A stretch of 64,000 nt of DNA, taken from positions 186,001 to 250,000 of the forward strand of contig CDMY01000603.1 in NCBI GenBank assembly GCA_001179505.1, given 5' to 3'. The stretch comes from Vitrella brassicaformis CCMP3155 (taxonomy: Eukaryota; Protista; Chromerida). The notes under the pieces are model-generated. The model did no database searches and was not told where the DNA came from. It worked only from the letters and a program-made list of their open reading frames with translations. Numbering within the stretch: the first letter of the stretch is position 1; every line of letters begins with the position of its first letter. Both the position numbers and the translations under genes were made by a program. This document shows, piece after piece, positions 1 to 64,000 of the stretch.

Positions 1-580
1 GACCGAGGCCGCGTCTGAGTTCGTGCGTATCGCTGATGGCATGCAATTGAATCGTCAGACCACAGTCAGCGAGACACGAAAAGCGTACTTCCACTCATGC
101 ATGGATGGATGGGCGGATGCGTCTGTGTGCCGATCAGACCAGCTGTTTCCACTGACCGAGAAGGTGAAGTCTACATGCCATCGCACTTCTTGCAAAGGAA
201 CTTGCACATCACAATAAGTGCAGCCATTCAAAATGTCGTGAGTTGAGAAGAGAGCGTGCATGGTCAGAGAGCTCTCAGGTTGTCGCTGCCACATCGCATC
301 GTCCCACCCCTGTTGCCCACTGTGTATTATCGCGACAGGGTGTGGGCGTGTGGGCGTGTGGGTGTCTGAGTGAGTGACTGTCTGAGTGACTGTCTGTGTG
401 TGTGTGTGTGTGAATGAGTGCGTCCCCCACCCGTGTGTGTTGGTTGGCCATGGATGGATCATGTGAATGGAGGGCTTGCAGAGACCCTCCATGGCCAGTT
501 GACGCCTCAATGTGTGTCTGTGTGCGTGTGAGTGTGGTGCATTGAAGCAGCTGGTGCCACGAGAGGCAGCGTGCTGTCAC

Positions 581-790
581 GCCGATCGGAAAGATGCCAC
601 GCCCATCGGAAAGATGTCACGCCCGCCGGAAAGCTGCCACGCCCGCCGGAAAGATGTCACGCCCGCCGGAAAGCTGTCTTTCTGCCTCAGCGAGCTGTCT
701 TTCTGTGCGGAAAGCTGTCTTTCTGTGGCAGAAAGCTGTCTTTTTGATGGACCATCTGGCTTTCTGCAATGGGAAGCTGTCTTTTTGAGT
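581..790. repeat. 20-bp minisatellite (about 5 copies of GCCCGCCGGAAAG[A/C]TG[T/C]CAC) decaying into AAAGCTGTCTTT-type degenerate units
   Basis: Units in exact 20-bp register at 581-680. AAAGCTGTCTTT(C/T)TG-like cores recur at about 20-bp spacing up to ~790. Confidence 0.85.
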
Positions 791-1131
791 GGAGAGGTGT
801 ATTTCTGCAGCGGCAGATGGCTTTTTGCGGCGAAAGCTATCTTCTCCGGCAGATCGCTAGCTTTTGAGCTCGCCATCCAGCTTTTCGCCCAGACCTTGCC
901 TTGTCGTGTCGAATTGCATTCAGGGTCTATCCATTTGTGATCGGATAGAAACAAGCAAAAGCTGGCAATCCCTTCCGTGTTCGTGCAGCCCCCTCTCCGT
1001 GTTGCATGTTCGAACGGGGCGAACGCGTGGCGAGTCCCGACAGCCCAACGGAGGAGGGAACTTCATGCTTGACACACTCGCCTTCCTCCTTCGCCACACT
1101 GCGAGTTCCATGATTTGGGGCCGAGCTAGGG

Positions 1132-2423
1132 ATGGAGATGTCACCGAGGAACAGCCCTTGTCCTCTCTCGCCGGCCAGGGGGATAGCCGCCTTGAAGCCC
1201 TGTCAGGTGCACGGCGACAATGAGCCAGATCTGGATGTGATCAGCATCTCATCCAACCAGCAAGGGACTGACCCCATCGAAGGAGGCAACAGGCGAGCCG
1301 TTGGTGACCACATCGTGCTCACACCTTCCCATATCGGCCACCAGGACGACACACAGGCAGGGGACAGCACCGCGCAACCGCAAGACACCGTTGTTGATCA
1401 TGCTGTCAAGCAGCCCCCCGGCCAGCCCAGCGGCACCCAAGATGACGAAGAACACAGTGCGGGGCAACCACCTTTCTATCGAACAGCACTCTCGTCGACG
1501 AGCACCGCCTTCGCATTGACAGACAAGGTCGCCGCTGCGGAGAAAAATCATCAGCACAGTCAGCCGTGGACCAGAGACACGTGCTGCCGGGTCAGCGCCA
1601 CAAGGCAGCCCCATAAGGATCGCATGAGTGATTACAGAGGAGATGCCGAGGAAAACGTCGACACGAGAGAATCCTCTCGTCGTCAGTTGCGTTGTGAGGA
1701 GCGTGCAATAACGGAGTCGGTACGGGGCTTCAGGTATGATACCGAATTACCTCACAAATGAACGCCTCTCTATTCTCCCTGCCTGTCCACGGAGGCTGCA
1801 GGATACGAAGCGGCATACGAAGAACATCCAACAATTCTCGAGTACAAGACGATAAGCCATCCTGACCGCAGCACAACAGAAGTACTTGTCGGCGCACATT
1901 TCAGCCCAGAGCCGCTTAAGACGACCATCAAGCGAGTCCTTCGAGTTATTCTATGGCAGCTGACGGCGGCCGTCGGCGTTAGTCTGTGTATTGTTGCACT
2001 GTTGCTAATTTGCGTCTATCCGTGCAAAGCGACGGGTGTCCTGGGGATCGCTTTTGACGTCGTGCGTCGAATTCTGGTTGCCTTCACTATGTTCCTGGTG
2101 GTTGTGCACGTCACCGATGGATGCAGCGGGAGGAGGATCGTGTCTCGGCTGTGGAGATATCGGCTTTTATTCAGTATTCCAATGATCGTGTCCATTCTCA
2201 TTTCTGTGGCCAATCACGCCCCCTGGGATGTCATGTGGAGGCGAAATAATATCATCGCTCCGGTTTGGTGGTGCTGCCTTGTTGGGACCCCATATGCATA
2301 CTTTCGGAGCTTCGCTGGGGCCATCGGAATGAAAAACAAACAGGATTACGCCCTGAAGCTTGCAAATGTCTCCTGTCTCGGGGAGGGTTTGGGCCAATTA
2401 TATCTGCAATATATCTTGCCAGT
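1132..2423 (+). CDS. Multi-pass membrane protein, tandem copy A (3' part lost in gap)
   Basis: ORF 1132-1761 (hydrophilic N-terminus) and the same frame after its stop (GYEAAYEE...ILWQLTAAVGVSLCIVALLLICVYP...) give several hydrophobic segments. An intron near 1720-1800 is needed; its exact boundaries are unresolved. Confidence 0.6.
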
Positions 2424-2723
2424 NNNNNNNNNNNNNNNNNNNNNNNNNNNNNNNNNNNNNNNNNNNNNNNNNNNNNNNNNNNNNNNNNNNNNNNNNNNNN
2501 NNNNNNNNNNNNNNNNNNNNNNNNNNNNNNNNNNNNNNNNNNNNNNNNNNNNNNNNNNNNNNNNNNNNNNNNNNNNNNNNNNNNNNNNNNNNNNNNNNNN
2601 NNNNNNNNNNNNNNNNNNNNNNNNNNNNNNNNNNNNNNNNNNNNNNNNNNNNNNNNNNNNNNNNNNNNNNNNNNNNNNNNNNNNNNNNNNNNNNNNNNNN
2701 NNNNNNNNNNNNNNNNNNNNNNN
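2424..2723. other. Assembly gap (300 N)
   Basis: N run with the same length as the other four gaps, so a placeholder size. Confidence 0.99.
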
Positions 2724-4082
2724 TGCGGAGAAGAATCATCAGCACAGTCAGCCGTGGACCAGAGACACGTGCTGCCGGGTCAGCGCCACAAGGCAGCCCC
2801 ATAAGGATCGCATGAGTGATGACAGAGGAGATGCCGAGGAAAACGTCGACACGAGAGAATCCTCTCGTCGTCAGTTGCGTCGTGAGGAGCGTGCGATAAC
2901 GGAGTCGGTACTGGGCTTCAGGTATGATACCGAATTACCTCACAAATGAACCCCTCTCTATTCTCCCTGCCTGTCCACGGAGGCTGCAGGATACGAAGCG
3001 GCATACAAAGAACATCCAACAATTCTCGAGTACAAGACGATAAGCCATCCTGACGGCAGCACAACAGAAGTACTTGTCGGCGCGCATTTCAGCCCAGAGC
3101 CGCTTAAGACGACCATCAAGCGAGTCCTTCGAGTTATTCTATGGCAGCTGACGGCGGCCGTCGGCGTTAGTCTGTGTATTGTTGCACTGTTGCTAATTTG
3201 CGTCTATCCGTGCAAAGCGACGGGTGTCCTGGGGATCGCTTTTGACGTCGTGCGTCGAATTCTGGTTGCCTTCATTATGTTCCTGGTGGTTGTGCACGTC
3301 ACCGATGGATGCAGCGGGAGGAGGATCGTGTCTCGGCTGTGGAGATGTCGGTTTTCATTCGGTATTCCAATGATCGTGTCCATTCTCATTTCTGTAGCCA
3401 ATCACGCCCGCTGGGATGTCATGTGGAGGCGAAATAATATCATCGCTCCGGTTTGGTGGTGCTGCCTTGTTGGGACCCCATATGCATACTTTCGGAGCTT
3501 TGCTGGGGCCATCGGAATGAAAAACAAACAGGATTACGCCCTGAAGCTTGCAAGTGTCTCCTGTCTCGGGGAGGGTCTGGGCCAATTATATCTGCAATAT
3601 ATCTTGCCAGTTGAGGCGTTGCTGCACGATGATAATCAAAAGACCCAGCTGGCGTTAATCTCTCTCATTGTCGGGTGGCCTTTCGTGTCTCTGGTTCGGT
3701 GTGTAAGTACAAACACATCTCCCTACTCGTGTGCATGTGTTTTTCTGTGTCTGCACTTTTGTCGGACACACACAGCGAACAAGCTCTTGCGGTCCATACG
3801 GGTGAGTTACCTTGACAGGTATATAGCGATGAATCCGAGCTCAATTTGTGCGTGTCTGTTAATCAGGATGGACCGCCAACGTATCCTGCGCCCCTGATAG
3901 TCCTTGCAGTGATGGGCTACCTACTAGTCCCTCGAATCCTCCAAGTACAGTGAGATGCTTGTGTGCATATGTAGTGTCTTCTTTATTGGCTGTTTCCGAT
4001 TCATCTCAGGCCAGAATGATTAATTTTCGCAGCAAAGTCATCAACTCGATCATGATCGTCTCGTAAGAAGGACGGAACAGCC
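2724..4082 (+). CDS. Multi-pass membrane protein, tandem copy B (both ends in gaps)
   Basis: Near-identical to copy A. Extra downstream exons, e.g. DGPPTYPAPLIVLAVMGYLLVPRILQ at ~3868-3945. Confidence 0.6.
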
Positions 4083-4382
4083 NNNNNNNNNNNNNNNNNN
4101 NNNNNNNNNNNNNNNNNNNNNNNNNNNNNNNNNNNNNNNNNNNNNNNNNNNNNNNNNNNNNNNNNNNNNNNNNNNNNNNNNNNNNNNNNNNNNNNNNNNN
4201 NNNNNNNNNNNNNNNNNNNNNNNNNNNNNNNNNNNNNNNNNNNNNNNNNNNNNNNNNNNNNNNNNNNNNNNNNNNNNNNNNNNNNNNNNNNNNNNNNNNN
4301 NNNNNNNNNNNNNNNNNNNNNNNNNNNNNNNNNNNNNNNNNNNNNNNNNNNNNNNNNNNNNNNNNNNNNNNNNNNNNNNNNN
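4083..4382. other. Assembly gap (300 N)
   Basis: N run. Confidence 0.99.
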
Positions 4383-6810
4383 ATGCTGTCAAGCAGCCCC
4401 CCGGCCAGCCCAGCGGCACCCAAGATGACAAAGAACACAGTGCGGGGCAACCACCTTTCTATCGAACAGCACTCTCGTCGACGAGCACCGCCTTCACATT
4501 GACAGACAAGGTCGCCGCTACGGAGAAGAAGCATCAGCACAGTCAGCCGTGGACCAGAGACACGTGCTGTCGGGTCAGCGCCACAAGGCAGTCCCATAAG
4601 GATCGCATGAGTGATGACAGAGGAGATGCCGAGGAAAACGTCGACATGAGAGAATCCTCTCGTCGTCAGTTGCGTTGTGAGGAGCGTGCGATAACGGAGT
4701 CGATACGGGGCTTCAGGTATGATACCGAATTACCTCACAAATGAAGGCCTCTCTATTCTCCCTGCCTGTCCAGGGAGGCTGCAGGATACGAAGCGGCATA
4801 CGAAGAATATCCAACAAATCTCGAGTACAAGTCGATAAGCCATCCTGACGGCAGCACAATAGAAGTACTTGTCGGCGCGCATTTCAGCCCAGAGCCGCTT
4901 AAGACGACCATCAAGCGAGTCCTTCGAGTTATTCTATGGCAGCTGACGGCGGCCGTCGGCGTTAGTCTGTGTATTGTTGCACTGTTGCTAATTTGCGTCT
5001 ATCCGTGCAAAGCGACGGGTGTCCTGGGGATCGCTTTTGACGTCGTGCGTCGAATTCTACTTGCCTTCACTATGTTCCTGGTCGTTGTGCACGTCACCGA
5101 TGGATGCAGCGGGAGGAGGATCGTGTCTCGGCTGTGGAGATCTCGAGTTATATTTGGTATTCCAATGATCGTGTCCATTCTCATTTCTGTGGCCAATCAC
5201 GCCGGCTGGGATGTCATGTGGAGGCGAAATAATATCATGGCTCCGGTTTGGTGGTGCTGCCTTGTTGGGACCCCATATGCATACTTTCGGAGCTTCGCTG
5301 GGGCCACCGGAATGAAAAACAAACAGGATTACGCCCTGAAGCTTGCAAGTGTCTCCTGTCTCGGGGAGGGTTTAGGCCAATTATATCTGCAATATATCTT
5401 GCCAGTTAAGGCGTTGCTGCACGATGATAATCAAAAGACCCAGCTGGCGTTGATCTCTCTCATTGTCGGGTCGCCTCTCGTGTCTCTGGGTCGGTGTGTA
5501 AGTACAAACACATCTCCCTACTCGTGTGCATGTGTTTTTTAGTGTCTGCACTTTTGTCGGACACACACAGCGAACAAACTCTTGTGGTCCATACGGGTGA
5601 GTTACCTTGACAGGTATATAGCGATGAATCCGAGCTCAATTTGTGCGTGTCTGTTAATCAGGATGGACCGCCAACGTATTCTGCGCCCTTGATAGTCCTT
5701 GCAGTGATGGGCTACCTACTAGTCCCTCGAATCCTCCAAGTACAGTGAGATGCTTGTGTGCATATGTAGTGTCTTCTTTATTGGCTCTTTCCGATTCATC
5801 TCAGGCCAGAATGATTAATTTTCGCAGCAAAGTCATCAACTCGATCATGATCGTCTCGTAAGAAGGACGGAACAGCCATGTGCCTACATCCATGCGACGT
5901 GAGAGGTATAATGTATCTCGTTTTCTTTTATAATAGCTACGACCTTGTCNNNNNNNNNNNNNNNNNNNNNNNNNNNNNNNNNNNNNNNNNNNNNNNNNNN
6001 NNNNNNNNNNNNNNNNNNNNNNNNNNNNNNNNNNNNNNNNNNNNNNNNNNNNNNNNNNNNNNNNNNNNNNNNNNNNNNNNNNNNNNNNNNNNNNNNNNNN
6101 NNNNNNNNNNNNNNNNNNNNNNNNNNNNNNNNNNNNNNNNNNNNNNNNNNNNNNNNNNNNNNNNNNNNNNNNNNNNNNNNNNNNNNNNNNNNNNNNNNNN
6201 NNNNNNNNNNNNNNNNNNNNNNNNNNNNNNNNNNNNNNNNNNNNNNNNNCCTCACTAAAGCTAACACCTCGATACATTCGTCAGCTGACCGAGCAGATGC
6301 ACGTGAGCTGACGATTGAATACACACACAGACGGACGACAGCATGCTATTGCCCCCTCTCTTTCTCCCTTTATCCCTTCCTCTGCTCAGATGTATTCTCT
6401 AATGGAGAGCACTGTCCTCGTAGCCACGAATCTTGCTGTGATGGTCGGCCATCAATTATGGCCGCCAGGTCCTTCCCTCAGCATCTTTCTTAACGAAGTG
6501 GGCGCCCTGATGGTTTTGGTCTTAATAGAGGCAGCTGCCGAGGCCTTTCTCTTTGTTGTAAGACAACATATCTATGCCGACCACCAATACATATCTTGTC
6601 AATCTGTGCTCTTCTCGCCAGGTGATGATCAGATGGCATAATTTGCCACTCACGGGATCAGGGGAAGAGAGGGGCGTACTGTGGAATCGCACACTTGTGT
6701 GCCTGTGGGCGACTATCCATGTGTCTCTAGGGATTCTGACCTTTTTCTACACCTTTCTGACGAAGGTAGGCCTCTTTCCAGCAACGAATAGGCGGTGGGT
6801 AATTGTGTAG
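4383..6810 (+). CDS. Multi-pass membrane protein, tandem copy C; continues after the 5950-6249 gap with more hydrophobic exons
   Basis: Near-identical to A and B over 4383-5880. After the gap: MYSLMESTVLVATNLAVMVG, VGALMVLVLIEAAAEAFLFVV and TLVCLWATIHVSLGILTFFYTFL. That these belong to copy C is inference. Confidence 0.55.
5950..6249. other. Assembly gap (300 N)
   Basis: N run. Confidence 0.99.
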
Positions 6811-7129
6811 CGAACTCCCCGTGTCCCTTGCTTTGTTTGGCAGGTTGTTGATTCGGACAAGTGGGCCGGTGTCAATGTCGATCCCCATGATTTCTGTCCA
6901 CATTTTTCTTTCGTGCGCGAGTGGGAATACCACAGTAACAGAGTCTGATGTGTATCTTGCGAACAACCATGACTACTCTTGAGTGTCTCGACGTGTTCGG
7001 ATCGGAGATAAGCTGGTCGATGGCAGACAGACAGAAGGAGATGGACAGGCGAGGGTGGGCAATAAGTGAGCTGACGAGGAAAGTGATGTGTCGTGCAAGA
7101 AGTCTTCTTTGATGGCAGCTTCGGCTCAT

Positions 7130-7607
7130 GCCATGTACAGCACGCCGTGAATACCACCGGGACCATTGATTCAGTCCGACAGTGTATATCAGTCAGTCGC
7201 TGCGTGTGTGGCTGTAGGAGACTCTGATGCCCTGCTGGGCCAACTCAGGAGCAAAGTCTCGCTGCACCTCCGCACCCAACTCACCATGGCCAGCATTATA
7301 CTGAAGACAGAGACAGAGACAGACAGACATGCGTTCGCAGGGAGGACACGAGACGCCCCTCAATGCATTGCTGGTGTCTCATTGATCAATCACCTGTGCG
7401 ATCGGCCCAGCTTCAACGGTAGCGCCCCGCACAATGGTCTCCCCCATCCTTGTGCTGGTCATTTCACCCTCACCCAGCTGCCCCTGCCCCCTGCGCAACT
7501 CCTGGCTGTCCTGGCGCTGTGACAGCTCTGGGCCGAGGATTGGTGTCGCAGGCACACCGTCTGGCGACCTCGGAGACGTATGCTGGCTGGCAGATGAGCA
7601 GACGGGC
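7130..7607 (+). repeat. Left arm of ~480-bp inverted duplication (partner 15078-15561)
   Basis: GCCATG(T/C)ACA(G/A)CACGCCGTGAATACC...GCAGACGGG is the reverse complement of 15078-15561, roughly 95% identical by eye. Confidence 0.95.
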
Positions 7608-8220
7608 ATTGTGCGCCAGGAGTGAGGAAGAGGGAGAGGGATGGGCGGCTGGACAGGCTGATGTGGCTCCTGCATGACCAACACAAAAGGGACGACAACG
7701 CAGGCAGAAGTGAGGCGGGCGTGTCTTGTTCTCTGCATCCATGTACTTCTTCGTCGTCGGGCAACTCCACATAGACGTCACGATACTCGACTTCTACCCT
7801 GGGCACATACCTGTGCAGAGGGAGAGGAGGGAGGGAGGGCAGCTAAAAGCACATATTGCATTTGCAATGCCTGTTCTGTGTGTTGGGCATTCCCATGCCT
7901 GATAATCTCTCGTTCGGTGATCCGCGGGACGTATTTGACTCTCTGATGTATGATGGGCACTTCAACATACCTGAAAGAAAGACATCAGAGCATGACAAGA
8001 GCAAGAAGCCATGCTGCTCGAAGGGCCTCTTCAATCGCACCTCACTCTCTCGTACACCGGCTGCACGACCACCTGTCCACGCCAGCACACCCATACGTTG
8101 CCGCACGCAATGCCATGCACCTGTGTTTTCCTGTGCGCCTACAGCTGGGACAATGAAAGGCTGTGGAGAAGGCGGAGGGCGCACATGCATCCAGGGCTGC
8201 ATTCCAGGCGGCTGCATCAT
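7379..8220 (-). CDS. Alveolin / IMC-family cytoskeletal protein (~178 aa, 5 exons)
   Basis: Exons 8220-8143, 8072-8041, 7970-7899, 7810-7747 and 7669-7379 splice in phase to VVVQPVYERVRYVEVPIIHQRVKYVPRITEREIIRYVPRVEVEYRDVYVELP. This matches the V/P/E-rich VEVP/YVPK alveolin repeat. Intron 3 is GC-AG. Confidence 0.8.
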
Positions 8221-8573
8221 TGCAGAAGCCTGCCGGGGTTACCCACTCAAAATTTGACGGGGCGCCTGTGTAACGATCTCTGTCTCAACCTCAATTCCGA
8301 TGCAACGATGGATTTTTCAGCGCTCCTGAGGCAGCGCGGGAACGTGGTGTTTCCCAATGATCCATGCTGCCTCCCGCCAACCCACCGCTCCACTCAGCCA
8401 AGGGACTCAGCCCCGTGCAAGCGCCAGGGGGCCAGTCGGTCTTGATTGAAGGCTTCGAGCAGCCGCCAGCCGCTCAGGACGCTCACTCCACTTCATTGGC
8501 CGCAAAGAGCGATGCTGACGTCTGCTTGAGCGGAGCAGAAGCGGTCATAGCGACGACTGAGTGAGCGACGAGA

Positions 8574-11500
8574 GTGGCGCGAGTGTGGGTGCGGGAGGCT
8601 GACAGCTCGGTCATCAGCCACCGGACTTATCCATTCCTGCCCGACGACGTGAGCAGTGTTGACAGTCGTGTGATATACTTCGAGTGCCGTGAGTGTGACG
8701 AAGTGGCTCGTGAAGGGCCAGAGAGGGACGCCGGGCAGCATCACAAGCACGGCTGCAGCAGATTCACACCGCCACAGCAGCATCAGCATCAGCAACAGCC
8801 GGCACAGGAGACCCTAGCAACACAAGCTGGCGAGTCAATGGTGAGAGCAGGCACAACCACAAACACAAGCACCACGCGGTTGACTCATTGCTTGTCTTGC
8901 TGCTTGCTTCCTTCGTTCACTCAGCCTCCCCCGCAGCACCTCATCGCCGACCTAGATCACAAGCAGGTGCGGTCCTTCTCAGTCGCCGTCCGCCTCTCAC
9001 CCAACTTCCCGCAGGAGCTGGAGGGCACAGGTGTGCCTGCCGTGCTGCTCGTCGAGCCTCACGACCCCTCCGCGCCCATCTACATCGCCGAGGGGTTCGA
9101 CTACCTGTCGTTCCTGCGCCAGCGCCGCAACCAGAACGACCTCCACCCCAACCTATCCGACAACGACATAGAGAGCATGCGCGGCGACAGCCCCCATCTG
9201 ACCACCTACGCCTTCTTCGCCGGCAAGGACCTCGACGCCGTCTCGGGCAGCTCCAGGACGCGGCTCGTGCAGCCGGCCACGGCGAGGCTGTGGGTCAAGG
9301 GGCGGGACTGCACCACAGTGGCTGAGGAGCGGTCCTACTTGTTTCTTCACTGCGGTCTGGACAGCCCTGGCGAGGTGATGGTGGCCAAGTACTGCGGCCT
9401 GTGTCGGGGGACGGCGGTGCAGTTCGAGCCGGTGGACCACAAGATGACATGCCCGCTGCGGACGGTGTGGGGTGGGCTCATGGACGCTGCGGTGAGTGAG
9501 GCTGGCCGGCTGGCTGGCTAGGAGGGGGGAGGGCGGGGGTACATTCAAAAAGAGGGAGTAAGTGTGTGGTTTGTTGGTGGTTCTGCAGGCTGCTGGTGCG
9601 GTGCCCTTCATACCCATGGTTGGCGTCGGCGGCCTCACGAACGGCCTGCAGGAACCGAAGCAGCAGCAGCAGCAGGAGGCATCGCAGCAGCTAGCGAATG
9701 GACAGCGCCCTGGACTCATGGTGAGACCAACAGACAGACTACACCGCAACCACACCCATTCCATGGCCGCCGTGGTTGCTGCATTCAGGTTCCCCTCCCT
9801 CGAAGCCTTGCTCCTCCCATGACACGCATCAACGACTCCTTCTCGGCCGCGCCCACCCCGCTGTTCCTCCTCGCCCGTGACGGCGGCCCCATCACTGCCG
9901 AGCAGCTCAAGGACCTCGGCGCGCAGCAGATGACCATCGCATGCACCGACCTCGAGTGGACGCCTCTTCAGATGGCATCACACATGGGCCACATCGACGT
10001 TGTCCAGGCACTCCTCAGCCACCCCCTCGCCCCAGCCCTCATTAACAAGGCCATCGACCACCAGACCCCCCTGGTGCTCGCCGCGACAGCCAACCATGAC
10101 GATGTGGTGCAGTGCCTGCTGGAGGCTGGCGCGGACCCCACCACACGGACAGAAGACCAGCGCGGTGACACCCTCGTGCACCTCTGTGCGCGGAAGGGAT
10201 GCACAGAGGCCCTGTGGAAGCTCGGCGACTTCGATCGCAGTCTGCTGTCGCTGCCCAACCGGTGCGGGGAGACCCCTCTGAGCGCAGCCGTCAAGGCCGA
10301 CGAGTCGGGTGCGGTGACCTGCCTCCTCGACATGGGCGTCGACTTCAAGATGGTGACGAGCCACCTGCCCACCCAGCCAGACCACAAGAGGCGGCAAGCC
10401 ATTCCTCAGGGAGGAGCGGTGGTGCCATGGGCGGCGGAGGGGTCCATCGGGTCGGCAACAGCAGCAGGAAGAGAGGGCTCGTGTGACAGTGGTGGTGCAG
10501 AAGCTGAGGGTGTGATGGCTCGTGTCAAGAAGGAGGAGGAGGAGCTGGGTATTGGGGCGCTGGCCCAACCACTGGTTCCTATGCCATTAGCGACCGAAGC
10601 ACTTCCCCAATCACCACTCGAATCACCGGTAAGGGCAGGGCATGCACATCGGACAGCCAGACTGCGCAATCACCCCATCCATCCATCCATCCATGTCTCC
10701 TTGTCCGTCAGCAGGGAGGCCCGTTTGACGTGTTTCGCGGCACTGGCGCCCGCTACTCATTCGGCTTCCTGCTCGACCGCTACCCAGCCCACCGTTCGTC
10801 CCTGCCCTTCGTGAAGCTGCTGAGCTTCTTCCTGGAGAACCGCACCTACAACAACCGCAACGAGGCCCGATACGACTTCCTGCGCATCACACGCGGCGAC
10901 CTGAACTGCGTCAACCTCAAGAACGCGATAGCCAAGATGGTGGTGGACGGCCAGCCGGCCGACTACTTCGTCACCTGCGACCCGGGCAAAGGCTACCGAG
11001 GTGGGGGAGACAGCGCCAGGGAGAGGAGGGACAAGATACCTGAGGAAATCCAACACGTAAGCAAGCAAGGACATCCATCCGGCCATCCATCCATCCATCC
11101 ATCCATCCATCCGGCCATTCATTCAACTCTCTGCCTGCTTCAGGTTCGTTTCAACACGTCCTATGTGGTTATCGATCGCAATACGGGTGGCGAGTTGCGT
11201 CGGTGCAAGTCGCGGAAGAGCTCCAAGGACACACTCACTTCTGTCGACAACTTCCTGGCCAGCCTTTACCGTGAGCAAGACGCTGGCTACCGCCCGAGGG
11301 CTGCCGTACTGGTCATCAAGAGTATACAGGCCCAGGCTCAACGCAACTACCGAACCGCCGATCTCTCGTAAGCTAACTGACTGACAGGAGCTCACAGGGG
11401 GAGACTGCCATGCGACGCCTTTGTGCATGTCATGTGTGTCCTCCCTCAGTTGGCGGAAGGATAGCGGCATTCAGGACCTATGCGTTGCGTTCGGTGAAGA

Positions 11501-13933
11501 CATCACGCACGAGGTGAGACTGACTGACTGACAACCCATCAGACACACAGAGAGCATATCATGGCTGTATCCGTCGGTCACGCCTACACATCACATCCTC
11601 TAATACTGCTGTTCAGTTCGCTGACGTCATCTCACAGCTCGAGAGTGCCCCTGCCGACCAGCCACCTGCAGCAGCTGATGTGTCTGAGACGGCAGCCGCC
11701 CCTGCAGCAGCCGCAGCAGCAGCAGCAGCCGCCATGCCCTCCCAGGCTGCATCCGCCAGAGAGAACAGCGCCAGCATGACGTTGGCACCCTGCATCAAGG
11801 GCAACCCCCCGCCAGATCTGCTGGTGGCCCGTCTGCTGCTGTTCCAGGATGCCTCCCCTTGGTCCAACACCGACCCGTACAAGGTGGTGCGGCGAGTGGT
11901 GAGCCTGGGCGGCCCGGAGGAGGACTGCGCGGCACACATGAAGGTGGAGCTGGCGGAGCAGCAGCTGACGTCGCCGTCATTCACCATCGAGGGCTTCATC
12001 TACGACGACTTCATCAAGCGTCAGGCTGCCGAGGGGCGCCTTCTCAACTGGAGCAGCGACGCGGCCGTGACAGGTTCGGCGGACGGCGTGGTGGTGGTCT
12101 TCTTTGTTGGCTTCACTCTCGACCCCACGGCCCACCCGAAGAGCGCTCAGCTGGTGTCACAGGGCAGGTTCCGCGTGTGGAAGTCTCCGGGGCAGCAGGA
12201 GGGGCGTGGCAGACAGCGGGGCACGAGCACGGACATGGTGGGCGACCGGCCGTTCCTGTACTGCGGCATGGACGCTAACCGCGAGGTGGTGCTCTATCGC
12301 ATTTGTCCGCAGTGCCAGCAGTTCGTCCGTGGCCTGCACCACCGCATTCGCCATTGGCCCACATGCCCGGCATACGAAGCACATCCCGACGAGGTGACTG
12401 ACCGACCAGCTGACAGGAACGTCGAGAGCCGTGTATTGATTGCATCGGTATGCATGTTTGCCTCGTGTGTGTCTCCATGTGTCTGTGCAGTCTGACCAGG
12501 AGCATCCTGCCATGGCTGGCCCCCTGCTGCCACCCGACGCTCCACTGGTGAGCAACAAAGGGCACGCCTCGAGATGGATATCACCTGCCACGAGTGCACT
12601 GGTCCCATCCATCCGTCCATCCATATATGTGTGTGTGTGTGTGTGTGTCTCTGTGTGTCTTTGTGTGTGTGTGCTTCAGCCGCTGCCTGCCCCAGTGTCT
12701 GAGCGGCGGCCCCTCAGCTACCCACCCGGCATCCAGCGTGCGCGTGGCCGCAAGAAGGTCGTCAAGGAGGAGGTCAACAGCGACGTCACGCCCCCTCATG
12801 AGACGGGTGCCGCTGACGAGGAGTGCCCTGCCGTCGACATAGACTTGCAGCAGCGGCAGCAGCCCGACAGAGTGGCCCCCAAGAGGCGAGCCAAGCGAGC
12901 GGCGAGCAAGGCGGCAGCAGCAGCAGCAGCAGCAGCAGATGACACACTAGACGACGGCGACGATGACCAACATCAGCCGGACGCCGGCCAGACAGACATT
13001 GAGCCAGCAAAGAAAAGGAAGACCCCCAAGAAGACCGCTGCTGCCAGTAGAACACAAGACAAGGAGGACGAGCCACGCCAGGCACGCGGCAAGCGCAAGC
13101 CGACCGACACGCCGACAGCCAGCCAGAGGAAGCGCAAGGCGGCCAAGAAGCAGCCGATGGAGAGCGCGTCGGTGTTCGGTATTTCCCTGGCTGAGCTGCT
13201 CAAGGATGGGGGGCATGGGGCGCTCCTGACGGGCAGCGACATCCCCACCGAGTACGGCGGCGGGTCGGCCGATCTGCAGCCCGATGCCCTGCTGTCTCTG
13301 GAGATCGCTCAACAGCAACAAGGAGGCGGTGAGGGAGAGGTCCCACAGCAATCAATGGCGACGGTCTACCGCATAGAGGGCTTTTGCCTGCCTGACGACG
13401 AGGGCGGCAAGCAGAGGCCAGCCACGCAGCAACAGCAGGCGTCTTCTGCCGGTTCAGGCCCCCTCCTCTCCTTCGCCTTCCACCTCGGCACATCGCGAAT
13501 AGACAGCAATGGTGCCAATGCGGCAATGGCAATGGCGGCCGGCCAGCCGACTGCGCGTGTCTGGCGTCTGGAGGGGGAGGGCGGCCAACCAGCGGTCGAC
13601 AGCTACCCATTCGACTCAGACGCGGTCAACGTGGTGGTGGTGGATCTGTGCACTCACTGCGGTGCGTACGGCCAGCGGTCGGACAGCAGGGGCGACGGCA
13701 TAGAGCACAACGAGGCGTGCCCCGTGCCAGCCATGCAGGAGGTTAGTTCATCTGCCGGTGTGGGTGTGGCTTCGCGTGTCAAAGGGGGACGGCCCAAGAA
13801 GACTGCGAGCGGCTTGTCAAACACGAAGAGCAAGAGGGGCAGCAGTAGGAGTGCCGCTGGTGGTGGTGGCGGTGGTGGTGGTGTGGGTGGTGCTGCTGGT
13901 GGTGGCGCGTGCGAGCACATCGCCGACCTGTGA
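8574..13933 (+). CDS. ~1500-aa multidomain protein: repeated C2HC-terminated domain (x4), about 4 ankyrin repeats, unknown globular domain, basic low-complexity linker; 5' end unresolved
   Basis: GT-AG exons join in phase: ...-8840, 8925-9491, 9589-9720, 9789-10628, 10715-11056, 11144-11367, 11450-11513, 11617-12447, 12491-12547, 12680-13933. Ankyrin motifs WTPLQMA, QTPLVLAA, GDTLVHLCA, GETPLSAA. Confidence 0.75.
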
Positions 13934-14287
13934 ACACATACACACACGTGACGTATGTATAGACAGACAAACACATTTCACACATTGATGCACACACACA
14001 CACACACACAGGCAGACATAGATTGCCTGCCCTGTGCATGGCATGCAGTATAGAGAGCATTGAACAGACTCCTTTTCATTCAAACAGACTCGAGAATGGC
14101 CAGGAAGTGAATGAATGAATGAATGAGTCAACGAATGATTGAACGACTCGACTGACTGACCCGCCCTGTTGTCTATCTGGTGGTGTGTATCGTTGGGTAC
14201 ACGAAGTGGCCATCGAATATGAGCGGTAGGGTTTGAGACCCTGAAACCCGAAGAACCCTACGGAGAGGGAAGCGAGGCTCAGGGCGG

Positions 14288-15308
14288 ATGCCACCAGCGC
14301 GACCGGCCGGTGAGGGAGAGTCTCAGACTGGAGGGGCAGTTGGCACCAGTTCCAGCGCGACTGGCCGACCTCCTGGCACCCCCGCTCTTCTGCGTTTGAA
14401 ATTGAGCGGGCGAGAGGCTCCGGTCCTCTTTGAGACTGATTGGGTGGAACCGACGAGGCGATGGGGCGACGCCCCGCAGGGACGACGGAATGCCGCACTG
14501 ATAGGGATGAGTCTCCCCTACAAGATAGTCAACGAGAGAGCCCAGGACCACGGTATCCGCGCAATGCCATCCGATGAATGACACAACAGTCGGTCTCTTC
14601 GCATGTCGTCGGCTGCATCTGTGTGTAGGCAGGACGTTGGCGGAGAGACTCAGGGACAACGAACCCATCGTGATCAATGGCAGCGCCAAGCTGTGGGACG
14701 AGCACACGAGCATGGTCTTCAGCGAAGGCTTCCCTGTCGAGTTGCCCAAGGACGTCACAGTGAGCCGGGTGAAAGCCGAGCTCAAGCGATGGGGGATTGT
14801 GGCGGAGGAGACCGATATCCTATCCACCCAAATACTAAGGTGGGCGCTCAAGGATTGAGTCGGAAATGCATCTGTACATTTCATGGCGGCTGTCTGATCT
14901 CTCTCAGAGTCTTGTGTTTGAGGTTATGGGAGAGTGTGCAGCGGTGGTGGCGGAGAGGGCGTGAGCCAACACTGCTATAACAGTAATGCACCACCGCCAC
15001 CACAGCAAATGGACGAGGGGGGTGTTGACAGTGAAGCATATGCCCTTGACTCCCTCCCTCTCCCTCTGCAGGTGTGTCCCGTCTGCTTCTCATCTGCCAG
15101 CCAGCATATGTCTCCGAGGCCGCCAGACGGTGTGCCTGCGACACCAATCCTCGGCCCAGAGCTGCCACAGCGCCAGGACAGCCAGGAGTTGCGCAGGGGG
15201 CAGGGGCAGCTGGGTGAGGGTGAAATGACCAGCACAAGGATGGGGGAGACCATTGTGCGGGGCGCTACCGTTGGGGCTGGGCCGATCGCACAGGTGATTG
15301 ATCAATGA
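14288..15308 (+). CDS. BTB/POZ (KCTD-type)-like protein; 3' exon structure uncertain, ends in the duplicated alveolin tail
   Basis: Exons 14288-14552 and 14629-14839: LLRLKLSGREAPVLFET...PIVINGSAKLWD...FPVELP...VKAELKRWGI, resembling the BTB core (IDRD.LF...LP.....EL..WG). Confidence 0.5.
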
Positions 15309-15561
15309 GACACCAGCAATGCATTGAGGGGCCTCTCGTGTCCTCTCTGCGAACGCATGTCTGTCTGTCTGTCTCTGTCTCTGTCTTCAGTATAATGCTG
15401 GCCATGGTGAGTTGGGTGCGGAGGTGCAGCGAGACTTTGCTCCTGAGTTGGCCCAGCAGGGCATCAGAGTCTCCCACAGGCACACACGCAGCGACTGACT
15501 GATATACACTGTCGGACTGAATCAATGGTCCTGGTGGTATTCACGGCGTGTTGTGCATGGC
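15078..15561 (-). repeat. Right arm of ~480-bp inverted duplication (partner 7130-7607)
   Basis: Reverse complement of 7130-7607. Confidence 0.95.
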
Positions 15562-15756
15562 TTAAACTCATCTCATAGGTGCGCACGATGATTCATTCGG
15601 CACGCAAACACGCACACGTCTGTCCGTCAGCGAGTGACACACACACAAAATAACAGTAGTGTCTGTGCTAACATAACAGACTATACACCGCCACGCATGG
15701 AATACCGAGCTTCCCGTCCCCACCACACCACACCAACCACCCCATTCATTATATAC

Positions 15757-17796
15757 TCAATCAAGAGCCCGCAGATATGCCATGCAATCCCTCTCCCGCC
15801 GTCTCGTCTCATCCCGCCTCTCTGCCGCCTCCCACGCACTCGAGACGCCCATCACCACCCACTCGGGCAAATCGGCACTGAAGTCATCCCGCTCTTCGTA
15901 TTTCACCACAGTCAGAGCTCTGAGCTTTTCTTCGGCCCTCGACCGCCACCACCCCCTGCCCCTCCCCCTCGTGGCCGCCAGCCGTTTCATGTCGCGGTGT
16001 GAGTGCGGGGCGGTGAGGGATGCGGGCGGGGGAAGGGGTATGCCGAGTGGCGGTACTGCACCAATGTCTCTCTGATGGGGGATGCATGGCCCACCCGTGT
16101 GGTCCATCTGCCGCCTCTCAGGGTCAGCGGTGAGGGCTGGCGACGATGAGGCCGCAGACAGCTGAGCGGTTTCCTTGGGCTCCTCTGCCGCTTCTTCCAT
16201 CACATGGCGGGGGGGCATGCGGATGAAATCCTCCAGCGACATAATCGGAGCCTCACCCTCATCGGCCGATGATGCCGGCTGCGCCTCAATAGCCCTCCTC
16301 TCCTCGTCCGACGGCAACTCAACAGCAGCAGCAGCAGCAGCAGCGATAGACTCCGACGGCTGAGCCACTTCTGACCCTCGACGGTCCTCTCCCTCAACCA
16401 TAGGCACAGCAGATGGCAGGCCCGGTGCTGGTGCTGGCTCAGCGGTCTTATCGGCAGCTTGCTGGTCCTCGGAGCTCTTCCCCTCAGCAGCAGCGGGTGG
16501 GTGCGACACGGCCGCATGAGCACCGCCCCCAGCAGATGGCGAGCCAGGCACACGCGCAATGGGCGGCCGGACCTGCCGCAATGGCGGCAGAAAAGACAGC
16601 ATTGTCTTGTCGTCAACAGACCTTGCCGATCGCGAGCCGAGCTCGTCGGCTTCATGTTCCTGCTGCTGCTGCTTGCGTGAGGGAGGCAGCACCGGCAGGG
16701 AGGGTGTTGGGCTGCCTGGCGCGTGTGGGTGTGGCGGCAGAACGAGAGGGGGCTGCTGCTGCTGCTGCTGCTGTGTCTGGGGCTGTGGTTGCGTTGAAGG
16801 GGAGGAAGGGAAGGACGGAAAAGGGATAACTGTGGTGGCGGTGATGGAGGTGGGGCAGCTGGGCGAGGCAGGCACCGACGCACCCCGCCCTGCAGCACCG
16901 GGCTGGGCACTGGCAGTGGCCATCCACGAGCCAAAGAACGATGACACCACGGGGCTCTGAAAGACACAGACAGACAGACAGACAGACAGACAACACATTC
17001 TTGGCCATTCATTTGCCGCGTCCTGTGTCCTCACCACCAGTGTCTGCGGGGGGGTTGGTAGTGTCGGCATTGTCGGCAATGTCGGCAAGCTCAGCCGCCG
17101 GAATGCTGCAGCAGTGCGGGAGGGCGCCAGCAGCCAATCGGGTATCTCCCCAAGACCGATAGAGTGGATGAACTCGTTGGCGAAGTGACACGAGTTGCGG
17201 TCGACTGCGTCGTAGGAGTCGGCTCTCCAGTCGCTTGCCATCCGCCTGAGAATGAACTTTATCTCCTCCTCGCTGCGACGGGTGAACCCCTGACACCCAA
17301 CACAGCACAGCACAACAACCGTGCCAGCCAGAGTGATGCTGCTTCACTTCACTTCACTCTGCCCTTTGCTCTCTCACCATTTCGATTCGCTGCCTGTGTG
17401 TGAAGCCCTGCTTTGGGCCGCCGGGATTCCAGCTCACAGCGATGCCTACAGAGGGATATTGACGAAAGTGAGCAGACGATAAGCGGCGAGATGACAAGCG
17501 AGTCCTCCATCAGCATATGACTGGCTGACCTGAGTCGTTGATGCAGCCTGGGCGGCTCTCGCTGCTGAAGTCCAGTTCCTTCTTGTAGACCTCCACGCCG
17601 CAGTGGTACACGCCTGCATGGCATGCAGACAGCACACGGAGACCTCCATGCACGCCTCTATAGAAGTGTCGAGGAAAACAGTGCTTTGGCAGTGGTTCGT
17701 TCTGTTACCCGTGCCGATTGCTCGCATGATCTGACCGATTGCAGGGTGTGCAGGGTCATACACGTGCACGTACACAGGACTCCCATGCTCATCCAT
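15757..17796 (-). CDS. PPPDE/DeSI-family peptidase-like protein with long low-complexity C-terminus
   Basis: Spliced motifs VYVHVYD, GVYHCGVEVY, HRQRIEMGFTRRSEEEIKFILRRMASDW, YDAVDRNSCHFANEF...IPDWL. Possible upstream start at 17937. Confidence 0.85.
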
Positions 17797-18028
17797 TTCG
17801 CTCTTTCCCTCCCTCAAGCCAGAGAAGAGAAGCTCGCAGCTCCGTGAAACAGCTCCCCCCCTTGAAACAGCTGGTGGAAGGTAGGTGGAAGAGGAAGAAG
17901 GTAGCTTGGGAAGGAGCGGCTGCGACTCACTCCTCATAATACACACAGGTGAGCTGGCGTCAGTGCACTGATGCATTTACCTGGAACCGTCCACGATGCT
18001 ATGGATGTTTGTTTCAAGATCATAGAGA

Positions 18029-19911
18029 ATGGCATCGTCATTGTCCGTCACCGTGTCCGAGTGCAGCCTCTGCAAGGAGGAGTATGAGCCGTCGGGCAGC
18101 AAAGGGCCTCGGGTGCTCAGATGCGGTGAGTGCTCTCCAGCAAACGCCACACCACCTGTGCTGTGCTTTGCTGTGCTGTGTGTTGTCTGCTGCGTGTTTG
18201 GTCAGGCCATTCGTTCTGTGCTCAGGTAGTGAGTGACGCACACGCCGGGTGCCTAACCTGCCAGGCTGGGCTGCACGCATGGCTTGGATGTCATGTTTGC
18301 AATCAGTGCATCGTGGCGCTCATCAACCAACACCCTCATGGCCACCGCCAGGCCATCTGCCCCCTCTGCAAGTACGCTCACACACACAACACACACACAC
18401 ACACACACACAACACACATCTATCTAAAGCTGCTCTTTCTTGGGTGTGTGTGTGTGTGTGTGTTAGGGAGGTGACTGCGGAGGTGTGTGCGCGTGACAAC
18501 TATTTGGCGCGCGAGTGTGTGGAGCAGCAGTGGCAGCTGCGGGCGGCCTTGGAGCCGGATGCTCCCATGCCCCCGACCAAGGTCGTGTTCCGCGTCCGCC
18601 TCCCGACCGACTACTTCTACAGCCGCCGCCTCGGCAGACGCTGGGTGGAGCGTGTGCGGCTCGTGGGCAACCTCCCGACACTAGGTAGGTAGGTATATCT
18701 CGTTAGTACTAACGCCGCCCGTTGGAATGAATGAGTCAATGAATGATGCCACCCACAGGTTCGTGGGATCCTATGAAGGGCCTGGAGCTGACCACAAGTG
18801 ACGCCATGTGAGAGGAGCGTTGGCGGCGGTGGCTGTGTCACTCATAGTGTCTGTCTGTCTGTCTGTCGGTCGGTCGGTCGGTGTGTGCGTCAGGTATCCT
18901 GTGTGGCAGTCGCAGCCAATCAACGTGCCTCTTGGGGAGAAGGTGGAGTACAAGTACGTGACGGTCGACACCTGGTGTCGGCAGCTTCGCATCAAGTGGG
19001 AGGACCGCAAAGCCAACAGAGAACTCATCCCTTGGGGTACGCGAAGCCAAGCCGCGCCGTGTCAGACAGACGCGACACAGTGTCTGGTGTGCATCCGTCC
19101 ATCTGCACAGTTGAGGGCGGCAGTGTTGTTGGTAGCTTCGGCTACCGCGTGGTGCATGACGACCTGGGCAGCATGTGAGCCCCGACGGACACAACGCGGC
19201 TGCCTCATCTCACCATCCATGTGTGTGCCTGCGTCTGTCTGTCTGTCGCTCAGCCCCTCGGCACACGCCGCCTGCATCACCGACTGGCTGGGCGGCAGTG
19301 CACACCTCACTCTCCACTACTGGTACGGACGCACCACACACGTGGATGTGCCTTTCATCCACTGTGTGTGTGTGTGTGCGTGTGTGTGCGTGTGTGTGTG
19401 TGTGTGTATGTCAGCTCATCGCGTGACGGCAAGACGTACGACGATCTACTCCGCCACGTGGGCAGCAAGCACCGGGTGGTGTTGGTCATCAGCCACGGCG
19501 CACACCTCTTCGGGTGCTACGTCCATGAAGGCCTCCAGCCGCCCCAGAACTCCAGCAGCAAGCACAGCTACGCCAGTGTGGTGTGGTGGTTCTCCCTGGC
19601 CGGCGGCCACTTCGACACCCCCACCAAGGTGCTGGTCCAGGACACAAGAACGGGCCATGATAATGATGCCGATGCTGAGCGCAGTGCCGTCAGTGTGTGT
19701 GTGGCTGGTGACAAGTGCGTCCGGTGCGGCGACGGGGCGTGCGTGTCTATCGGATGGCTGTGTCTGGGGTGGGGGGGGCGCTGGCGGCACGTGTGAGGCC
19801 GACATCCGGCGCTGTTTTCAGTGCCCGCCGAAACGGTGCTGGGGCGACGCGGATGACTGGCGTGACGCCGTCTTCACGGCTGATGAAATTCAGGTTGTGG
19901 CGGTGCAGTAG
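18029..19911 (+). CDS. RING-HC E3 ligase - CBM20 starch-binding domain - TLDc domain protein (9 exons; 1-nt frameshift in a G run near the 3' end)
   Basis: Exons 18029-18125, 18206-18225, 18307-18371, 18467-18684, 18759-18807, 18894-19036, 19111-19174, 19254-19322, 19415-19911. RING: CSLC...CGHSFCAQC...CPLC. CBM20: VVFRV...LVGNLPTLGSWDP...LTTSDAMYPVW...VEYKYV...WE. TLDc: LHYCSSRDG...LFGCYV...FTADEIQV. Confidence 0.85.
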
Positions 19912-20507
19912 AATGGCGGGCGGGGGCTGGGGAGGGGGGTATTGTACATAGATCGCATCGACAGCGGAGGGAAAGTGCCATGGCACCACCTGACGAGAGT
20001 GTCGTTCTCCTCCATCTGGCTATTGTCATTCATTCATTGATCCATTCATTCGTCCAGTGTGGGTGAGTGGATGTACTACAGTGGTTGGTGGGGGTGGGGG
20101 CGGCTTCTGTGTGAGTTGAGTGTGTGTGATTGTGTGAGTGTGTGTGATTGTGTGAGTTGTGTGTGTGTAAGGTGTCATGTGTGAGTTGCGTGTACATAAA
20201 TAACACCATCTCAGAGATGACTGTCAGACTCCCAACGAATAAAAATCTCCCTTGCAATACAAATACGGCCACACTCACTGAACAGACAGTGGCCGGGCGG
20301 GAAAAATGACAGCAAGCTGCCCTCTCAAGCGGTCACCACACGTCTGTCTGTCTACTCAAACACCCTCACATATGCACAGCACGCAACTACACACACTTTC
20401 AGAAACACACACACACACACGAGACGCATCTATCCCTCTCCGTCTCTGTCTCTGCCACGCACTCTCAGACACCGCCACAGAACACAAAAACTCATTCATT
20501 CACTTAT

Positions 20508-23500
20508 TTATTCGTCGATCATCTCGACTTCTGTGACGGCCGGTGGTGCGACGGTGGGGTCGGGCGGGTAGCGGAAGAGCCAGTCACGGAACCTCTCCAG
20601 CTCTGCCAGGTGCTCGTCCAGACGAGCCTGCCCGCCCTTGACCAACTCGTTGCCCCGCTGGATCAAACCAGACTGAAGACAGACACACAACATAAACACA
20701 GAGGGGGAGAGCTGGTGCGGGTGAAGGGGCGGGTGGGGGCGAATGTACCTTGGCGCAGAATCTTTGCACGAGTGTGGCGCGGTGGACCCGCATCTCCTCG
20801 TACTCGCGGACAGCCGCCGGCAGGAGGGCGTTCATCTCTGTGAAGCACATCGACATCGCAGCACATCAACTCAGCTAGCTCACCATCAACAGCACAGCAC
20901 AGCAAGGAAAGCCGCCCGCCTCACTCACATAACATACACAAGAGAGAGCGTCCCAGTACCTGCCGACTGGACCTTGTCAGCTCCGATGTCAGCGATGATC
21001 TTGTCGATGGCCGCAGTGAGGCAGTGCACGTCCTGATTGGTCAGATCGACACACCGACCAACACACACAACACGCCGTGTGTGTGTGTGTGTGTGCGACT
21101 CGGTCGCTTGGCTTGCCTCAAAGGTCTGGTTGGCGCCCTGGCCTGGATCAGGGTGGGGGGCGTGCGCAGCGTCACCCAGCAGCACCACACGACCCTACGC
21201 ACACACACGCGCACACACATTGAAAGACAGGTGCAATGCAGACACATCACACAGCAGACACAAGACACAAACAAGGGCATACAGACTTACGGAGGGTGTG
21301 CTCCACTGCTTGAGTGCCTTCCTCGCGTAGATGCCTCTCTGGTAGATGCGGCTGGCGGGGGTGGCCTTGACGCAAGCCACGATGTCGGCCACCTGACGCG
21401 GCACCTCCTCGCCCTTCTCGCCACCCCCTCCAGCTCCAGCAGCACCGCCACCGCCACCGCCACCGCCCCCTCCACCACGTGTGAGGTAGGCGATGACCTC
21501 CTCCTTCAGCCCCGCCGCACCGATCTTGCCGCGGCCGTCGAAGTGCCACGCCTCCACACGCACCTGCACATTGACACACACACAGACATACACACACAGA
21601 CATACATTGTGGTGTGGTGGGGTGGGCTGGGCTGGGATGGGTAACAGACCTGCCAGAAGGTTTGGCCGTGTCCGCATGGGCACATGATGCAGCTGAGCGG
21701 CGGGTCCTCGACGACCAGCTTGACCAGCTCGTGGGGGGCGTGCACCGGCTTGGTGGGGGAAACGATCGACTGCACACACGAAAATTTCGCCACGTGCGAG
21801 TGCGTGTGAGAGTGTGTGTGAGAGTGTGTGTGTCTGTGTCTGTGTCTGTGTGTTGGGGGAGGGGGAGGGGGGGAAGGTGCTCACGGATGTATCGACGATG
21901 GCGTTCCAGTTCTTCTGGCCTGTTGGATGCATTGCATTCGATGGCATGACATGGCTGGGGAGAGAGATGCAAAGCAAAGCAGCGCATACGTACCGAAGAA
22001 TATGGGTGAGTCTTCCTCTGGCGGCAGCCCCGTGATGCGCCTGCGCAGCGTCGAGAAGGCGCCGTCAGCCACCACCACCAAGTGGGCCCTGGTTGAGAGA
22101 CAAGATACACACACGCAACTCACTCACCCTTGACACACAAAACACTGTTTGTGTACTTGCCTGACGGTGTAAGTGTCAGGCTGCCCCTGGAAGCGCACAG
22201 TGACCTCGGCGCCCTCCTCTGTGAAGTCCCGCCCGCCGTGTGAGCAGTGGATGGCCTCCTTCGGACACAGAGACGCCAGGTGGTTCTGATGCACCCACCG
22301 GCCCCAAACGAAGGACACACACATGATGCCAGGCCATGCTGCCCCATCCCATACCCACACACAGGCACAGGCATGGCACCTGAGCGTGTGTCCAGGGGAT
22401 GATGACCGAGGCTGACTGGTACTGCTGCTCGAACAGGCCAAAGTCGCGAGAAGAGGCCGTCTCCTGAAGGAAGGCACAGACACACAACACGCACGAGCAC
22501 AGAGAGGGAAACACAACCAACAGGCGTCTGTCTGTGTGCGTCGGTCGCTCCCTGTGTGTGTGTGTGTGTGTGTTAGACTCACTCACAGCCAGACAGACTG
22601 ACTTACCGTGCCGTCGGCCTTGCGGAGCTTGTGGACGCAGACGGGCTTGGCGCACCCCGACTTCTTGAACATCTCCACCACTTGAGGAATGGCCCTCTCT
22701 AAGGCGCGCATGCCGTTGGGGTAGCAGTGGAACACACCCTGGCCACATACACACACACACAGACAGAAACATACACAGACGCGCACAAAGGTGCAGGTGG
22801 CTCTGGTGTAGGTGGCTTGGGTCGATGGCTTGCTTACCTGCGACTGGTATCTCAGGTCAGGCGCCCTCTCAAACACGTGTGCATCCAGCCCTCGAGACCT
22901 ACACGCAACACACACAAAGACACCCATCCATCCCTCTCCCTCCCTCCCTCCCTCCGACAAGTAAGTAGTACTCTCTATTCACCTGAGGGCCGCCCCGAGA
23001 GCGAGCCCCCCCAGACCGCCCCCAATGATGGCCACCTGCACAAAGGCCGGTGCCTTCACGCCCTCGGGCACCATGACGTGCTGCGAGGGGGCGCTGTAGT
23101 AGTAGTCACTGGGGGCCGCGTCGGTCGATGGCGATGGGGCGGGGTGGTGTGGCTGTAGGTGTGCTGGTGTGGAGGGCTGGGTGGATAGGGGGAGGGAGTG
23201 GAGGTAGCTCAGCACCTCGCTCTCTGACTTCACTTCTGCGTACTTTGCCTGCACGCACACACACACACACACACACACACATGGATGGACACACATAAAG
23301 GACAAAACAGGTGTGGCTTGCCTGCAGATCGAAGAGGCTGGCGTCATGCACCTCCTGCCGCCTATCCCCCACGGCCTCCCGCACCACCACCGGCACAAAG
23401 CCGTGCTGCAGGCAGTCGGTCGCCGTGGCGCGGATGCAGCCACTCGTCGACACGCCACATATGATGAGCGTGTCCACACGGAGGGCACACAGCGAACTCG

Positions 23501-23605
23501 CCAGAGACGTCCCGAAGAAGGCGCTCGCGTAGTTCTTGACAATCACCACCTGTGCACACACACACAGGTGGCAGAGAGGAAGATGCTCACTCACTCAACG
23601 ATGTG

Positions 23606-23638
<33 letters not shown>

Positions 23639-24086
23639 TGCCTACCCACCTCTGTGGGCAGTGGCTGCAGCGCCTGCGGGAACCGTCCCAGAGGGTTGCC
23701 CTTGACGAAGCACTTGAGAGCGGGCACCTTTCGGAAGAACAGTCCGCCACTCACGCCCCTGTCGTCATACTCACTACAACGTACACACAAACGTACACAA
23801 AAGACAACCGCCATTCATTGCACTGCACTGCTTGCCTCTCTCTCTCCGGCCATGGCTTGGCTGCCTACACAGTGGTGTGGAAGACCGGCACGCCCGCCGC
23901 CCTGGCCTCCCTCAGCAGCCGCTGGCACGAGTCCAGGGCCCGCTCGGCGAGCGCCCCGGCGTACAGCGGCGATGAGGGCAGCAGGTACGCTTCCACAAAG
24001 TCGACGATGAGCAGCGCCGGACGGCTGCCCACAGGCAGATGCCCGTCGAACGCGCCCTTGTAGTTGGCTGTCAGCTCGGTGGACAT
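20508..24086 (-). CDS. Fusion: isochorismatase-family amidohydrolase (NicF / N-carbamoylsarcosine amidase-like) plus class A FAD-dependent monooxygenase
   Basis: N-part: [48 protein letters not shown], with the Asp-Lys-Cys triad intact. C-part: [46 protein letters not shown]. The junction lies within one exon (23248-22984). Confidence 0.88.
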
Positions 24087-24189
24087 CGTGATGGCGGGAA
24101 TGTGGCAGATCTGCTGCAAGCTGAGCTCGCAGGCGAAGGGGTCAATCTCTTCTCTCAGATCTGCGTCGTCTGACTCATCGATCTTGAAG

Positions 24190-24643
24190 ATGGCCGGTTG
24201 CTTTAGTCGCCTCAGGTGGTTCCCACAACATCTCTCACCATCGTCTTCCAGGGCCATCAAAGTCCCGCCACCACTGCATCGACATGCCAACAGGTTTCTC
24301 GCCACGGCAGCAGCAGCAGCACCATCAGCATCAGCAGTTGATTCATCATCACTACCACCACAAGCAGCAGGACCACAGACACAGACAGCAGCATCAGCAG
24401 CCCCGCCCCCTCCACCTCCTCCTCAGAGCGACAGTGAGTTCCTTCCCCGGCTGCGCAACATCGGCATCTTTGCGCACATCGATGCGGGCAAGACGACCAC
24501 CACCGAGAGCATCCTCTACAACGCCCAGGTCATCCACACCAGAGGGGCGGTGGACGAGGGCACCGCCGTCATGGACTTCATGGAACAGGTAACAGGCCAC
24601 TCAGAGTGGCACTCACAACACGGCAACACGTCCCCCTCTCTCT

Positions 24644-24675
<32 letters not shown>

Positions 24676-24762
24676 CTGTATTGGATATACAGGAGCGTGC
24701 GCACGGCATCACGATTCAGTCGGCGGCCACGACGTTCATCTGGCAGGACTGCAAGATCAACC

Positions 24763-24793
<31 letters not shown>

Positions 24794-25450
24794 GGCAGAG
24801 GTCGCCCGTGCTGTCCGTGTGCTCGACGGGGCGGTGGTGGTGCTCGACGGCCAGCGGGGGGTGGAGCCGCAGACGGAGAACGTCTGGCGACAGGCCAGCG
24901 AGGCCATGCTGCCGAGGGTGCTCTTTGTCAATAAGATGGACAAACCCGACGCCAACCTGGTTTGTCGAGGGGGTGGGGGGCTTGATGCCTGTGGTTGTAG
25001 TTGTGATTGAGATGTCACGGTGGCGGTGTGTTCGTGTGTTCGGTCAGGAGTACAGCGTGTCGAGTGTGTCGAGCCGGTTTGGGTGCAGGCCTGTGGTGCT
25101 GGTGGCGTCGGTGCCATTCGACAGTGGCCCTGTCGATGCGCTCGTCGACCTGTTCGACTTTCAGGTAGCCAGCCACCCACACACAGGACAGGACCTTCCT
25201 TCTCTGTGGTGTGATGTATGTCTGTCTGTCTGTCTGTCTGTCACACAGGCGTACCGTTATGAGGCCACAGGGGTGCTGAATCGCACCAGGAGGGCGGACA
25301 CACCATTGCCCAAGCAGTGGGACACCTCACAGCAGATTCCAGACGCACTGGCGCCATTCAAGATCACACAAATAGCGCTGCAGGTGAGATGAGAGAGTGG
25401 GCGAGAGGGAGAGACACTGAGCGGGGGCTCATATCCTCACCTGTGTGTGT

Positions 25451-25483
<33 letters not shown>

Positions 25484-28400
25484 AGAGTTTAGCGTCTGGT
25501 GGATCAGAGGGTTGAGCTGCTGGAGACGGTTGCGGACCTCGATGACGAGTTCGCTGAGCTATACCTCATGTATGTGTCTGTGGATGCATCGACACACCGC
25601 ACAGACAGATGCGCCGCCATACTTGCAGGGGGCTCTCTCTCTGTCTCTCTCTCTGTCTGTCTCTGTGTGTGTGCCAATGAGTGCAGGAGTGACAGCTCCC
25701 CGCCCCGCGAGAAGTTCGACCAGGCCGTCAGACGTATCACGCTCAAGCACAAAGGTCGGCTACCATCGCCACCCCCCCACCCATCCCTCCCTCCTTCCCT
25801 CCCTCCCTCCCTCCCTCCCTCCTCAGGTGTGCCTGTGTACTGCGGTTCTGCCTTACGCGACTGGGGTGTGGATCTGCTGCTCAACGGGGTGGTGACGTGC
25901 CTGCCCTCCCCTTTGGACAGGACGCCCCCCCGTGTGCGGCCGTACAATCCCACCACACACCTCAGTGTGTCGGGGGAGAGGGACAGGGACAAGGACAACA
26001 GGCTCAAGGTCAAGGGGCTGGTCAGCGCGCTGCCGACGTGTATTGGGAATGACCAACGGGTACGTGCCTGCCTCAAGTGGGGGTAATAAGGGGCGGTTGA
26101 GGGAGGATTCCTCAGTGCGTGTGTGTGTGTGGGGGCACGTGTGTGTGTCAGGTGTTGGTGCAGACGAACGTGAGTCCCTGTGCGCTGGCCTTCAAGGTCA
26201 TGTCGGACAAGAAGGGCGGACAGCTGGTCTTCTGCAGGGTCTACTCGGGTCTGTCAGTCAGTCCCACCATCGATCCCAGCCCCCCACACGCCTACGGAGA
26301 TCCTCCCTCCCTCCCTCCCTCCCTCCCTGCCCTCTTCGTAGGTGTGTTACGTGAGCGACAGCACCTGTACAACGCCACTCGCGGCGTCAAGGAGGCCATC
26401 ACACGCATCTTCAGGGCACATGCCGACCGCTTCGACAAGACCAACGCTCTCGCCGCAGGTAGGGTAGGGTAACCAATCAACACCTGCATCCACCCATGGA
26501 TATATGGATGGACACGCCCAGCTGGCCACACGTGGAGTGGATGGATGTCTGTGGCGTATGTGTGTGTGTGTGTGTCATCAGGCGACATCGGCGTGTTGCA
26601 GGGCTGCCGGCAGACGCTCACGGGCGATACTCTGCACGCCCTGACGAAGCCGGTGGAGCAGTCCTTCTATGTGCTGGAGCACACAGGCACCGAGTGGGAC
26701 CCACAGCCCGTCGCCTTTGCCGCTTTTGAGACCGAAAACGGTTGGTTTGTGGGCTGGGTGGGATGTGCGTGTGGGTTGGTGAATTTATGGGTGCAGTAAG
26801 TAGCGGTGGCGGATGGTCCTTGTGTGTGTGTGTGTGTGTGTGTGTGTAGCCAAGGATGAGGAGAGGCTGCAGGTGGCGCTGAGGGAGCTGACGCTGGAGG
26901 ACCCTTCTCTCCAGTTCCATACCGACGTGCAGACCGGTCGGTCAGTGAATATGCGAAGAGACGCAGAGTGACAGACATGGTGTGGTGTGTGGTTGTGGTT
27001 GTGGTTGTGGTTGCGTGTTTAGGTCAGTATCTGATGTGGGGCTTGGGTGAGCTGCACCTGCAAATCGTCAAGGAAAGGCTCGTGGCCGACTGCGGTACGG
27101 GACAGGCAGGAATGGCATGCCGCATGAGTGAGTGCATCCTCCCCTCCATTATGTGTGTCTATGTGTGTGTGTGTTGCTTGCTTCATCCACACACACATAC
27201 ACACACATACACACACCACACAGGTCTGAGCGTCAAGATGGGCAAGGTGGAAGTGGGATACAAGGCAAGCAGCCATCCATCCATCCATCCATACGGCTCT
27301 TCCTCTCTCTCTCTCCCTCTCTCTCTCAGGAGTATTTGGAGGAACCGGCGAGTGGCTCGCTGGTCGACCAGCTCACACAAGGAAGTACGACACTCCCACA
27401 CCCACACCCACAGGAAGAGAGAGAGGCGCATCGCATCCACACAGCAGCCAGGTTTTGTGCATCCGCCCATCAATCAGACCGGGCCGCGTCAGTGGAGATC
27501 AGCCTGCGTCTGGAGCCGCTGCCCCTGCCGGACCCCTATGAACTCAGGGAACCACCAACCTCCACCTCTCCCTCTCCCTCTCCCTCTCCCTCTGACGACA
27601 CCACATCCACACAGGCATCATCGGCTGATGAACATGGTGCAGACGTGGCGGCCGAGATAAGCATGGCCCCACTGAGCGAGGCTGCATACGCCAGCCAAGT
27701 GGGCACGCACAGAGAGAGAGACAGAGAGAGAGATCGGGGCCTGGTGGCTGGTATGTTGAATGGTGTGTCTTTAGGTGAGTGTGGAGGTGAGCCCGCTGTC
27801 GCGCGAATCGCTCATCGACGTCCCCGGCGACGCGCTGGAAGGTGATTGACTGACGGGATGGGATGGATGTGTCAATGTGTGTGATGGGAACGCACCCCAT
27901 CTGCCCCTGGTGTGTACTGCAGCTGCCGAGAAGACGTTGAGCGATGCGCTGAGCTCGGGGCCTCTCCTGGGATACCCAATGGTGTCACTGCAGGTATGTA
28001 GCAGACACACCCAGACACACACATGGGGTGCTGTCTTGGGATGCATGCCATGCAGCCGTGGGTGTGTGTGTGTGGAGTGTAGGCGACGGTCGATTCCATC
28101 AAGTGGAACCAGTTCTCCACCATTGGAGGTGAGATGACACACAAGACGCTGCTGCACCATCTCACCTCTGCTTGCTGTCGCTGCTGGCTGTGTGGCAGCG
28201 GTTCGTTCGTGTGCCGCCAAGCTGTTCCGGAGCCTGGTCAAGGGCCGGTCGGTGAGCCTGCTGGAGCCCCTGATGAAGGTCGAGGTGGTCACACCCGACA
28301 CACACCTCGGCAGCATCCTCTCAGAACTGGTATGCACGTACGTGTCATGACGCCGATTCTGATGCACACGGAGAGCGAAAAGCGCTGTGTGTGTGTGCGG

Positions 28401-29235
28401 TTGCGGGATGGATGGATGGATCTGGGGTTCAGACGAGCTTCCGCCGAGGTCACATCGTGTCGGTCTCGACGTATGAGGACCCCCTGGCGAGCAGGAAGAC
28501 CACCACGACCGCCTCCTCGTCGCGATCGGACGCTGTGAGGCTGTCCAAAATCAATGCTGTGGTACGGTACGGTGCCGCACGCCAGCCAGCCATCCAGACA
28601 GACAGACACGCCGACGGATGGATGGATGGATGGGTACAGGTGCCCCTGAGCACGCTTGAGGGCTATTCAGCGGTGCTCCGGTCCAACAGCCGCGGGACTG
28701 CCCACTTCACCATGACCCCCCACGGCTACGCTCCAGTGCCCGAAGACCTAGAGGAGCAGGCACGTACCCCTCCCCTACCCTCTGCCCCCCGAACAAACCT
28801 CACCACACAGACCTACCTTCATTCTGTCTGTCTGTCCGTGCACCGCGATGCAGATCCTGACTGAGGCACGTGGGCTGCGCAGCTTGGGTCTCCCGTCAGA
28901 GAGGGAGAGGGAGAGGGAGGAGGCTGCAGAAGAAGGAGAGGAGGGAGAGGAGGGAGAGGGTAAGGTTGAGGAGGGGATGGTGTACCTGGAGGGCGAGGAG
29001 CACGGCACCGTCATCGTCGAGGAGGACGAGCAGCTCAAGTGGTCCTCAAAGGCGCTACACCAGGACACTCACCCAGGTAGGGTACACAGACAGACAGACG
29101 CGCAGAAATGCTAGCTGCCACTGCAGCCGGACGTGTGTGTACCTGACCTGCGATTGTCTGTGCCTCGTCTCTCATGCAGAGCGGACGGAGGGCCATGGAA
29201 AGGCGCACGGACGGTCATCGGAGAGAAAGCTCTGA
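24190..29235 (+). CDS. GFM2: Mitochondrial elongation factor G2 / ribosome-releasing factor 2
   Basis: [54 protein letters not shown]...[36 protein letters not shown]. Arg/Ser/Ala-rich presequence-like N-terminus. EF-G2 rather than EF-G1 is judged from motif resemblance. Confidence 0.85.
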
Positions 29236-29693
29236 TATATCGATGTCTATCGTGATCGAATAGATAGATAGATGGACCGACCGGCGCCGCATTTTCGTCG
29301 TGTGTGTAGTGTAGTGTGTCTTGCAAGGCAGCCGGGCCAGCTGCTTAGGCAGCTCGATAGGTCAGACAGGATGGCAGTAGCTAGTTGTGCCGCCATGTTA
29401 TCTATTGGTCATGCAGTTAGCCGTGTTTGGTCTTATGTCTCTCTGCCGGTATACAGACATATATCGGTCAGGACAGCGGCGGCAGCCAGGCAGGAAGGAT
29501 CTGTTGTGTGTTTCTTGCGTGCGTGTATGTGACGCAGCAAGCAATGTCTGTATAGTAGCGAGTGCCTCAGGTGCGATCGCAACCATCCATCGGCCAAGAC
29601 GAGCAACCGAGACGGATGATCTGCAGTGCATGCAGACGGGGGGCGTCCTCAACGCCCCCACCCAAAATACACTCCGTTGCTCGGCGCGACACG

Positions 29694-30490
29694 ATGATGG
29701 GCCCCCCGACGGCTGCCGACAAGGCCAACACCGTCCCCATCCACATCAGGTCACACACAGATGAGGGACTGTCCTCCTCGGGTCTCTCTCCTTAAGACTG
29801 CCACTGCCTCCTGCATCTGCAGGGAGTTCCTGCGCACCAGCCACCCCGTCACATCGCCATATTGGTGTGTAGTTACATGGCCTGGGCTCATCTGCAATGG
29901 TGCGTGTCATGCCATCTGCAATGGCTGCAGGTGGCGAAGCCCGTCCCCTGGCGAGGTACGTCGTAAGGCTGACGAGGAGCGGCCCGCCACGCCGCCTCCC
30001 CCACACCTCAAGGGCGTCCCGCGCTCAGGCGTCTTCTCACATCAGGCACGCCACACGTACACTAACAGTCAGGCGTCTCACGCGTGCCTAGCTGCCCTTC
30101 TCCCTCCCTCCTTGTTGCTTTCGCCTTCAACGTGCAGAAGTGGCCTCAGTACCTGACGACCTACCAGGTGGCGTACAGCCCCTTTGGACACTTCAAGCCG
30201 TGGGACGAGGAGAAACCTGGAAGCATCCCGGGATACAGGTGGGTGGGTGCGTCAGGCATATCATTGTGTTGATTGACGAAGGGAGGGAGGGAGGGATTGA
30301 TGTCGCACAGGCATACTTGTGTGAGTGTGTTGATGTTGTTGTATGCAGTGGGTATCTGCCTGGCAAGGAGGCTGGCAATGTCATAGGGAAGACGTACTGC
30401 AAGGCGCGGGACGCCGCGATCGAGGGTCTGAGGAAGACGCGGCAGGCCATCATCTACCAGCAGCAGGACACCAATGGCGAAGACTGCTGA
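29694..30490 (+). CDS. Small protein with IPGYSGYxPG...GKTY motif, FAM166/CIMIP2-like ciliary microtubule inner protein
   Basis: The last two exons splice to GSIPGYSGYLPGKEAGNVIGKTYCKA. The third-exon donor is uncertain. Confidence 0.5.
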
Positions 30491-31123
30491 CAGACAAGAT
30501 GACCACACCCATCCATCACACCAGATCCATCCAGCTTTTGATGTACGTGTTGAGAGAGAGGAACCTGACTGGCATACACAGCACAGCACAGCGCGGCCAT
30601 TGCTGCATCCACATGGCTTGAGTGAGACATGTATGTCGATCGCACCGCACCAGACCTGAGTGAATGAATGATCCAAGGTCCGTATCACACGACACGGCTG
30701 ACACAGCACGACTCTACAACACACAACACACAAGACACAACACGCGTCGACTAAATGCGAGGAAAGGTCACCTGCTCGACTCGCTTCCTTGGCTGTCTGT
30801 CTGTCTGTCTGTCTTTCTGTCTATTTGATAAACAACACATGGATGCGCAAAAAACACGACACAAAAACCCGAGAAGGCAGGCAGGCAGGCGGCACACACT
30901 GCTCGCTGTCCTTTGCCAGGACGCGACGCGCAACCGCCACCCAGCCATCCATCCACCCATCCATCCATCCATCCATCTTGACAAATGACACACTCGACAC
31001 ACACACACTCGACACTTGTCATGTCACTCACACACAGACATCTCATAGCACTGCACACACATCACGTATCTAATTACGCAACCATGGCTAGGCTACCTGG
31101 CATCGATCACACCACACTTGCTG

Positions 31124-34100
31124 CTAGTGCTGCTGCTGCTGTGTGGAGCCTTTTGCCCCACAGGCACACGGGCAGCAGACGCCCTCGGTCTCTTGCTGGA
31201 AGAACTCTCGCAGCGGGGCGGGGGTGAACACGCCACCCTGACCCTTGCCCGTCATCTCCTCATCTACACAACACACACACACACAATCTGCTTGTGTGTG
31301 GGGGGGGGGGAGGTGGTCTGACCCGCGACAAAGCACTGCAGGATGGTGTCGACAGAGATGGCAAACACGTCGAGCACCTCACCGCCCACCACGAAGCCCG
31401 CGAAGCATCCCAAAACAGTCGGGCCGATAGGCGACGACAGCCGCGCGTCATAGATGCCGACAGACGAGAAGAAGCCCACAACCTGAAAGCACCCACACAC
31501 ACACACACACACATCCAGAGTGTGTCCACCTTCTTCTCTGATTTGCCCACCCCGGCAGTGAGTGTCATCAACACGAGGCCCAGGAACCGCATCGCAGGCA
31601 CCATACCGCCCAGCGCCGCAATCCGCCCAGCATTCCGCAGCACCAGCGTGAAGGCACTCCAGGAAGACTGACAGAAGTTCTTGCCGACCAAGGCCACCTG
31701 AATGTACGCTTTCTCGGACAGAAACTTCACAAACTTTTCGAAGCAGGTCACGGCATAGCCGAGGCACGACAACACGCCGATATAGGCCCTGTTCATGGCA
31801 GTCACGTTCGAGCAGAGGCCACCGATGCCGCAGCAGCAGAGGTGCTTGCACGCCTCTGTGGGGTGGTCTCTGGCCCACTCCGTCTGTGCGGCCAGCCACG
31901 CCAGAATCCACTGAAAACACCACACACAGAGAGATGAGAAACGCATCCATGGGTGCCGACTGGATCATTGTCACCTTGACGAGCTGCACAACGGCGAGGA
32001 CGAGGCTGCCGAATGCGATGCTGCCCATGTGGTAGACGATGCTCCAGCACAGCCACCGACACACGGCGCCCTGAGGATGCCGCTTGCCGTTCTGGTTGGG
32101 GGTCGTGAAGTACCAGGTTGCGCACACCCCCGCCAGCACCACCTGACGTGGGTGACACAACAAACACAGAGGAGAAGGAGAATATGAACCATTCGTTGGA
32201 AGGAAATGGCTGAGGTGGTGAGGGAGGGTGAAGGGAAGGCATATTGCCTGGTTATAGCCCATGAGAAAGGCGTTGTTCCACAAGAGAGAGAAGAAGTGGT
32301 AGATGAGGGAGTACTGAGTCTCGCTGCTCCAGGAGAAACGCTTCCCCTACTCACAGACACACACAGACAAACATACACACACAATGGACCACCACTGCCC
32401 ACTTCTCTCTCTCCTTGTTCGTCTGTCTCACCTGTTCTGATTCGGCTTCAGTGAGTGTGCTCATGGTCCATGCCGCAACAGCGATCCAAAAAACGTAGTA
32501 CACACAGGTAATGATGCCGACCACCAAAGGCACAAAGAGCACCGTTGGGGTGTGGGCCACAAAGAGCGCGGCGGACTTGATGACGGCGATGCCCAGCTGG
32601 ATCCGCTCACACAGGCACAAGACGATCAGGATGAACAGGGCTCCCAGCGCTGAACGAACGAGGGGGGCGCACAGCACATACACACCGACGACAGGTTGTT
32701 GAAGGGATGATGCGTTCCTCTGTGGCCTTTTCGCTTTCTCTTACCCCATAGCACATAGCTGCAGATGGTGAGGCTCCTCTCGTAGTACCCCTCCTCGATT
32801 ATCCTGCCCGTCCACATGCACACACACACAATCCAAACACGTCACCGGCTCTCCGCTCTTTCTCTCTCTCTCTCTGTGTGTGTCGGCGTACGGGGCGTAT
32901 ACGAAGGCCGCAGCTCCCGCCACGACGAACAGGCCCACTCCTATCACAATACTCATCCACACCAGCAGCCCCGCGCAGTACCGAAGCATCACCAGGAACA
33001 CCATCCTACACACACACACACACACACACACACAGAGAACAGCACACAAAACACACCATCCTCCACCTGTCTGCCCTCCCGTCAGGTCGTGGTTTCTCAC
33101 CCGCTGACGAGCGCAGCCGCCGCACAGATCAGAGGGACGGGCCAGGCGATGGTCACGTCGGCCATGACGTTGTTCCAGGACGACACAAGGTCATTCGGCA
33201 GGTAGTCCGTCAGCTTCAGCAGTGCCGCTGACACGCTGCTGGCGAGGCCGCCCTCCCTCTCAGACACCGTGGCAGCTCCTGCTGCCGAGGCTGCTGTAGC
33301 GTTGGATGATGCATTGGACTTGGCCAGACGGGGGAAGCAGTACCGATCCACAGCTGAATCAACACACACACACACACACAATGCTGTGCGGGACGGACGG
33401 GCAATCCCGCTCACTTTTCGCCATACCTTCGCTGGTGTCCGATTGGACAGGGACGCAATACTGTGGCTCGTAGGGGCAGATGTCCTCGGACAGCGCCGCC
33501 AGCTCGACGGTGACCCTGTCCTGCTCCACCACTGCCGTGCGGTTCATGACTGCCGGCACCGATGAGTCCCGACACGGCCGCCTTGTGCCGATGCGGTCGA
33601 CCTCATCGCCCGTGAAGCAAGGACATGCTGACACACACACCGGCCGGAAGTACCTGCGACCAACATCTCAAATCTCATCTCGATGCATCAAACCACACGT
33701 GCACAGAGCCATGACGCTCCCTCACCTTGAGAAGTGCTTAAGCTGGTCAAGGAACTGCCACCTCCCCGGTGTGTCGGCCACCTGCTGCAGGCCGGATAAG
33801 TCAGCCGAGTCGAAGCTGTCGAAGTCAAGCGTGTAGTAGAGCAGTCGCGAGTCGCTCTTGGCCGACGAGGGGAGGCCGCAGAAGTTGCCGGCGTAGTCCC
33901 GGCCGGCGAACAGCCTGTTTGGGTTGCCGTTGGAGAAAGCGATGTACGCCAACACGATCACACCCGCCCAGTGCAACACTGCACACACAGACACAGACAC
34001 AGACGCAGACACAAGCAGCAGGCATCATCGAAGGCGTGCCCAACAAGTGTGTGATCCATCCGTGCACGCAAAAGCAGCTTAGCTTACGGTAGAGTATGCA

Positions 34101-34286
34101 GAAAGGGATATCGCGCACTCTCCGCGTCCTCAGCGGTCCGTGTGACACATCGATGTCGGTGCCCTTGCAGAACTCCCGCCCAAGGTCATGCTTGACGCAT
34201 GGCAGTGCAGCTGCCCTTGACCGCAGGTACTCCTCGCCACTTCGGCTCCTGATCCCTCCTGCGGGAGCCGGTGGTGGGTCCACCAT
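31124..34286 (-). CDS. Choline transporter-like (CTL/SLC44) membrane protein
   Basis: GPLRTRRVRDIPFCILY, NGNPNRLFAGRDYAGNFCG, RIQLGIAVIKSAALFV, YHMGSIAFGSL, FEKFVKFLSEKAYIQVALVGKNFCQSS, VDTILQCFVA-DEE. Confidence 0.93.
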
Positions 34287-34628
34287 CGCGGCCACTCACA
34301 GATTTCGAGGAGATCTGTCAGAGGCTTTGCATCGGCAGAAGATCAGTCTTCCTGGGACGCCCTTCGTTTCGTGCACTCTATGCGAGCTCATCGGTTTTGC
34401 AGCAACGGTTTCGGTTGCCCCCTAGGCAACGTTTCTTTTCGGCGACCCGAAGACGCACTAGCGGATCTATCGTACACGAGGCGCTGGACGCCTTTGCGGT
34501 CGCGGGCGCCGTGCGCCGGCCCATCGACATTACAGCGACGATGAGGTACATCACGAGGCAGCATATATGGCACGCTGCATCTGGTCAATACATGCCCTCT
34601 GTGCTATTATGCAGGTCACGTTGAGATC

Positions 34629-36738
34629 ATGGCATCTTCGTCCAGTGCCAGCGGTCCGGCTGCGCCGTCACCATCGCCATCGCCAGCCCCTCACGCCACC
34701 ACCCTCCCTCACCGGCGGCATGCAGTCATCCAGAACCTCAGCAGACGGGTGTCCCCTCCAAACAGCAGCCCCGCCAGTCGCAGCCTCGCAGCTGCCGTCG
34801 AGCGACGCATCATCAGAGATGCAGCCACGGCCCTCCGACAGGGCGCTGACGCCAACGTGAGGGTGCTATACCAGCCACCCCATGAGCACTATCCCGCGCT
34901 GAGCTACGACCTCCTCAGTAGTGCCATTCCTCGACCCAGAGAGCGACGACCAGACCGGCTGTGCGGCGGTTGATGGAAGGTTGTCGGTATGCTCGCCACA
35001 CTGTCAGCCGCCCCGGTCTCGCCTGTCGCTGCCCACGTGGGCGACGCGAGAGGCGCAGCGGGAGATCCTCGAGACACTCATCGCTGGAGGGGCAGATGTG
35101 AATGGGCCTCCTGAGGGGGACGATGCGACGACAAGGCCGATCCGTGCGGCCGTGGTCAATGCCAACGCGACGGCACTGGAGGTCCTGCTGCAGCATGGCG
35201 TGAGGGTCACTGCACAAATATCATATCGGCGATCTGCACTCAATCAATCGAGTCGTCGTCGTGGATGTCGTCCTCGTCACTCTGCACAAAATGATGTGGA
35301 CGGATGAAGGGAGGGAGGGAGGGAGGGAGGCAGGGCCACTGCATCATCTTCGTGCCCGGCCTGCCGAAGACGCCGACGCCTGAGTTCGAGGATGCTCTTC
35401 TGGGCGTTTGTGGTCGCCTGCTGAAGCACGACCCGACGCTGGCAAGCGAATGGGTGCCGGAGTCAAGACCTCCTTCGGTGAGTGACAGAGCACGGGTAAC
35501 GGGAGGCACATGCACTGCACTGCACTGCACTGCCTGTGTCTGTACCTTTTTCTTGTGGGCTGGTTTTCATTCAGGAAGAGGATTTCCTTGATTTCGAGGC
35601 TGAGCCTTGTGACTATACCGGTCCGCCCTCAGAGGTCGGTAACAACGCCGTCCACCATCTCGTCGGCACCAATTGCTTCTCGCGAGACTTCGTGGTCAAG
35701 TACCTCGACATGCTCACGGCCATCGACCCATCCATCCTCACCGACTGCAATGAAGCCGGCGTGACGCCGCTGCAAGTGAGGCGTCGCTCTCAAACACATA
35801 GGGATGCACTGACACGCATTAAGCACAACAGGAATGGCCTGTGTGCAGGTTGCGGCTTGGCAGGGGTACGAGTATTCACGGAGCCCCAACATCCACGCCA
35901 TCGAGCACATCTGCCGGCAGGTCGAGCCAGCGCATGTCGAGCACGACGGTGATCATGGTATCGCACTCGTGTGGGCCGTCAAGACGCTCACCGGCCGGGA
36001 AGCATCGCAGCCCAGTGTGCGGGACGAGGGCCTCATCAACGAGTGGAGGCAGGCCGTCAGGACCCTGCTGCGGTGGGGCACAGCTGCGGCCCAGCTCCAG
36101 CATCTCGCCGGACAGTATGACATCGAGCCACAGCACCTCGAGCTCGTTGATCGCGAGTACACCGCTGTGCTCAATGAGCTGCTCCAGGAGGTGATGGCCG
36201 TCGCCAGTGGAGCCCTGCAGCCGAACATGGAGCCGGCGGCACAAGGCATCAAGGAGAGGATCAACCTGACCGACAAGACCACATTCGGCAAGCGCATCCA
36301 CATGGCCATGCAGCACTTCTTGACGAGTGCCGCCGCCACCAAGACGGCCAGCCACTGCAGCGAGGTGATGGGAGAGCCCCCCAGCCACGACGAGCAGGAG
36401 CAGGAGCAGGAGAGGAAGCGCGCCAAGGTCTCCGTCCCTTCGCGGCAGTGCTTCGTGGTGCGCGGCGTCAACTCCCGGCGGTTGGGTCTGCATGAGGTGG
36501 TGCACAGGGCGATAGTGGATGAGGCGGCCGCATGCGGCCTGAAGGGCCTCGACCAGCCCGGGGTGGGGGAGTGACATACAGATAGGGCTGGGCACACTCA
36601 AAGGGCTGCATCCATCCATCCATCCATGCACCCGTGTTTCTTTTTGTGTTGCAGGGCGACGCCCTCTGCCAGTTTGCGTTGCCGGAGTTGGGGTACCTCG
36701 ACAAGCACGGCAGGTTCCAGTCGCTGCAGATCGAGTAG
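34629..36738 (+). CDS. Ankyrin-repeat-containing protein of a lineage-expanded family; apparent frameshift near 34925
   Basis: ALRQGADANV, LIAGGADVN...PIRAAVVNAN...LLQHG, GVTPLQ, LVDREYTAVLNEL, CFVVRG...LGLHEVVH. The reading frame shifts from 0 to 1 around 34920-34930 with no clean intron. Confidence 0.65.
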
Positions 36739-37612
36739 AAGAATGACAGACTCTCGTGTGTAGCGTGCTTAGTAGGGAGATGGTCAATCGCTTTTGGTCG
36801 GCGGCCGCACTTTTGCGATACGGGCACACACAGCGGTTGCGAGCGTCGCCTTTTCCGCCACACTAGCTCGTCAGATGGCTCGCAGCGGGAATCTCCTCTC
36901 CTCGTCGTTACCAACCTCTGTTTTCCCTTGGTCAGCCGCCAAGGCGGAGCGGAGGTTGGTGATGCAGGCGGGGTGGGGGTCTCAGCTTTGGCCGGGATGG
37001 TTATAGCCTGGCGATACGATCGGTTGTGTATCTGTAGATGTGTGTGTGTATGTGCAATGACTGATGAGTGGGAAATATAACCGATGTCCTGTCTGCGTGG
37101 CGTCTGACCGACTGACTGCGTGTGAATATATAGCTCAGTAGAGACTTATCCTCTCCCATTTCATGCATACAGGCTGCGGGCTCAGCCTCTGAGGTCAATT
37201 TGCCCAGCCCAGAAATGAATCGTCAATGTCAGATCAGTGAGTGAGTGTCGTAGGAAGAGACACAACGCACACACACACACGCGACAAAAAGTGCACGCAG
37301 GCCACACACAGAACTGACACAAGCCCTATCTGTATCTGTGTGCAAGGCTTAGCCCAGCTGGCTATGCATAGAGCAATAGTAGGGGTGAAAGCGACACGAA
37401 AGACAGACACAAGACCATCGCGGAGAGAGACAGGAGATGGCACAGATAGCAGCTGCCGCAGATGGACAGACACCTCTGCGGCTGGGCTGGCCAGCAGAGA
37501 CAGATGCACACTGACCGTGACAGCAGCCGTGCTACACCTGGAAGGCTGGCAGCTGGCTCCTGCAGAGGTACACGACACACGACAGACACCAGACGACACA
37601 TGCATGACGCAG

Positions 37613-37937
37613 TCAGTGGCCCCGCCCCCCATTCGCGTACCGTCGTCTCCTTGGGCTTTCTTCCTCCAAAGCCTCCTGCAGAGCACACAAGACAAGCAGG
37701 ATTGCAGATGAGAGAGTCTCATCTGTGTGTGTTTGTTCGGTTGAGCTCACAAGTGCGCCCGGCTGTGCCTCGAGGTCTGTCTCGGCGGCTTCAGCCTTGG
37801 CAACGGCCTCCTTCAGCTTCTGAGCCTCAACGCGGCGCTTCATACGACGCCTGAGACACAGACAGACAGAGAGACAGACAGACAGACAGACAGGCAGAGA
37901 CACACGATGGCTGAATCTAGGGATGAAAAGCTTGTGG

Positions 37938-37973
<36 letters not shown>

Positions 37974-39228
37974 TGAGTGTGTGTGTACCTCCTGGCGTGC
38001 CAGCAGCATGCGGCCATAGTGAGGATCAAGAAGGTGCCGGTGCCGACTATACCAATGATCACCGGCACTGCGTTCGTTGATGAAAATGGATAAAGCAAGC
38101 ATGCGCAAATGGTCGACCGGCCTCCCTGCCTGTCCCTCTTCTCTGAGCTACTGTACCTGTGAAGAATCCCTCAGGGCATCTTCTCATCCTGTTCCAGATC
38201 TCCTCAATCGTGTTGTCGTCGTTGTCCGTTATCAGACAACCTGCACATGCACACGAAGCGACAGGATGACAGCGAAGAACGACTACATCAAACATAGTGT
38301 CAGAGCCTGCCAACCGTTCTCGCACGGCTTGCCCCCACGGAGCTTCTCGCACTCCTGCACGTATGACACAACGGCACAAGCAACAGAGGTGGATGGTAAG
38401 TGCATGTCCGCTTTCTCCAGTTTGCTCCGTCCGTCCGTTTGTCACCTTGACGACATCTTCATAGGTATCCCAAAAGGAGCTGTTGTGGCCTCGTACGGAG
38501 TTGTGGACCAGCTCGTGCAGCACGGTGCCGATCACCTGCTCGTACGGCACGAAGTCATCGTTGTTGAATCGCACCCGGACCTGACCCACAGCATAGAAAT
38601 ACCTGCAGCGGATGTGTGTGGCGTGTGCCTTCTTCCTGTGGGGCCAAGCCAGTACAAACCTTGACTTCCTCTCCCTGGTTGACATTGAGCCCCAGCAGTG
38701 ACTTCTTGCTGGGCTTGAACTCGCGCATCAGATACACCGACCACTGACGATTGCACATGATGGGGCGCACCTGCAGAGAAAGCAACGAGGCCAACCAACC
38801 AACCAAACTGCAATCAATATGTGTGTGCACGCATCGATTTCTTCCCATGAGCTGACTGACTGACTGACCAGGTTGGTGGCGTCCCTGAGCATCTGCATGG
38901 CCTTGCGGTCGTTCCTGTACCCCTCGGTTTTGATCTCCCGCACCACATACGGGTCGCAAGACTCACTCAGCTCCCGCCACGCCCCACCTCCCGGATCTGA
39001 GTCACCTATCGTCCTCTGATCTTCAGCATCACATGTGCGTGCCAGCACCAACACTGCCGTCGCAAAAAGGGCCCTCTGCAGCAGCTGGGCGAATGCCGAG
39101 TGGCTTCTCCTTCTTCGACGTTTGTTTGGCTGCGGTTCATCGGGTGTTGGGGGAGTTGGGATGGCAGTGGGGGCCTCCACATCAGACACTGGGGAAGCGG
39201 GGGCTGGCCTGGCTTGACGACGGCGCAT
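37613..39228 (-). CDS. WLM (Wss1-like) zinc metalloprotease with signal-peptide-like segment and C-terminal transmembrane helix
   Basis: VRPIMCNRQWSVYLMREFKPSKKSLLGLNVNQG, FVPYEQVIGTVLHELVHN (HExxH). Hydrophobic ALFATAVLVLARTCDA near the N-terminus. VPVIIGIVGTGTFLILTMAACCW followed by RRRMKRR. Confidence 0.85.
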
Positions 39229-39349
39229 TGATTGCACCTCTCAGCTGAAGGGAACTGAAGGGAGGCGCAGCTCGCAGCGAGTGCGAGCTAAAGAGGGCAG
39301 ATCTCCCGATGGCGAAAGAAGCGTCTGGGCCAACTTGAGGGCTGCCACG

Positions 39350-40669
39350 ATGATGACGGGCCCTTGCTGGGCCAGATCCCTCCTCGCCCTTCTATTTTTG
39401 GCGACCGCGGGCTTCTCTGCCGCTTTCGTGCCGCACTCTCTTCCACGCGGCGGCTCCATGTCTGCATTCCCCTCCGCAATGCGTCGCCGCTCGGTCCGCA
39501 TGTCGGCCGCTGCAGAGGTCGAACAGACGAACAGGGTGCGCCCACTGCAGGGCCTGGAGGAGGTGCAGGCAGCCATTGAGAAGGACAGCGGTGTCAACGT
39601 CATCTCAGTGGTGTTCATCCAAGCCAAGTGGTGCAAGAACTGCGCAGCCACGCGGCCCGTCCTCGAGGGGCTCGCCAAGGAGTGCGCAGAGGCCAAGACG
39701 CCAGTCAGCTTCTACTCCATCGACTTTGACGAGAGCAAGACAGCCATGACCGACATAGCACCGACCTTATCACGGCTGCCGTGGTGCCTCCTGTACGCCG
39801 CCGGCAGCGTGACGGCGTCAGAGAGCTTCGCGTGTGGCGAGTCGAAGGTTTACGGCGTGCTGAAGCCGCTGATTGACCTGTATTCCGGTCAGAAGGCTGG
39901 AGGGAGGGGAGGGGGTGAGTCGGTGGAGGTTGGTGTGACGCTCAAGCAGGAGCAGGAGAGCGAGCAGGAGCTGATGGAGGCGCTGAATGAGGTGTCGTCA
40001 CCCGCTGTCACTAAGATGTTTAACGATCTTTACAAACCACAGCCAGGTCAGCCACATGAACACGAACCACACGTAACCATCCACCCCACCTGCCCATTTC
40101 TGCCCATCTGACAGGGAAGCGGATCATCGGTGGGCTGCTGCTCGACACGCCGAAGGACGAGCTCGAGAAGCTGCCGGACCCGTCAGAGCTGGAGGCCCTT
40201 CGCAAGAAGGCGGCATCAGATCTGATCAACATCGGCGCGGACGAGAGGCGGCGCCGTGCCATCGCCGGGGCGGCCTCGGCGCTCGCCACCCTGGCCATTG
40301 GGTTCGCCTGTGTGAAGACGGGTGCATCACCACTCGCCAGGTTTGGTGCCGTCATTGTGCCGACATTCTTCACGGTTGGGTTCTCGCTGAGCGCCAAGGA
40401 GGGCCTCTGAAACGTCGCGCAAGCAGGTCGGCCGGCGCACAGCAGTGACTGCTGATTGCCTGTGATGTGTCATCTGTGTGGTGTGGCGGTGTGTGTGTGT
40501 GTGTGTGTGTGTGTCAGGGCTTTGGGACATCGGCAACGGTCTCGAGCGCATTGACGACAAGAATGTCGCCAAGGCCCTGCTTGCGAAAGTCAACAAGATG
40601 AACGCCCAAGGGCTCATCTACTCGGCAGTTGCAGCTGCACTTTTTGCAGTGGTCCCGTTCCCCAACTAG
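39350..40669 (+). CDS. Plastid-targeted thioredoxin (WCKNC) fused to a membrane domain containing an in-frame TGA; predicted selenoprotein
   Basis: Exons 39350-40046, 40115-40426, 40518-40669. Signal peptide ending SAA|FV followed by a Ser/Arg-rich transit peptide. TGA at 40408-40410 in EGL-U-NVAQA|GLWD, with the frame staying open across an in-phase intron to TAG at 40667-40669. Confidence 0.85.
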
Positions 40670-40748
40670 ATCCCACTTGACGAGGGAAATGGTCTGAGAA
40701 TGAAGTGGCGAGAGTTGGGCGGCGTGACGCATGTGGCCGCTGTGCTAT

Positions 40749-40819
40749 GGGGCCGACGAGTGAGGCGGGGGGCATAAAGTACGGGAGACGTACGTGTCCT
40801 TTGCTGAGAGGATGGCCCC
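40749..40819 (+). promoter_or_regulatory. SECIS element (type II, GUGA variant)
   Basis: Helix I GGGGCC 40749-54 / GGCCCC 40814-19. Core G-TGA 40760-63 / T-GA-G 40805-08. Helix II 40765-75 / 40794-804, fully paired with G-U wobbles. Unpaired AAA 40776-78. Mini-stem GTACG 40779-83 / CGTAC 40789-93. Confidence 0.88.
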
Positions 40820-41507
40820 GGGCGCAGATTGCCTGCTGCTGTCTGGCTCTCTCTCTCTGGGCGTGGAAGGCTGTTGTGTTGCAGTCAGTGTGTTGTAGTG
40901 CGGTTGGTGAGTGTCTGTACTTCCTTGCAAGGTTGTGCTGTGACAACAGACCCGTATGTATACGCTATCTGTTATGCGAACGGGTCAACGTGATCGTGTC
41001 AGTCCGTCGGAGAAGGTGCGAAAGGTGTCTGTCTGTCAAAAGGCGGCGGTGGCCAGCTACACCAGACTAGAAAAGCCTACACACATCCGTAAGTATCGAC
41101 ATTTGAGAACTCACACACACATGTCATGTCATGCACTCAGCAGCTGCGTACACACACCATTCGATTCATTACACAGGCAGCCGTGCAGACAGACTGACCA
41201 AGAACCCCACCCACCAAAAATACCGCAGCACAGTGCAGAAAGCTATTCACACATTCATTCACAGTCACACAGGCCGTGTTAGCAACCCACCCGCCCCACC
41301 CCATCCCACCCGCCACCATGGCATGCATGCATCAAAATCTTCAAAACCCGACAAACGGTCAAAACTGCTCCATCGGTCGGTCGCCCATCCATCCGTCCAT
41401 CCATCCACATGTCGGTGGGCAGGGCAGCAACTGAGCTGCTGCTATACTGAGCGGCTATCAACACACAGCCACACACACGGCACCCATTCCATTCTCTGGC
41501 GCCTCTC

Positions 41508-43542
41508 TCACACGAACACGTCACCGAGGCCAGCTGTCTCGTCCCCGTTGTTGTATGTGTATCGTGTGTGTGGTGGCCGTGTGTCGTTCTTGTACGTCAG
41601 CACGTCGTGCCGCCGGTTGTATGTGGACGTGCCGTAGTCGCCTTTGACGTGTGAAAGCATGATCATGATGCCCATGACTCCCGCATAAGCCCGGTCCCGT
41701 TTGTAAAACACGCGCATGCGCATCTCGGTGTTGGCCGGGATGACACGCTCGCCCTCTTCGTAGACACACGGAGCAATCCGCGACACATACCTGATGTGAC
41801 AGACAGCAACAAGGTGGGTGGGTGGATGTGTGTGTGTGTGTGTTGCGTGTGTGTATGGTGGTGTGTCCACCCACCCCAGCTCGTCTCCCGGTGCGTCTGG
41901 CTGTGTGCCATAGAGAGCGGGGGTGACGCAGAAGTCGTCACGTGTCTGCGGCAATTCCAGAGTGACGTTTATTGAGCCGATGTGGATGTGCCCTGATTGA
42001 TACAGACAGACACACACACAGTCAGACAGACACAGAGAGTGCAAGGCCACCAACATTGCTGCCCTGCCGAGCTATGGCGTACCCCGGATATAGGCGATCT
42101 CCATCTCTCGTCCGGTGGTCATCGTGACCTCCTTCACATCAACACAGTCTGGCGAAGCATCGCCATCGCCCACTGCGCCACCCTCCAGGCCACGCAGCGC
42201 ATTGACAGCAGCATCGGCATCATGATGTGTGTGTGTTTGGTGGCATGGCGGTACGTCATACTCGATGCGGCACTGGATGACATCCACCACGACCACCCGC
42301 ACCGGCTTGGTCTCCGGCGTGATCCGCCCGTATGTCACGGAATACTTCAACCGATACTCCTGTGCACACACACACGGGGAGAGGACCATCGATGAAGGCA
42401 CCCACACCACAGCAGGCTGCTTCGTGTATGGTGTTGTGTTGTGTTGTGGTGGTGCCTGCCTTCGGGTGCGGCCCCTGGCCGAAGAGGTTCTGGGGCCGTG
42501 GGGCGCGCAGGTGTGGCGGCACGGGAGGGCTGGGCTGCACACTCTCAGACACGAACGGGTCGTAATGCGTCACACAGTGGGTGCCGTCGGTGCAACACGC
42601 CACACCGCCAGTGGTGCCGTCTGCACGGCGAGAGAGAGAGAGAGAGATGGCCTGTCCGTCAACCATTCTTCATTCGTGTGGGCATCTCTCTCATCTCTTA
42701 TGTACCTGGTTGGCAGTGACACTCGATGCAGGCCTGAACGTCCGATACGTTGTCGGTGCGCAAGATGTGAACGTTCGCCAGCCACACCTCATCGCCTGAA
42801 CAATACCCCACACACACACCTAAGCTGCATTGCATGCCTCACTCGGTCTTCCGTGCAATGGCGACCCACCCACCTGATGTGGTGACGGCGTAGGGCGCTT
42901 TGAGCGTCACAGGTGTCCCACGCGACTCAGCACCTATGCCGAACATCTGTGGCAAGTCACGACACGGACCTGACAGAGCAATGGACAGCAACAAGCAAGC
43001 CCAATGAGTGACACACACGCCTGGCCTACACCACACCACACACACGTACCTGCGTTCGGCAGGAGGGTGGGTGGGCCGTGGGGGTCTGTACGGTTGGGTA
43101 GGATGGGGAAGACCAGCCAGTGGTGCAGATACACACTCGACAGCGGCACGGACGCATTATTTTCATCGACAATCTCAGCGTGGAAGCCACGGATGGCAAG
43201 AGGCCCTGCACAGAAGAAACACACACACACATTCAGAGGCCCATCTATGCTTTTCTGTGAGAGGGTGTGCATCTGACCTTTGGGCATCTTGAGAGTGGTC
43301 TCCCACGGCAGGCTGTTGAGCACATCGCCAGGCCGCAAAGAGAAAGGCCGGCTCACAAAGGTGTCGGTCACATCAGTGACATCACCACCACCACTATTCC
43401 CATCTTTGCTGCGTGTCGTCTCGTGCAGGTCGAACAGGAAACGGGGCGACGCCGACAGTCCCTGTGCTTCAATCTCCGACGCCGTCATGTGACCCGACGC
43501 CCCGGCAACCAGGAACAAAAAGACCAAGATGAAAGCAACCAT
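41508..43542 (-). CDS. Secreted SURNod19 (stress up-regulated Nod 19)-like protein
   Basis: Signal peptide [17 protein letters not shown]; [47 protein letters not shown]...GDELGYVS, YAGVMG. Confidence 0.75.
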
Positions 43543-43802
43543 CGCTCCCTCGCCGATGAAATGGATCAGAACGGTTCCGTAATACTGCAAAAACACCTGT
43601 TTGTGCCAAAGGATTTCCTACCTCATGCGAGCTCAAGCTTGCAGCGACAGAACGATTCGTGACTCTGAGATCTGATCTTGAGAGATTGCGCAGTCCTGGA
43701 CTGCGCCAGTGGATGCTCTTGCGTCACACGAGAGCACCAGCCACAGCCACAAACGTTCCACCACCACATCTCCGCCTGACCCGCCCGCGTCAGATCTGCC
43801 TC

Positions 43803-46800
43803 ATGGCGACCACAAACGGCACCGCCCCCGCACCCACAGCCACCGCCAGCAGCTCCACAGGCGGCCACAGCTTCGCCCGCCGTGACAAGCTTCTCAGCAT
43901 CGAGAAGTCGGTCCAGCAGCTCTGGCAGGAGGGCGACGTCTACACCGAGAGTGCCCCGCCGGAGCCGTGGAGCGACCAGAAGAACGAGGAGAAGTTCTTC
44001 GTGACATTCCCTTACCCGTACATGAATGGCCGTCTGCATCTCGGCCACGCCTTCTCGCTCACCAAGGCGGAGTTCCAGGCACGGTTCCAGCGGACTCAGG
44101 GCAAGAGGGTGCTGTGGCCATTCGGATTCCACTGCACAGGTACGTGACGTGACGTGACGGCAGGAACAGCATGACATGGGTGGCGGGCTCACTGATGAAT
44201 GAATGGTTCGCTCTATGCTATGTGTGTGCGAGTGGGTCCTTTCAGGCATGCCAATCGCGGCGTGTGCGGACAAGCTTAAGCGTGAGATCGTTGAGATGGC
44301 TGCAGAGAGGGAGGGGGCGAAGGAAAACGACTGCGAGCAGACCAACGGAGCGGCCGCAGCAGCAGCAGCAGCACCCGCGCCAGAGACCACCACTGATGGC
44401 GACCTGACCAAGTTCAAGGGCAAGAAGTCCAAAGCCGCCTCCAAGGCGGGCAAGGCGGTGCGTACACACACACGGAAACGGACACCCACGCACACAGAGA
44501 AAGAAGCACTTGCTGGTCATTGATGGGTTAATTCCATGATATTATGTGTGTGTGTGTGTGCAGAAAGGGCAATGGGAGATCATGGTGTCTATGGGAGTGC
44601 CCGAGAGCGACATCCCTGAGTTCGCCGAGGCGGGGCACTGGCTGCAGTACTTCCCCCCTCTCGCCGTCGAAGATCTCAAGATCTTCGGCATGGTAAATGA
44701 ATGCGCCCATCCATCCATCCGCTGCGTGTCCAGTGTACCGATGTCAACATGTATGTGTGGCGTGTGCTGTCACCTGTTTGAACAGGCCGTCGACTGGCGG
44801 CGGTCGTTCATCACCACTGACGCCAACCCCTACTACGACGCCTTCATCCGGTGGCAGTTCAACAAGCTCAAGGTACCTACCTTAGATCTAACCCTTCTGA
44901 ACAGCACTCATGGTGGATATGTGTGTGTGTGTGTGTGACAGGCCGCGAACAAGATCAAGTATGGCAAGCGCCATTCCATCTTCAGCCGTATCGAGGGCCA
45001 GCCATGCGCCGACCATGACAGGCACGCCACGAAAGCGCAACCACCCACTGACTGTCCCACCCATCCATCCATCCATCCACACACATGACATGCCAGCTGG
45101 TGTGGTTGGTGTGTGCCGCTGTGGTGTGTGCAGGGCGTCTGGTGAGGGTGTGGGCCCCCAAGAGTACACGCTGGTCAAGATGAAGGTCCTGGAGATACCT
45201 GCCGGGTGGAAGGTATGTTTAAACACCACACACACAGCACAGACACACACACAGACACAGACAATCACGGCCTCTCTGTCTGTCTGTCTGTGCTGTGGGT
45301 CGTGTGGTGTCGGGTTGCTGTCTGTGTAGGGTGCTGTGGGTGAGAGGTCGGTATTCCTGGTGGCTGCCACGCTGCGGCCCGAGACCATGTACGGGCAAAC
45401 CAACTGCTTCGTCAAGCCCGAAGGAGAGTAAGCACCAAAGCTTTCCCCTCTCACCCACCCACCAGACCCACACCACACACATGACATGGACGCATCTGTG
45501 TGGTGTGCAGTGACGCCATCTACGGCGCCTACCTGATGAAGTCCGACGAGGTCTTCATCTGCAGCCGCCGGTCCGCCCTCAACATGGCCTACCAGGACAT
45601 CGCCATCCTCGACGACCCCATCCCGCCAGATACCCTTCCCGAGCCTCGCTGCCTCCACACCATGCACGGCAAAGAGCTGATCGGGCTGAAGCTCAGGGCG
45701 CCCCTGGCTGTGTATGACGAGGTCTATGCGCTGCCGATGACCACGATCTCAATGGACAAGGGCACGGGGGTCGTCACGAGTGTGCCGAGTGATGCGCCGG
45801 ACGATTATGCGGCTCTGAAAGACCTGCAGGTGGGGCAGAGGGGGGGGGGGGGGGGGGGGGGGGNNNNNNNNNNNNNNNNNNNNNNNNNNNNNNNNNNNNN
45901 NNNNNNNNNNNNNNNNNNNNNNNNNNNNNNNNNNNNNNNNNNNNNNNNNNNNNNNNNNNNNNNNNNNNNNNNNNNNNNNNNNNNNNNNNNNNNNNNNNNN
46001 NNNNNNNNNNNNNNNNNNNNNNNNNNNNNNNNNNNNNNNNNNNNNNNNNNNNNNNNNNNNNNNNNNNNNNNNNNNNNNNNNNNNNNNNNNNNNNNNNNNN
46101 NNNNNNNNNNNNNNNNNNNNNNNNNNNNNNNNNNNNNNNNNNNNNNNNNNNNNNNNNNNNNNNGAGAGGGCGGAGGGAGGGGGAGAATGGCGAAGTGGAT
46201 GGATGGATGTGTGTGTGTGTGTGTGTGTGTCGTTGGTAGGATAAGCACAACATGCGGAATCACTTTGGTGTGAAAGACGAGTGGTGTGACCCCTTGAGGT
46301 TCAAAGTCGTGCCAATCATCGATATCCCTGGGTGAGGGAGGGAGGGAGTGACCGTGGGCAACACACACACACACACACACACATCCGACGTGACTGACGT
46401 GTGCAGCTATGGCGACCAGGCCGCCGTCAAGCTGTACCACGACAAGAAGATCCAGTCGCAGAAGGACAAAGTCAAGCTCGCGGTCCGTCCCCAGCACACC
46501 ACCGACTCACACCCACCCCACTCATCCATCCACGCCTTTGTGTGTGTGAATGGTATGAGCAATGCAGGAGGCCAAGGAAGAGGTCTACAAGAAGGGCTTT
46601 TACGAGGGCGTCATGTTGGTGGGAAACCATGCCGGCAAGAAGGTCGAGGAGGCGAAGAACCTCGTGAGAAAGGAGCTCATAGACAGGTGGGTGGGCTTCC
46701 CACACACACAGAACAGAACTGATCACCACACACACATCCATCCATCCATCCATCTTTGCCGCCAGTGGTGACGCCGTGCCTTACTTCGAGCCCGAGAAGC

Positions 46801-49636
46801 CGGTTATGTCACGCTCAGGTGATGACTGCGTCGTCGCGCTCTGCGACCAAGTGAGCACACCGACCCTTACACACCACTCGCACCCCACACACACCCCACA
46901 AACACACGTGTGTATGTGGGCGTCTCCCCTCCCTGCCTCCCTCCCTCCCCATTGGTTCATGCAGTGGTACCTCGACTATGGCGAGGACTCTTGGCGCACA
47001 TCCGTGGAGAGCCACGTGTCGTCCCCCGGGACCTTCAACGCCTTCAACGCCCTCGGGCACTTCAGGGCGGTGCTGAGCTGGTTGTGTCAGTGGGCGTGCA
47101 GCCGGAACTATGGGCTGGGGAGCTTCCTGCCGTGGGACGACAAGGTGCCGGCGGATTGGGGTGATGGACTGGACGTGCATCTCTCTCTGTGTCTGTCTAA
47201 GTGCGTGTGTGGCTGTCACTCAGGTGGTGATTGAGTCCCTCTCTGACAGCACCATCTACATGGCCTACTACACCATCGCACACATGCTACACGTACACAC
47301 ACACACACACACGCACAGCCGGGCCACACAAATCAGAGAAGGAGGAGGACACACTCTGGAGATGTGTGTGTGTGTGTGTGTGTGTTTGTCAGGGCGACAC
47401 GTCAAACCTGGATGGGTCGAAGCCGAGCCCCGCGAGCGTCAAGGCCGACCAGCTCACCGACGAGGTCTTCGACTACATCTTCCTGCAAACAGACACACCG
47501 CCACAAAACACGTCCATCCCCACAGACAAACTAGACGTCAGCAGGCAGAACAGAACACGCCTGTGGCCACCATACCATTTGCATGCCCACCTCTGTGTCT
47601 GTGTCTGTGTCCCATCAGCTGATGCGTCGTGAGTTTGCGTATTGGTATCCGATGGACCTGCGGTGTTCGGGCAAGGACCTGATCAACAACCACCTCACCA
47701 TGGCACTCTACAACCACGCAGCCATCTGGGACAAACGCCCTGACCTCTGGCCGAAGTAGGACAATGCGCCGCGCCATCCCTCTCGTCCCGTGGTGTGTGT
47801 GTATGTGTCTGCATGTGTTGGCAGGGCGTTCTTCACGAACGGCCACGTGATGGTGGACAACGAGAAGATGTCCAAGTCTGTGGGCAACTTCCTGACCCTC
47901 AAGCAGTCGGTCGAGGAGTTCACCGCCGACGCCACGCGACTCGCACTGGCTGACGCGGGAGACGCACTCGAAGACGCCAACTTTCAAAGGTCGTTTCGCA
48001 TGGCATGAAGAGGGGAAGAGCTGAGCTGCCTTAGTCCATGAGTGTGTGCGTGTGTGTGTATGTGTGTGTGTGCAGGAAGGTTGCCGAGACGGCGCTCCTC
48101 CGTCTTTGGAATTTCGAGCAGTTCGTTGCCGAGACCGTCAAGAGGCGTGACGACCTGAGGTACAAACACACACGCACAAACACACACACACACCCAGAAC
48201 ACGCACTCATCCACATGGACGGATGGATGTGTGTGTGCAGGAGTGGCCCCAAGACGTTCGTTGATGAGATGCTCATCAACGAGCTCAAGATCCTGGTCAA
48301 CGACGCGCGGAAATCCTACGCCGGGTTGGTGTACCGCGAGGCCCTGCGGTGCTCCTTCTACGACATGCAGGCCATGCGCGACGCGTACAAGACGCTCGTG
48401 GGCAACGAGGACATGCACCGGGAGGCCATTCAGCTGTGGATGGGTTAGACTGACGGCAAAGAAAAGCGGCCAGACAGTGAGTGCATGGGCGTGTGTGTGT
48501 GTGTGTGTTTTCAGAGTGGCATGTGTTGGCCTTGTCGCCGATCTGCCCCCATATCTGCGAGCACATCTGGACAAACATCCTCACGAAGCCCAACCTCATC
48601 GTCAGGGAGCCCTGGCCCACCTTCTCGCCCCCTGACCCAATCATGCACCGGTCGGTACACGGAGACACACACCACCACGCACCAATCCAATCCATGGCAC
48701 GATCGATGTGTGTAATGATTAATGTGTGTGTTCAGCAAGTACGCGACGCTCAAGCGGAGCCTCGAAGACTTCCGGAAGATGCGCGAGAAGGCCGAGAAGA
48801 CCAACCAAAAGTCCAAGAACACCGAACCACTCAACAAAGCGGTGGGCAGGCATCACACATGACATGACTGAATGAGCCGTCTCACTCACGTGTGTCTGTC
48901 GTTTGGCCGTCATGTCAGGTGATCTACGTGGCGAGCGAGTACCTGGGTTGGCAGCAGCAGGTGCTGCAGGTGCTGCAGACCATCCCTCTGGACCAGAACA
49001 GCAAGCCCCCGCCGCCCAAGGAGTACATGGAGATCCTCAAGAACAGCCCGGCCCTCCAGGCCTTCGAGAAGAAGCTGCTCAAGGACGCCCTGAGCTTTGC
49101 GGACTTCCAAATGAAGGTGGGCAGACGGACAGACACATGTGTGATGTGCTGCTGTCCTTCTCTGTGGTTCATTCAGGAGGTGCATGAGCGTGGCCCCGAC
49201 GCCCTGGACCTCAACCTGCCATTCGACGAGAGGGTCAGTGAGTGGACTCAGGCGGGATGCTGGGGTGGATGTGCGGATTGCGTGTGTGTCTGTGTGTGTG
49301 TGTGTGTTGTGTGCAGGAGCTGCTGCTGAGCTTCAAGGACTACATCTCGTCGTCACTCAAAGTAGAGGGTGAGCGAGCCACCGCACCACACCACACCACA
49401 CGACACACACGACAGTGAGGCTGGCTGTCGTGTGTGTCGTATGGGTCCTGCAGACATCGAAGTGGTTGATTCGGGAAGCACCCACCCCTCCGACTCATCG
49501 GACAAGTAAGCACCACTAGAGATGAAGGTGAGGTGGCGCCATCCATCTGTCGTGTGTCCGTCCATGTGGCTGCAGGCGTCTGCAAGCGGTGCCCTCCCGG
49601 CCTGTGGTGCACTTCTACTCCGGCGCCGGCGCGTGA
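43803..49636 (+). CDS. LARS1: Leucyl-tRNA synthetase, cytosolic (eukaryote/archaea type); spans the 45864-46163 gap in an intron
   Basis: [18 protein letters not shown] (HIGH motif), [62 protein letters not shown]. Confidence 0.98.
45864..46163. other. Assembly gap (300 N) after a poly-G tract inside a LeuRS intron
   Basis: N run preceded by about 25 G. Confidence 0.99.
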
Positions 49637-50167
49637 ACATGGATGCGGTCATGCTTTGCGTGACCGGATGGAAGGGTCGCTGCAGCCTGCGACCTTCGCT
49701 CATGTGGAGATGCATGTCCGGACATCCCAGTGACATCAAATTTTTGAATCTCTCGTTTTGTTTGTTTGTTTGTTTGTGCGTGCGTGCGTGTGTGTGTGTG
49801 TGTGTGAGTGTGTGTGCGCCGCCAATTGACATGGCTTTGTGTGGTGAGATGTGGGTGCTCGTCACAACATGCACTGCCGTGCAACCTGGAGTGGCTTGTG
49901 AGGTTTCGTCAATGTCTGTAAAGAAAGATCCCCTTACGGACTGGGCGTGGGCGTCCGGAATGTATCCCTCCCCCTGGTGTCTGCAGCAATCAGTCCCGCT
50001 GTGTGCCGCTGTGTTTGCAGCTCGAGTTGAACGTAACACAACAGCCCAGCCCAGCCCAGTCACCATCACAGCAATCACCCTGACGACCGTCCTTGAACGC
50101 TCTTGGTGTCTGTCGTGTTGTGTTGTGTCGTGTTGTCTTGTCTTGTCTTGTGTGTTGCGTCCCTCAG

Positions 50168-52576
50168 CTGTGAACGGGGCGACTGGGGCGGAGCTCGAGG
50201 TCAGGCTGCAGCAGGTCGCCGCCGCCTTCGCCCCCTTGCTGCACCACAAGAAGGACCTCCTCGACATCCACATCAAACAGGTAAATTGCACGCACCTCTC
50301 ACTCACACGCGCACCCTCACAGCGAAACAAACACACAAACAGAGAGACCGAGAGATGTGTGCACGCAAGTGTTACATACGTCATTATTGAGTTCTTTATG
50401 GCTGCAGTGCGTGTGCAAGTGTGTGCGGCAGCAGCAGAATGGAGGCGGCGACGACTCCCCCTGTGCTGGCAGCAGCTGCAGCAAGAGCCGCAAGAAGCCA
50501 AAAAAGCCCAAGAACGACAAGACCACCAAGGTCAAGATCCCGCCGCTCACGAAGACGACGCTCTTCAAGCCGACCCCGAACAAGACCGACGCTGCCCCCC
50601 TGCGCCACCACCGGACAACGTCGTGCGTCAAGTTAGTGGCCAGGCCGCCACACACAGCACAGCACAGACAGACAGACAGACAGACAGAGAGAGACGATTG
50701 CTTGATTGATGGTGTGGATGGATGGATGGATGTCATGTGTGTCCATCAATTAATGCGTGCAGGCGGATGCAAGCGTGACGGCAACGGACGTGGGCGACTC
50801 TGAGAAGGACGCCAGGACCCCCCAGTTGGGCACGCCCAAGGACCACCACACACCTTCGCCCCCTGTCGGTGAGCGAGAGAATGACTGAGTCGGCCGCCCA
50901 CCTACCCAGAGGGAGAGGGAGAGGGAGAGGGGGAGAGAGAGAGGGAAGGGCCATTCATTATGTCTCTCTTGTCATCCAACCGTTAATTCCCTCTCTGTGT
51001 GTGTGGGGGGTGCTGTTTGTGTGCCTTCAGGACCAGCACCCCCAGCACACCAGCAGCAGCCGCCGCCGCCCAGCCACCACACACACACTAGACGCGGTGA
51101 GTCGCGTCGCAGAGAGGAGAGAGAGAGAGAGGGCGGGCGGGCGGGCGGGCGGTGTGTGCGTTGAAGGCATCGCATCGCATCCATTTGTGGGCCTGCCTGG
51201 CTGCCTGGCTGCCTGGATGCTTGTGTGGTGGTTTGCATGTCTGTCTGTCTGTCTGTCTGTCTGTGCAGTCGTTGAGGTTGGACCACCCCGATCAAGATTG
51301 CCTGCGCCGGCCGGTGAGTGGAGTGAGCGGACGGGACGACTGTCTGTCCGACTGTCATGTTGTATGTATGTGTTTCTTCGTCCTTGTGTGTCTGTCCCAC
51401 GGCTGGGGTGGCGGGCAGCGGTCAAGCTGGACCATCGGCTCGAGTTCCACGGGTGGGCATGCACATCGGCAAGGGCGGCTGCCACGTCAAGAAAGTCCAA
51501 CACGACTTCGGGGTACGTGTGTACCTGGGTGGCGTCAGCGTCACGTCACGTCACACAACATACACATGCATGGCATGCCTTTCTGTGTGTGCGTGCGGCT
51601 GTGGTTGTCAGGTCAAGATCCACGTGATGCCGCCGCGCGACGGCAAGGCCAGGGTCCAGATGTTCGGCCCCTCCCAGGACAAACTCGAGGCTGCGCGGGC
51701 GGCATTCGAGTTTGTCAGGGAGGAGGTCATCATCAGCAAGGACGAGCTCATCTGGCTCAATCCCCCCCGCGACACCCCCAAGAAGCAGCAGCAGTACTAC
51801 CACGGCAGGGGGCGGCTGAGCGGGCGTGAGGTGGCCGAGGCCACGGGCGTGTCATCCATGACGTAAGTAACATACGATACATATGTACAATACACAAGGA
51901 ACACTTTGTCTTCTCTTCTCTCTGTGGATGGGTGGTGCGCAGATCGCTGCCTGCATTTTATATTCGATCGGCCGATGACGACTTCGAACCGCACTGCCTT
52001 GCTACATAGCCCTTTGCACATCGACGTGAGCTGCCGAAATACTCTATGCTGATCAAGTCGTGTGTACGTCTCTCGTGTCTGTGAATGCATGTCTACAGTA
52101 CCTGCAGGTGGATGGCTGTCCATCTTAATCATATTTGTGGACTTATCCGCGTGCGATGATGCAATGAGTCTGTGCCCTGCCCGCCAGGTACGCAAGTGAG
52201 GGAGAAAGGAAGACGGTATAGGGACTTCCTCGTGTCTCTTCTCTTCTCTGTGCGTTAACGCATATTTTGGCCGCTGCGGCGGCCACCGAGAGGTATGTTG
52301 GTTGGCCAAGCTGCAGGACGACTACATATGGGCCGACGGAGCTCCAAGAGAAGACCCCACGACCAATCAGGTCTGTCTGATGCGCACGTCGATTTGTACC
52401 ACACACAGCAAAGCACTTGTGTTGGTGTGGGGGTGCGGCTGCAGCTGTCCGATTTGCAGAAGCACTCCGACGATATCGACGCTGAGAAGAACACAAGAGT
52501 GCGCGTGTGCGGAAGTGTGTGGGTGTGTGTGCAGCTCCCTGAGTTGGTCAAGAGCTGGGAGGCATACGAGACATAG
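50168..52576 (+). CDS. KH-domain RNA-binding protein (5' end and last exons uncertain)
   Basis: VPRVGMHIGKGGCHVKKVQHDFGVRVYL (GxxG loop), then VQMFGPSQDKLEAARAAFEFVREEVII. Upstream exons are low-complexity and Lys/Pro-rich. Confidence 0.55.
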
Positions 52577-52980
52577 ACACACACACGAGGGACGGGCAAT
52601 GTGTGTGTGGGTGGGTGTGTAGACGAGACCATTGCCTTTGACGTGTATGTGTGTGTGTGCGCGGTGTTGCGTTCCATGGTCGGACCAGCAGTCATTTTCG
52701 TGTCATTTGTACGACGAAGCCACCCTGTGTTGTGTGTCCTCAGCTCATAGATATCATCCTCACAGCCACACAGACCAAACGTACCTCGATATAGACAGCC
52801 AGCCAGCCAGCAACACATGCGCTCATCCCAGAGAAAGAGACGGACCGACGCGCATCCATTTGCAGCACCCAGAGTCCGCGCACGCACGCACCCAGTCACA
52901 AATCACCTTTAAAAAACATCACACATCCAGCCCACCATCAAACCGATTGTGCCATTCAGACGGAGAGAGACAGACAGACG

Positions 52981-53015
<35 letters not shown>

Positions 53016-53145
53016 TCGAGAGCCTCCTGTGTGTGGGCGTGGGCGACGATTGTGTTGTTTTGTGTGAGGGAAAGGAAAGTGGTTGCAGTCACCTGACTAC
53101 TCTACCCGTCCGTCACCCACCCCCGGGCTGGCCGCTACTTGCGCT

Positions 53146-54204
53146 CTAAATAAAATATGACTTCTTCTTGCGTGGGCATCTGCCCTGCTTGTCGTCAAAA
53201 AAGCCCTTCTTGTCGGGGTGGCAGGGCTCACAGTAGCCGTAATTGCTACACATGCACTCCTGGGTGAAGCCTTGTCCCCAAGGGCCAGTGGCTTCATGGT
53301 ATTTGTTGCAAATCCCGCCGATCATCTCGGGAGTGGCCACCCACGCGCCAGTCGCAGGGTCCTTGCGCCCGCACGGCTTCATAGTGAAGGCTTTAGTGGA
53401 CCTGTTGCAGAAATCCGTCGTCGCGCCTGCATCCACACACACCACCCACACCACACACACACACACACATGGCGTTGGATGACTTCCAGGAAGCATAATT
53501 GCATACCGTGGTGCTGCTGCTGCTCTTCATGTCCGTATTCGCCGGTGAGGTGCATCTCGGCCCGCTGGATGGCGGCGAGTGCGGCCTCCTGCATGGTGAG
53601 TGCGGCCTCCCGCATGGTGAGGGAGCTCGTTATCATGCCCTTCAGATCTACCACCTCCTGCTCGATGAGCGTCAGCGCCGTAATTGAACGCACGAATGCA
53701 GGCGGCAAACCATGCAGGGCATTTGTGGGTGCTGTAGGTGGCACATGTACGTGCGGGCCTCATATATCTGCCCCTCACGCACGTAAGTACCTTCGCTGGC
53801 CTGGATCTCCTGAGTGCGGCCGAGAAACGACGCACCTGCACAAACAGAGGAAGCCAGAGAAACATGCCATCCATGGATCATTCCCGTTCGTGATAGATCT
53901 CGCCGCTCCATGGACCATTCACGTCAACGCCGCAGTCCTTCCCCTCCTCGCAGTCGGGGCCATAGCTCCCCTCGCCCACCCACATCTCTGTGGGCACACA
54001 TCAGTCATTCATCAGTCATGCGGCCATCCATATGCACAAAAGAGGACCGAACTCACGCAGTATGGGCAGATCAGTCATGGTGGATGGTTGGTTCGGCGCC
54101 TGTGTGTCCCCCCTCTGCTTACGTCGGTCAGAGTTGCGCTGGGCTGCCACAGCGGCCAGGCCGACCACCAGGATGACGAGGCTGAAACAACGCGTCATCA
54201 TCAT
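53146..54204 (-). CDS. Putative secreted protein with coiled-coil segment and Cys-rich C-terminal domain
   Basis: Signal peptide MTRCFSLVILVVGLAAVAA. Heptad-like ITALTLIEQEVVDLKGMITSSLTMREAAL. The last exon (53146-~53430) has 8 Cys. Middle exons are uncertain. Confidence 0.55.
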
Positions 54205-55443
54205 CGCGGCCCAGCAAATCGCAGACGATGTGCTCACTCGGCGACTAAGAGGCGCGAGAGATTTCGCCGGAACTCGGGCGGCGGGAAAACAGGGGCCGAC
54301 GCATGCATTTTGATCGGATCGCACCAATCACATTTGACGTCCCCAGATCGATTGCTGTGTGTCTGGGATAGAGCAGCAGGGATCCGCGTGTGACATGTGT
54401 GCGTCTGGCAGTGCGACGAAAAGGGCGCGCAGATTTGGCCAGCCCGGCGTCCTGGCCGTTCAGATTCACTTCGCCTGTCGTCCTGCCATATCTGTCTGCG
54501 CAACACGCGGGAGTGAGTACCTTCGCTACGGCTCCACACGGCAGCCTCCTGGCGGGATGCTGCATAGAACAAGAGAATGGACAGGAGTTTCATGGTGATC
54601 TACCCATCTGTGGGGTGTGTGTGTTGTCGCCCACCCTGAGCAAGCCCGTCAGCCAGCAACGCGAGGGACAGAAGCGACGAAACCATACGCAGCGCCATAA
54701 TGTATTCGCTCGCGAGGGTCCCCGACACCCTCCGCAAAACCGCTGTGCAATATCCTGGCCGGCCACACCACGCCAGGGGATGAGGGGTCTGTCGTCCTCC
54801 ACTGTTATTAAACACACTGTGGCAGCCGCACACGGTGTGGCCAGGGGGGAGGGGACGTGACCGGCAGATTCACGTCCCTGTCTCTGCCGTTCACGTCCCT
54901 GTCCCTTCTTTGCTTTTTTCTCTAGTGGCAGTGGCAGCGCTTAGGCGCCGCCATGCAGCAAGTCGCTCGCTGGTGAGTGTCAACTAAGTCATCACAGCGG
55001 AGACCACGCGCAAAAAACTCTCTGTTCTGTGCAGGAGCGGGCACGACGAGCCGCGTTTGGGCGGTGCACTCCAGTTTTCAGATGGAGGCGGCAGTCTGCA
55101 TGGTCAGACCGAATGACTGCATTATTTATGGCACTCACTCACTGATCCGTTCCGTGTCGCGTGTGTTCTTCTTCCACACCATGCAGCACATGGACTCACA
55201 CACAACACAAGTGTATGTCGTAGTGAGTGAGAAGGAGCCATGCAGACAGGACAGGGGCACACTTGGTGACCCACACGCCACGGCCACCAAGGCAGTGGGG
55301 TCAGACGAGAACCAGCGGCCCATATCGATACAGACACACACAGAATGAATGGCACACGAAAAACTGTGAGTGACTTCCTCTCTGCCAACTCTCTTCAAGA
55401 CACACACAGACAGACAAAGCTCTCGCTTAAACGATCAAGGAAC

Positions 55444-55743
55444 NNNNNNNNNNNNNNNNNNNNNNNNNNNNNNNNNNNNNNNNNNNNNNNNNNNNNNNNN
55501 NNNNNNNNNNNNNNNNNNNNNNNNNNNNNNNNNNNNNNNNNNNNNNNNNNNNNNNNNNNNNNNNNNNNNNNNNNNNNNNNNNNNNNNNNNNNNNNNNNNN
55601 NNNNNNNNNNNNNNNNNNNNNNNNNNNNNNNNNNNNNNNNNNNNNNNNNNNNNNNNNNNNNNNNNNNNNNNNNNNNNNNNNNNNNNNNNNNNNNNNNNNN
55701 NNNNNNNNNNNNNNNNNNNNNNNNNNNNNNNNNNNNNNNNNNN
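55444..55743. other. Assembly gap (300 N) followed by a poly-C tract
   Basis: N run. Confidence 0.99.
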
Positions 55744-55800
55744 CCCCCCCCCCCCCCCCCAACACACACACGAAATCTCTGCCGGCCAACACTCGTTAGT

Positions 55801-58800
55801 TCACTGTTTGGCGGCCTCGTCGCCACCGTCGTCTTCGGCCAGGTCATTGAGGCTGGGCTGCCCCTCAGTGTCGGGGAACTTGTTGATCCACCCCTTGAAC
55901 GACACCAGCAGCTCGCTGAGCTTCTTTCCTGACACGCGACGACCCTCACGCTCGGCGTCGCCCACCTGACACACACACACACACACACACACGATGTTTC
56001 AACGGTGGGTGTGGGGGACAGTGAGAGAAAGACGTTACCATGGTAGAGAACTGCTGGACGACGGACGCCCTGGGCACACGGACCTTCTCGTAGGCAGCCA
56101 CGGCGTCGGGCAGCCGATGCAGCCACGTGCCGTCACCACCTGCGGTGCACACAGACACACACACACACACACACACACATGACGCTTGATCGACGATTCA
56201 GTGCACGGCAGTAGGCAATACCGTGTTTCTCTCTCAGTTTGCCGATTTCGTCCACCAGCACGGCGACGTCCTCAAACACCTGGTTGGCCCCCTGCCCGGC
56301 CAATGGGTGCGGCGCGTGGGCCGAATCGCCCAGCAGCACCACACGACCCTGCACACACACACACACACAGAGGCATCCTTGCGCCACTCTGCCATTCTGC
56401 GTGTCTGAGCGGCTTGTTCACCCTGGGCGAGCTCCACTTGTCGATGGCGTCTCGCGAGAACATGTGCCGCTCGAAGATCTGCTCCTCAGGCGTGGCACTG
56501 ATGGCCGCCATGATGTCGCTGTGCTTGCTGCTGTAGTCCGCTCCACCAGTGCCGTCAAGCCGGCCCGTCTTGACGTAGTTGAGGAGCCGCTGCCGCACCC
56601 CCTGACGGCCAATGGCGCTGCGGCCGGGGCGGGAGGCATCGGGGGCGGGGAGGCGCAGCTGCGCACAACACACACATGCAGATAGATAGATGCCCCCACA
56701 CACACAGAGAGGGAGGGAGATACATCCATCCGTGTGACGAAGAGGGCAGAGGGGCGTGTGGGGCGTACGTACGAGCCAAAAGGTGAGACCCGAGCCGGCG
56801 TCGACAAGGAATGCCGAGAGGAAGGGTGTGTTGCTGTCGACCTTGACCACCTCATGGTCGCCATGCACCCTCTCACCAACGCTCTGATCACACACACACA
56901 CGCGCGCCCACGTAGATCTTTGTCTCTTTCGTAGCTCTCCTCTCTCTCTCTCTGTCCACCGCGTGGCTGACCTCAGTGGGGATCATGGCATTGTATGAGA
57001 TGTTCTTGTAGTAGTGCGGCGGGTCCTGCACAAGCACCGACGCCGCAAACGGGTTCAGGCCGCCACCTTTGCCCCCAGCCGCCGCCATCTCCTCAGGGGT
57101 GCTCGCAGCCGTCTGCTGCTGCTGCTGCTGGCTGCGCGATTGCGCCACGATGTGCGGGCGGAGAGCTGAGAAGGAGCCGTCAGCTGCGACCACTAGAGAC
57201 GCCCTGTAAGGTAGCCGCCGCACCACCACACACAAGACAAGACAAGACAAGACACACATGGAGTGTTTTGTGAGTGAATGGTGTGCTGGATGTTGAGGGT
57301 CGGATCATGGTGTGTGTGATGTCCTTACTTGACGTGGTAGTCGTCGGGCCGTCCTTCGAAGAGCATACACACGTCCTCTTCGGTCTCGGTCCATCCGCGG
57401 GCGCCATGGCCGCAGTGCACCACATCCGACGGCACGTGAGACGCGAAGGTGTTCTGAGCGGCTGTCCACCGCATCATGACACACGGGGCGCCGAACTTGT
57501 CGACGTACTGATCGCGCTTCAACGCAGTGCGCGTCTCCTGACCAACACAGCCACCACAGCCGGAAAGGGGCATGTGCGTGGGGGGCATGTGCGTGGGGGG
57601 TGGGGTTGTTTATGCTTACCGGCAATTCGTCTTTGCGTACGACCAGCTGTGAGGAGGGGCAGAAAACGCCGGTCTGCTCGAACTCGTCGGCGATGTCGCG
57701 GTAGGCCATGCGGATGGCCTTGATGCCGTTGGCGTCGGCCATGAAGATACCCTGGCAGGGTGTGGTACACACAACACACACACACACACACACGCACGCA
57801 CGCACACGCACACATAGCAGACAGACATCCACGCCGACGTGCAAGGATGGTAGGATGGTGTGATTTGTTCGTTTCGTGCCTGTGATGCATTTCTCAACGC
57901 AGGTGCGCGCTCAAACACATGGGCATCGATACCGCGCTTCCTATAATCGGCAAACACCACACCACACACACAATGCACTGCAGTGCAGCCACATCCACCC
58001 CTATTATGCTCAGTTTCTCACCTGAGTGCGGCGCACAGCAGGAGCCCCCCCAGTCCCCCGCCAGCGATGGCCACCTGCACCCTCTCGGGGATGCGCCGGC
58101 CGCTCTCCACATCGCGGCCGCTCTCACCCCACTGCCGGCTCACTGACCTGAGACGCAAATCATCAGGAATGGACGTCTCGCACGCCTAAAACATGAAAGA
58201 AGGAGAGAGAGAGAGGGGGGGAGGGAGGGAGGGATGGATGAGTGTGTCGGCCTGTGTGTGAAGGGAAGTGAATGTGGGCGTCTGTCGTCGGGTGACTGAC
58301 CTTGAGTATGGCGGGAAGCGACCACTCCACCGCCTGTGTGGGCTGGGCGATCTCTTTCTCGGCAGCCGAGCTGCCGCACGCGTGACTGAGGGCCTCGTCG
58401 AGCACAGCCCCCAATTGGCGGGGGACGGGCAGCCAGTCGCCCTCACCCACGGATGCGCTGTCGCCCTCCCGCTGCTGCTGCGACATGTAGACGGTCACTT
58501 CCCTGCAGACACACCACCACCTGGGTCTGTCTGAGTGTCTGTGCGGTGTCTGTGTGTGTCGGTGTGCTGACTGTGGCAGAGATGCGGTTGATGTCAAGAA
58601 GGCCTGCTCGGTGTGGGCGGGGTCGAGAGCGACGGCGCCGCCGCACGATGACAGAAATCCCTGAAGCATGAAGACGACGACAGACACACGTATTTATTGC
58701 GGGGTGCTGTGCTGTGCTGTGCTGTGTCTGTGTTGTGTGTGCGGCTCGCCGGACCTTCAGGAGCGCCTCGGCAACATATGGGCAGCGATGCAGACTGATC

Positions 58801-61224
58801 AGGCAGGGTGAGAGAACACACCCACCGCACATTTGGTGATAACAGCATGTGACTCACCCTCCCACTCACCCACCTCTCCGCGTCTGCCCCCTTCTGCGAA
58901 GGGATGACAGCGAATATATCCAGCCGCTGGATGACAGGCTCACCCGTCAGAGCATCAACCTCCACCTGACACACACCACACCACACACAGGATGATGATG
59001 ACACACAGCAAAATGCAAGCAATGTGCCCATCCATCCCATTCATCCGCAGACGGACCATCCATCCACGACTCACCTACCTCTGCGGCAGCAGCCACGTCA
59101 CGCCCTGCCATCTGTGCCGACTTGACAGCCACGCCCCTCTTGCGCCACCGGTTGTCACCGTTGTGCTTGTCAACCGCCGCACACCGGTCGCCCCATCCTA
59201 TAGAAGCCTTCAGCCGCTCAACCGCCGCACCCTCAGCGCACCCCGCTGCCATCGCCACAGAGCCGCCAAGCTTGGCACCGGTGAGTGAGATCTGCTGCCA
59301 TTGGTGGCCTTGTTGCTGTGCCATGATGGAGATCGACGGGAGGGGCGGTGTGGGGGTGAGTGAGAGGGATGGCAGGACGGCGGTGATGAATCGTGGGGAG
59401 GGGGCGGCGAGGTGTGTGTCGTCGTAGGAGCCGCGGGAGACCTCCCCGCCCAGCAGCACCAGGAACTTGAACAGCAGCGCCTGAGTGCCGCTGGGGACCT
59501 GACCGCTCATCTGACATCCATCCCAGTAGCAGGCCACACACACATCATTCAATCACATCCATCCATCCATCCACCACACCTGACCTGTGCGTTGGCGATC
59601 TTCAGCGCTTCCCATGCAGTCTCCTCGGTCAGCCCATACCCCTGCAGGAACTCCTCCACCCGCCCGAGCCGCCCCATCCCACCCTCCCAGCTCGCACACA
59701 CCCGCACTTCACGCAGCTGCCGCGTCACCGCATCCAATGCTGCCCAGCAACACACGCTGCCCACCGGCCGCCCCGTCCGCACCGGCGATGCCGTTCTGTA
59801 GGCACGATAGAGCGACTGTGCGGCGTCGATCGGCTCTGGCAGCGGCAGGGTGACCGACACGAGCAGGTAGTCGCTCCATTTGATGGTCTTGTTGTTGGGG
59901 TAGCCGATTCGGTCGAGGAAGGCCTCGATGGGCAGGGATGTCGGCTGTGGCTGTGGGTGTTGCTGCTCGCCGGATGACGACAGGTCGGCTGTGGTGTAGA
60001 ACTGCACGGATGCCTGCCATGTGACGAGAGCGGGAAGCAGGTCGGCGGCCGCGCCGCCCCTGCTGGACCCGCTCAGCTCACGCAGCACAGCACCGCCCAC
60101 CGTAAGCACGTTCCTCAGACCTCTCGGGGCAACCACACGCAGATGGTCCGCCAGTGCGTCGAAGTGCGATGCCTTCATGTCGGCCCGGTCGTGCCGCTCG
60201 ATCGTGTCCATCACCTGCTGCAGCACCACCGACGCGCCGAAGGTGACGTGAGTCGTCTGCGAGTCGATGCCGCGCATGGCCGGCAGGTCGCCCACGGCAA
60301 TGCGCGCCTGGCTTTCGGTGAGTGAGGTGTGGTCGAACGTGCTGCTGCCGTAGAGCAGCTCGAATGAAGGGGCCGGGGTGGCGGATAGAGTGGCCTGCAG
60401 CTGCTGCATCGATGTGGGCAGGTGGACGAACGCCGGCAGGTGCTGCAGCGATGAGGATGGCGGGATGGGCGTGGGCGTGGGGCGGAGTAGTGTTTCGATG
60501 AGCGAGAGGGGCGCCTTGGTCTTGTCGGCGATGTCCTTGGCCAGAAAGGAGGTGTCGAGGGTCGCGAGAAACGACAGCGCCTTGCACAGATCCGTCGCAT
60601 CTGAGCGATAGATACGTCAACGAACGCATGCATCACGTTATGCCATGCATCCCTCCCACTACCTCCCACTCCACTACCTGACTCACCATCTCTGTCGCAC
60701 GGCACACTCGCCACCCAGTCGCGCATCGCCTCGCTGTCCATCAGCCCCTCAGCAGACGAAGCGCCACCGCTCACCAGCACCCCCGCCGCACCCACAGCAA
60801 CGGCCGCACCGACACCGCCCCATTTCTCGGCCATGGTCTGCAGCTCCGCGGGCAGGTGCTGCAGCGTGGTGATGGTGGCGCCCTGCACGGCCACTGCGGA
60901 CACCAGTCGTGTGTAAGTGGGTGTGGGAGGGGTGGTCCATCCGCCGTGAAGTCGGTCGGGGAACGACACAAGCGCCGCGAAACACTCAAACTCTGCAGCG
61001 GCAGCAGCAGCGGCAGCAGCAGAGGGACAGACAGACAGACATGCATCATCGGCACGTTGCATGCGTTTGTGTGAGTGGCAGTTATTCCACCCACCTGTGC
61101 GGCCTGTGTGTTGCAGGACATCCAGGAGCGACGCGTTGGGGTCGATGCCGGCAGAGGGGATGCGCGCCGTCTGCCCGTCCAGCTGGTACACCAGCGGACT
61201 CATCTCGCCAGTGCCGTCAGCCAT
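55801..61224 (-). CDS. Fusion: degenerate, internally deleted xanthine dehydrogenase/aldehyde oxidase-like region plus class A FAD-dependent monooxygenase
   Basis: XDH-like traces: LVYQLDG...IDPNASLLDVL, GLRNVLTVGG...DLLPALV, ALLFKFLVLL, AVDKHNGDNRWRKRGVAV, AAEVEVDALTGE...RLDI, SASVGEG. Monooxygenase: VAIAGGGLGG, VFERAP, VVAADGSFS, VLLGDSAHAPHPLAGQGANQ. Joined by the phase-0 intron 58300-58186. Confidence 0.8.
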
Positions 61225-61424
61225 CTCTTAACCACACACAGATGGATGGATAGAATGAAGGGCAGATCTCATCAAGACGGCAGCAGCCTCGCGACGCGGG
61301 AGAGGGAAGGCGCTTCTCTCTGCCTCTGCAAGCTCAGCTCGCAATTTGTCGAGCTTTTCCCTGATGCTGAGTATAAGAAAAAGTAAGCCCATGAACAAGG
61401 TAAGGTAGGCACATTGAAGCAGGA

Positions 61425-64000
61425 ATGCAGAAAGGCATCCGTCTGACCGAGCGTCTTCTCCGTCAGGAGCCGCAAGCCAGTGACTCGCCATTTGGCGACT
61501 CGAGCGAAGCATTGAGCATGAGCATGCCGGCAGCGGCATCAGCCGAGGCCATCAATGCCGATAGCTATTCATCACCTCCAGCAGCAGCACCAGCCGCCGC
61601 CGATGACACTCCGCCTCTCGCTGCCAGCAGCAGCAGCAGCGCGTTTCATGACGCTCAGCCGGACAGCCCCCTGCCGCCATTAATCGCTGTCCCCCAATTA
61701 GTCGACATGTCCACCGATGCCATCGGCCTCGAGTGGGTGCGAAAACAGTCTGACGATCCCTACACACACTTCTGGGTTCAGGACGTGTTGGCCCTCTGCG
61801 AGCGGTACCAGAGCTTCCCGGGCGGCGGCAAGTTCGCCGTCTACGGGATGCTCTTCGGGGTGCTCTCGCTGACGCGCCGGCAGGACGAGAAGAAGATGAA
61901 GAAGATCCTGCGGGACGGGCTGCAGTGCTTCGCGAGGATCGCCAAGACCGGCATCGAGACCACCGACATGAGACTCGTTATGATCTCCTTCGTGGCTCGC
62001 AGCCGCCGCGCCAACACCGCGAGTGAGCACTACACGACTCTCTTCGATGTGCTGGCGCAGCTGAACGGCAGCAGCAGTAGCAGCGGTAGCGGCGCCCCGA
62101 ATGATAGTCAAAAGGGTGGGAAGGGTGTAGGTGGTGGCGGTGCTGGTGGTGGTGGTGGTGGTGGCGAGTTGGGGGTGGACGCGGCGATGCAGGCGCTCAT
62201 GCGGAAGTGGAAGCCGTATGACGGCATCAAGCCCATCAACGTGTCCGACGAGGGGCCGCTGCGGGAGTTTGCATTCATGCTGCTGAAGGCGTCTGAGAGC
62301 ATACCGTACCCTGACCAGGTCAGTCACGCCACGCCACGCCACGCATGGTCCTCCCGCCCCCCTTCTCCACCCATTCATATGTATGCGTCTCTTGTGTGTG
62401 TTGTCAGATAGCGATTCTTCTCAACGAGATGGCGGCCGACGCGGCGGCGCACCAGGTGCCCACGCCCCAGCAGCTGCCCGCCGACGAGAAGGAGAGGAAG
62501 GAGATGATGTTCATGTCCGACCTCCGCCGCCTCCAGTGGTGCGCCCTTAAGGACCAGATGCTCCTCCTCATGCTGCTGCACGCACGGTGCCAGCCGGAGG
62601 ACGCCGACCCACCGCGGCAGTGGTCGCAGCGCACCTACCTGCAGCACCGGGAGCTGGTCTGCACGCCCCTGGTGCACGCCTACCAGCAGGCCATGCAGCC
62701 CAAGATCGAGGCCGCCGCCCAGATTTGGGCGAATGACTTCTGTGAGGGCGTGGCGCAGATCGACCGGATTCTGAGGGTCATGGGGCACGAGGCGGAGAGC
62801 CTCGAGGCGATGCCGCTCAAGCGGAAGCTGCGGTGTCTCACGGGGTTCTTCCGCGACTGCGTCATCAACCCCGATTGGATGCCGCTGTGCGGGGACCTGC
62901 ACTTCGACAGCAAGGAGGCCATCGATGAGATCGTCTTCATCGTCAAGGTCGTGCTGCTGACCGCTCTGCAGATGGACCTGGTGAGCGGACATGCATGCCG
63001 CCCCCGGACTGTCTGTCCCGCCTCCATGTGCCCTCTGTGTCTGTGTGTGTGTGTATGGCGTTGTCAGGATGGCACGGACGGTTCGTTCTTCCTGCCGAGC
63101 GCCATCCCCCGCCGCCCTTCCCTCGACGTCAAGGCGGCCATGCTCACACACGTGCCACCCGCACCCGAGGGCCAGCCAGGACCGTCGGGGAGCTCCTCGT
63201 CCTCGGCATCGGCATCGGCAGGCCCCTCCCCCGAAGGCGGCAGCAGCAGCAGCAGCAAGAGTGGCCTCACCGTGTCGATCCTCTTCCCTCACGCCGCGGC
63301 CCCCATAATGAAGGACTACCTCGACAGCAACCCGCCTCCATTCTTCCTCATTCTCGGGGGCATCCTCGCGACCCTCTTCGCCGTGCCCCGCAAGGGCAAC
63401 GAGGAGACCATCCGCAACGTCCTGCGTGAGGGGCTCAAGGGCATGCTCGACACCCAGATGACCGACTTCACCTCCGCCGCCATGGATGCTTCTCTCATCA
63501 CTCTGACCAAGCTGCTGTGGGAGCGGCTGGACGTGCCGAAGTCCGACCAGGCTTTGGCTCAGTCCCTGGTGCACGGTGAGTACCAGCTGCTGGCCCACAT
63601 GAAGGAGGGCGAGCGCACGGACGCCGACATCACCGCGGCCATGGACCGCATCATGTCGGTGTCGTGGAAGCCGTCCACTGGCGAGACGGAGGTGGAGAGG
63701 CGGCTGAATGAGCGGTTTGAGCAGACCAAAGGCGGCGTTGCGCCCGTTGACGTAGAGGAGATCGTCGAGCATGAGCTGACGGTGTTTTCGTCATTCGCTG
63801 AGGAGGTCAACAAGAACAAGGCCATCGCCGCACTGGCCGAGCGGGAGGGCCGCCAGCAGAAAGGCAAACCGATGCGCGAGAGGGAGGATGAGTTCTGCAG
63901 GTGAGTGTGTGTGTGTGTGTGTGTGACACACTGAGATAGATGCATCCCTCTCTCCGTATGTGCGCATCTCTCTGTGTGTGTGTGCAGCCGTCTGGTTCAC
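61425..64000 (+). CDS. Large hypothetical, mostly helical protein; runs off the window end
   Basis: Long ORFs 61425-62318 and 62409-63900 with GC3-rich codon usage, joined by GT-AG introns (62319-62408 and ~62981-63067). No family recognised; start uncertain. Confidence 0.7.

What the first reader, a model, noticed from the sequence alone, without database searches (positions are those of the whole stretch)
18029..19911. RING + CBM20 + TLDc: a starch-granule-targeted E3 ligase resembling laforin-malin in one chain
Seen: a RING-HC domain (C-x2-C...PRVLRCGH..C..C...CPLC, the same layout as the malin/TRIM32-type RING), directly followed by a CBM20 with its conserved Trp residues (LGSWDP, YPVW, KWE), then TLDc. 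Established: in animals the RING ligase malin reaches glycogen through the CBM20 of laforin, and alveolates store amylopectin. Inference: a single-polypeptide ubiquitin ligase for storage-glucan metabolism, possibly linked to V-ATPase or oxidative stress through TLDc.
Basis: partly seen in the sequence, partly recalled or inferred. Interest (0 to 1): 0.75.

Follow-up and report, generated by a model that had tools for sequence, protein, structure and literature searches.

The report
Starch-binding RING ligase, broken TLDc tail
The alga Vitrella brassicaformis transcribes a gene that joins a ubiquitin-ligase RING finger to a starch-binding module, so it may tag proteins on starch granules, but its third domain (TLDc) is cut short by a real one-base frame break.

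Summary
Window 18029-19911(+) is a nine-exon gene of Vitrella brassicaformis (CEM25771.1). It encodes a C3HC4 RING of the TRIM23/TRIM32 type, a CBM20 and a TLDc domain. Pfam, AlphaFold models and structure searches support all three.

An MMETSP transcript ORF (368 aa) matches my nine-exon model exactly, so the RING and CBM20 exons lie on one mRNA. That ORF stops at 19796, not 19911. A one-base frame break in a G8 run (19771-19778) puts the last ~45 TLDc residues out of frame. The 362-aa database model hides this with a 133-nt intron that looks like an artefact. In 20 of 20 paralogs examined, this domain is one unbroken exon.

The gene belongs to a large TLDc expansion seen only in Vitrella (at least 139 loci), some with a RING. 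Only this member has a CBM20. No other RING+CBM20 protein appeared among the best hits from 1.84 billion sequences.

All site-1 glucan-binding residues are kept, so a starch-targeted E3 ligase is plausible but untested. The V-ATPase link is unsupported.

It is an analogue of laforin-malin, not a member. RNF213 already combines a RING and a CBM20. Earlier scan notes, which I did not verify, report other CBM20 fusions to ubiquitin-system genes elsewhere in this genome.

The parts
18029..18125 (+). Exon 1: start codon and first half of the RING (residues 1-32; C12, C15, C32)
   Evidence: Identical to the N-terminus of P0001 and P0165.
18206..18225 (+). Exon 2 (20 nt): RING residues G33-Q39, including H34 and C37
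   Evidence: GT-AG borders. The peptide HSFCAQ is present in P0165.
18307..18371 (+). Exon 3: end of the RING (C40, C57, C60, K61)
   Evidence: The Pfam RING models cover residues 11-61.
18467..18684 (+). Exon 4: helix after the RING (residues about 73-89), a linker, then the first strands of the CBM20 from about residue 98 (nt 18576)
   Evidence: AlphaFold models show helix 73-89 and strands 98-105 and 122-128.
18759..18807 (+). Exon 5: CBM20 segment with site-1 Trp W136 (LGSW motif; the L and part of the G codon lie in exon 4)
   Evidence: The 1ac0 alignment pairs W136 with glucoamylase W543.
18894..19036 (+). Exon 6: CBM20 core with W154, K170, W185, E186 and N191
   Evidence: This exon alone scores Pfam CBM_20 1.5e-4. 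Residue mapping.
19111..19174 (+). Exon 7: last CBM20 strand (residues about 209-215) and start of the TLDc region
   Evidence: Model strand 209-215. TLDc structure alignments begin at residues 208-216.
19254..19322 (+). Exon 8: N-terminal helix of the TLDc domain
   Evidence: Model helix 221-230.
19415..19796 (+). Exon 9 as transcribed: TLDc core from SSRDG onwards, ending at TGA 19794-19796 with the out-of-frame tail RWRHV
   Evidence: P0165 ends the same way. Pfam TLD 1.4e-3 on this exon alone. The family profile matches positions 66-174 of 239 here.
19771..19778 (+). G8 run where the reading frame departs from the family frame (one extra base, or two missing)
   Evidence: The transcript-derived ORF reads through it in the same frame as the genome.
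19777..19911 (+). Family-conserved end of the TLDc domain (DIRRCFQ ... FTADEIQVVAVQ, stop TAG 19909-19911), now in the +1 frame and not part of the transcript ORF
   Evidence: tblastn of paralog P0002. The paralog exons end the same way.
19689..19821 (+). The 133-nt 'intron' of database model CEM25771.1, probably an annotation artefact that restores the frame
   Evidence: It encodes family-conserved TLDc strands. It has a GTC donor, 133 nt and GC 0.68. The eight real introns have GTG/GTA donors, 74-95 nt and GC 0.46-0.62. It is retained in transcript ORF P0165. 20 of 20 paralogs have no intron here.

Best explanation
This is a transcribed Vitrella brassicaformis gene. It arose when a CBM20 starch-binding module was inserted between the RING-plus-helix and the TLDc domain of one member of a RING-TLDc family seen only in Vitrella.

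Shown:
- The RING has all eight zinc ligands and a TRIM-like fold, followed by a helix.
- The CBM20 has the canonical fold, all five site-1 residues and two of the three site-2 aromatic residues.
- The protein starts directly with the RING, with no N-terminal leader.
- The TLDc domain loses its last ~45 residues to a one-base frame break in a G8 run, seen in both genome and transcript.

Inferred:
- The protein is cytosolic, where chromerid starch lies.
- The CBM20 docks it on starch granules or soluble alpha-glucan.
- The RING recruits a charged E2 enzyme and ubiquitinates proteins held at the glucan surface. This works like laforin-malin but in one chain.
- The truncated TLDc, which in paralogs is probably the partner-binding end of the ligase, is likely crippled or dispensable now that the CBM20 does the targeting.
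For: - Exon model and transcript: (P0165 equals the nine-exon model; eight introns are spliced).
- RING: Pfam; PDB sequence hits TRIM23 2.2e-6 and TRIM32 2.4e-6; structure Z 8-10 to TRIM21, TRIM23, TRIM25 and TRIM32 RINGs.
- CBM20 family and fold: Pfam 5.9e-14; model pLDDT about 90; 58 Foldseek hits at E<=1e-3, all listed ones CBM20-bearing, including STBD1 8x8k (TM 0.79) and GPCPD1 2z0b.
- CBM20 residues: W136, K170, W185, E186 and N191 align with glucoamylase W543, K578, W590, E591 and N595. W120 and W154 align with Y527 and W563. These columns are invariant or nearly so in 27 CBM20s. That these glucoamylase positions form sites 1 and 2 is from my own knowledge of the glucoamylase structure work (Sorimachi et al. 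1997), not from a tool result.
- Family origin: the closest RING and TLDc relatives are the same Vitrella RING+TLDc paralogs.
- The CBM20 is 33-47% identical to the other Vitrella CBM20s, so the fusion is not recent.
- Vitrella stores cytosolic starch.
- Frame break.
Against: - No binding or ligase assay exists.
- No ortholog was found in any other organism, so selection cannot be measured.
- The frame break may mean the whole gene is decaying.
- Site-2 residue Y556 falls in a two-residue gap, and there is a ~9-residue loop insertion near the first strand.
- Transcript evidence is one assembled MMETSP ORF, apparently from the same strain.
Confidence: 0.55

Rival explanations
1. The gene is a decaying member of a fast-turnover family. 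It is a one-off domain shuffle that is still transcribed but is on its way to becoming a pseudogene, with no specific role at starch.
For: - The frame break removes conserved core strands of the TLDc, in both DNA and RNA.
- The family has at least 139 loci in tandem arrays.
- The gene exists in one species only.
- Several near-invariant family positions differ here (R to C at 242, L to V at 263), and there is a 13-residue insertion.
- Earlier scan notes, which I did not check, describe other frame-broken CBM20-ligase genes in this genome.
Against: - Nine exons with all canonical splice sites and no other lesion.
- The RING ligands and CBM20 binding residues are all intact although the gene is only ~45% identical to its paralogs and 33-47% to other CBM20s. 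That implies long retention before a recent break.
- The break lies 3' of both the RING and the CBM20, so a RING-CBM20 protein is still made.
Confidence: 0.25
2. A full three-domain protein is still made. This could happen by slippage at the G8 run (transcriptional or +1 ribosomal), or by the annotated 19689-19821 splice. The TLDc end would then couple the ligase to a partner such as the V-ATPase.
For: - The +1-frame tail stays open for 44 codons to a stop at exactly the family's position and still resembles paralogs.
- GC3 is highest in that frame, though weakly (0.73 against 0.70 and 0.53).
- The 19689-19821 piece has GT-AG ends and a length of 3n+1.
- TLDc domains of Oxr1, NCOA7 and mEAK7 bind the V-ATPase (PMC8608904; structures).
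Against: - The only transcript ORF on record keeps the 133 nt and the G8 run.
- The annotated splice would delete conserved strands.
- An open 44-codon frame is not rare at 60% GC.
- No slippage signal is known here.
- At least 139 TLDc paralogs cannot all be V-ATPase regulators.
Confidence: 0.08
3. The CBM20 recognises a glycan other than the cell's own starch. The expanded RING-TLDc family would then act as a defence or surveillance ligase set, as proposed for the CBM20 of RNF213.
For: - The family is lineage-specific, large and arranged in tandem arrays.
- RNF213 carries a CBM20 under positive selection (PMC11549300).
Against: - Site-1 residues are the canonical alpha-glucan set.
- The closest CBM20s sit on starch and trehalose enzymes, PP2C phosphatases and kinases of dinoflagellates and other algae.
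- Only one of the many family members has a CBM20.
Confidence: 0.07

Closest known systems
Laforin-malin complex (EPM2A CBM20-phosphatase plus NHLRC1 RING-NHL ligase) of vertebrates
   Same: A RING ligase is brought to an insoluble alpha-glucan through a CBM20. The RING is of the TRIM32-like sequence type. The animal model is reviewed in PMC6116066.
   Different: Here it is one chain instead of two. There are no NHL repeats and no dual-specificity phosphatase domain (Pfam). The third domain is a TLDc. It is not homologous as a system. No DSPc hit lies next to any CBM20 hit in this genome.
RNF213 (mysterin)
   Same: It is an E3 ligase that carries both a RING and a CBM20 domain in one polypeptide (PMC11549300).
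   Different: RNF213 is very much larger, with a dynein-like AAA core and an RZ finger that does the ligation on bacteria. Its CBM20 was found by structure, is under positive selection, and is proposed to sense pathogens. The Vitrella protein has 368 residues and a sequence-canonical starch-type CBM20.
Vitrella RING-TLDc paralogs (for example CEM02011.1, CEM34082.1, CEL98341.1)
   Same: Same RING (45-47% identity), the same helix after the RING, the same TLDc (40-50% identity), and the same exon start at SRDG.
   Different: The paralogs have a short linker where this gene has a ~120-residue CBM20. In the 20 paralog loci examined, the TLDc exon is unbroken.
TLDc proteins Oxr1, NCOA7, TBC1D24 and mEAK7
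   Same: The fold matches at Z 10.7-11.6 over 123-133 residues, and the conserved SxDG and FG motifs are kept.
   Different: Sequence identity is only 11-16%. The C-terminal strands are out of frame; by my reading they hold the counterparts of NCOA7 L926 and E938, which matter for folding and V-ATPase binding (PMC8608904), but I made no residue-level alignment to NCOA7. No V-ATPase evidence exists for this family.
TRIM ligases (TRIM23, TRIM32, TRIM21, TRIM25)
   Same: The RING fold plus a flanking helix. These are the best PDB matches.
   Different: No B-box or long coiled coil was detected, so it is not a tripartite-motif protein.

Membership tests
RING-HC (C3HC4) E3 ligase domain | Eight zinc ligands in C3HC4 order with canonical spacing | tested here: met
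   C12, C15, C32, H34, C37, C40, C57 and C60. Pfam zf-C3HC4 scores 32 bits against a cut-off of 21.
RING-HC (C3HC4) E3 ligase domain | Cross-brace RING fold | tested here: met
   Model pLDDT above 90. TRIM23 5vzv Z 9.6 with rmsd 1.5 over 71 residues; TRIM21 8a58 Z 10.1.
RING-HC (C3HC4) E3 ligase domain | E2-dependent ubiquitin transfer | not testable with these tools
   Only sequence hints: L14, P58 and K61 sit at the usual E2-contact and linchpin positions. This is my own knowledge, not a tool result.
CBM20 starch-binding module | Pfam PF00686 above the gathering score | tested here: met
   52.1 bits against 23.3, E 5.9e-14.
CBM20 starch-binding module | Beta-sandwich CBM20 fold | tested here: met
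   Model m607581194ce6 with pLDDT about 90. All 58 Foldseek hits at E<=1e-3 that are listed carry a CBM20; TM 0.70-0.79 to isolated CBM20 domains.
CBM20 starch-binding module | Site-1 residues (glucoamylase W543, K578, W590, E591, N595) | tested here: met
   W136, K170, W185, E186 and N191 align with them. W136 is invariant and K170 and W185 nearly invariant in 27 CBM20s.
CBM20 starch-binding module | Site-2 residues (Y527, Y556, W563) | tested here: inconclusive
   W120 and W154 align with Y527 and W563. Y556 falls in a two-residue gap, with Y151 nearby.
CBM20 starch-binding module | Binds alpha-glucan | not testable with these tools
   Needs a pull-down or calorimetry experiment.
TLDc domain | Pfam PF07534 above the gathering score | tested here: not met
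   24.1-24.2 bits against 24.5, covering only profile positions 27-84 of 170. In contrast, 54 of 57 relatives match at E<=1e-4.
TLDc domain | TLDc fold | tested here: met
   NCOA7 7obp Z 11.6 (125 of 165 residues aligned, rmsd 2.6); Oxr2 4acj Z 11.1.
TLDc domain | Complete domain including the C-terminal strands | tested here: not met
   The frame break at 19771-19778 puts the family's last ~45 residues out of frame.
Laforin-malin system | NHL repeats (malin) and a dual-specificity phosphatase domain (laforin) | tested here: not met
   Neither appears in the Pfam scans of P0001 or P0165.
TRIM (tripartite motif) family | B-box and coiled coil after the RING | tested here: not met
   No B-box hit. 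Only one 17-residue helix follows the RING.

The most novel reading that the evidence does not exclude
Vitrella runs a dedicated ubiquitin system on its cytosolic starch. This single-chain RING-CBM20 ligase would be one of its writers, evolved independently of the animal laforin-malin and HOIL-1 routes that prevent polyglucosan build-up. It might mark granule proteins, or even the glucan itself, for turnover or autophagy.
Probability: 0.2. Interest if true: 0.75.

Novelty: new variant of a known kind. Interest (0 to 1): 0.45.

Why it matters
Ubiquitin control of storage glucan is known mainly from human disease: Lafora disease through malin and laforin, and polyglucosan disease through HOIL-1 (PMC6116066, PMC9016349). 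If this protein is an independent, single-chain ligase that binds starch by itself, it shows that coupling ubiquitination to an insoluble glucan evolved more than once. It would also be a small, tractable model for a RING plus CBM20.

Two practical points follow:
- The public gene model CEM25771.1 hides a real frame break behind an invented intron.
- The gene points to a very large, undescribed TLDc expansion in Vitrella. That expansion matters for understanding TLDc domains beyond V-ATPase regulation.

Tried and rejected
I could not fetch the transcript contig, so the transcript evidence is its ORF only.
- Both metagenome scans gave nothing. The search for related loci returned no relative. 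A 22-mer from exon 9 hit one contig, L013, which shares only 26 nt and is a chance match.
- A mixed MAFFT alignment (A4) misplaced most CBM20-only rows. I replaced it with separate alignments A5 (TLDc) and A6 (CBM20) and made one model from each.
- The in-frame stops reported in about half of the paralog TLDc matches looked like mass pseudogenisation or recoding. They are simply the natural stop codons at the end of the exon.
- I looked for a laforin-type gene. No HCxxGxxR motif lies near 25 CBM20 loci, and no DSPc hit lies next to a CBM20 hit. This is inconclusive because the searches run exon by exon.
- I tried to confirm the earlier scan notes of other CBM20-RING genes. No PF13639 hit lies within 30 kb of a PF00686 hit. 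Long ORFs at CBM20 loci gave only a protein kinase and a GDSL/SGNH hydrolase as possible CBM20 partners; one further ORF, on the opposite strand to its CBM20 hit, is a mitochondrial carrier gene. The notes are neither confirmed nor refuted.
- The ESM Atlas search gave only CBM20 clusters, none with a RING.
- A paper search for Vitrella plus TLDc found nothing.
- I did not hand a self-joined spliced model to any search tool. Whole-protein searches used the database records P0001 and P0165, and exons were searched by reference.
- I did not build or search a frame-corrected, read-through protein. The two frames were compared separately.

Full report
**What is in the sequence**

The window is GC-rich eukaryotic DNA with short introns full of CA/GT and GTCT repeats. 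From the ATG at 18029 I derived nine exons joined by eight GT-AG introns of 74-95 nt: 18029-18125, 18206-18225, 18307-18371, 18467-18684, 18759-18807, 18894-19036, 19111-19174, 19254-19322, and 19415 onwards. Read this way, the frame stops at TGA 19794-19796, giving 368 codons.

Exon-by-exon Pfam scans by reference already gave CBM_20 on exon 6 (1.5e-4) and TLD on exon 9 (1.4e-3).

**Database records**

A word search anchored on exon 6 found the annotated protein P0001 (362 aa; CEM25771.1 / A0A0G4G9W8; Vitrella brassicaformis CCMP3155). This confirms the organism named in earlier scan notes.

Its cluster has a second member, P0165. This is a complete 368-aa ORF from MMETSP Transcript_7643 on a 1319-nt contig. 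P0165 is identical to P0001 for residues 1-333 and then continues exactly as my nine-exon model, ending in GWGGRWRHV.

I handed no self-joined model to any search tool. All whole-protein work used P0001 and P0165.

**The three domains**

RING:
- The ligands are C12, C15, C32, H34, C37, C40, C57 and C60, in C3HC4 spacing.
- Several Pfam RING models score 1e-7 to 4e-8.
- The closest solved sequences are TRIM23 (2.2e-6) and TRIM32 (2.4e-6).
- The model (pLDDT above 90) superposes on the TRIM21, TRIM23, TRIM25 and TRIM32 RINGs at Z 8-10. It includes a helix at residues 73-89, like the dimerisation helices of TRIM RINGs.

CBM20:
- Pfam gives 5.9e-14, 52 bits against a cut-off of 23.3.
- A model built on a CBM20-only alignment has pLDDT about 90 over residues 90-200. 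It hits the CBM20s of cyclodextrin glucanotransferases, glucoamylases, GPCPD1 and STBD1 (58 hits at E<=1e-3; TM 0.70-0.79 to isolated domains).
- In the HMMER alignment to Aspergillus glucoamylase 1ac0, W136, K170, W185, E186 and N191 pair with W543, K578, W590, E591 and N595 (site 1). W120 and W154 pair with Y527 and W563 (site 2). Y556 falls in a small gap. The assignment of these glucoamylase residues to sites 1 and 2 rests on my own knowledge of the glucoamylase structure work (Sorimachi et al. 1997).

TLDc:
- The Pfam score is just under the cut-off (24.1-24.2 against 24.5) and covers only profile positions 27-84 of 170.
- The region is 40-47% identical to Vitrella paralogs that pass the cut-off clearly.
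- Its model matches NCOA7, Oxr2, Skywalker, mEAK7 and Oxr1 TLDc domains at Z 10-11.6.

**The frame break**

Paralog alignments show that the 133 nt removed as an intron in P0001 (19689-19821) encode family-conserved strands (VAG..G...IG..L.LG). The family's C-terminal part (DIR.C.Q ... F.ADEIEVL) is present at 19777-19911, but in the +1 frame. The frames switch in a G8 run at 19771-19778.

Several points mark the supposed intron as atypical:
- It has a GTC donor, where all eight real introns have GTG or GTA.
- It is 133 nt long, against 74-95 nt.
- Its GC content is 0.68, against 0.46-0.62.

A family profile finds at least 139 TLDc loci in the genome. Nearly all cover the whole domain in one stretch of about 500 nt, whereas this gene matches only positions 66-174. 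In 20 of 20 paralog loci that I translated, the domain is a single unbroken exon from SRDG to the natural stop.

The transcript ORF carries the same break. Another MMETSP ORF is 100% identical to its genome counterpart, which suggests the same strain. The lesion is therefore seen in DNA and RNA data sets, but not in an independent strain. The annotated 362-aa model is most likely a gene-caller's repair.

The expressed product is thus RING, helix, CBM20 and about three quarters of a TLDc. By my reading of the family alignment (no residue-level alignment to NCOA7 was made), the lost part includes the counterparts of NCOA7 L926 and E938. Mutating those residues impairs folding and V-ATPase binding (PMC8608904).

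**Family context**

The exhaustive search of 1.84 billion representatives gave 746 hits at E<=1e-3. By local domain mapping, the best 150 hits other than the query's own record split as follows:
- 81 CBM20-only
- 45 TLDc-only
- 12 RING-only, plus one with the RING and the linker after it
- 12 RING+TLDc

Only this gene's own record has RING+CBM20. Pfam tallies agree:
- Among 57 TLDc relatives, the partner domains are RING and a Tc5/CENPB-type HTH (8 proteins each).
- Among 81 CBM20 relatives, the partners are PP2C, GT20/trehalose enzymes, kinases, amylases and others, but never a RING.

All 20 TLDc or RING relatives that I looked up are from Vitrella. The best CBM20 relatives come from dinoflagellates and other algae.

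The genome has at least 27 CBM20 matches. This gene's CBM20 is only 33-47% identical to them, so the fusion is old while the frame break is young.

**Mechanism**

The domain order, the intact RING ligands, the intact glucan-binding residues and the lack of an N-terminal leader are all shown. Vitrella's starch lies in the host cytosol (bioRxiv 10.64898/2026.09.25.754361).

The rest is inferred. The CBM20 would tether the ligase to starch or soluble glucan, where the RING would ubiquitinate nearby proteins. I give this 0.55. The main rival, at 0.25, is that the gene is simply decaying.

A link to the V-ATPase or oxidative stress has no support here. The TLDc is truncated, and it belongs to a family far too large for that single role.

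**Comparison with known systems**

The protein works like laforin-malin but is not a member, because it lacks NHL repeats and a phosphatase domain. RING plus CBM20 in one chain already exists in RNF213 (PMC11549300), although that is a giant AAA ligase with a structurally detected CBM20 of unknown ligand. HOIL-1 shows that ligases can even modify glucans directly (PMC9016349). That is the most adventurous reading here.

**Earlier scan notes**

Earlier notes report other CBM20 fusions to ubiquitin-system genes elsewhere in this genome: a tandem CBM20-like plus RING pair, a frame-broken CBM20-RING gene, a deubiquitinase-CBM20 gene, a decayed RBR-CBM20 gene, and CBM20 joined to an F-box-like protein. 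My crude co-location tests neither confirmed nor refuted them. If they hold, this gene is one more piece of a recurring theme. That raises interest in the theme and lowers the uniqueness of this single gene.

**Verdict**

I rate it a new variant of a known kind, of moderate interest.

Noticed in passing
G000 contigs C802, C217, C268, C718, C315 and others (for example L039-L058): Vitrella has a very large expansion of TLDc domains. The family profile scored 139 loci out of 651 first-look candidates, often in tandem arrays. In the 20 loci examined, the domain is one intron-free exon of about 500 nt. All 20 relatives that I looked up by source are from Vitrella only. I found no paper holding both 'Vitrella' and 'TLDc'.
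   Followed up: partly
Proteins P0011, P0012, P0013, P0046 (Vitrella; 665-2010 aa): Eight large relatives combine a Tc5-transposase / CENPB-type HTH DNA-binding domain with a C-terminal TLDc. Some exist as 2-4 identical copies according to UniRef. This hints that a transposon-derived gene helped spread the domain.
   Followed up: partly
window 15757-17796 (-): The upstream neighbour, on the opposite strand, encodes a PPPDE / Peptidase_C97 domain (31.8 bits against a cut-off of 29.2), a family of deSUMOylating or deubiquitinating peptidases. Its likely start codon, near 17796, lies only about 230 bp from the RING gene's ATG, so the two may share a promoter region.
   Followed up: partly
window 19689-19821: Public gene model CEM25771.1 (A0A0G4G9W8) contains an intron that seems invented to bridge a frame break. 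The MMETSP transcript ORF does not splice it out.
   Followed up: yes
L014 (G000:C324:104558-107833) and L025 (G000:C212:142713-144937): Other Vitrella CBM20 loci. At C324, one open frame carries a CBM20 followed by a protein kinase domain (221 bits). At C212, an open frame overlapping the CBM20 match carries a GDSL/SGNH hydrolase; this is the family that a 2026 preprint links to starch accumulation.
   Followed up: partly
window 18380-18460, 18860-18890, 19360-19410: The introns of this gene consist largely of CA/GT and GTCT/GTCG microsatellites.
   Followed up: no

Follow-up and report, generated by a model that had tools for sequence, protein, structure and literature searches.

The 64,000-nucleotide stretch of the Vitrella brassicaformis CCMP3155 genome analysed here (contig CDMY01000603.1, positions 186,001 to 250,000; the window) raises the question of whether an amidohydrolase and a flavin-dependent monooxygenase encoded side by side form a single gene and, if so, which pathway the two would serve. 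In the nicotinate catabolism of Pseudomonas putida, NicC, a class A FAD monooxygenase, and NicF act in one pathway, and a first-pass annotation of the window took the Vitrella gene for a Rosetta-stone fusion of a NicF-like amidohydrolase with such a monooxygenase. No description of this fusion was found in the literature, nor does it appear in the chromerid genome paper. A complete eukaryotic route for nicotinate breakdown has been worked out in ascomycete fungi only, and the fungal route has no NicF-type amidase (PMC9304392).

A hand-built model places the fusion gene on the minus strand at 20508..24086, with its ATG at 24086 and its stop at 20508, and divides it into 16 exons with a total of 2166 nt that encode 721 amino acids. 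Exons 1 to 8 lie at 24086-23869, 23773-23650, 23549-23322, 23248-22983, 22898-22838, 22738-22607, 22463-22380 and 22285-22161, and exons 9 to 16 at 22088-21994, 21919-21885, 21769-21650, 21563-21291, 21194-21117, 21032-20960, 20837-20749 and 20672-20508. All introns end in an AG acceptor, and the donors comprise 12 GT and three GC sites. RNA-type contigs from two runs (X1 and X2) splice at the exact model boundaries of six introns, namely those between exons 2 and 3, 6 and 7, 7 and 8, 8 and 9 (a GC-AG intron), 9 and 10, and 10 and 11, whereas the remainder of the model is based on gap-free homology and on a paralogue. Homology and the paralogue together are also the basis for the splices on either side of exon 4 (E3/E4, a GC-AG intron, and E4/E5), which have no spliced read; the FDLQAKYAEV stretch is identical in the homologue P0018. 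RNA coverage of the gene is low and fragmentary, and in the representative library exon 3 has no match at 100% identity. This is one real, transcribed and spliced nuclear gene, with a two-domain architecture and intact catalytic motifs.

The two domains meet within exon 4 (22983..23248, minus strand), where a single open frame runs from the final helix of the amidase (AKYAEV...SYLHSL) over the linker into the beginning of the flavin domain. In this exon, the initial 54 nt encode the final 18 amidase residues, followed by a 48-residue linker and the GGGLGG motif. The linker (aa 209-256; 23051..23194, minus strand) has a high content of Pro, Ser, His and Thr residues, and standalone amidase homologues of ~210 aa terminate exactly at its start, at aa ~208. 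A protein database search with exon 4 returned no homologue of the linker or junction. A 252-nt RNA-type contig contained entirely in exon 4 (22987-23238) reaches from the end of the amidase over the linker to GxGxxG. The Pro/His linker that the first-pass annotation had seen running into the monooxygenase GxGxxG within one exon is present as described, all of it in exon 4; the other motifs quoted there are likewise found in the hand-built model, and the junction exon, on whose expression that reading had been made to depend, is represented in RNA.

The amidase domain (aa 1-208; 23195..24086, minus strand) comprises exons 1 to 3 and the beginning of exon 4, belongs to PF00857 and falls in the N-carbamoylsarcosine amidase/NicF clade, with PDB matches to 26st, 4l07, 3ot4 and 1nba. 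Pfam scores exon 3 as isochorismatase at 70.7 bits and exon 1 at 25.7 bits, slightly below the cut-off for a single piece. The alignment of residues 1-209 with standalone PF00857 proteins is complete at both ends, has no gap at the three exon junctions and shows 60-65% identity over 205-212 aa; across the ~210-aa standalone proteins, which are mostly bacterial, identity is 58-65%. The putative nucleophile Cys152 (in STSGCIRA; 23436..23438) aligns with C177 of 1nba and with TSGC in 26st, 4l07 and 3ot4, Asp29 (in LLIVDF; 24000..24002) aligns with D51 of 1nba, and Lys119 (in IVKNYAS; 23535..23537) aligns with K144 by way of P0036, a 65%-identical proxy; all three codons are on the minus strand. 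D51, K144 and C177 are the catalytic residues of the Arthrobacter N-carbamoylsarcosine amidase 1nba. An isochorismatase-family amidase with an intact D/K/C triad and a class A FAD monooxygenase do occur together in a single gene, as had been proposed.

Within this clade, the affinity of the domain leans towards the carbamoylsarcosine amidases. The proxy P0036 scores 161 bits against 26st, 151 against 1nba, 124 against NicF (3ot4/3uao) and 105 against 4l07. The ranking for exon 3 is mixed (26st 80, 4l07 65, 3ot4 63 and 1nba 58 bits), and the top PDB score for exon 1, at 29 bits, is to an N-carbamoylsarcosine amidase. The entries 3ot4/3uao were deposited as 'putative isochorismatase' and 4l07/4l08 as 'hydrolase, isochorismatase family'; we take the former to be Bordetella NicF and the latter to be Ami of Pseudomonas putida S16. 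The best structure match and the hydantoinase A/B neighbours of related genes are both consistent with an N-carbamoylsarcosine amidohydrolase, and on the proxy scores, with the exon 3 ranking mixed, NicF is not the closest characterised relative. The likeness to NicF noted earlier holds at the level of a shared clade, in which the carbamoylsarcosine amidases are the better match to the proxy. Many relatives of the domain are labelled maleamate amidohydrolase by their sources. A nicotinamidase/pyrazinamidase identity was rejected, as the proxy scores at most 48 bits against these enzymes compared with 161-105 bits for the carbamoylsarcosine/NicF clade.

On a phylogenetic tree of standalone and fused homologues, the Vitrella amidase sits inside a clade of standalone, mostly bacterial sequences with 99/94 support. 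This branching makes acquisition from bacteria likely; the amidase is of bacterial type, and the transfer suspected in the first-pass annotation is probable. The closest bacterial relatives lie in clusters of hydantoinase A/B, HMG-lyase-like and CoA-transferase III genes, not in nic or nicotine clusters. Across 49 related bacterial loci, a CoA-transferase III gene is a neighbour in 26 and an HMG-lyase-like gene in 22, hydantoinase A/B lies within 8 kb in 18, and five have a maleate-isomerase-like gene and four a flavin monooxygenase as neighbour. The amidase gene of Actinomycetota lies directly 3' of hydantoinase B; in the actinobacterial loci L041, L063, L040 and L038, a monooxygenase, a maleate-isomerase-like gene and the amidase follow in series. 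Given these neighbours, and a flavin monooxygenase beside only four of the 49, the ancestral amidase may have acted on a substrate other than maleamate.

The C-terminal domain (aa 257-721; 20511..23050, minus strand) extends from the end of exon 4 to exon 16 and contains, in canonical order, the three motifs that make up the class A (group A) flavoprotein monooxygenase fingerprint. These are the FAD-binding GxGxxG (GGGLGG, aa 266; 23006..23023), read from the sequence; the DG motif in exon 9 (ADGAFSTLR, aa 420; 22043..22069), with weak matches to Pfam SE and in NCBIfam; and the GD motif (LLGDAAH..., aa 592) in exon 13 (21117..21194), an exon that matches class A enzymes in the PDB, PF01494 (FAD_binding_3) in Pfam and HpxO, PRK06753 and salicylate monooxygenase in NCBIfam. 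Exons 6, 8, 11 and 12 have no Pfam or NCBIfam family match. Exon 12, which carries a Gly-rich insert, falls among generic FAD_binding_3 clusters in the Atlas at scores of at most 0.82, which is a lead only, and returned nothing meaningful from plasmids; the PDB matches of exon 6 are all spurious hits to designed helical repeat proteins, and exons 13-14 gave only generic GD-motif matches. A metagenome scan with a GD-motif alignment found six loci, none related beyond the motif, and the plasmid, metagenome and protein collections searched contain no close relative of the module. Against a 12-sequence panel, phmmer gives E values of 1e-23 to 1e-6 between the full-length module and class A enzymes, the best full-length match being an annotated salicylate hydroxylase at 73 bits, followed by PhzS-type fusions at 45-60 bits and HpxO at 44 bits; a Burkholderia gene annotated as salicylate hydroxylase lies outside any nic cluster. 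On these scores the module appears to be a divergent relative of the salicylate-hydroxylase/PhzS/HpxO group. Zeaxanthin epoxidase was considered and rejected, as the model has no FHA domain and its GD motif differs, reading GQGAN where that of zeaxanthin epoxidase presumably reads GQGG.

A paralogous flavin-monooxygenase module lies 32 kb away in the window (55801..58083, minus strand), with 37% identity over 480 aa and five intron positions in common with the fusion gene. Its N-terminal partner is different and carries a molybdopterin-dehydrogenase FAD-binding domain; the paralogous gene as a whole occupies 55.8-61.2 kb. The flavin module and this paralogue form a lineage-specific subfamily.

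Fusions of the same two enzyme kinds occur in other protists. Two dinoflagellates, Polykrikos kofoidii (P0165) and Alexandrium margalefii (P0278), carry FAD_binding_3-isochorismatase fusions, in the reverse domain order; others are encoded by the transcripts P0277, P0279-81 and P0285-87, and P0284 and P0291 are triple fusions of a monooxygenase, an amidase and an Amdase-like domain. The flavin domains of these protist fusions belong to at least two subfamilies, a PnpA/HspB type and a PhzS type, for the latter of which tropone monooxygenase and NicC are the next matches. In amidase-Amdase fusions, the second domain best matches the maleate isomerase 2xec/2xed, and there are also Aconitase_C-amidase fusions and alpha/beta-hydrolase-amidase fusions, the latter named N-formylmaleamate deformylase by their source. 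A tree that forces the Vitrella amidase together with the amidases of the protist fusions is rejected (AU p = 8.3e-5). The separate amidase clade, the reversed domain order and the weakly similar flavin domain mark the Vitrella fusion as an independent one. The Rosetta-stone link between the two enzyme kinds gains support from these independent fusions and from the few actinobacterial operons.

The reading that we favour, although we would put it at slightly less than an even chance, is a bifunctional enzyme with both domains serving one nitrogen-scavenging catabolic route. The N-terminal Cys-Lys-Asp amidohydrolase would liberate ammonia, its substrate being a small amide or carbamoyl acid with the amide three atoms from the carboxylate, such as maleamate or a near-isosteric compound, for example an N-carbamoyl amino acid, and the C-terminal NAD(P)H- and FAD-dependent hydroxylase would act on an aromatic or N-heteroaromatic ring. 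Hydroxylation would make the ring ready to be cleaved, and the amidase would then free the nitrogen of the opened product, in steps that are perhaps not consecutive. The gene probably arose from an amidase of bacterial origin, which acquired three introns and was afterwards joined to the lineage-specific flavin module that is also present in the second fusion gene. Counting against this reading are the gene neighbours of the bacterial relatives, the higher scores of the clade to N-carbamoylsarcosine amidases than to NicF, and the lack of a close relative of the flavin domain in the collections searched, which leaves the substrate class of the hydroxylase a guess. In the 64-kb window, moreover, no ring-cleaving dioxygenase, deformylase, maleate isomerase or hydrolase was found, and the only partner for a 2,5-dihydroxypyridine pathway is the fused hydroxylase itself. 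We infer which substrates are used, that the two activities are coupled and which way the transfer went, and fused domains may belong to more than one pathway. The evidence as a whole suggests an undescribed route for obtaining nitrogen from ring compounds, and not specifically from nicotinate.

A strict combination of NicF and NicC from the aerobic nicotinate pathway, with NicC making 2,5-dihydroxypyridine from 6-hydroxynicotinate and NicF turning maleamate into maleate further on, is improbable. It draws on the clade that the amidase shares with NicF 3ot4/3uao, on the maleamate amidohydrolase labels of many relatives, and on protist fusions that join the amidase to maleate-isomerase-like domains and to flavin domains with HspB and NicC among their PDB matches, which lend support to this type of pathway among protists at large. 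The exon 13 scores against the PDB, however, are 23 bits for tropone monooxygenase, 20.9 for salicylate hydroxylase, 16.7 for NicC 8twf and 14.5 for NicC 5eow, so that NicC ranks below two other class A enzymes on the one scoring exon, and the remaining exons of the flavin domain have no family match. A named NicC sought on plasmids as a reference was not found. NicC and HxnX are defined by a His211/Tyr215 substrate pair in P. putida numbering (PMC9304392), and no H-x-x-x-Y is evident in the expected stretch of exon 11, as judged by eye without alignment to NicC. The amidase, moreover, is nearer to the carbamoylsarcosine amidases, with its nearest relatives outside nic clusters. Nothing places the flavin module with NicC, and the nicotinate reading is not shown, but the coupling of a hydroxylase with an amidase stands.

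Somewhat less improbable, although still unlikely, is that the amidase retains the task of its bacterial relatives and acts on a carbamoyl or amide acid produced by ATP-dependent opening of the hydantoinase/lactamase type (an N-carbamoylsarcosine-like compound, for instance from creatinine or a different cyclic amide), or that the flavin module opens a ring oxidatively and the resulting acyclic ureide or amide passes directly to the amidase in consecutive steps. The hydantoinase A/B, HMG-lyase-like, CoA-transferase III and amidase clusters of the nearest relatives and the top PDB scores to N-carbamoylsarcosine amidases argue for this, as does the appearance of RutB and biuret hydrolase among the PDB matches of the proxy. 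RutB and biuret hydrolase are isochorismatase-like amidases that act on ring-opened nitrogen compounds, and MHPCO and RutA open rings oxidatively. Against it, the Vitrella gene had no apparent neighbour of the hydantoinase, CoA-transferase or lyase kind, a class A hydroxylase is not needed in the creatinine route as known, and the repeated pairing of amidase and maleate-isomerase-like domains suggests a maleate-type product. That pairing also counts against nicotinamide, salicylamide, a benzamide-type compound or a phenazine carboxamide as the substrate, a reading that is very unlikely: the isochorismatase superfamily includes nicotinamidases, and the nearest named relatives of the module and of the PhzS-type fusions include decarboxylative hydroxylases, but the amidase groups by its bit scores with the small-aliphatic-amide clade. 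We give the slimmest chance to a fusion without functional coupling, either neutral or accidental or a product of the model merging separate products, for example through internal initiation or polyadenylation. The sparse RNA, the lack of a spliced read on either side of exon 4 and the absence of the junction from the database searched would allow this, but the amidase end and the flavin start share one exon in one frame without a stop, spanned by an RNA-type contig, neither half has lost a catalytic motif, and the same enzyme pair has been fused independently at least two more times.

A wider extension of the bifunctional reading, which is possible but tentative, is that chromerid and dinoflagellate algae possess an undescribed, partly bacteria-derived route that takes nitrogen from pyridine-type or other rings via a maleamate-like intermediate. 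Strong selection would then have brought hydroxylase and amidase together in at least three separate fusions, which between them show both domain orders and three different hydroxylase subfamilies, and the xanthine-dehydrogenase-like partner of the second Vitrella module would hint at a small modular toolkit for N-heterocycles. No new kind of enzyme is encoded here. The gene provides a clean case of convergent gene fusion, with several alveolate algae repeatedly joining a ring hydroxylase to a maleamate/carbamoyl-acid amidase, and offers leads both to a putative route of nitrogen scavenging among protists of reefs and plankton, for which dissolved organic nitrogen matters, and to a widespread bacterial cluster of unassigned function that comprises hydantoinase A/B, HMG-lyase-like, CoA-transferase III and amidase genes.

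Compared with known systems, the Vitrella amidase resembles N-carbamoylsarcosine amidohydrolase (1nba and the 26st series) in fold family and in the aligned Asp-Lys-Cys triad, but identity is moderate and the Vitrella domain is fused to a flavin hydroxylase. Many of its bacterial relatives lie, as in the creatinine route, beside hydantoinase A/B, whereas their clusters also hold CoA-transferase and HMG-lyase-like genes that would be superfluous to that route. With NicF (3ot4/3uao) and 4l07/4l08, the domain has in common its clade and the motifs SAFFGT, TSGC and VGDR...H.A.LFD, and maleamate, the NicF substrate, is near-isosteric with N-carbamoylsarcosine. NicC (5eow and 8twf) and fungal HxnX are class A enzymes with the same three fingerprint motifs as the Vitrella module, and the NicC route feeds a maleamate amidase, but the module has no specific similarity to NicC. 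The salicylate hydroxylase/PhzS/HpxO group provides the best matches to both the GD-motif exon and the full-length module, yet the Vitrella module is very divergent from it. The protist monooxygenase-amidase fusions (P0165, P0278, P0284-P0287 and P0291) likewise unite both enzyme kinds in one eukaryotic polypeptide, some with a maleate-isomerase-like domain, but differ from the Vitrella gene in their opposite domain order, their separate amidase clade and their flavin domains, which score at most 60 bits against the Vitrella module.

The fusion gene was modelled by hand on the minus strand, from an ATG at 24086 to a stop at 20508, as 16 exons (E1-E16) encoding 721 aa, and all the motifs cited in the first-pass annotation were recovered in this model. 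Pfam places the isochorismatase domain (PF00857) on exons 1 and 3 and FAD_binding_3 (PF01494) on exon 13. Standalone proteins of ~210 aa align with residues 1-209 over the full length of both (60-65% identity), gap-free at all three exon junctions, and these homologues terminate exactly at the start of a linker rich in Pro, Ser, His and Thr (aa 209-256). In exon 4 (23248..22983, minus strand) a single open frame runs through the last helix of the amidase, the linker and the GGGLGG motif, and the fusion is therefore not an artefact of exon joining. The earlier claim that the amidase runs into the monooxygenase within one exon is thus borne out; the architecture of the gene is certain and its function predicted.

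The surrounding GC-rich eukaryotic DNA has short introns packed with (TG)n/(CA)n runs, which are present in most introns of the fusion gene. All of the latter possess an AG acceptor, with 12 GT donors and three GC donors among the 15 (23321-23249, 22160-22089 and 21116-21033, minus strand, donor GCAAG). Contigs from sequencing runs X1 and X2 omit introns precisely at the model boundaries E2/3, E6/7, E7/8, E8/9, E9/10 and E10/11, including the GC-AG intron 22160-22089, which is verified by these spliced contigs; both runs behave as RNA. Contigs from run X3 read through introns, and this run is evidently DNA. RNA coverage of the gene is thin, and one 252-nt RNA-type contig lies entirely inside exon 4 (22987-23238). 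Two splices outside contig coverage are supported by comparison: E3/E4 by homology, the stretch FDLQAKYAEV across the junction being identical in the standalone amidase P0018, and E4/E5 by a paralogue with the same boundary between ...AALR and.RG.DAHVFE. An EF-G-like gene, recognised by a binding motif, and the fusion gene are arranged head to head (~24064-25400, plus strand, for the former); the EF-G-like gene overlaps, by its 5' region, the open frame that precedes the ATG at 24086, and a very short bidirectional promoter region is therefore probably common to both.

The N-terminal domain had been likened to NicF, the maleamate amidohydrolase of bacterial nicotinate catabolism. The catalytic residues D29, K119 and C152 of this domain occupy the positions of D51, K144 and C177 in the alignment with Arthrobacter N-carbamoylsarcosine amidase. 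Against the PDB, exon 3 scored 80 bits with 26st and 58 bits with 1nba (both deposited as N-carbamoylsarcosine amidohydrolase), 65 bits with 4l07 (deposited as Hydrolase, isochorismatase family; presumably the maleamate amidase of Pseudomonas putida S16), and 63 bits with 3ot4/3uao (deposited as Putative isochorismatase, which we take to be Bordetella NicF). P0036, a 65% identical protein used as a full-length proxy for the Vitrella domain, scored 161 and 151 bits with the two carbamoylsarcosine amidases, 124 with 3ot4/3uao and 105 with 4l07. These scores place the amidase within the carbamoylsarcosine-amidase/NicF clade, if anything nearer the carbamoylsarcosine amidases, so that the likeness to NicF stands at the level of the clade but the higher scores of the proxy lie with the other enzyme. 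The two substrates, maleamate and N-carbamoylsarcosine, are near-isosteric, each carrying a carboxylate and, three atoms away from it, a primary amide.

An exhaustive search with exon 3 recovered 2919 relatives, none of them identical, and a word-based search returned thousands of ~210-aa proteins with 70-80% identity in exon 3, several labelled by their source as maleamate amidohydrolase or nicotinamidase-related amidase. In two trees the Vitrella amidase groups with five sequences from bacterial-looking metagenomic contigs and one four-member group in a clade with good support (98/86 and 99/94), flanked by Gammaproteobacteria (Steroidobacteraceae) and Actinomycetota. At least one of the four members, P0018, comes from a eukaryotic contig, where its neighbours include a Brr2-type helicase and a protein kinase, and it represents a second eukaryotic lineage with the bacterial-type amidase. 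This protein (L001/L002) is standalone, intron-free, 213 aa long and 65% identical to the Vitrella domain, and its neighbours also include a GH31 glycosidase and a peroxidase. Contamination as the source of the Vitrella domain is ruled out by its three spliceosomal introns. Acquisition from bacteria, as earlier proposed, is the simplest reading, and we infer the direction of transfer from the broad bacterial distribution and conserved operons.

Genes within 8 kb were counted at 49 bacterial loci whose full-length identity was 49-62%: CoA-transferase III was present at 26, an HMG-CoA-lyase-like gene at 22, hydantoinases A and B at 18, a maleate-isomerase-like gene at five and a class A flavin monooxygenase at four. 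No canonical nic cluster was found among the neighbourhoods described. The conserved cluster of hydantoinase B, hydantoinase A, HMG-CoA-lyase-like protein, CoA-transferase III and amidase (L022-L048, L060, L068; L004, L007) is found in Gammaproteobacteria, among them the Steroidobacteraceae, and, rearranged, in Nonomuraea, Streptosporangium, Ornithinimicrobium and other Actinomycetota, whose genes run CoA-transferase, hydantoinase A, hydantoinase B, amidase. The amidase of this cluster may follow an ATP-dependent step that opens a cyclic amide. The Nocardioides gilvus operon comprises, in order, a tandem carbon-nitrogen hydrolase, a fusion of FAD_binding_3 with a PEP-mutase/isocitrate-lyase-family domain, a maleate-isomerase-like gene, the amidase and lastly an alpha/beta hydrolase; the fusion, with its class A FAD monooxygenase, is 718 aa long (L041:4712-6868, plus strand) and directly upstream of the maleate-isomerase-like gene. 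In the tree, the Vitrella amidase branches with the hydantoinase/CoA-transferase type, not the monooxygenase type.

The flavin module is very divergent apart from three class A fingerprints, one of which includes GDAAH. Family matches (HpxO, PRK06753, salicylate monooxygenase) are limited to the GD-motif exon, for which tropone monooxygenase and salicylate hydroxylase outrank HspB and NicC in the PDB. In a 12-sequence panel the best score of the full-length module was 73 bits, with a Burkholderia protein whose annotation is salicylate hydroxylase; PhzS-type fusions scored 45-60, HpxO 44 and the PnpA/HspB type <20. Searches of plasmids and JGI metagenomes, and one with the junction exon, turned up no close relatives. 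A His/Tyr pair for the substrate is the defining feature of NicC and its fungal counterpart HxnX (PMC9304392); none was seen by eye in the flavin module. A paralogous module (58083..55801, minus strand), 37% identical over 480 aa, has five intron positions in common with it, other exons being merged, and forms the C-terminus of a second fusion gene (55801-61224, minus strand) with an N-terminal molybdopterin-dehydrogenase FAD-binding domain (PF00941, 51 bits). The module was therefore copied as genomic DNA within the Vitrella lineage and came to be attached to two separate partners. The stop codon of the second gene is closely followed by an assembly gap, a run of N (~55440-55780).

The best-supported account sees the fusion protein as a bifunctional enzyme serving a single nitrogen-scavenging route, in which the flavin hydroxylase would attack an aromatic or N-heteroaromatic ring and, after ring opening, the amidase would release ammonia from the remaining small amide acid. 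Maleamate is the leading candidate for this amide because isomerase and hydroxylase partners occur family-wide; it is not secured, given that the nearest bacterial relatives sit in a different, uncharacterised cluster and that the clade scores nearer carbamoylsarcosine amidases. For the more specific proposal of NicC and NicF of nicotinate catabolism, nothing spoke beyond family resemblance.

Long proteins were searched with the amidase domain of P0165, and many architectures were found. Bacterial partners of the amidase include Aconitase_C, an alpha/beta hydrolase (source name N-formylmaleamate deformylase), an HMG-lyase-like domain, CoA-transferase, hydantoinase B and an F420-type oxidoreductase. 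Tandem amidases occur in dinoflagellates, Durusdinium trenchii among them (P0121, P0270-P0276, P0273, P0295), and include a Durusdinium protein source-named maleamate amidohydrolase; one tandem form also carries a class II aminoacyl-tRNA-synthetase domain. Amidase-Amdase fusions were also present, and in P0283 the best match to the full-length Amdase-type domain is maleate isomerase (2xec/2xed). FAD_binding_3-amidase fusions were found in Polykrikos kofoidii (P0165), Alexandrium margalefii (P0278) and transcripts (P0277, P0279-81, P0285-87). P0284 (1023 aa, in transcripts of three runs, L018-L020) and P0291 are triple fusions of 911-1023 aa, with monooxygenase, amidase and maleate-isomerase-like domains placing three pathway steps on one chain; the dinoflagellate spliced leader was not found on their transcript contigs. 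These isomerase partners speak for a maleate-type product, in the protist clade at least.

A literature search found no paper describing such an amidase-monooxygenase fusion, and the Vitrella order, amidase then monooxygenase, was found nowhere else by the long-protein survey or junction-exon search; the reverse order is already in public transcriptomes, unremarked. At least two kinds of flavin domain occur in the protist fusions, PnpA/HspB-like and PhzS-like (tropone monooxygenase and NicC next). The amidases of these fusions form one clade without Vitrella (97/94 and 99/93), and forcing Vitrella into this group, which was defined after the tree was seen, costs 87 log-likelihood units (AU p = 8.3e-5). 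The same enzyme pair was therefore fused independently. The Rosetta-stone link between the two enzymes, first read from the Vitrella gene, is thereby strengthened: these independent fusions are good evidence of a functional link, and the protist proteins, in the opposite domain order to that of Vitrella, join the pair through different hydroxylase subfamilies.

What the first reader, a model, noticed from the sequence alone, without database searches (positions are those of the whole stretch)
20508..61224. Two paralogous monooxygenases 32 kb apart, each fused to a different N-heterocycle-catabolism-type partner
Seen: the two monooxygenase domains share motifs and intron positions (after AALR, after SQ and before G, and just before GRVVLLGD), so they are paralogues. 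One carries a NicF-like amidase and the other an XDH-family remnant. Established: XDH-family hydroxylase, FAD monooxygenase and amidase are the first, second and late steps of nicotinate breakdown in Pseudomonas (NicAB/NicC/NicF), and similar enzyme types occur in the Aspergillus hxn cluster. Inference: a fusion-based pyridine/purine-ring catabolic module in a photosynthetic alveolate. Caveat: the XDH part cannot be catalytic as written, and the substrate is unproven.
Basis: inference. Interest (0 to 1): 0.75.

Follow-up and report, generated by a model that had tools for sequence, protein, structure and literature searches.

The report
Paralogous flavin monooxygenases with different fused partners
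Two related oxygen-adding enzymes in the alga Vitrella brassicaformis are each fused to a different partner, a working amide-splitting enzyme in one and a decayed molybdenum enzyme in the other; they hint at an uncharacterised breakdown route for ring compounds, but it is not the bacterial nicotinate pathway.

Summary
Both genes lie on the minus strand of a Vitrella brassicaformis contig. Gene A runs 24086->20508 (16 exons, 721 aa). Gene B runs 61224->55801 (16 exons, 1238 aa by my model; public model CEM25789.1, 1281 aa). Their class A flavin monooxygenase (FMO) domains are 41% identical. In each gene one exon encodes the end of the partner domain and the FMO's FAD-binding start, so the fusions are real. 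Neither assembly gap touches a coding sequence.

New context: A and B belong to a clade found at four places in the genome. The others, on contig C227, are FMOs fused to a complete XDH-family molybdenum enzyme, and B is a decayed copy of that fusion.

A's amidase keeps its catalytic Asp-Lys-Cys. In a tree it groups with bacterial hydrolases from hydantoinase operons, next to a NicF clade.

The nicotinate/purine module reading is only partly supported. No NicX homologue was found, uricase is present, the FMOs are no closer to NicC than to other bacterial FMOs, and unrelated genes separate A and B. The scan had already noted the C227 fusion elsewhere.

The parts
20508..24086 (-). Gene A: amidohydrolase-FMO fusion, 16 exons, 721 aa. 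Exons, high to low coordinate: 24086-23869, 23773-23650, 23549-23322, 23248-22983, 22898-22838, 22738-22607, 22463-22380, 22285-22161, 22088-21994, 21919-21885, 21769-21650, 21563-21291, 21194-21117, 21032-20960, 20837-20749, 20672-20508.
   Evidence: Frames read. Phases, splice sites and in-frame closure checked.
23190..24086 (-). Isochorismatase-family cysteine amidohydrolase domain of A (exons 1-3 and the start of exon 4). Catalytic Asp29, Lys119 and Cys152 are present.
   Evidence: Pfam PF00857 7.3e-19. PDB matches to N-carbamoylsarcosine amidase, maleamate amidase Ami and NicF, 5.7e-22 to 1.3e-16. Triad invariant in an alignment with 12 bacterial homologues.
22983..23248 (-). Junction exon A4. 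One open frame holds the last helix of the hydrolase (AKYAEV...), a Pro/Ser/Thr-rich linker and the FMO's GGGLGG start. It is reached through a GC-AG intron (23321-23249).
   Evidence: Across the splice the sequence aligns without a gap to bacterial homologues (...LFDLQ|AKYAEV...; tblastn reaches residue 206-209).
20508..23050 (-). Class A FMO domain of A, with GxGxxG, DG and GD motifs intact.
   Evidence: PF01494 match to exon 13.
55801..61224 (-). Gene B: decayed XDH-family part plus FMO, 16 exons, 1238 aa (public model CEM25789.1, 1281 aa). Exons: 61224-61095, 60992-60687, 60600-59585, 59510-59079, 58965-58874, 58502-58301, 58185-58022, 57940-57880, 57751-57620, 57537-57329, 57203-56972, 56883-56773, 56658-56422, 56348-56222, 56139-56039, 55965-55801.
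58100..61224 (-). XDH-family remnant of B: an Fe-S region without its cysteines, a FAD_binding_5-like domain, and three short leftovers of the molybdenum-cofactor domains.
   Evidence: Pfam PF00941 1.4e-13. Aligns to the intact paralogue P0003 at 11-543/13-575 (27%), 582-615/1035-1068 and 624-800/1220-1439. P0003 residues 576-1034 and 1069-1219 have no counterpart.
58022..58185 (-). Junction exon B7: XDH C-terminal tail (ACETS...), linker and the FMO's GGGLGG start in one frame. The intron before it is at the same place as in the intact C227 gene.
55801..58100 (-). Class A FMO domain of B, motifs intact.
   Evidence: Pfam PF01494 5.3e-14 on P0001.
55444..55743 (.). Assembly gap, 58 nt downstream of B's stop codon; outside the coding sequence.
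45864..46163 (.). Assembly gap between the two genes. It affects only the stated distance.

Best explanation
Shown: A and B belong to a clade of class A flavin monooxygenases found at four places in the Vitrella brassicaformis genome. Members share eight intron positions.

The other members, on contig C227, carry a complete XDH-family molybdenum hydroxylase in front of the FMO. They are one complete gene and a second copy interrupted by an assembly gap.

B descends from that fusion. It keeps the same intron positions in the XDH part, but it has lost most of the molybdenum-cofactor domains and the Fe-S ligands. Only its FMO can still be catalytic.

In A the same kind of FMO follows a complete amidohydrolase with an intact Asp-Lys-Cys triad. 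This domain belongs to the N-carbamoylsarcosine-amidase/NicF branch of the isochorismatase family.

Inferred: fusions usually join enzymes of one pathway. This FMO clade therefore probably hydroxylates, or oxidatively opens, a small aromatic or N-heteroaromatic acid.
- In the C227 enzymes that step would be coupled to a water-derived hydroxylation by the molybdenum centre.
- In A it would be coupled to release of ammonia from an amide or carbamoyl group.

The substrate is unknown. It is probably not xanthine or urate, and the route is not the Pseudomonas nicotinate pathway. Whether A, B and the C227 genes serve one pathway or have diverged is open.
For: - Exon models close in frame and the junction exons span both domains.
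- The public model of B is a single protein.
- A complete XDH-family-FMO protein, P0003, shows all XDH Pfam domains plus PF01494. It maps on C227 together with a second, gap-interrupted copy.
- Only four loci in the genome match this clade's exons.
- The clade has 93/99 support against bacterial FMOs.
- Intron sites are shared across A, B and C227. The XDH-part exon sizes and the junction intron of B match those of P0003.
- Decay of B's XDH part is documented.
- A's triad is intact.
- The hydrolase tree places A with hydantoinase-operon hydrolases (99/95), sister to nic-cluster NicF (100/98). The best hits worldwide lie in HMGL-like / CoA-transferase / hydantoinase A-B / hydrolase clusters.
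Against: - No expression or enzyme data could be reached.
- The fusion in A depends on a GC-AG intron. Homology across the junction supports it, but no transcript was seen.
- I could not retrieve the public model of gene A.
- The FMO clade is only 23-28% identical to any bacterial FMO examined, so homology gives no substrate.
- B's long open XDH remnant could be a gene on its way to loss. Long open frames are common in this GC-rich DNA.
- The branching order of A, B and C227 is unresolved.
Confidence: 0.6

Rival explanations
1. One reading: A and B together form a nicotinate- or purine-type catabolic module, equivalent to NicAB/NicC/NicF or the fungal hxn genes, built from fusions.
For: - The partner families match those of the nic and hxn pathways (PMC5746545, PMC9304392).
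- A motif scan of bacterial genomes with the FMO landed on genuine nic clusters. Each held a NicF 38-42% identical to A's hydrolase.
- 17 of 35 bacterial loci holding a homologue of A's hydrolase are nic clusters.
- Intact molybdenum hydroxylase-FMO fusions exist on C227.
Against: - No NicX/Peptidase_M29 homologue in the genome.
- The wider test shows NicC is no closer to the Vitrella FMOs than other bacterial FMOs are.
- NicC His211 is absent in all three Vitrella FMOs. Tyr215 is kept only in the C227 copy.
- The hydrolase falls outside the NicF clade.
- Uricase is present.
- The intact paralogue has Ala at the Glu802 site, which XDH and HxnS keep.
- B's XDH part is dead.
- A and B are about 32 kb apart with unrelated genes between them.
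Confidence: 0.15
2. The paralogues have diverged and share no pathway. A works in a hydantoin/lactam-type or other amide-releasing route. The C227 genes work elsewhere. B is a decaying duplicate whose FMO may or may not still function.
For: - Pairwise FMO identity is only about 40%.
- A's hydrolase groups with hydantoinase-operon enzymes.
- More distant FMOs are fused to yet another partner, an alpha/beta hydrolase (P0004-P0009). This suggests these FMOs fuse readily.
- B's XDH part is 27% identical to P0003, against 40-44% for its FMO. That is consistent with relaxed constraint.
Against: - B's FMO motifs and its whole 3.7 kb reading frame are intact.
- The same narrow clade is joined to two partner types that both occur in N-heterocycle catabolism.
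Confidence: 0.3
3. The fusions are gene-model artefacts: neighbouring genes wrongly joined.
For: The A3/A4 junction uses a non-canonical GC donor. A Met lies 12 residues before the FMO's first strand in exon A4, so a separate FMO start is conceivable.
Against: - Exon A4 carries the hydrolase's conserved last helix in the same frame as the FMO start, with no stop between them.
- Exon B7 has no Met before the GxGxxG motif and begins with the XDH tail.
- The public annotation models B and the C227 gene as single proteins. It also uses a GC donor in B.
Confidence: 0.05

Closest known systems
NicC / HxnX, 6-hydroxynicotinate 3-monooxygenase (PDB 5eow; PMC9304392)
   Same: Class A FAD monooxygenase fold and motifs. 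It is among the best PDB matches to B's FMO (1.3e-10). In bacteria NicC is encoded beside a NicF amidase related to A's partner domain.
   Different: Only 24-28% identity to NicC from real nic clusters. In that alignment His211 is not kept, and Tyr215 is kept only in the C227 copy. The Vitrella clade lies outside both NicC clades in the tree. Tropone 2-monooxygenase and HpxO score higher.
NicF / Ami maleamate amidohydrolase and N-carbamoylsarcosine amidase (PDB 3uao, 4l07, 1nba, 26st)
   Same: Same branch of the isochorismatase family. Asp-Lys-Cys triad kept. 44-57% identity to bacterial members.
   Different: A's domain is fused to an FMO. In the tree it sits with hydrolases from hydantoinase A/B-CoA-transferase operons, not inside the nic-cluster clade. 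The substrate is untested.
Eukaryotic xanthine dehydrogenase / aldehyde oxidase, and the intact Vitrella fusions CEL95367.1 and CEL95372.1
   Same: B's N-terminal 760 residues follow the XDH domain order and keep a FAD_binding_5 match. They share intron sites with CEL95367.1.
   Different: B lacks the a/b-hammerhead, most of both molybdenum-cofactor domains and the Fe-S cysteines. Even the intact paralogue differs from XDH and HxnS: Ala at the Glu802 site, Arg880 kept.
HpxO, FAD-dependent urate hydroxylase (PDB 3rp6; NCBIfam NF033623)
   Same: Second-best PDB match (1.4e-11). Pairing it with an XDH would make consecutive purine-catabolism steps.
   Different: Scores 74.8 bits against a cut-off of 500. 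The genome has a canonical uricase. The fused molybdenum enzyme lacks the Glu needed for xanthine turnover.

Membership tests
Class A flavoprotein monooxygenase (Pfam PF01494) | Profile match, plus the GxGxxG, DG and GD-(x)n-GQG motifs in order. | tested here: met
   P0001 5.3e-14. Motifs read in A and B.
NicC (6-hydroxynicotinate 3-monooxygenase) | Substrate-binding His211/Tyr215 pair (PMC9304392). | tested here: not met
   Aligned to NicC from a verified nic cluster, the His site holds Pro, Phe and Asn in A, B and C227. The Tyr site holds Ile, Phe and Tyr. The alignment is at 25% identity, so it is uncertain.
NicC (6-hydroxynicotinate 3-monooxygenase) | Groups with NicC rather than with other FMOs. 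| tested here: not met
   Tree: the Vitrella clade is separate from both NicC clades. tblastn scores to non-nic FMOs (84 and 77 bits) equal or exceed those to NicC (76 and 67 bits).
NicC (6-hydroxynicotinate 3-monooxygenase) | The rest of the maleamate pathway is present (NicX dioxygenase, maleate isomerase). | tested here: not met
   PF02073 gives no match in the genome, while its controls ring. PF17645 gives no match, but its control was silent, so that result says nothing.
HpxO urate hydroxylase | NCBIfam equivalog score above the cut-off. | tested here: not met
   74.8 bits against 500.
NicF maleamate amidohydrolase | Asp-Lys-Cys catalytic triad of the cysteine-hydrolase fold. | tested here: met
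   Asp29, Lys119 and Cys152 are invariant with 12 bacterial homologues.
NicF maleamate amidohydrolase | Membership of the clade encoded in nic clusters. | tested here: not met
   A groups with three hydantoinase-operon hydrolases (99/95). That group is sister to a NicF clade (100/98). The sample was Pseudomonadota only.
N-carbamoylsarcosine amidase | Closest solved relatives, and an operon with N-methylhydantoinase A/B. | tested here: inconclusive
   The best PDB matches are N-carbamoylsarcosine amidases. The nearest bacterial relatives follow hydantoinase A/B genes. Those operons also hold a CoA-transferase and an HMGL-like lyase, which is not the creatinine pathway.
Xanthine dehydrogenase / aldehyde oxidase (N-terminal part of B) | Two 2Fe-2S sites (8 Cys), the FAD domain, and the a/b-hammerhead with both molybdenum-cofactor domains. 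| tested here: not met
   Only FAD_binding_5 is detected. 6-7 of the 8 Cys are lost, and P0003 residues 576-1034 and 1069-1219 have no counterpart. It is a remnant, not a member in function.

The most novel reading that the evidence does not exclude
Gene A could be a self-contained ring-opening and deamidating enzyme. Its FMO would cleave a hydroxypyridine-type ring oxygenatively, as 2-methyl-3-hydroxypyridine-5-carboxylate oxygenase does. The fused NicF/CSHase-type domain would then hydrolyse the resulting open-chain amide. Together with the C227 molybdenum hydroxylase-FMO fusions, this would be a NicX-independent eukaryotic route for breaking down pyridine-type rings.
Probability: 0.1. Interest if true: 0.75.

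Novelty: new variant of a known kind. Interest (0 to 1): 0.45.

Why it matters
One narrow FMO clade is joined in the same genome to a working molybdenum hydroxylase, to the decayed shell of one, and to a working amidase. Such fusions are among the strongest sequence-only clues that enzymes act together. These point to an uncharacterised catabolic or salvage route for small aromatic or nitrogen-containing rings in a photosynthetic relative of apicomplexan parasites. They also give four concrete proteins to express and assay. Gene B shows how a large cofactor-rich domain erodes while its fusion partner stays intact. The value is moderate. All the domain families are well known, the substrate is unknown, and the specific nicotinate analogy does not hold.

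Tried and rejected
- Nic-cluster lead. A motif scan of bacterial genomes with the FMO hit nine Burkholderiales loci. All proved to be true nic clusters with NicC, a maleate-isomerase-like gene, an alpha/beta hydrolase, NicX (1.5e-121 to PDB 7cn3) and NicF (2.8e-92 to 3ot4). A 401-genome sample and full-length scoring then showed that NicC is no closer to the Vitrella FMOs than FMOs without nic context. The scan had keyed on one eight-residue Rossmann-region motif.
- Urate hydroxylase reading. Rejected on the NCBIfam score, the presence of uricase and the loss of the Glu802 equivalent.
- A second FMO/isochorismatase pair on contig C209. No similarity to A or B.
- The look-up of encoding contigs is blank for this genome.
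- The ESM Atlas look-up gave only generic FAD_binding_3 clusters.
- Literature searches found nothing on these fusions.
- I could not retrieve the public protein model of gene A. The word search takes only proteins of 0.55-1.75 times the query length, and no stop-free reference of suitable length exists.
- No joined exon model was handed to any search tool. Pfam, NCBIfam, PDB and the protein databases were searched exon by exon by reference. Joined translations of A and B were built only inside local scripts, from window coordinates, for alignments, tblastn and trees against sequences already fetched.
- Two rows in the trees (L016, L066) were badly trimmed by my script and should be ignored.


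Full report
**Source and gaps.** The window is contig C603:186001-250000 of a 72.7 Mb, 1064-contig genome. Exact look-up of a protein encoded here identifies it as Vitrella brassicaformis CCMP3155. The window has five runs of N. Of the two inside the finding, 45864-46163 lies between the two genes. The other, 55444-55743, starts 58 nt after gene B's stop codon. Neither interrupts a coding sequence. Both lie between A's start and B's stop, so the ~32 kb distance is an estimate.

**Gene models.** I read both loci on the minus strand in three frames. I fixed exon borders at AG acceptors and GT donors, or in four cases GC donors, and checked the arithmetic.
- Gene A (24086->20508) has 16 exons and closes in frame at 721 aa.
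- Gene B (61224->55801) has 16 exons and closes at 1238 aa.
- A search of 1.84 billion representative proteins with B's largest exon returned two proteins. One is the public model of B (CEM25789.1, 1281 aa).
- My model equals that protein except for 43 residues at the exon 5/6 junction.
- The public model also uses the GC donor after exon B8: its invariant stretch N841-F847 runs across that junction. GC-AG introns are therefore accepted in this genome's annotation.

- A tblastn of gene A's open frames against the window hits only gene B's FMO exons.
- The aligned FMO domains are 41% identical over about 430 residues.
- B's FMO part has nine introns.
- The ninth has the same phase but sits a few residues away in a loop of variable length. 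A has three further introns.
- With about 1400 possible sites, eight exact coincidences cannot be chance (inference).

**Both fusions are real at the sequence level.**
- Exon A4 (23248-22983) encodes, in one open frame, the last helix of the hydrolase, a Pro/Ser/Thr linker and the FMO's GGGLGG strand.
- Across the GC-AG splice that precedes A4, the protein aligns without a gap to bacterial hydrolases (...LFDLQ|AKYAEV...).
- Exon B7 (58185-58022) likewise holds the XDH C-terminal tail, a linker and GGGLGG, with no Met before the motif.

**New context: a clade found at four places, with intact molybdenum-enzyme fusions.**
- The second hit, and its cluster mate CEL95367.1 (P0003, 1925 aa), are Vitrella proteins. 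P0003 has every XDH-family domain (Fer2, Fer2_2, FAD_binding_5, CO_deh_flav_C, a/b hammerhead, MoCoBD_1 and MoCoBD_2) followed by a full FAD_binding_3 domain.
- They map as two tandem copies on contig C227. The second copy is cut by an assembly gap. Its tail probably continues at the start of contig C219.
- Exon-level searches of the whole genome find this FMO type only at A, B, C227 and C219.
- The C227 FMO shares the same intron sites.
- The three Vitrella FMOs form a clade (93/99) apart from 15 bacterial FMOs. The order within the clade is unresolved.
- So the shared introns mark the clade, not an exclusive A-B relationship.

**B is a decayed copy of that fusion.**
- Its N-terminal part aligns to P0003 at 11-543/13-575 (27% identity), 582-615/1035-1068 and 624-800/1220-1439. 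P0003 residues 576-1034 and 1069-1219 have no counterpart.
- The genomic space between exons B3 and B7 (1.4 kb) is too small to hide the missing residues.
- Six or seven of the eight Fe-S cysteines are replaced.
- Exon sizes at the N-terminus match (B 43/102/339 aa, P0003 55/110/344 aa). The intron before the junction exon is at the same place (...ILK|ACETS against ...IQQ|ACGTT). This shows common descent.
- The XDH part is less conserved than the FMO (27% against 40-44%), as expected if only the FMO is under strong constraint.

**The intact paralogue is not a typical XDH.** It has GGKA where XDH has GGKE (Glu802), but it keeps the Arg880 equivalent. PMC5746545 states that both residues are conserved in XDH and in the fungal nicotinate hydroxylase HxnS, and that neither is conserved in aldehyde oxidases. 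The pocket is therefore neither xanthine-type nor HxnS-type.

**The amidase of A.**
- Exon A3 matches solved N-carbamoylsarcosine amidases (5.7e-22, 5e-15), maleamate amidase Ami (3e-17) and NicF (1.3e-16). Exon A1 matches only the carbamoylsarcosine amidases.
- Asp29, Lys119 and Cys152 are invariant with bacterial homologues, so the domain looks active.
- In 401 Pseudomonadota genomes, 38 have a homologue.
- I examined 35 loci with flanks. Seventeen are nic clusters, seven follow hydantoinase A/B genes, and eleven have neither context.
- In a maximum-likelihood tree, A groups with three hydantoinase-linked hydrolases (99/95). That group is sister to a clade of eight nic-cluster NicF sequences (100/98).
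- A database-wide search finds thousands of stand-alone bacterial proteins 70-80% identical to exon A3. Sources variously name them maleamate amidohydrolase, nicotinamidase-related amidase or N-carbamoylsarcosine amidohydrolase.
- Two of the three best hits whose neighbourhoods I read lie in an HMGL-like / CoA-transferase III / hydantoinase A / hydantoinase B / hydrolase / GntR cluster. The third has the same set without the hydantoinase genes.
- 'NicF-like' is fair at family level, but A is not inside the NicF clade. Either way, its relatives work in ring-nitrogen catabolism.

**The FMO gives no substrate.**
- Best solved matches to B are tropone 2-monooxygenase (3.7e-18), HpxO (1.4e-11) and NicC (1.3e-10).
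- All NCBIfam matches are far below their cut-offs.
- A motif scan first landed on nine real nic clusters.
- Identity to those NicCs is only 24-28%. NicC's His211 is not kept (residues from PMC9304392).
- With full-length scoring, FMOs without any nic context score as well or better. The tree keeps the Vitrella clade separate.

**Pathway inventory.**
- No Peptidase_M29/NicX match in the genome, with positive controls ringing.
- No Amdase/maleate-isomerase match, but the control was silent, so this says nothing.
- A canonical uricase is present on C385.
- No nic- or hydantoinase-type gene lies in the window apart from A and B.
- The stretch between A and B holds other genes, such as an elongation-factor-G-like reading frame.

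**Verdict.**
- Fusion logic ties this FMO clade both to a molybdenum hydroxylase and to an amide hydrolase. That fits catabolism of an aromatic or N-heterocyclic acid.
- The specific nicotinate and purine analogies fail the tests I could run.
- B contributes only an FMO.
- Nothing shows that A and B act in one pathway.
I reached it independently through.

**Method note.** Exons were searched by reference. Joined translations were assembled only inside local scripts, from coordinates.

Noticed in passing
G000 contig C227:314884-322429 and 330992-336689 (loci L001, L002, L006, L007); contig C219:37-2296 (L003): Two tandem genes, about 90% identical, encode a complete XDH-family molybdenum enzyme fused to a class A FMO. 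The second copy is cut by an assembly gap at C227:330640-330939. The start of contig C219 matches it at the same identities, so it probably carries its missing tail.
   Followed up: partly
P0003 (CEL95367.1), residues about 847-856 and 950-960: The intact fused molybdenum enzyme has Ala at the bovine Glu802 position but keeps the Arg880 equivalent. That pocket fits neither typical XDH/HxnS nor typical aldehyde oxidases.
   Followed up: partly
L119 and L120 (Actinomycetota), L054 and L059 (Pseudomonadota): A conserved bacterial cluster of HMGL-like lyase, CoA-transferase III, hydantoinase A, hydantoinase B, an isochorismatase-family hydrolase and a GntR regulator. It looks like an uncharacterised lactam or imide degradation route ending in a CoA-ester lyase.
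   Followed up: partly
P0004-P0009 (about 705-718 aa; metagenome and genome sources): Proteins joining an Abhydrolase_3 domain to a FAD_binding_3 monooxygenase. They are the only long relatives of B's FMO found outside Vitrella, and they show a third kind of hydrolase-FMO fusion.
   Followed up: no
window donors at 23321, 22160, 21116 (gene A) and 57879 (gene B): Four of the 30 introns in the two genes use GC-AG instead of GT-AG. Three of the donors read GCAAG.
   Followed up: partly
window 58874-58502 (exon B5/B6 junction): The public model CEM25789.1 carries 43 extra residues here. A donor 2 nt into an Arg codon gives a shorter model that follows XDH homology better.
   Followed up: partly
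G000 contig C209:8446-9111 and 14878-15048: A FAD_binding_3 match and an isochorismatase match lie 6 kb apart on the same strand. Neither resembles gene A's domains, so this is probably coincidence.
   Followed up: partly
G000 contig C603:263860-264675, about 14 kb beyond the window end: Another class A FMO gene on the same contig. It is not a member of the A/B clade.
   Followed up: partly
G000 contig C456:316777-322465: A canonical XDH-family gene, 43-62% identical to P0003, with no FMO behind it. It is probably the housekeeping xanthine dehydrogenase.
   Followed up: no

What the first reader, a model, noticed from the sequence alone, without database searches (positions are those of the whole stretch)
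40408..40819. In-frame TGA plus a near-canonical SECIS hairpin: candidate new selenoprotein
Seen: the thioredoxin gene frame reads ...SAKEGL-TGA-NVAQA, crosses an in-phase GT-AG intron (40427-40517) and continues GLWDIGNGLERIDDKNVAKALL...LIYSAVAAALFAVVPFPN-TAG. About 80 nt after that stop is a hairpin with every eukaryotic type II SECIS feature: 6-bp helix I, G-UGA/GA kink-turn core, 11-bp helix II, unpaired AAA at the expected distance, and a 5-bp apical mini-stem. Established: SECIS-directed UGA-to-Sec recoding occurs in alveolates. Inference: the TGA encodes Sec. From memory, the N-I-G-x-x-E-R-x-R-R two-helix membrane segment resembles small membrane domains that carry a conserved Cys at about this position. 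Automated annotation would truncate this gene.
Basis: partly seen in the sequence, partly recalled or inferred. Interest (0 to 1): 0.95.

Follow-up and report, generated by a model that had tools for sequence, protein, structure and literature searches.

The report
Unannotated thioredoxin-fused membrane selenoprotein in Vitrella
The stop-like TGA in this Vitrella brassicaformis gene almost certainly encodes selenocysteine, but the protein belongs to an algal selenoprotein family already described in 2007; what is new is its fusion to a thioredoxin domain.

Summary
The TGA (40408-40410), the in-phase GT-AG intron (40427-40517), the 55-codon continuation to TAG (40667-40669) and a type II SECIS-shaped hairpin (40749-40819) are all present.

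- **Transcripts:** contigs from four public runs splice both introns as predicted, keep the TGA, and run on to 41143-41271. The hairpin therefore lies in the 3'UTR.
- **Homologues:** a search of 1.84 billion proteins found 108 relatives. Of these, 99 end exactly at the residue before the TGA column (...S-x-x-x-G-L), 3 carry Cys there and 2 carry W (probably TGA read as Trp by the gene caller). Ten fetched loci all have TGA at that codon, followed by a conserved in-frame continuation (BLASTP E 4e-12 and 7e-13 to the Vitrella exon-3 peptide).
- **Family:** it is not new. It is "hypothetical protein 3" of Ostreococcus (Lobanov et al. 2007), probably the "Hypo" family of Jiang et al. 2020.
- **What is new:** the Vitrella annotation stops at the TGA. 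The N-terminal thioredoxin (WCKNC) fusion is unique among 107 cluster representatives; five others carry a CPYC/CGYC glutaredoxin instead. The predicted fold matches bacterial DUF2892/YgaP-like membrane domains.
- **Weak point:** Rfam SECIS models gave no hit, but they also missed the hairpin of a green-algal orthologue used as control.

Another first-stage note (s1-205619) already covers this same stretch.

The parts
39310..39339 (+). short upstream ORF (MAKEASGPT-stop) in the 5'UTR, in a different frame from the main ORF
   Evidence: Sequence read. Transcript contigs start at 39296 and 39306.
39350..40046 (+). Exon 1 coding part. It holds a hydrophobic leader (MMTGPCWARSLLALLFLATAGFSAAF...), a Ser/Arg/Ala-rich stretch read as a bipartite plastid-type presequence (inferred), then a thioredoxin domain and an acidic linker.
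   Evidence: ORF. Pfam Thioredoxin PF00085 scores 25.1 bits against a cut-off of 23.5, at residues 85-153. Transcripts cover it. The public model P0001 starts at an internal Met and lacks the leader.
39632..39643 (+). Thioredoxin active-site C-K-N-C, within W-C-K-N-C
   Evidence: Read directly from the sequence and the translation.
40047..40114 (+). intron 1, 68 nt, GT..AG, phase 1
   Evidence: The joint that skips 68 nt is present in contigs of all four runs. P0001 has the same junction...KPQPG-KRIIGG.
40115..40426 (+). Exon 2. It holds an amphipathic helix, the NIGADERRRR motif (40228-40257), a two-helix membrane hairpin, and the motif SAKEGL-U-NVAQA.
   Evidence: 108 homologues at E<=1e-3. 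Invariant columns are I, E, R, R, R of the N-I-x-x-x-E-R-x-R-R motif, and nearly invariant ones include S..GL.
40408..40410 (+). In-frame TGA read as selenocysteine
   Evidence: TGA is in the genome and in all transcript contigs. The same column is TGA in 10 homologous loci, Cys in P0037/P0059/P0097 and W in P0048/P0071. 99 of 108 predicted homologues stop exactly here.
40427..40517 (+). intron 2, 91 nt, GT..AG, phase 1, with a (TG)n run before the acceptor
   Evidence: The contig pieces 40112-40427 and 40523-onward are joined in all four runs. The four intervening record letters fit 40519-22.
40518..40669 (+). Exon 3 coding part: the WD-I-G-N-G-L beta-hairpin motif, the KVNKMN helix, a C-terminal hydrophobic helix, and TAG at 40667-40669.
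   Evidence: BLASTP E 4e-12 to Cys-form P0097 and 7e-13 to the post-TGA ORF of L012. Identity to 8 homologues is 40-56%. Alignment.
40749..40819 (+). Type II SECIS-shaped hairpin: helix I, G-UGA-G / U-GA-G core (UGA 40761-63, GA 40806-07), 11-bp helix II, AAA 40776-78, 5-bp mini-stem
   Evidence: Folds (z -4.3 and -5.0). It is the only perfect pattern hit in the window and none occurred in 60 simulated windows. It is by far the best energy in the relaxed scan and lies inside the transcript. Rfam gave no hit.
40670..41271 (+). 3'UTR, as far as the transcript contigs reach (41143 to 41271, depending on the run)
   Evidence: table 8

Best explanation
This is a Vitrella brassicaformis nuclear gene for a precursor of about 386 residues. 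The UGA at 40408 is decoded as selenocysteine, directed by the type II, GUGA-core SECIS hairpin in its 3'UTR (40749-40819).

The protein belongs to the algal selenoprotein family first listed as Ostreococcus 'hypothetical protein 3', probably the 'Hypo' family of later surveys.

Its layout, from the N-terminus, is:
- a plastid-type leader;
- a thioredoxin domain with WCKNC;
- an acidic linker and an amphipathic helix;
- the NIGxxERRRR motif;
- a two-helix membrane hairpin;
- Sec immediately after the second helix, at the membrane surface;
- a small beta-hairpin (WDIGNGL);
- a last helix that ends in a hydrophobic segment.

The proposed mechanism is inferred, not shown. The interfacial selenol would be the redox-active residue, reacting with a membrane-borne or membrane-proximal oxidised substrate. 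The tethered thioredoxin CxxC, which topology places on the same side of the membrane, would then reduce it again. In other lineages the same job would fall to a fused CPYC glutaredoxin or to free reductants.
For: **Shown**
- The TGA, both introns and the hairpin are in the mRNA.
- 99 of 108 homologues stop at this column, 3 have Cys and 2 have W.
- All 10 fetched homologous loci have TGA followed by a conserved in-frame ORF.
- The exon-3 peptide matches Cys forms and post-TGA ORFs at E 4e-12 and 7e-13.
- The family motif equals the published O. tauri and O. lucimarinus Sec proteins.
- The hairpin meets every structural SECIS criterion and is unique in the window.
- The Mamiellales-like orthologues L003 and L006 carry a GUGA type II SECIS at a similar distance.
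- A G before the quartet and long mini-stems are the rule in Ostreococcus (PMC2375036).

**For the mechanism**
- The thioredoxin domain carries a CxxC.
- Five family representatives carry an N-terminal CPYC/CGYC glutaredoxin instead.
- The AF2 model of a Cys form (pLDDT 94) puts the Cys just after helix 67-83.
- The fold matches DUF2892 proteins at TM 0.70-0.80.
- A bacterial cluster fuses glutaredoxin to a YgaP-like_TM domain.
Against: - Rfam SECIS models give no hit, even on the 96-nt hairpin alone. The same failure on the L003 control weakens this objection.
- A covariance model built from the L003/L006 SECIS did not find the Vitrella hairpin.
- Helix II has five G-U pairs.
- There is no direct evidence of selenium in the protein.
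- I did not check the Sec machinery of this genome. Only unchecked first-stage notes speak of other selenoprotein genes.
- No second conserved Cys exists in the membrane domain, so the redox partner is a guess.
- Plastid targeting, membrane topology and substrate are all inferred.
- The identification with 'Hypo' of Jiang et al. rests on names, not sequences.
Confidence: 0.9

Rival explanations
1. The TGA is an ordinary stop. The protein would end at ...SAKEGL, as annotated. The open frame behind it and the hairpin would be coincidental or relics of an ancestral Cys or Sec form.
For: The public annotation stops there. Rfam finds no SECIS. In 58% GC DNA, a 55-codon open frame after a stop has roughly a 1-in-7 chance (my estimate).
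Against: The post-TGA peptide is conserved at E 1e-12 against Cys forms and other post-TGA ORFs. Intron 2 keeps the phase and is spliced. TGA is kept across at least 10 loci of distant algae. A perfect SECIS pattern is not expected by chance. An intron downstream of a true stop would normally expose the mRNA to nonsense-mediated decay, yet the contigs have high depth.
Confidence: 0.04
2. The UGA is read through, but by a near-cognate tRNA (Trp, Cys or Arg) or by a local recoding signal, not by the Sec machinery.
For: Two database homologues show W at the column. No direct evidence of selenium exists.
Against: The W calls are most simply gene callers using a code in which TGA is Trp, on environmental contigs. 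Relatives have Cys, the usual Sec replacement. SECIS-shaped hairpins lie in the 3'UTRs of this gene and of L003/L006. The family is a published selenoprotein family, and Ostreococcus cells were 75Se-labelled in that study, although this protein was not singled out.
Confidence: 0.03
3. Sec decoding is granted, but the function differs. The domain would be a sulfur or selenium carrier, or a chalcogen or metal-binding site, like the rhodanese-linked YgaP class. It would not be a thioredoxin-recycled reductase or peroxidase, and the Trx or Grx domains would only load or unload it.
For: The fold is similar to DUF2892/YgaP-like domains. From memory, these are often attached to rhodanese sulfurtransferases. 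There is a single conserved Sec and no resolving Cys in the domain.
Against: No rhodanese fusion was seen among the 107 representatives. The only recurrent partners are Grx and Trx. Sec is used overwhelmingly in redox catalysis (general knowledge).
Confidence: 0.25

Closest known systems
Ostreococcus tauri / O. lucimarinus selenoprotein 'hypothetical protein 3' (Lobanov et al. 2007, Genome Biol 8:R198, Additional file 2); probably the 'Hypo' family of Jiang et al. 2020 (PMC7539508)
   Same: - The same motifs: N-I-D/G-x-x-E-R-x-R-R, ...G-F-x-x-S-A-x-x-G-L-U-N-I/V-A-Q-A-G-x-W-D-V/I, K-V-N-x-F/M-N, and a C-terminal hydrophobic helix.
- Sec falls in the same column.
- Both use a GUGA-core type II SECIS.
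- phmmer links Vitrella exon 2 to P0081, which is the O. lucimarinus protein.
   Different: - Vitrella adds about 190 N-terminal residues: a plastid-type leader plus a thioredoxin domain with WCKNC. No other cluster representative has this.
- The gene has two introns, one of them between the Sec codon and the rest of the domain.
- Identity is only 35-45%.
Glutaredoxin-fused members of the same family (P0006, P0019/P0119, P0093, P0095; environmental eukaryotic contigs)
   Same: They share the architecture: a leader, a thiol-oxidoreductase domain with a dithiol motif, a linker, and the Sec membrane domain. TGA is confirmed in L007 and L008.
   Different: The redox domain is a class I glutaredoxin (CPYC or CGYC), not a thioredoxin. 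This points to an independent fusion, or to a swap of the partner.
DUF2892 / YgaP-like transmembrane domain proteins (Pfam PF11127), including bacterial Grx-YgaP-like_TM fusions
   Same: - The predicted fold matches: TM 0.70-0.80 and rmsd 1.6-2.4 A over about 115 residues to AFDB clusters named DUF2892.
- Two family members give weak PF11127 hits.
- Both start with an N-[IV]-G-x-x-[DE]-R motif (the DUF2892 side is from memory).
- A bacterial cluster pairs the domain with glutaredoxin.
   Different: - No Pfam hit reaches the gathering score, and the Vitrella pieces give none.
- The eukaryotic family has an extra beta-hairpin and a third helix.
- It uses Sec.
- Whether the DUF2892 Cys is in the equivalent position was not tested.
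MSP, the 'membrane selenoprotein' of Chlamydomonas, Volvox, Ostreococcus and Dictyostelium
   Same: It is a small predicted membrane selenoprotein of unicellular eukaryotes, of unknown function.
   Different: The sequence is unrelated. The MSP alignment in the same supplement shows other motifs and other Sec positions, for example ...CEGGVU... near the N-terminus in Dictyostelium. I rejected it as the family.

Membership tests
Eukaryotic SECIS-dependent selenoprotein gene | In-frame UGA present in both genome and mRNA, with the reading frame open and conserved beyond it | tested here: met
Eukaryotic SECIS-dependent selenoprotein gene | Homologues carry Sec (TGA) or Cys in the same alignment column | tested here: met
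   TGA in 10 loci. Cys in P0037, P0059 and P0097. 99 of 108 predicted proteins end at the column.
Eukaryotic SECIS-dependent selenoprotein gene | SECIS element in the 3'UTR: helix I, internal loop, UGA/GA quartet, helix II of 9-13 bp, unpaired AA, apical loop or mini-stem | tested here: met
   Pattern scans with background are. The hairpin is inside the transcript. A G rather than an A precedes UGA, as in Ostreococcus.
Eukaryotic SECIS-dependent selenoprotein gene | Recognition by a curated SECIS covariance model | tested here: inconclusive
   Rfam 15 gives no SECIS hit at E<=10 on 1 kb, 64 kb or 96 nt. The orthologue control L003 is missed as well. SECISearch3 was not available.
Eukaryotic SECIS-dependent selenoprotein gene | Selenium actually incorporated, and Sec machinery present in the organism | not testable with these tools
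   Only unchecked first-stage notes report other selenoprotein genes in this genome.
Ostreococcus 'hypothetical protein 3' selenoprotein family | Significant sequence similarity over the membrane domain, including the N-I-x-x-x-E-R-x-R-R and S-x-x-x-G-L-U-N-[IV]-[AG]-Q motifs | tested here: met
   phmmer E values run from 7.5e-11 to 1e-3 over 107 relatives. P0081 equals the published O. lucimarinus sequence.
Ostreococcus 'hypothetical protein 3' selenoprotein family | Conserved C-terminal part after Sec: W-D-[VI]-x-G-x-G-L, K-V-N-x-[FM]-N, and a hydrophobic helix | tested here: met
DUF2892 / YgaP-like_TM (PF11127) | Pfam HMM match at or above the gathering score (25.3 bits) | tested here: not met
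   The Vitrella pieces give no hit. P0026 and P0054 reach 14.4 and 16 bits. The full-length Cys forms give no hit at E<=0.1.
DUF2892 / YgaP-like_TM (PF11127) | Shared fold | tested here: met
   AFDB clusters named DUF2892 match at TM 0.70-0.80. The Atlas rows that carry PF11127 reach only TM 0.42-0.47 by the query, over part of the model. Both sides of each comparison are predictions.
DUF2892 / YgaP-like_TM (PF11127) | Conserved Cys in the position equivalent to the Sec | not tested
   I had no DUF2892 sequences in hand. The claim rests on memory only.
MSP (membrane selenoprotein) | Sequence similarity to the Chlamydomonas, Ostreococcus and Dictyostelium MSP | tested here: not met
   Inspection of the published MSP alignment shows different motifs and different Sec positions.
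Thioredoxin (PF00085) for the N-terminal domain | Pfam match above the gathering score, and a CxxC active site | tested here: met
   25.1 bits against 23.5. WCKNC lies at 39629-39643. NCBIfam thioredoxin scores only 25.3 bits against 96.8, so this is a divergent Trx-fold domain and not an orthologue of TrxA.

The most novel reading that the evidence does not exclude
The orphan 'hypothetical protein 3' selenoproteins would be a Sec-bearing eukaryotic branch of the DUF2892/YgaP-like membrane-domain superfamily. Their interfacial selenol would be serviced by thioredoxin-fold reductases. On this reading, the Vitrella Trx fusion and the Grx fusions elsewhere are 'Rosetta stone' fusions that reveal the partner. 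The Vitrella protein would then be a self-contained, plastid-membrane-anchored selenoenzyme, for example a lipid hydroperoxide or membrane-thiol reductase. That would give this 20-year-old orphan family, and possibly DUF2892 itself, a first testable function.
Probability: 0.35. Interest if true: 0.6.

Novelty: new member of a known kind. Interest (0 to 1): 0.45.

Why it matters
- **Annotation.** The public Vitrella protein is cut at the Sec codon and also lacks its leader. The same truncation affects about 92% of the family's database representatives (99 of 108), so the family is nearly invisible to domain databases.
- **Function.** The thioredoxin fusion here, the glutaredoxin fusions in relatives and the fold link to DUF2892 together give this orphan selenoprotein family a concrete biochemical hypothesis that can be tested.
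- **Organism.** My full-text searches found no paper that mentions selenoproteins together with Vitrella, or the selenoproteome together with Chromera. Chromerids are the photosynthetic relatives of apicomplexan parasites, which have very small selenoproteomes.

Tried and rejected
1. **Rfam cmscan.** I ran it on 1 kb, on the whole window and on the 96-nt hairpin. None gave a SECIS hit. The L003 orthologue control also gave none, so I treat the test as uninformative.
2. **Covariance model R1.** I built it from the L003 and L006 SECIS. It recovered the L007 and L009 candidates (E 0.1-0.3) but not the Vitrella hairpin, even with filters off. With an effective sequence number of 0.89 it is too sequence-specific.
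3. **MAFFT alignment of five orthologue SECIS candidates.** The 3' halves were misaligned, so I built no broader model.
4. **MSP hypothesis.** I considered that the family might be the known 'membrane selenoprotein' and rejected it on the published alignment.
5. **Pfam and NCBIfam on the pieces and on Cys forms.** No domain hit reached its threshold for the membrane part.
6. **PDB searches by fold and by sequence.** Nothing was significant.
7. **The search for related loci with alignment A1 in bacterial genomes.** Bacterial relatives were therefore not examined at sequence level.
8. **Search for another Trx-fused homologue using exon 1.** Only the Vitrella protein itself came back.
9. **SECIS scans of L005.** My scans found no convincing element.
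10. **Literature searches.** Vitrella + selenoprotein, Chromera + selenoproteome and DUF2892 + selenoprotein each returned zero papers.
Full report
**Organism and gene model.**
The exon-1 translation retrieves a single database protein, P0001, from Vitrella brassicaformis CCMP3155. It is 287 aa and is named "Thioredoxin domain-containing". P0001 uses the same first splice junction that I derive...KPQPG|KRIIGG, and ends at ...SAKEGL, which is the TGA at 40408-40410.

My model has these parts:
- ATG at 39350, which opens with a hydrophobic leader that the public model lacks;
- exon 1, running to 40046;
- intron 1, 40047-40114;
- exon 2, 40115-40426;
- intron 2, 40427-40517;
- exon 3, 40518-40669, ending in TAG.

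The spliced CDS is a multiple of three and translates to 386 codons with one internal TGA.

**Check of the observation.**
Logan contigs of four public runs lay on the stretch as 39296-40043 / 40112-40427 / 40523-41271. The exact ends vary by run.

The first joint is reported as a 68-nt GT..AG skip. The second falls in a masked (TG)n repeat, but the record coordinates leave exactly four letters, which fit 40519-22. The 91-nt intron is therefore removed as predicted.

No base differences were seen, so the TGA is not an assembly error. The contigs run 470-600 nt beyond the TAG, which puts the hairpin inside the 3'UTR.

**The hairpin.**
RNAfold gives the expected shape (-37.8 kcal/mol for 78 nt, z -5.0):
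- helix I, 7 bp;
- an internal loop;
- G-UGA-G opposite U-GA-G;
- helix II, 11 bp (five of them G-U);
- an unpaired AAA;
- a 5-bp mini-stem with a 5-nt loop.

A strict pattern scanner I wrote finds this as the only perfect hit on either strand of the 64-kb window. It requires UGA-N, an ungapped 9-13-bp helix II, AA, N-GA-N and a 6-bp helix I.

Sixty simulated windows with the same dinucleotide make-up gave no perfect hit and 0.033 near-perfect hits per window. A looser constrained-fold scanner gives six hits in the window. This one scores -38.9 kcal/mol, and the others -22 or weaker.

Rfam gives no SECIS match at any scale. It also misses the hairpin of a green-algal orthologue, L003. That orthologue's family has published SECIS elements, so I treat the Rfam negative as uninformative.

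Lobanov et al. report that nearly all Ostreococcus SECIS elements have a G before the quartet and long apical mini-stems. That is the form seen here.

**Homologues.**
I ran phmmer with the 97 residues of exon 2 that precede the TGA against 1.84 billion cluster representatives. It gave 108 proteins at E<=1e-3. Ninety-nine of them end in ...G-L (or G-M), exactly at the query's last residue. Gene callers therefore stopped at the same column in almost every relative.

The exceptions are informative:
- P0037, P0059 and P0097 continue with Cys (GL-C-N-[IV]-...).
- P0048 and P0071 continue with W, which most simply means TGA was read under a code where it stands for Trp.
- P0090 is a model that skips the exon.

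I fetched ten homologous loci (L003-L012), representing about six distinct genes. All have TGA at this codon, followed by an in-frame N-I-[AG]-Q-[AG]-G-x-W-D-V-D-G... continuation of about 55-80 codons.

The Vitrella exon-3 peptide matches the Cys form P0097 at E 4e-12 and the post-TGA ORF of L012 at E 7e-13. It is 40-56% identical to eight homologues.

**SECIS in orthologues.**
L003 and L006 carry a GUGA-core type II hairpin with CAA and a 7-bp mini-stem, 246 nt after their Sec codon. L007, L009, L010 and L012 each have one AUGA...GA hairpin 300-380 nt downstream, but without an unpaired AA. I regard these four as candidates only. I found none in L005.

**The family is already known.**
Additional file 2 of Lobanov et al. 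2007 (PMC2375036) prints O. tauri and O. lucimarinus "hypothetical protein 3". Its sequence includes ...LFFALGFVGSAKSGL-U-NIAQAGVWDVEGAGLQKIEDETIAQKIRDKVNDFN.... Hit P0081 is the O. lucimarinus protein up to its Sec.

The paper's hypothetical proteins 1 and 2 end in GCUG and KPCUGR. Jiang et al. 2020 list PUB, PITH and "Hypo" families. This family is therefore probably their "Hypo", described as about 80% Sec-containing. That is an inference from names, not from sequences.

It is not MSP, whose published alignment is unrelated.

**What is particular to Vitrella.**
Pfam finds a thioredoxin domain (25.1 bits against a cut-off of 23.5) with the motif WCKNC. Among 107 family representatives, only the Vitrella protein has a thioredoxin. 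Five others have an N-terminal class I glutaredoxin with CPYC or CGYC. So the Sec domain has been joined to dithiol oxidoreductases of two different kinds.

The N-terminus, MMTGPCWARSLLALLFLATAGFSAAF followed by a Ser/Arg/Ala-rich stretch, looks like a signal peptide plus transit peptide, as in complex-plastid algae. That is my inference. It was not tested with a predictor.

**Fold and likely mechanism.**
AlphaFold2 on the Cys form P0037, using a 35-sequence alignment, gives pLDDT 94 and pTM 0.83. The model has:
- helix 3-24;
- helix 30-57;
- a turn;
- helix 67-83;
- Cys86;
- a small beta-hairpin;
- helix 107-136.

Foldseek against the AFDB clusters returns family members first. After them come proteins named DUF2892 (TM 0.70-0.80) and the C-terminal domain of fungal Rax1/RGS proteins.

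The ESM Atlas search returns unnamed bacterial and archaeal proteins at TM 0.72-0.83. It also returns, at lower TM, a bacterial cluster that combines glutaredoxin with YgaP-like_TM. PDB searches gave nothing.

The arginine cluster before helix 30-57, together with the two-helix hairpin, places the N-terminal redox domain and the Sec on the same side of the membrane. This is an inference from the positive-inside rule.

I therefore propose an interfacial selenol that is recycled by the tethered Trx CxxC. The substrate is unknown. A sulfur or selenium carrier role is the main functional rival.

**Verdict.**
- The Sec reading is very likely correct (about 0.9).
- The family is known, and the Vitrella member is unannotated.
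- The Trx fusion and the DUF2892 fold link are useful additions but not a new kind of system.
- Another first-stage note (s1-205619) covers the same stretch. Several unchecked notes report other GUGA-type SECIS genes in this genome.

Noticed in passing
window 39310-39339: A nine-codon upstream ORF (ATG...TGA) lies in the 5'UTR, out of frame with the main ORF. It falls inside the transcript contigs that start at 39296 and 39306.
   Followed up: no
window 39350-39478: The public protein model P0001 starts at an internal Met (MRRRSVRM...). It omits an in-frame, transcribed, hydrophobic leader that looks like a signal peptide followed by a transit peptide.
   Followed up: partly
window 40475-40515: A (TG)n microsatellite fills the 3' end of intron 2, right up to the CAG acceptor. 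The read-laying tool masked it, which hid the joint from the joints table.
   Followed up: partly
window 41305-42000: A separate transcript begins about 35 nt after the end of this gene's contigs. Its 84-nt intron reads CT..AC on the + strand (41789-41872), so it is a convergent gene on the minus strand.
   Followed up: no
L007:1318-1387, L009:3346-3418, L010:941-1019, L012:3354-3424: Orthologues from environmental contigs have AUGA...GA kink-turn-type hairpins 300-380 nt after their Sec codon, but no unpaired AA in the apical region. They may be non-canonical SECIS forms.
   Followed up: partly
L005:3077-3620: This orthologue has the TGA and the conserved continuation, but my scans found no convincing SECIS-shaped hairpin in about 1.2 kb downstream.
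   Followed up: partly
P0048, P0071, P0090 (database proteins): Two environmental gene models show W at the Sec column, probably TGA called as Trp. A third model splices out the Sec-containing exon. These are three different ways in which annotation hides this selenoprotein.
   Followed up: partly
P0080 (1399 aa database protein): A very long protein matched the query in eight separate stretches (query residues 18-68). It may hold a repeat of the amphipathic-helix/NIxxxER segment, or the match may be compositional.
   Followed up: no
AFDB and ESM Atlas hits to model m1d1fb826bd84: The C-terminal membrane domain of fungal Rax1/RGS proteins (PF27892 RAX1_C) shares the predicted fold of this selenoprotein domain at TM up to 0.8. 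A bacterial Grx + YgaP-like_TM fusion cluster matches only part of the model (TM 0.47 by the query).
   Followed up: no

What the first reader, a model, noticed from the sequence alone, without database searches (positions are those of the whole stretch)
39350..40669. Plastid-targeted thioredoxin fused to a Sec-bearing membrane domain: possible self-contained membrane redox relay
Seen: signal peptide with an AA|F cleavage motif, Ser/Arg-rich transit peptide, Trx fold with an atypical WCKNC active site, a linker, then about 3 hydrophobic helices with the predicted Sec just after the second. Established: bipartite leaders with Phe at +1 target complex red-lineage plastids, and selenoproteins are rarely described in plastids. 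Inference: a CxxC-to-Sec electron relay at a plastid or thylakoid membrane, by analogy to VKOR-Trx (LTO1) or CcdA fusions.
Basis: partly seen in the sequence, partly recalled or inferred. Interest (0 to 1): 0.75.

Follow-up and report, generated by a model that had tools for sequence, protein, structure and literature searches.

The report
Thioredoxin fused to membrane selenoprotein domain
This Vitrella brassicaformis gene really does join a plastid-type leader, a thioredoxin and a membrane domain with selenocysteine, but the membrane domain is a selenoprotein family known since 2007 with unknown function, and the new part is the thioredoxin fusion, which points to a redox job for that family.

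Summary
Window 39350-40669 (+) is a three-exon nuclear gene of Vitrella brassicaformis. It encodes 386 residues: a signal peptide (SAA|F), a basic Ser/Arg/Ala-rich stretch, a thioredoxin domain (WCKNC), a linker and a three-helix membrane domain. An in-frame TGA (40408-40410, codon 331) lies five residues after helix 2.

Two spliced transcript contigs carry everything on one molecule, together with a form-2 SECIS-shaped hairpin (GUGA core, 40749-40819). The public model (287 aa) starts at Met44 and stops at the TGA.

An exhaustive protein search found 120 related clusters. 110 end exactly at the residue before the TGA, 4 have Cys there and 2 have Trp. Four fetched contigs have TGA and continue in frame with conserved sequence.

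The membrane domain is "hypothetical protein 3" of Ostreococcus (Lobanov et al. 2007). It is not MSP, VKOR or CcdA. Other algae fuse the same domain to glutaredoxin, and so far only Vitrella fuses it to thioredoxin.

Predicted topology puts the redoxin and the Sec on the same membrane face. A cis CxxC-to-Sec couple is therefore plausible; a trans-membrane relay is not. Plastid targeting is inferred and not shown.

The scan has another first-reader note on this same stretch (s1-205469).

The parts
39309..39338 (+). Short upstream ORF (9 codons plus stop, out of frame) in the 5' leader, inside the transcript contigs
   Evidence: Read from the sequence. The transcript contigs start at 39296 and 39306.
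39350..39424 (+). Signal peptide, residues 1-25. Arg9 in the n-region, hydrophobic core SLLALLFLATAGF, then SAA before Phe26
   Evidence: Translation and hydropathy. The cleavage site was placed by eye with the -3/-1 rule.
39425..39514 (+). Transit-peptide-like stretch, residues 26-55. Starts with Phe, rich in Ser, Arg, Ala and Pro, with no acidic residue
   Evidence: Translation. Matches the description of chromerid bipartite leaders in PMC6668581.
39602..39808 (+). Thioredoxin domain core, residues 85-153. WCKNC is at 39629-39643 (Cys95, Cys98); the candidate cis-Pro is Pro144
   Evidence: Pfam PF00085 at E 1.9e-5, above its cut-off. phmmer against PDB thioredoxins gives E 2e-4 to 1e-3, with the CxxC and cis-Pro aligned.
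39890..40046 (+). Gly-rich and acidic linker, residues 181-232, ending at the exon 1 boundary
   Evidence: Translation. The family alignment starts at Gly233.
40047..40114 (+). Intron 1 (68 nt, GT..AG), at the junction between the thioredoxin part and the membrane-domain part
   Evidence: Joint 40043|40112 (cut +3) in the spliced contigs of runs X1 and X2. The public model P0001 uses the same splice.
40115..40426 (+). Exon 2: start of the 'hypothetical protein 3' domain. It holds the conserved GK.I..G segment, the motif N-I-G-x-x-E-R-x-R-R (40228-40257), helix 1 (40258-40314), helix 2 (40333-40395) and the TGA
   Evidence: The invariant family columns are I, E, R and R of that motif.
40408..40410 (+). 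In-frame TGA, codon 331, read as selenocysteine
   Evidence: 110 of 121 related clusters end at the preceding Gly-Leu, 4 have Cys and 2 have Trp. TGA was seen in homologous contigs L001, L002, L003 and L005.
40427..40517 (+). Intron 2 (91 nt, GT..AG) holding a (GT)n microsatellite
   Evidence: The spliced contigs go from 40427 to 40523 with 4 letters between, which fits 40426|40518. DNA runs X3 and X4 keep the intron.
40518..40669 (+). Exon 3: conserved WD..G.G hairpin region, amphipathic helix and helix 3 (40604-40660), with the TAG stop at 40667-40669
   Evidence: Translation. 40% identity to the post-TGA piece of L003, E 4e-10.
40749..40819 (+). SECIS-shaped hairpin, form 2. Helix I, GUGA (40760-40763) opposite UGAG (40805-40808), a 12-bp helix II, unpaired AAA (40776-40778) and an apical mini-stem
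   Evidence: RNAfold gives -37.8 kcal/mol, z -4.15. It is the only hit of my SECIS criteria in the window on both strands, against 0.15 expected per 128 kb. It lies inside the transcript contigs. Rfam did not report it.

Best explanation
This is a nuclear gene of the chromerid alga Vitrella brassicaformis for a 386-residue selenoprotein.

Build (shown here):
- A bipartite-looking leader: signal peptide, Phe at +1, and a basic hydroxylated stretch.
- An atypical thioredoxin with WCKNC.
- A flexible linker.
- The membrane domain of the algal selenoprotein family first listed as Ostreococcus 'hypothetical protein 3'.
- The domain starts at the exon 1/exon 2 boundary.
- UGA-331 is decoded as Sec with the help of a GUGA-type form-2 SECIS in the 3' UTR.

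Mechanism (inferred):
- Helices 1 and 2 form a hairpin. The conserved N-I-[DG]-x-x-E-R-x-R-R motif before helix 1 and the Sec five residues after helix 2 therefore lie together at the membrane surface.
- That surface is the same side as the thioredoxin. It is the positively charged side, which in a plastid would be the stromal face.
- The Sec is the single redox-active residue of the domain. It reacts with an oxidised substrate at the membrane surface, most simply a peroxide or another oxidised membrane component.
- The resulting selenenic acid or selenenylsulfide is resolved in cis by the CxxC of the fused thioredoxin.
- In haptophyte-type relatives a fused CPYC glutaredoxin with glutathione would do the same. 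In stand-alone members such as Ostreococcus, soluble redoxins would.
- This is a same-side redoxin-Sec couple tethered to a membrane, not a trans-membrane electron relay.

My odds:
- Selenoprotein of this family with a thioredoxin fusion on one mRNA: about 0.9.
- Plastid location: about 0.7.
- Redoxin recycles the Sec: about 0.5.
- Peroxidase-like chemistry in particular: about 0.25.
For: Gene and transcript:
- The organism and the public model come (P0001, 100% identity, Vitrella brassicaformis CCMP3155).
- Both introns are removed, and the TGA, exon 3 and the SECIS sit on single contigs in two runs.

Sec decoding:
- 121 clusters were found by exhaustive search. 110 end at the residue before the TGA, 4 have Cys and 2 have Trp.
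- Homologous contigs have TGA and continue in frame with the conserved sequence N-[IV]-[AG]-Q-x-G-x-W-D-V-D-G and a third helix.
- Exon 3 is 40% identical to such a piece, E 4e-10.
- The SECIS fold has z -4.15 and is unique in the window.
- GUGA-type SECIS elements with mini-stems are the rule in Ostreococcus (PMC2375036).

Family identity:
- The O. tauri and O. lucimarinus 'hypothetical protein 3' sequences printed in the supplement carry the same motif, with U at the aligned position.
- P0082 has the O. lucimarinus leader.
- A Chrysochromulina tobinii member is named 'selenoprotein'.

Redox partner:
- Five clusters have an N-terminal glutaredoxin domain (PF00462, best E 1.1e-17) with CPYC or CGYC. 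The P0007 cluster also starts with the tail of a glutaredoxin domain.
- P0033 and P0070 have another N-terminal domain with C-E-A-C just before the membrane domain.
- An ESM Atlas cluster of 328 bacterial proteins combines the YgaP-like TM domain with glutaredoxin, and its shape partly matches the model.

Topology:
- The AlphaFold model of Cys-form homologue P0046 has pLDDT 94 and pTM 0.83. The Cys lies in the loop right after helix 2.
- Hydropathy and charge distribution support the same layout.

Targeting:
- Chromerid leaders are described in PMC6668581.
- 51 of 89 complete family leaders have a signal-peptide core. 33 of those have a small residue followed by Phe. Green-lineage members have basic Ala/Ser/Thr/Arg-rich leaders.
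Against: - No biochemical or localisation data exist for any member, and the substrate is unknown.
- Rfam's SECIS models did not report the hairpin.
- The SECIS core is GUGA rather than AUGA.
- My SECIS scripts found nothing in the 3' flanks of L003-L006. Only a hand-found candidate in L003 folds suitably, at z -2.55.
- The Sec-decoding machinery of Vitrella was not checked here. Only unchecked scan notes mention other selenoproteins.
- The thioredoxin domain is divergent. It is barely above the Pfam cut-off and has no close relatives. It was not modelled with confidence, so the CxxC-Sec geometry is unknown.
- Phe at +1 is less conserved in Vitrella than in Chromera (PMC6668581).
- No targeting predictor could be run.
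Confidence: 0.55

Rival explanations
1. The TGA is an ordinary stop, as in the public model. The protein would end at Leu330 as a thioredoxin with a two-helix membrane anchor. Exon 3 and the hairpin would be untranslated remnants.
For: The public annotation P0001 ends there. Rfam reports no SECIS.
Against: - An intron is spliced out 16 nt after the TGA, and the frame stays open for 55 more codons.
- Those codons are conserved with homologues.
- The same position is TGA in four fetched homologous contigs and Cys in four clusters.
- A SECIS-shaped hairpin lies in the 3' UTR.
- The family is a published selenoprotein.
Confidence: 0.04
2. The selenoprotein is real but is not plastidial. The signal peptide would send it to the ER or another endomembrane, and the Phe and the basic stretch would be coincidental.
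For: Only sequence features support plastid targeting. Phe at +1 is weaker in Vitrella (PMC6668581). HECTAR classed many chromerid plastid controls as secretory in the same paper, which shows how hard the two classes are to separate.
Against: - The SAA|F site is followed by 30 residues with no acidic residue.
- 33 of 51 signal-peptide-bearing relatives show a small residue followed by Phe, and green-lineage relatives carry transit-peptide-like leaders instead of signal peptides. That pattern fits a plastid protein family.
- The named members are all phototrophs: Ostreococcus, Prymnesium, Chrysochromulina and Vitrella.
Confidence: 0.2
3. The Sec domain is not a peroxide- or oxidant-reducing centre. 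It would be a chalcogen or metal handling site: a carrier of sulfane sulfur or selenium, or a soft-metal ligand at the membrane. The model is the bacterial YgaP type, where the related two-helix domain is fused to a rhodanese. The fused redoxin would release or load the bound species.
For: - Weak Pfam matches to the YgaP-like TM domain PF11127 occur in 2 of 120 members (E 0.013 and 0.042).
- ESM Atlas clusters carrying PF11127 match residues 24-95 of the model, with TM 0.75 by the 75-residue target.
- That YgaP carries a rhodanese domain is from my own knowledge and was not checked here.
Against: The homology to PF11127 is below threshold. The Vitrella piece gave no hit at E up to 1. No rhodanese fusion was seen among 120 members. 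Nothing tested here separates this reading from the peroxidase-like one.
Confidence: 0.2
4. It is a trans-membrane electron relay like VKOR-Trx (LTO1) or CcdA/DsbD.
For: The architecture is a thioredoxin plus a multi-helix membrane domain with a redox-active residue.
Against: - The family has only one conserved Cys/Sec, with no paired cysteines in the helices.
- It has three helices, not four to six.
- There is no Pfam hit to VKOR or DsbD families.
- Predicted topology puts the redoxin and the Sec on the same face.
Confidence: 0.03

Closest known systems
Ostreococcus tauri / O. lucimarinus selenoprotein 'hypothetical protein 3' (Lobanov et al. 2007, Genome Biol 8:R198; probably counted under 'Hypo' in later algal selenoproteome surveys)
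   Same: It has the same domain: the conserved N-I-D-x-x-E-R-x-R-R motif, two helices, the Ser-Ala-x-x-Gly-Leu-Sec-Asn-Ile-Ala-Gln motif, the WDVDG hairpin and a third helix. It also has an in-frame UGA with a G-preceded SECIS core.
   Different: The Ostreococcus proteins are stand-alone, with a leader plus the domain and about 150-210 aa in all. The Vitrella protein carries a complete thioredoxin domain and a red-lineage bipartite leader in front, joined at an intron. The hairpin motif is slightly divergent (WDIGNG).
Glutaredoxin fusions of the same domain in other marine algae (P0006, P0020/P0132, P0091, P0101; the Chrysochromulina tobinii 'selenoprotein' KOO27337.1 cluster)
   Same: They share the order leader, thiol-disulfide oxidoreductase, linker of about 50 residues, then the Sec membrane domain. 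TGA is at the same position.
   Different: The redoxin is a class I dithiol glutaredoxin (CPYC or CGYC), not a thioredoxin. These are therefore independent fusions, and the electron source is probably different (glutathione).
YgaP-like transmembrane domain (Pfam PF11127, DUF2892), including bacterial glutaredoxin + YgaP-like TM proteins
   Same: Both have a short conserved Asn...Arg motif before a two-helix hairpin. There is partial shape match to residues 24-95 of the model, and the same redoxin-first architecture appears in one bacterial cluster. Two members give sub-threshold Pfam hits.
   Different: No significant sequence match was found, and none at all for the Vitrella protein. The algal family adds a beta-hairpin, an amphipathic helix and a third membrane helix, and uses Sec.
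MSP, the 'membrane selenoprotein' of Ostreococcus, Chlamydomonas, Volvox and Dictyostelium
   Same: It is a small multi-helix membrane selenoprotein of algae, described in the same paper.
   Different: It is an unrelated sequence. The MSP Sec sits in the motif Gly-Ser-Sec-Cys-Trp-Pro inside a helix, and Dictyostelium MSP has two Sec. None of this is present here.
Atypical plastid thioredoxins such as Trx-like 2 (solved structures 6lyw, 5nyk)
   Same: These are among the best PDB sequence matches of the Vitrella thioredoxin part, at E about 7e-4 to 9e-4. From my own knowledge, and not checked here, they also carry a basic residue inside the CxxC.
   Different: They are soluble single-domain proteins. 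Similarity is low, and the Vitrella domain has no close relative in 5.8 billion proteins.

Membership tests
Algal selenoprotein family 'hypothetical protein 3' (Lobanov 2007) | Significant sequence similarity over the domain up to the Sec | tested here: met
   phmmer with residues 231-330 gave 120 other clusters at E 7e-12 to 1e-3. These include P0082, which carries the O. lucimarinus leader printed in the paper's supplement.
Algal selenoprotein family 'hypothetical protein 3' (Lobanov 2007) | Sec (or Cys) in the motif Gly-Leu-U-Asn-[Ile/Val]-[Ala/Gly]-Gln-x-Gly-x-Trp-Asp after the second helix | tested here: met
   Vitrella reads Gly-Leu-TGA-Asn-Val-Ala-Gln-Ala-Gly-Leu-Trp-Asp. The same motif appears in the supplement sequences and in L001, L002, L003 and L005.
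Algal selenoprotein family 'hypothetical protein 3' (Lobanov 2007) | Conserved C-terminal part after the Sec, with a third hydrophobic helix | tested here: met
   Exon 3 against the post-TGA piece of L003 gives 40% identity, E 4e-10. The helix lies at residues 366-384.
Eukaryotic selenoprotein (UGA recoded by SECIS) | SECIS element in the 3' UTR of the same mRNA | tested here: met
   A form-2 shape with GUGA/GA core, 12-bp helix II and unpaired AAA, z -4.15. It is unique in the window and lies inside the transcript contig. Caveat: no Rfam hit, and SECISearch was not available.
Eukaryotic selenoprotein (UGA recoded by SECIS) | Cys-containing homologues at the aligned position | tested here: met
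   P0046, P0056, P0105 and P0118 have Cys there.
Eukaryotic selenoprotein (UGA recoded by SECIS) | Sec machinery (tRNA-Sec, SelB/eEFSec, SBP2, SPS, SecS) in the genome, and selenium actually incorporated | not testable with these tools
   Only this 64-kb window is readable. Scan notes report other Vitrella selenoprotein candidates but were not checked. 75Se labelling or mass spectrometry is needed.
Thioredoxin (PF00085) | Profile match above the curated threshold, with the CxxC at the active-site position | tested here: met
   25.1 bits against a cut-off of 23.5, E 1.9e-5, residues 85-153. WCKNC aligns with the WCGPC or WCGHC of solved thioredoxins and PDI.
Thioredoxin (PF00085) | Thioredoxin fold with cis-Pro loop | tested here: inconclusive
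   Pro144 aligns with the cis-Pro of 7xao thioredoxin. However, the AlphaFold model of the N-terminal part has pLDDT below 50 because no homologues are available.
Bipartite plastid-targeting leader of red-lineage complex algae | Signal peptide followed by Phe at +1 and a basic, hydroxylated transit peptide poor in acidic residues | tested here: met
   The hydrophobic core is at residues 8-25, followed by SAA|F. Residues 26-55 have no Asp or Glu. This fits the chromerid logo described in PMC6668581. It was judged by eye and hydropathy, because SignalP, ASAFind and HECTAR were not available.
Bipartite plastid-targeting leader of red-lineage complex algae | Protein located in the plastid | not testable with these tools
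   Needs reporter fusions, immunolocalisation or organelle proteomics.
MSP (membrane selenoprotein) | Motif Gly-Ser-Sec-Cys-Trp-Pro and similarity to the MSP alignment | tested here: not met
   The MSP alignment in the supplement shares neither motif nor layout with this protein.
VKOR (LTO1) or CcdA/DsbD trans-membrane thiol relays | Four to six helices with paired cysteines in or near the membrane, and a family profile match | tested here: not met
   No Pfam hit on the membrane pieces at E up to 1. There are three helices and a single conserved Cys/Sec.
YgaP-like TM domain (PF11127) | Profile match to PF11127 | tested here: inconclusive
   The Vitrella pieces give no hit. Two of 120 relatives hit at E 0.013 and 0.042, below the cut-off. 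There is partial shape match to PF11127-bearing Atlas clusters.

The most novel reading that the evidence does not exclude
The 'hypothetical protein 3' domain may be a plastid offshoot of the bacterial YgaP-like (DUF2892) membrane hairpin, almost always Sec-containing. It would form a catalytic site at the stromal membrane surface: the Sec together with the invariant Glu-Arg-x-Arg-Arg motif. That site would be a new kind of membrane-surface selenoenzyme, for example one that reduces lipid peroxides or another oxidised membrane component. It would be recycled by whichever redoxin evolution has fused to it: glutaredoxin in haptophyte-type algae and some bacteria, thioredoxin in Vitrella. The Vitrella protein would then be a naturally self-sufficient version, suited to working out the chemistry of the whole family.
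Probability: 0.3. Interest if true: 0.7.

Novelty: new variant of a known kind. Interest (0 to 1): 0.5.

Why it matters
- The family has been listed as a selenoprotein of unknown function since 2007.
- It is widespread in marine phototrophs. There are 120 clusters at 50% identity, and almost all use Sec rather than Cys.
- Databases nearly always truncate it at the UGA.
- Independent fusions to two different thiol-disulfide oxidoreductases give a concrete, testable hypothesis for its function and its reductant.
- The family-wide leaders point to the plastid, where few selenoproteins are characterised.
- The Vitrella gene also shows that the public protein model is wrong at both ends. It lacks 43 N-terminal residues, including the signal peptide, and 56 C-terminal residues, including the Sec.

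Tried and rejected
- Rfam at a permissive E-value found no SECIS in the window region or in six homologous loci. The hairpin was found by folding and by my own pattern scripts instead.
- Those scripts found no SECIS in the 3' flanks of L003-L006. Only a hand-found L003 candidate folds suitably.
- The word-based protein search with the 97-aa exon 2 piece found nothing.
- The same search with exon 1 found only the public model itself.
- The same search with the family profile found only 7 proteins.
- Pfam gave nothing for the membrane pieces.
- The feature search of the ESM Atlas restricted to named clusters gave nothing for P0046.
- Foldseek against PDB gave no match at E 0.001 or better.
- VIA-align wide gave only generic helical matches, with best Z 7.8.
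No bacterial gene neighbourhood could therefore be read.
- AlphaFold on the public 287-aa model gave an unusable thioredoxin part.
- A full-length model with Cys in place of Sec, and hence the CxxC-Sec distance, could not be made.
- MSP was considered and rejected. VKOR and CcdA were considered and rejected.
- Literature searches for Vitrella plus selenoprotein or selenocysteine found no paper on its selenoproteome.
Full report
**What is in the sequence**

The region is GC-rich eukaryotic DNA with GT..AG introns. A protein search with exon 1 returned one protein at 100% identity. It is a 287-aa 'thioredoxin domain-containing' product of Vitrella brassicaformis CCMP3155, so the window comes from this chromerid alga.

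The gene model I derive is as follows:

| Part | Coordinates |
|---|---|
| Exon 1 | 39350-40046 |
| Intron 1 | 40047-40114 |
| Exon 2 | 40115-40426 |
| Intron 2 | 40427-40517 |
| Exon 3 | 40518-40669 |

The CDS is 1161 nt and gives 386 residues. There is one internal TGA at 40408-40410 (codon 331) and a TAG stop at 40667-40669.

The public model uses the same first splice. It starts at Met44 and ends at the TGA, so it lacks the signal peptide and the last 56 residues.

**One transcript**

Contigs of two runs (1817 and 1490 nt) lie on 39296/39306-40043, 40112-40427 and 40523-41000 and beyond, with no differences.
- The first joint is a 68-nt GT..AG skip.
- The second leaves four letters between the pieces, which fits a 40426|40518 splice once the shared G and the masked (GT)n are allowed for.
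- Two other runs hold the unspliced genomic form.

The two spliced runs are labelled RNA only as a guess, but intron-free contigs are what cDNA gives. The thioredoxin part, the membrane part, the TGA, exon 3 and at least 330 nt of 3' UTR are therefore on one mRNA.

**The parts**

- Hydropathy shows a signal-peptide core at residues 8-25 followed by Ser-Ala-Ala|Phe.
- Residues 26-55 are rich in Ser, Arg, Ala and Pro and have no acidic residue.
- Pfam Thioredoxin matches residues 85-153 just above its curated cut-off, 25.1 against 23.5 bits.
- phmmer against PDB aligns WCKNC (residues 94-98) with the active sites of thioredoxins and PDI. It aligns Pro144 with the cis-Pro. Plant chloroplast Trx-like 2 proteins are among the best matches, at E about 7e-4.
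- The domain has no close relative in the word-indexed collection.
- A Gly-rich and acidic linker runs to the end of exon 1.
- Exons 2 and 3 encode hydrophobic helices at 281-299, 306-326 and 366-384. Codon 331 lies five residues after the second.

**Is the TGA a selenocysteine codon?**

An exhaustive HMMER search with the 100 residues before the TGA found 121 cluster representatives at E up to 0.001.
- 110 of them end exactly at the Gly-Leu that precedes the Vitrella TGA.
- Four continue with Cys.
- Two continue with Trp, which is how TGA is read under an alternative code.

I fetched the contigs of four truncated homologues (L001, L002, L003 and L005; L004 and L006 are second copies that I did not read).
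- The 'stop' is TGA in each one whose codon I read (L001, L002, L003, L005).
- The frame then continues with a conserved motif (Asn-Ile-Ala/Gly-Gln-x-Gly-x-Trp-Asp-Val-Asp-Gly), an amphipathic stretch and a third helix before a real stop.
- Vitrella exon 3 is 40% identical to such a piece, E 4e-10.

In the 3' UTR, 91 nt after the TAG, the stretch 40749-40819 folds into the classic form-2 SECIS shape:
- helix I;
- an internal loop;
- GUGA opposite UGAG;
- a 12-bp helix II;
- an unpaired AAA;
- an apical mini-stem.

The fold energy is -37.8 kcal/mol, z -4.15.

With explicit criteria this is the only such site on either strand of the 64-kb window. Markov-random sequence gives 0.15 per 128 kb.

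Rfam's models miss it. G-preceded cores with mini-stems are described as the rule in Ostreococcus (PMC2375036).

I did not verify the Sec machinery of Vitrella. Notes of this scan mention other selenoprotein candidates and GUGA-type SECIS elements in the genome, which I treat as unchecked leads.

**What the membrane domain is**

It is not MSP. The MSP alignment in the supplement of Lobanov et al. 2007 has a different motif and layout.

The next page of the same supplement prints 'hypothetical protein 3' of O. tauri and O. lucimarinus. It has the same motifs, with U at the aligned position. One of my hits (P0082) carries the O. lucimarinus leader.

A Chrysochromulina tobinii member is named 'selenoprotein' in GenBank, although its model splices around the TGA. 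A Prymnesium polylepis member is in EukProt.

So the Sec-bearing domain is a known selenoprotein family with no assigned function. It has no Pfam family.

The family alignment starts at Gly233, the codon split by intron 1. Exon 1 is therefore the added part.

**Fusions**

Among 120 members:
- Five have an N-terminal glutaredoxin domain with CPYC or CGYC. Genomic contig L005 shows the complete glutaredoxin-linker-domain-TGA-tail gene.
- The large P0007 cluster, which includes the Chrysochromulina protein, begins with the tail of a glutaredoxin domain.
- Two clusters have another N-terminal domain with a Cys-Glu-Ala-Cys just before the membrane domain.
- Only Vitrella has a thioredoxin.

Most members are stand-alone.

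**Fold and remote relatives**

AlphaFold on the Cys-form homologue P0046, using the family alignment, gave pLDDT 94 and pTM 0.83. The model shows:
- an N-terminal helix;
- a long helix that begins with the invariant Glu-Arg-x-Arg-Arg motif and continues as membrane helix 1;
- membrane helix 2;
- the Cys in the loop right after helix 2;
- a small beta-hairpin (Trp-Asp-Val-Asp-Gly);
- a long helix ending as membrane helix 3.

PDB searches gave nothing specific.

The ESM Atlas shape search gave:
- bacterial hypothetical clusters with the whole fold, TM 0.75-0.86;
- a fungal RGS/RAX1_C cluster, TM 0.77 by query;
- partial matches (residues 24-95) to clusters carrying the YgaP-like TM domain PF11127. 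One of these, with 328 members, also carries glutaredoxin.

Two family members give sub-threshold PF11127 hits.

I regard a distant link to the YgaP-like hairpin as plausible but unproven.

**Topology and mechanism (inference)**

Helices 1 and 2 form a hairpin. The N-terminal soluble part (redoxin, linker, conserved Arg-rich motif) and the Sec are therefore on the same face. The four Arg before helix 1 mark that face as the 'inside', which is the stromal side in a plastid.

The family has one conserved redox residue only. The simplest reading is:
- The Sec cycles between selenol and selenenic acid or selenenylsulfide at the membrane surface.
- It is reduced in cis by the fused CxxC redoxin.
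- In stand-alone members it is reduced by soluble redoxins.

The strong preference for Sec over Cys (112 against 4 clusters) fits a catalytic nucleophile. The substrate is unknown. I favour a peroxide or other oxidised membrane component. A chalcogen or metal handling role is the main rival.

A trans-membrane relay of the VKOR or CcdA kind does not fit.

**Targeting (inference)**

The leader matches what Füssy et al. describe for chromerid plastid proteins, although Phe at +1 is less strict in Vitrella (PMC6668581).

Across the family:
- 51 of 89 complete leaders have a signal-peptide core.
- 33 of those are followed by a small residue and then Phe.
- Green-lineage members have basic Ala/Ser/Thr/Arg-rich leaders instead.

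This pattern is what a plastid protein family shows in red-complex and green algae respectively. No predictor or experiment was available.

Predicted chloroplast selenoproteins are not unprecedented, for example the Chlamydomonas Sec-type GPx (PMC3095285).

**Verdict**

It is wrong about the VKOR/CcdA analogy and about the domain being undescribed.

What is new:
- the thioredoxin fusion;
- the corrected Vitrella gene model;
- the family-wide picture, with near-universal truncation at the UGA, recurrent glutaredoxin fusions and plastid-type leaders.

Noticed in passing
window 39309-39338: A 9-codon upstream ORF (ATG...TGA), out of frame with the main ORF, lies in the 5' leader inside both transcript contigs.
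   Followed up: no
window 40466-40514: A (GT)n microsatellite sits inside intron 2. The reads tool masked 40475-40522 as repeat, which is why the second splice joint was not listed as a joint.
   Followed up: partly
P0001 (public Vitrella model) against window 39350-40669: The public protein model is cut at both ends. It starts at Met44, losing the signal peptide and Phe motif, and ends at the TGA, losing Sec331 and 55 further residues.
   Followed up: yes
P0033, P0070, P0076 (homologues from transcriptomes): Another N-terminal domain of about 150 residues, with no Pfam match, is fused to the same Sec membrane domain. It ends with Cys-Glu-Ala-Cys just before the domain, giving a third kind of possible CxxC partner.
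   Followed up: no
P0040, P0075, P0152: These database proteins carry Trp at the Sec position. Most likely TGA was translated under a code in which it means Trp, so they are read-through versions of Sec genes and not Trp variants.
   Followed up: partly
P0147 (Chrysochromulina tobinii KOO27337.1, named 'selenoprotein') and P0089: Both models skip helix 2 and the Sec region and rejoin the C-terminal tail. It looks as if a false intron was drawn around the TGA.
   Followed up: partly
L003 2401-2467: A GUGA...AA...GA hairpin with a long mini-stem and a good helix I lies about 200 nt after the stop of the intronless homologue (z -2.55). My automatic criteria missed it because of bulges.
   Followed up: partly
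ESM Atlas rows: A fungal cluster of RGS-domain proteins with the RAX1_C domain (802 members) matches the whole three-helix model at TM 0.77 by query. This may be a shared membrane fold or a coincidence of helical packing.
   Followed up: no
window 40402-40416, L001, L002, L003, L005 around the TGA: The nucleotides around the Sec codon are alike in distant members (CTN TGA AAC [AG]T). This follows from the conserved Leu-Sec-Asn-Ile/Val residues but could also matter for recoding.
   Followed up: no
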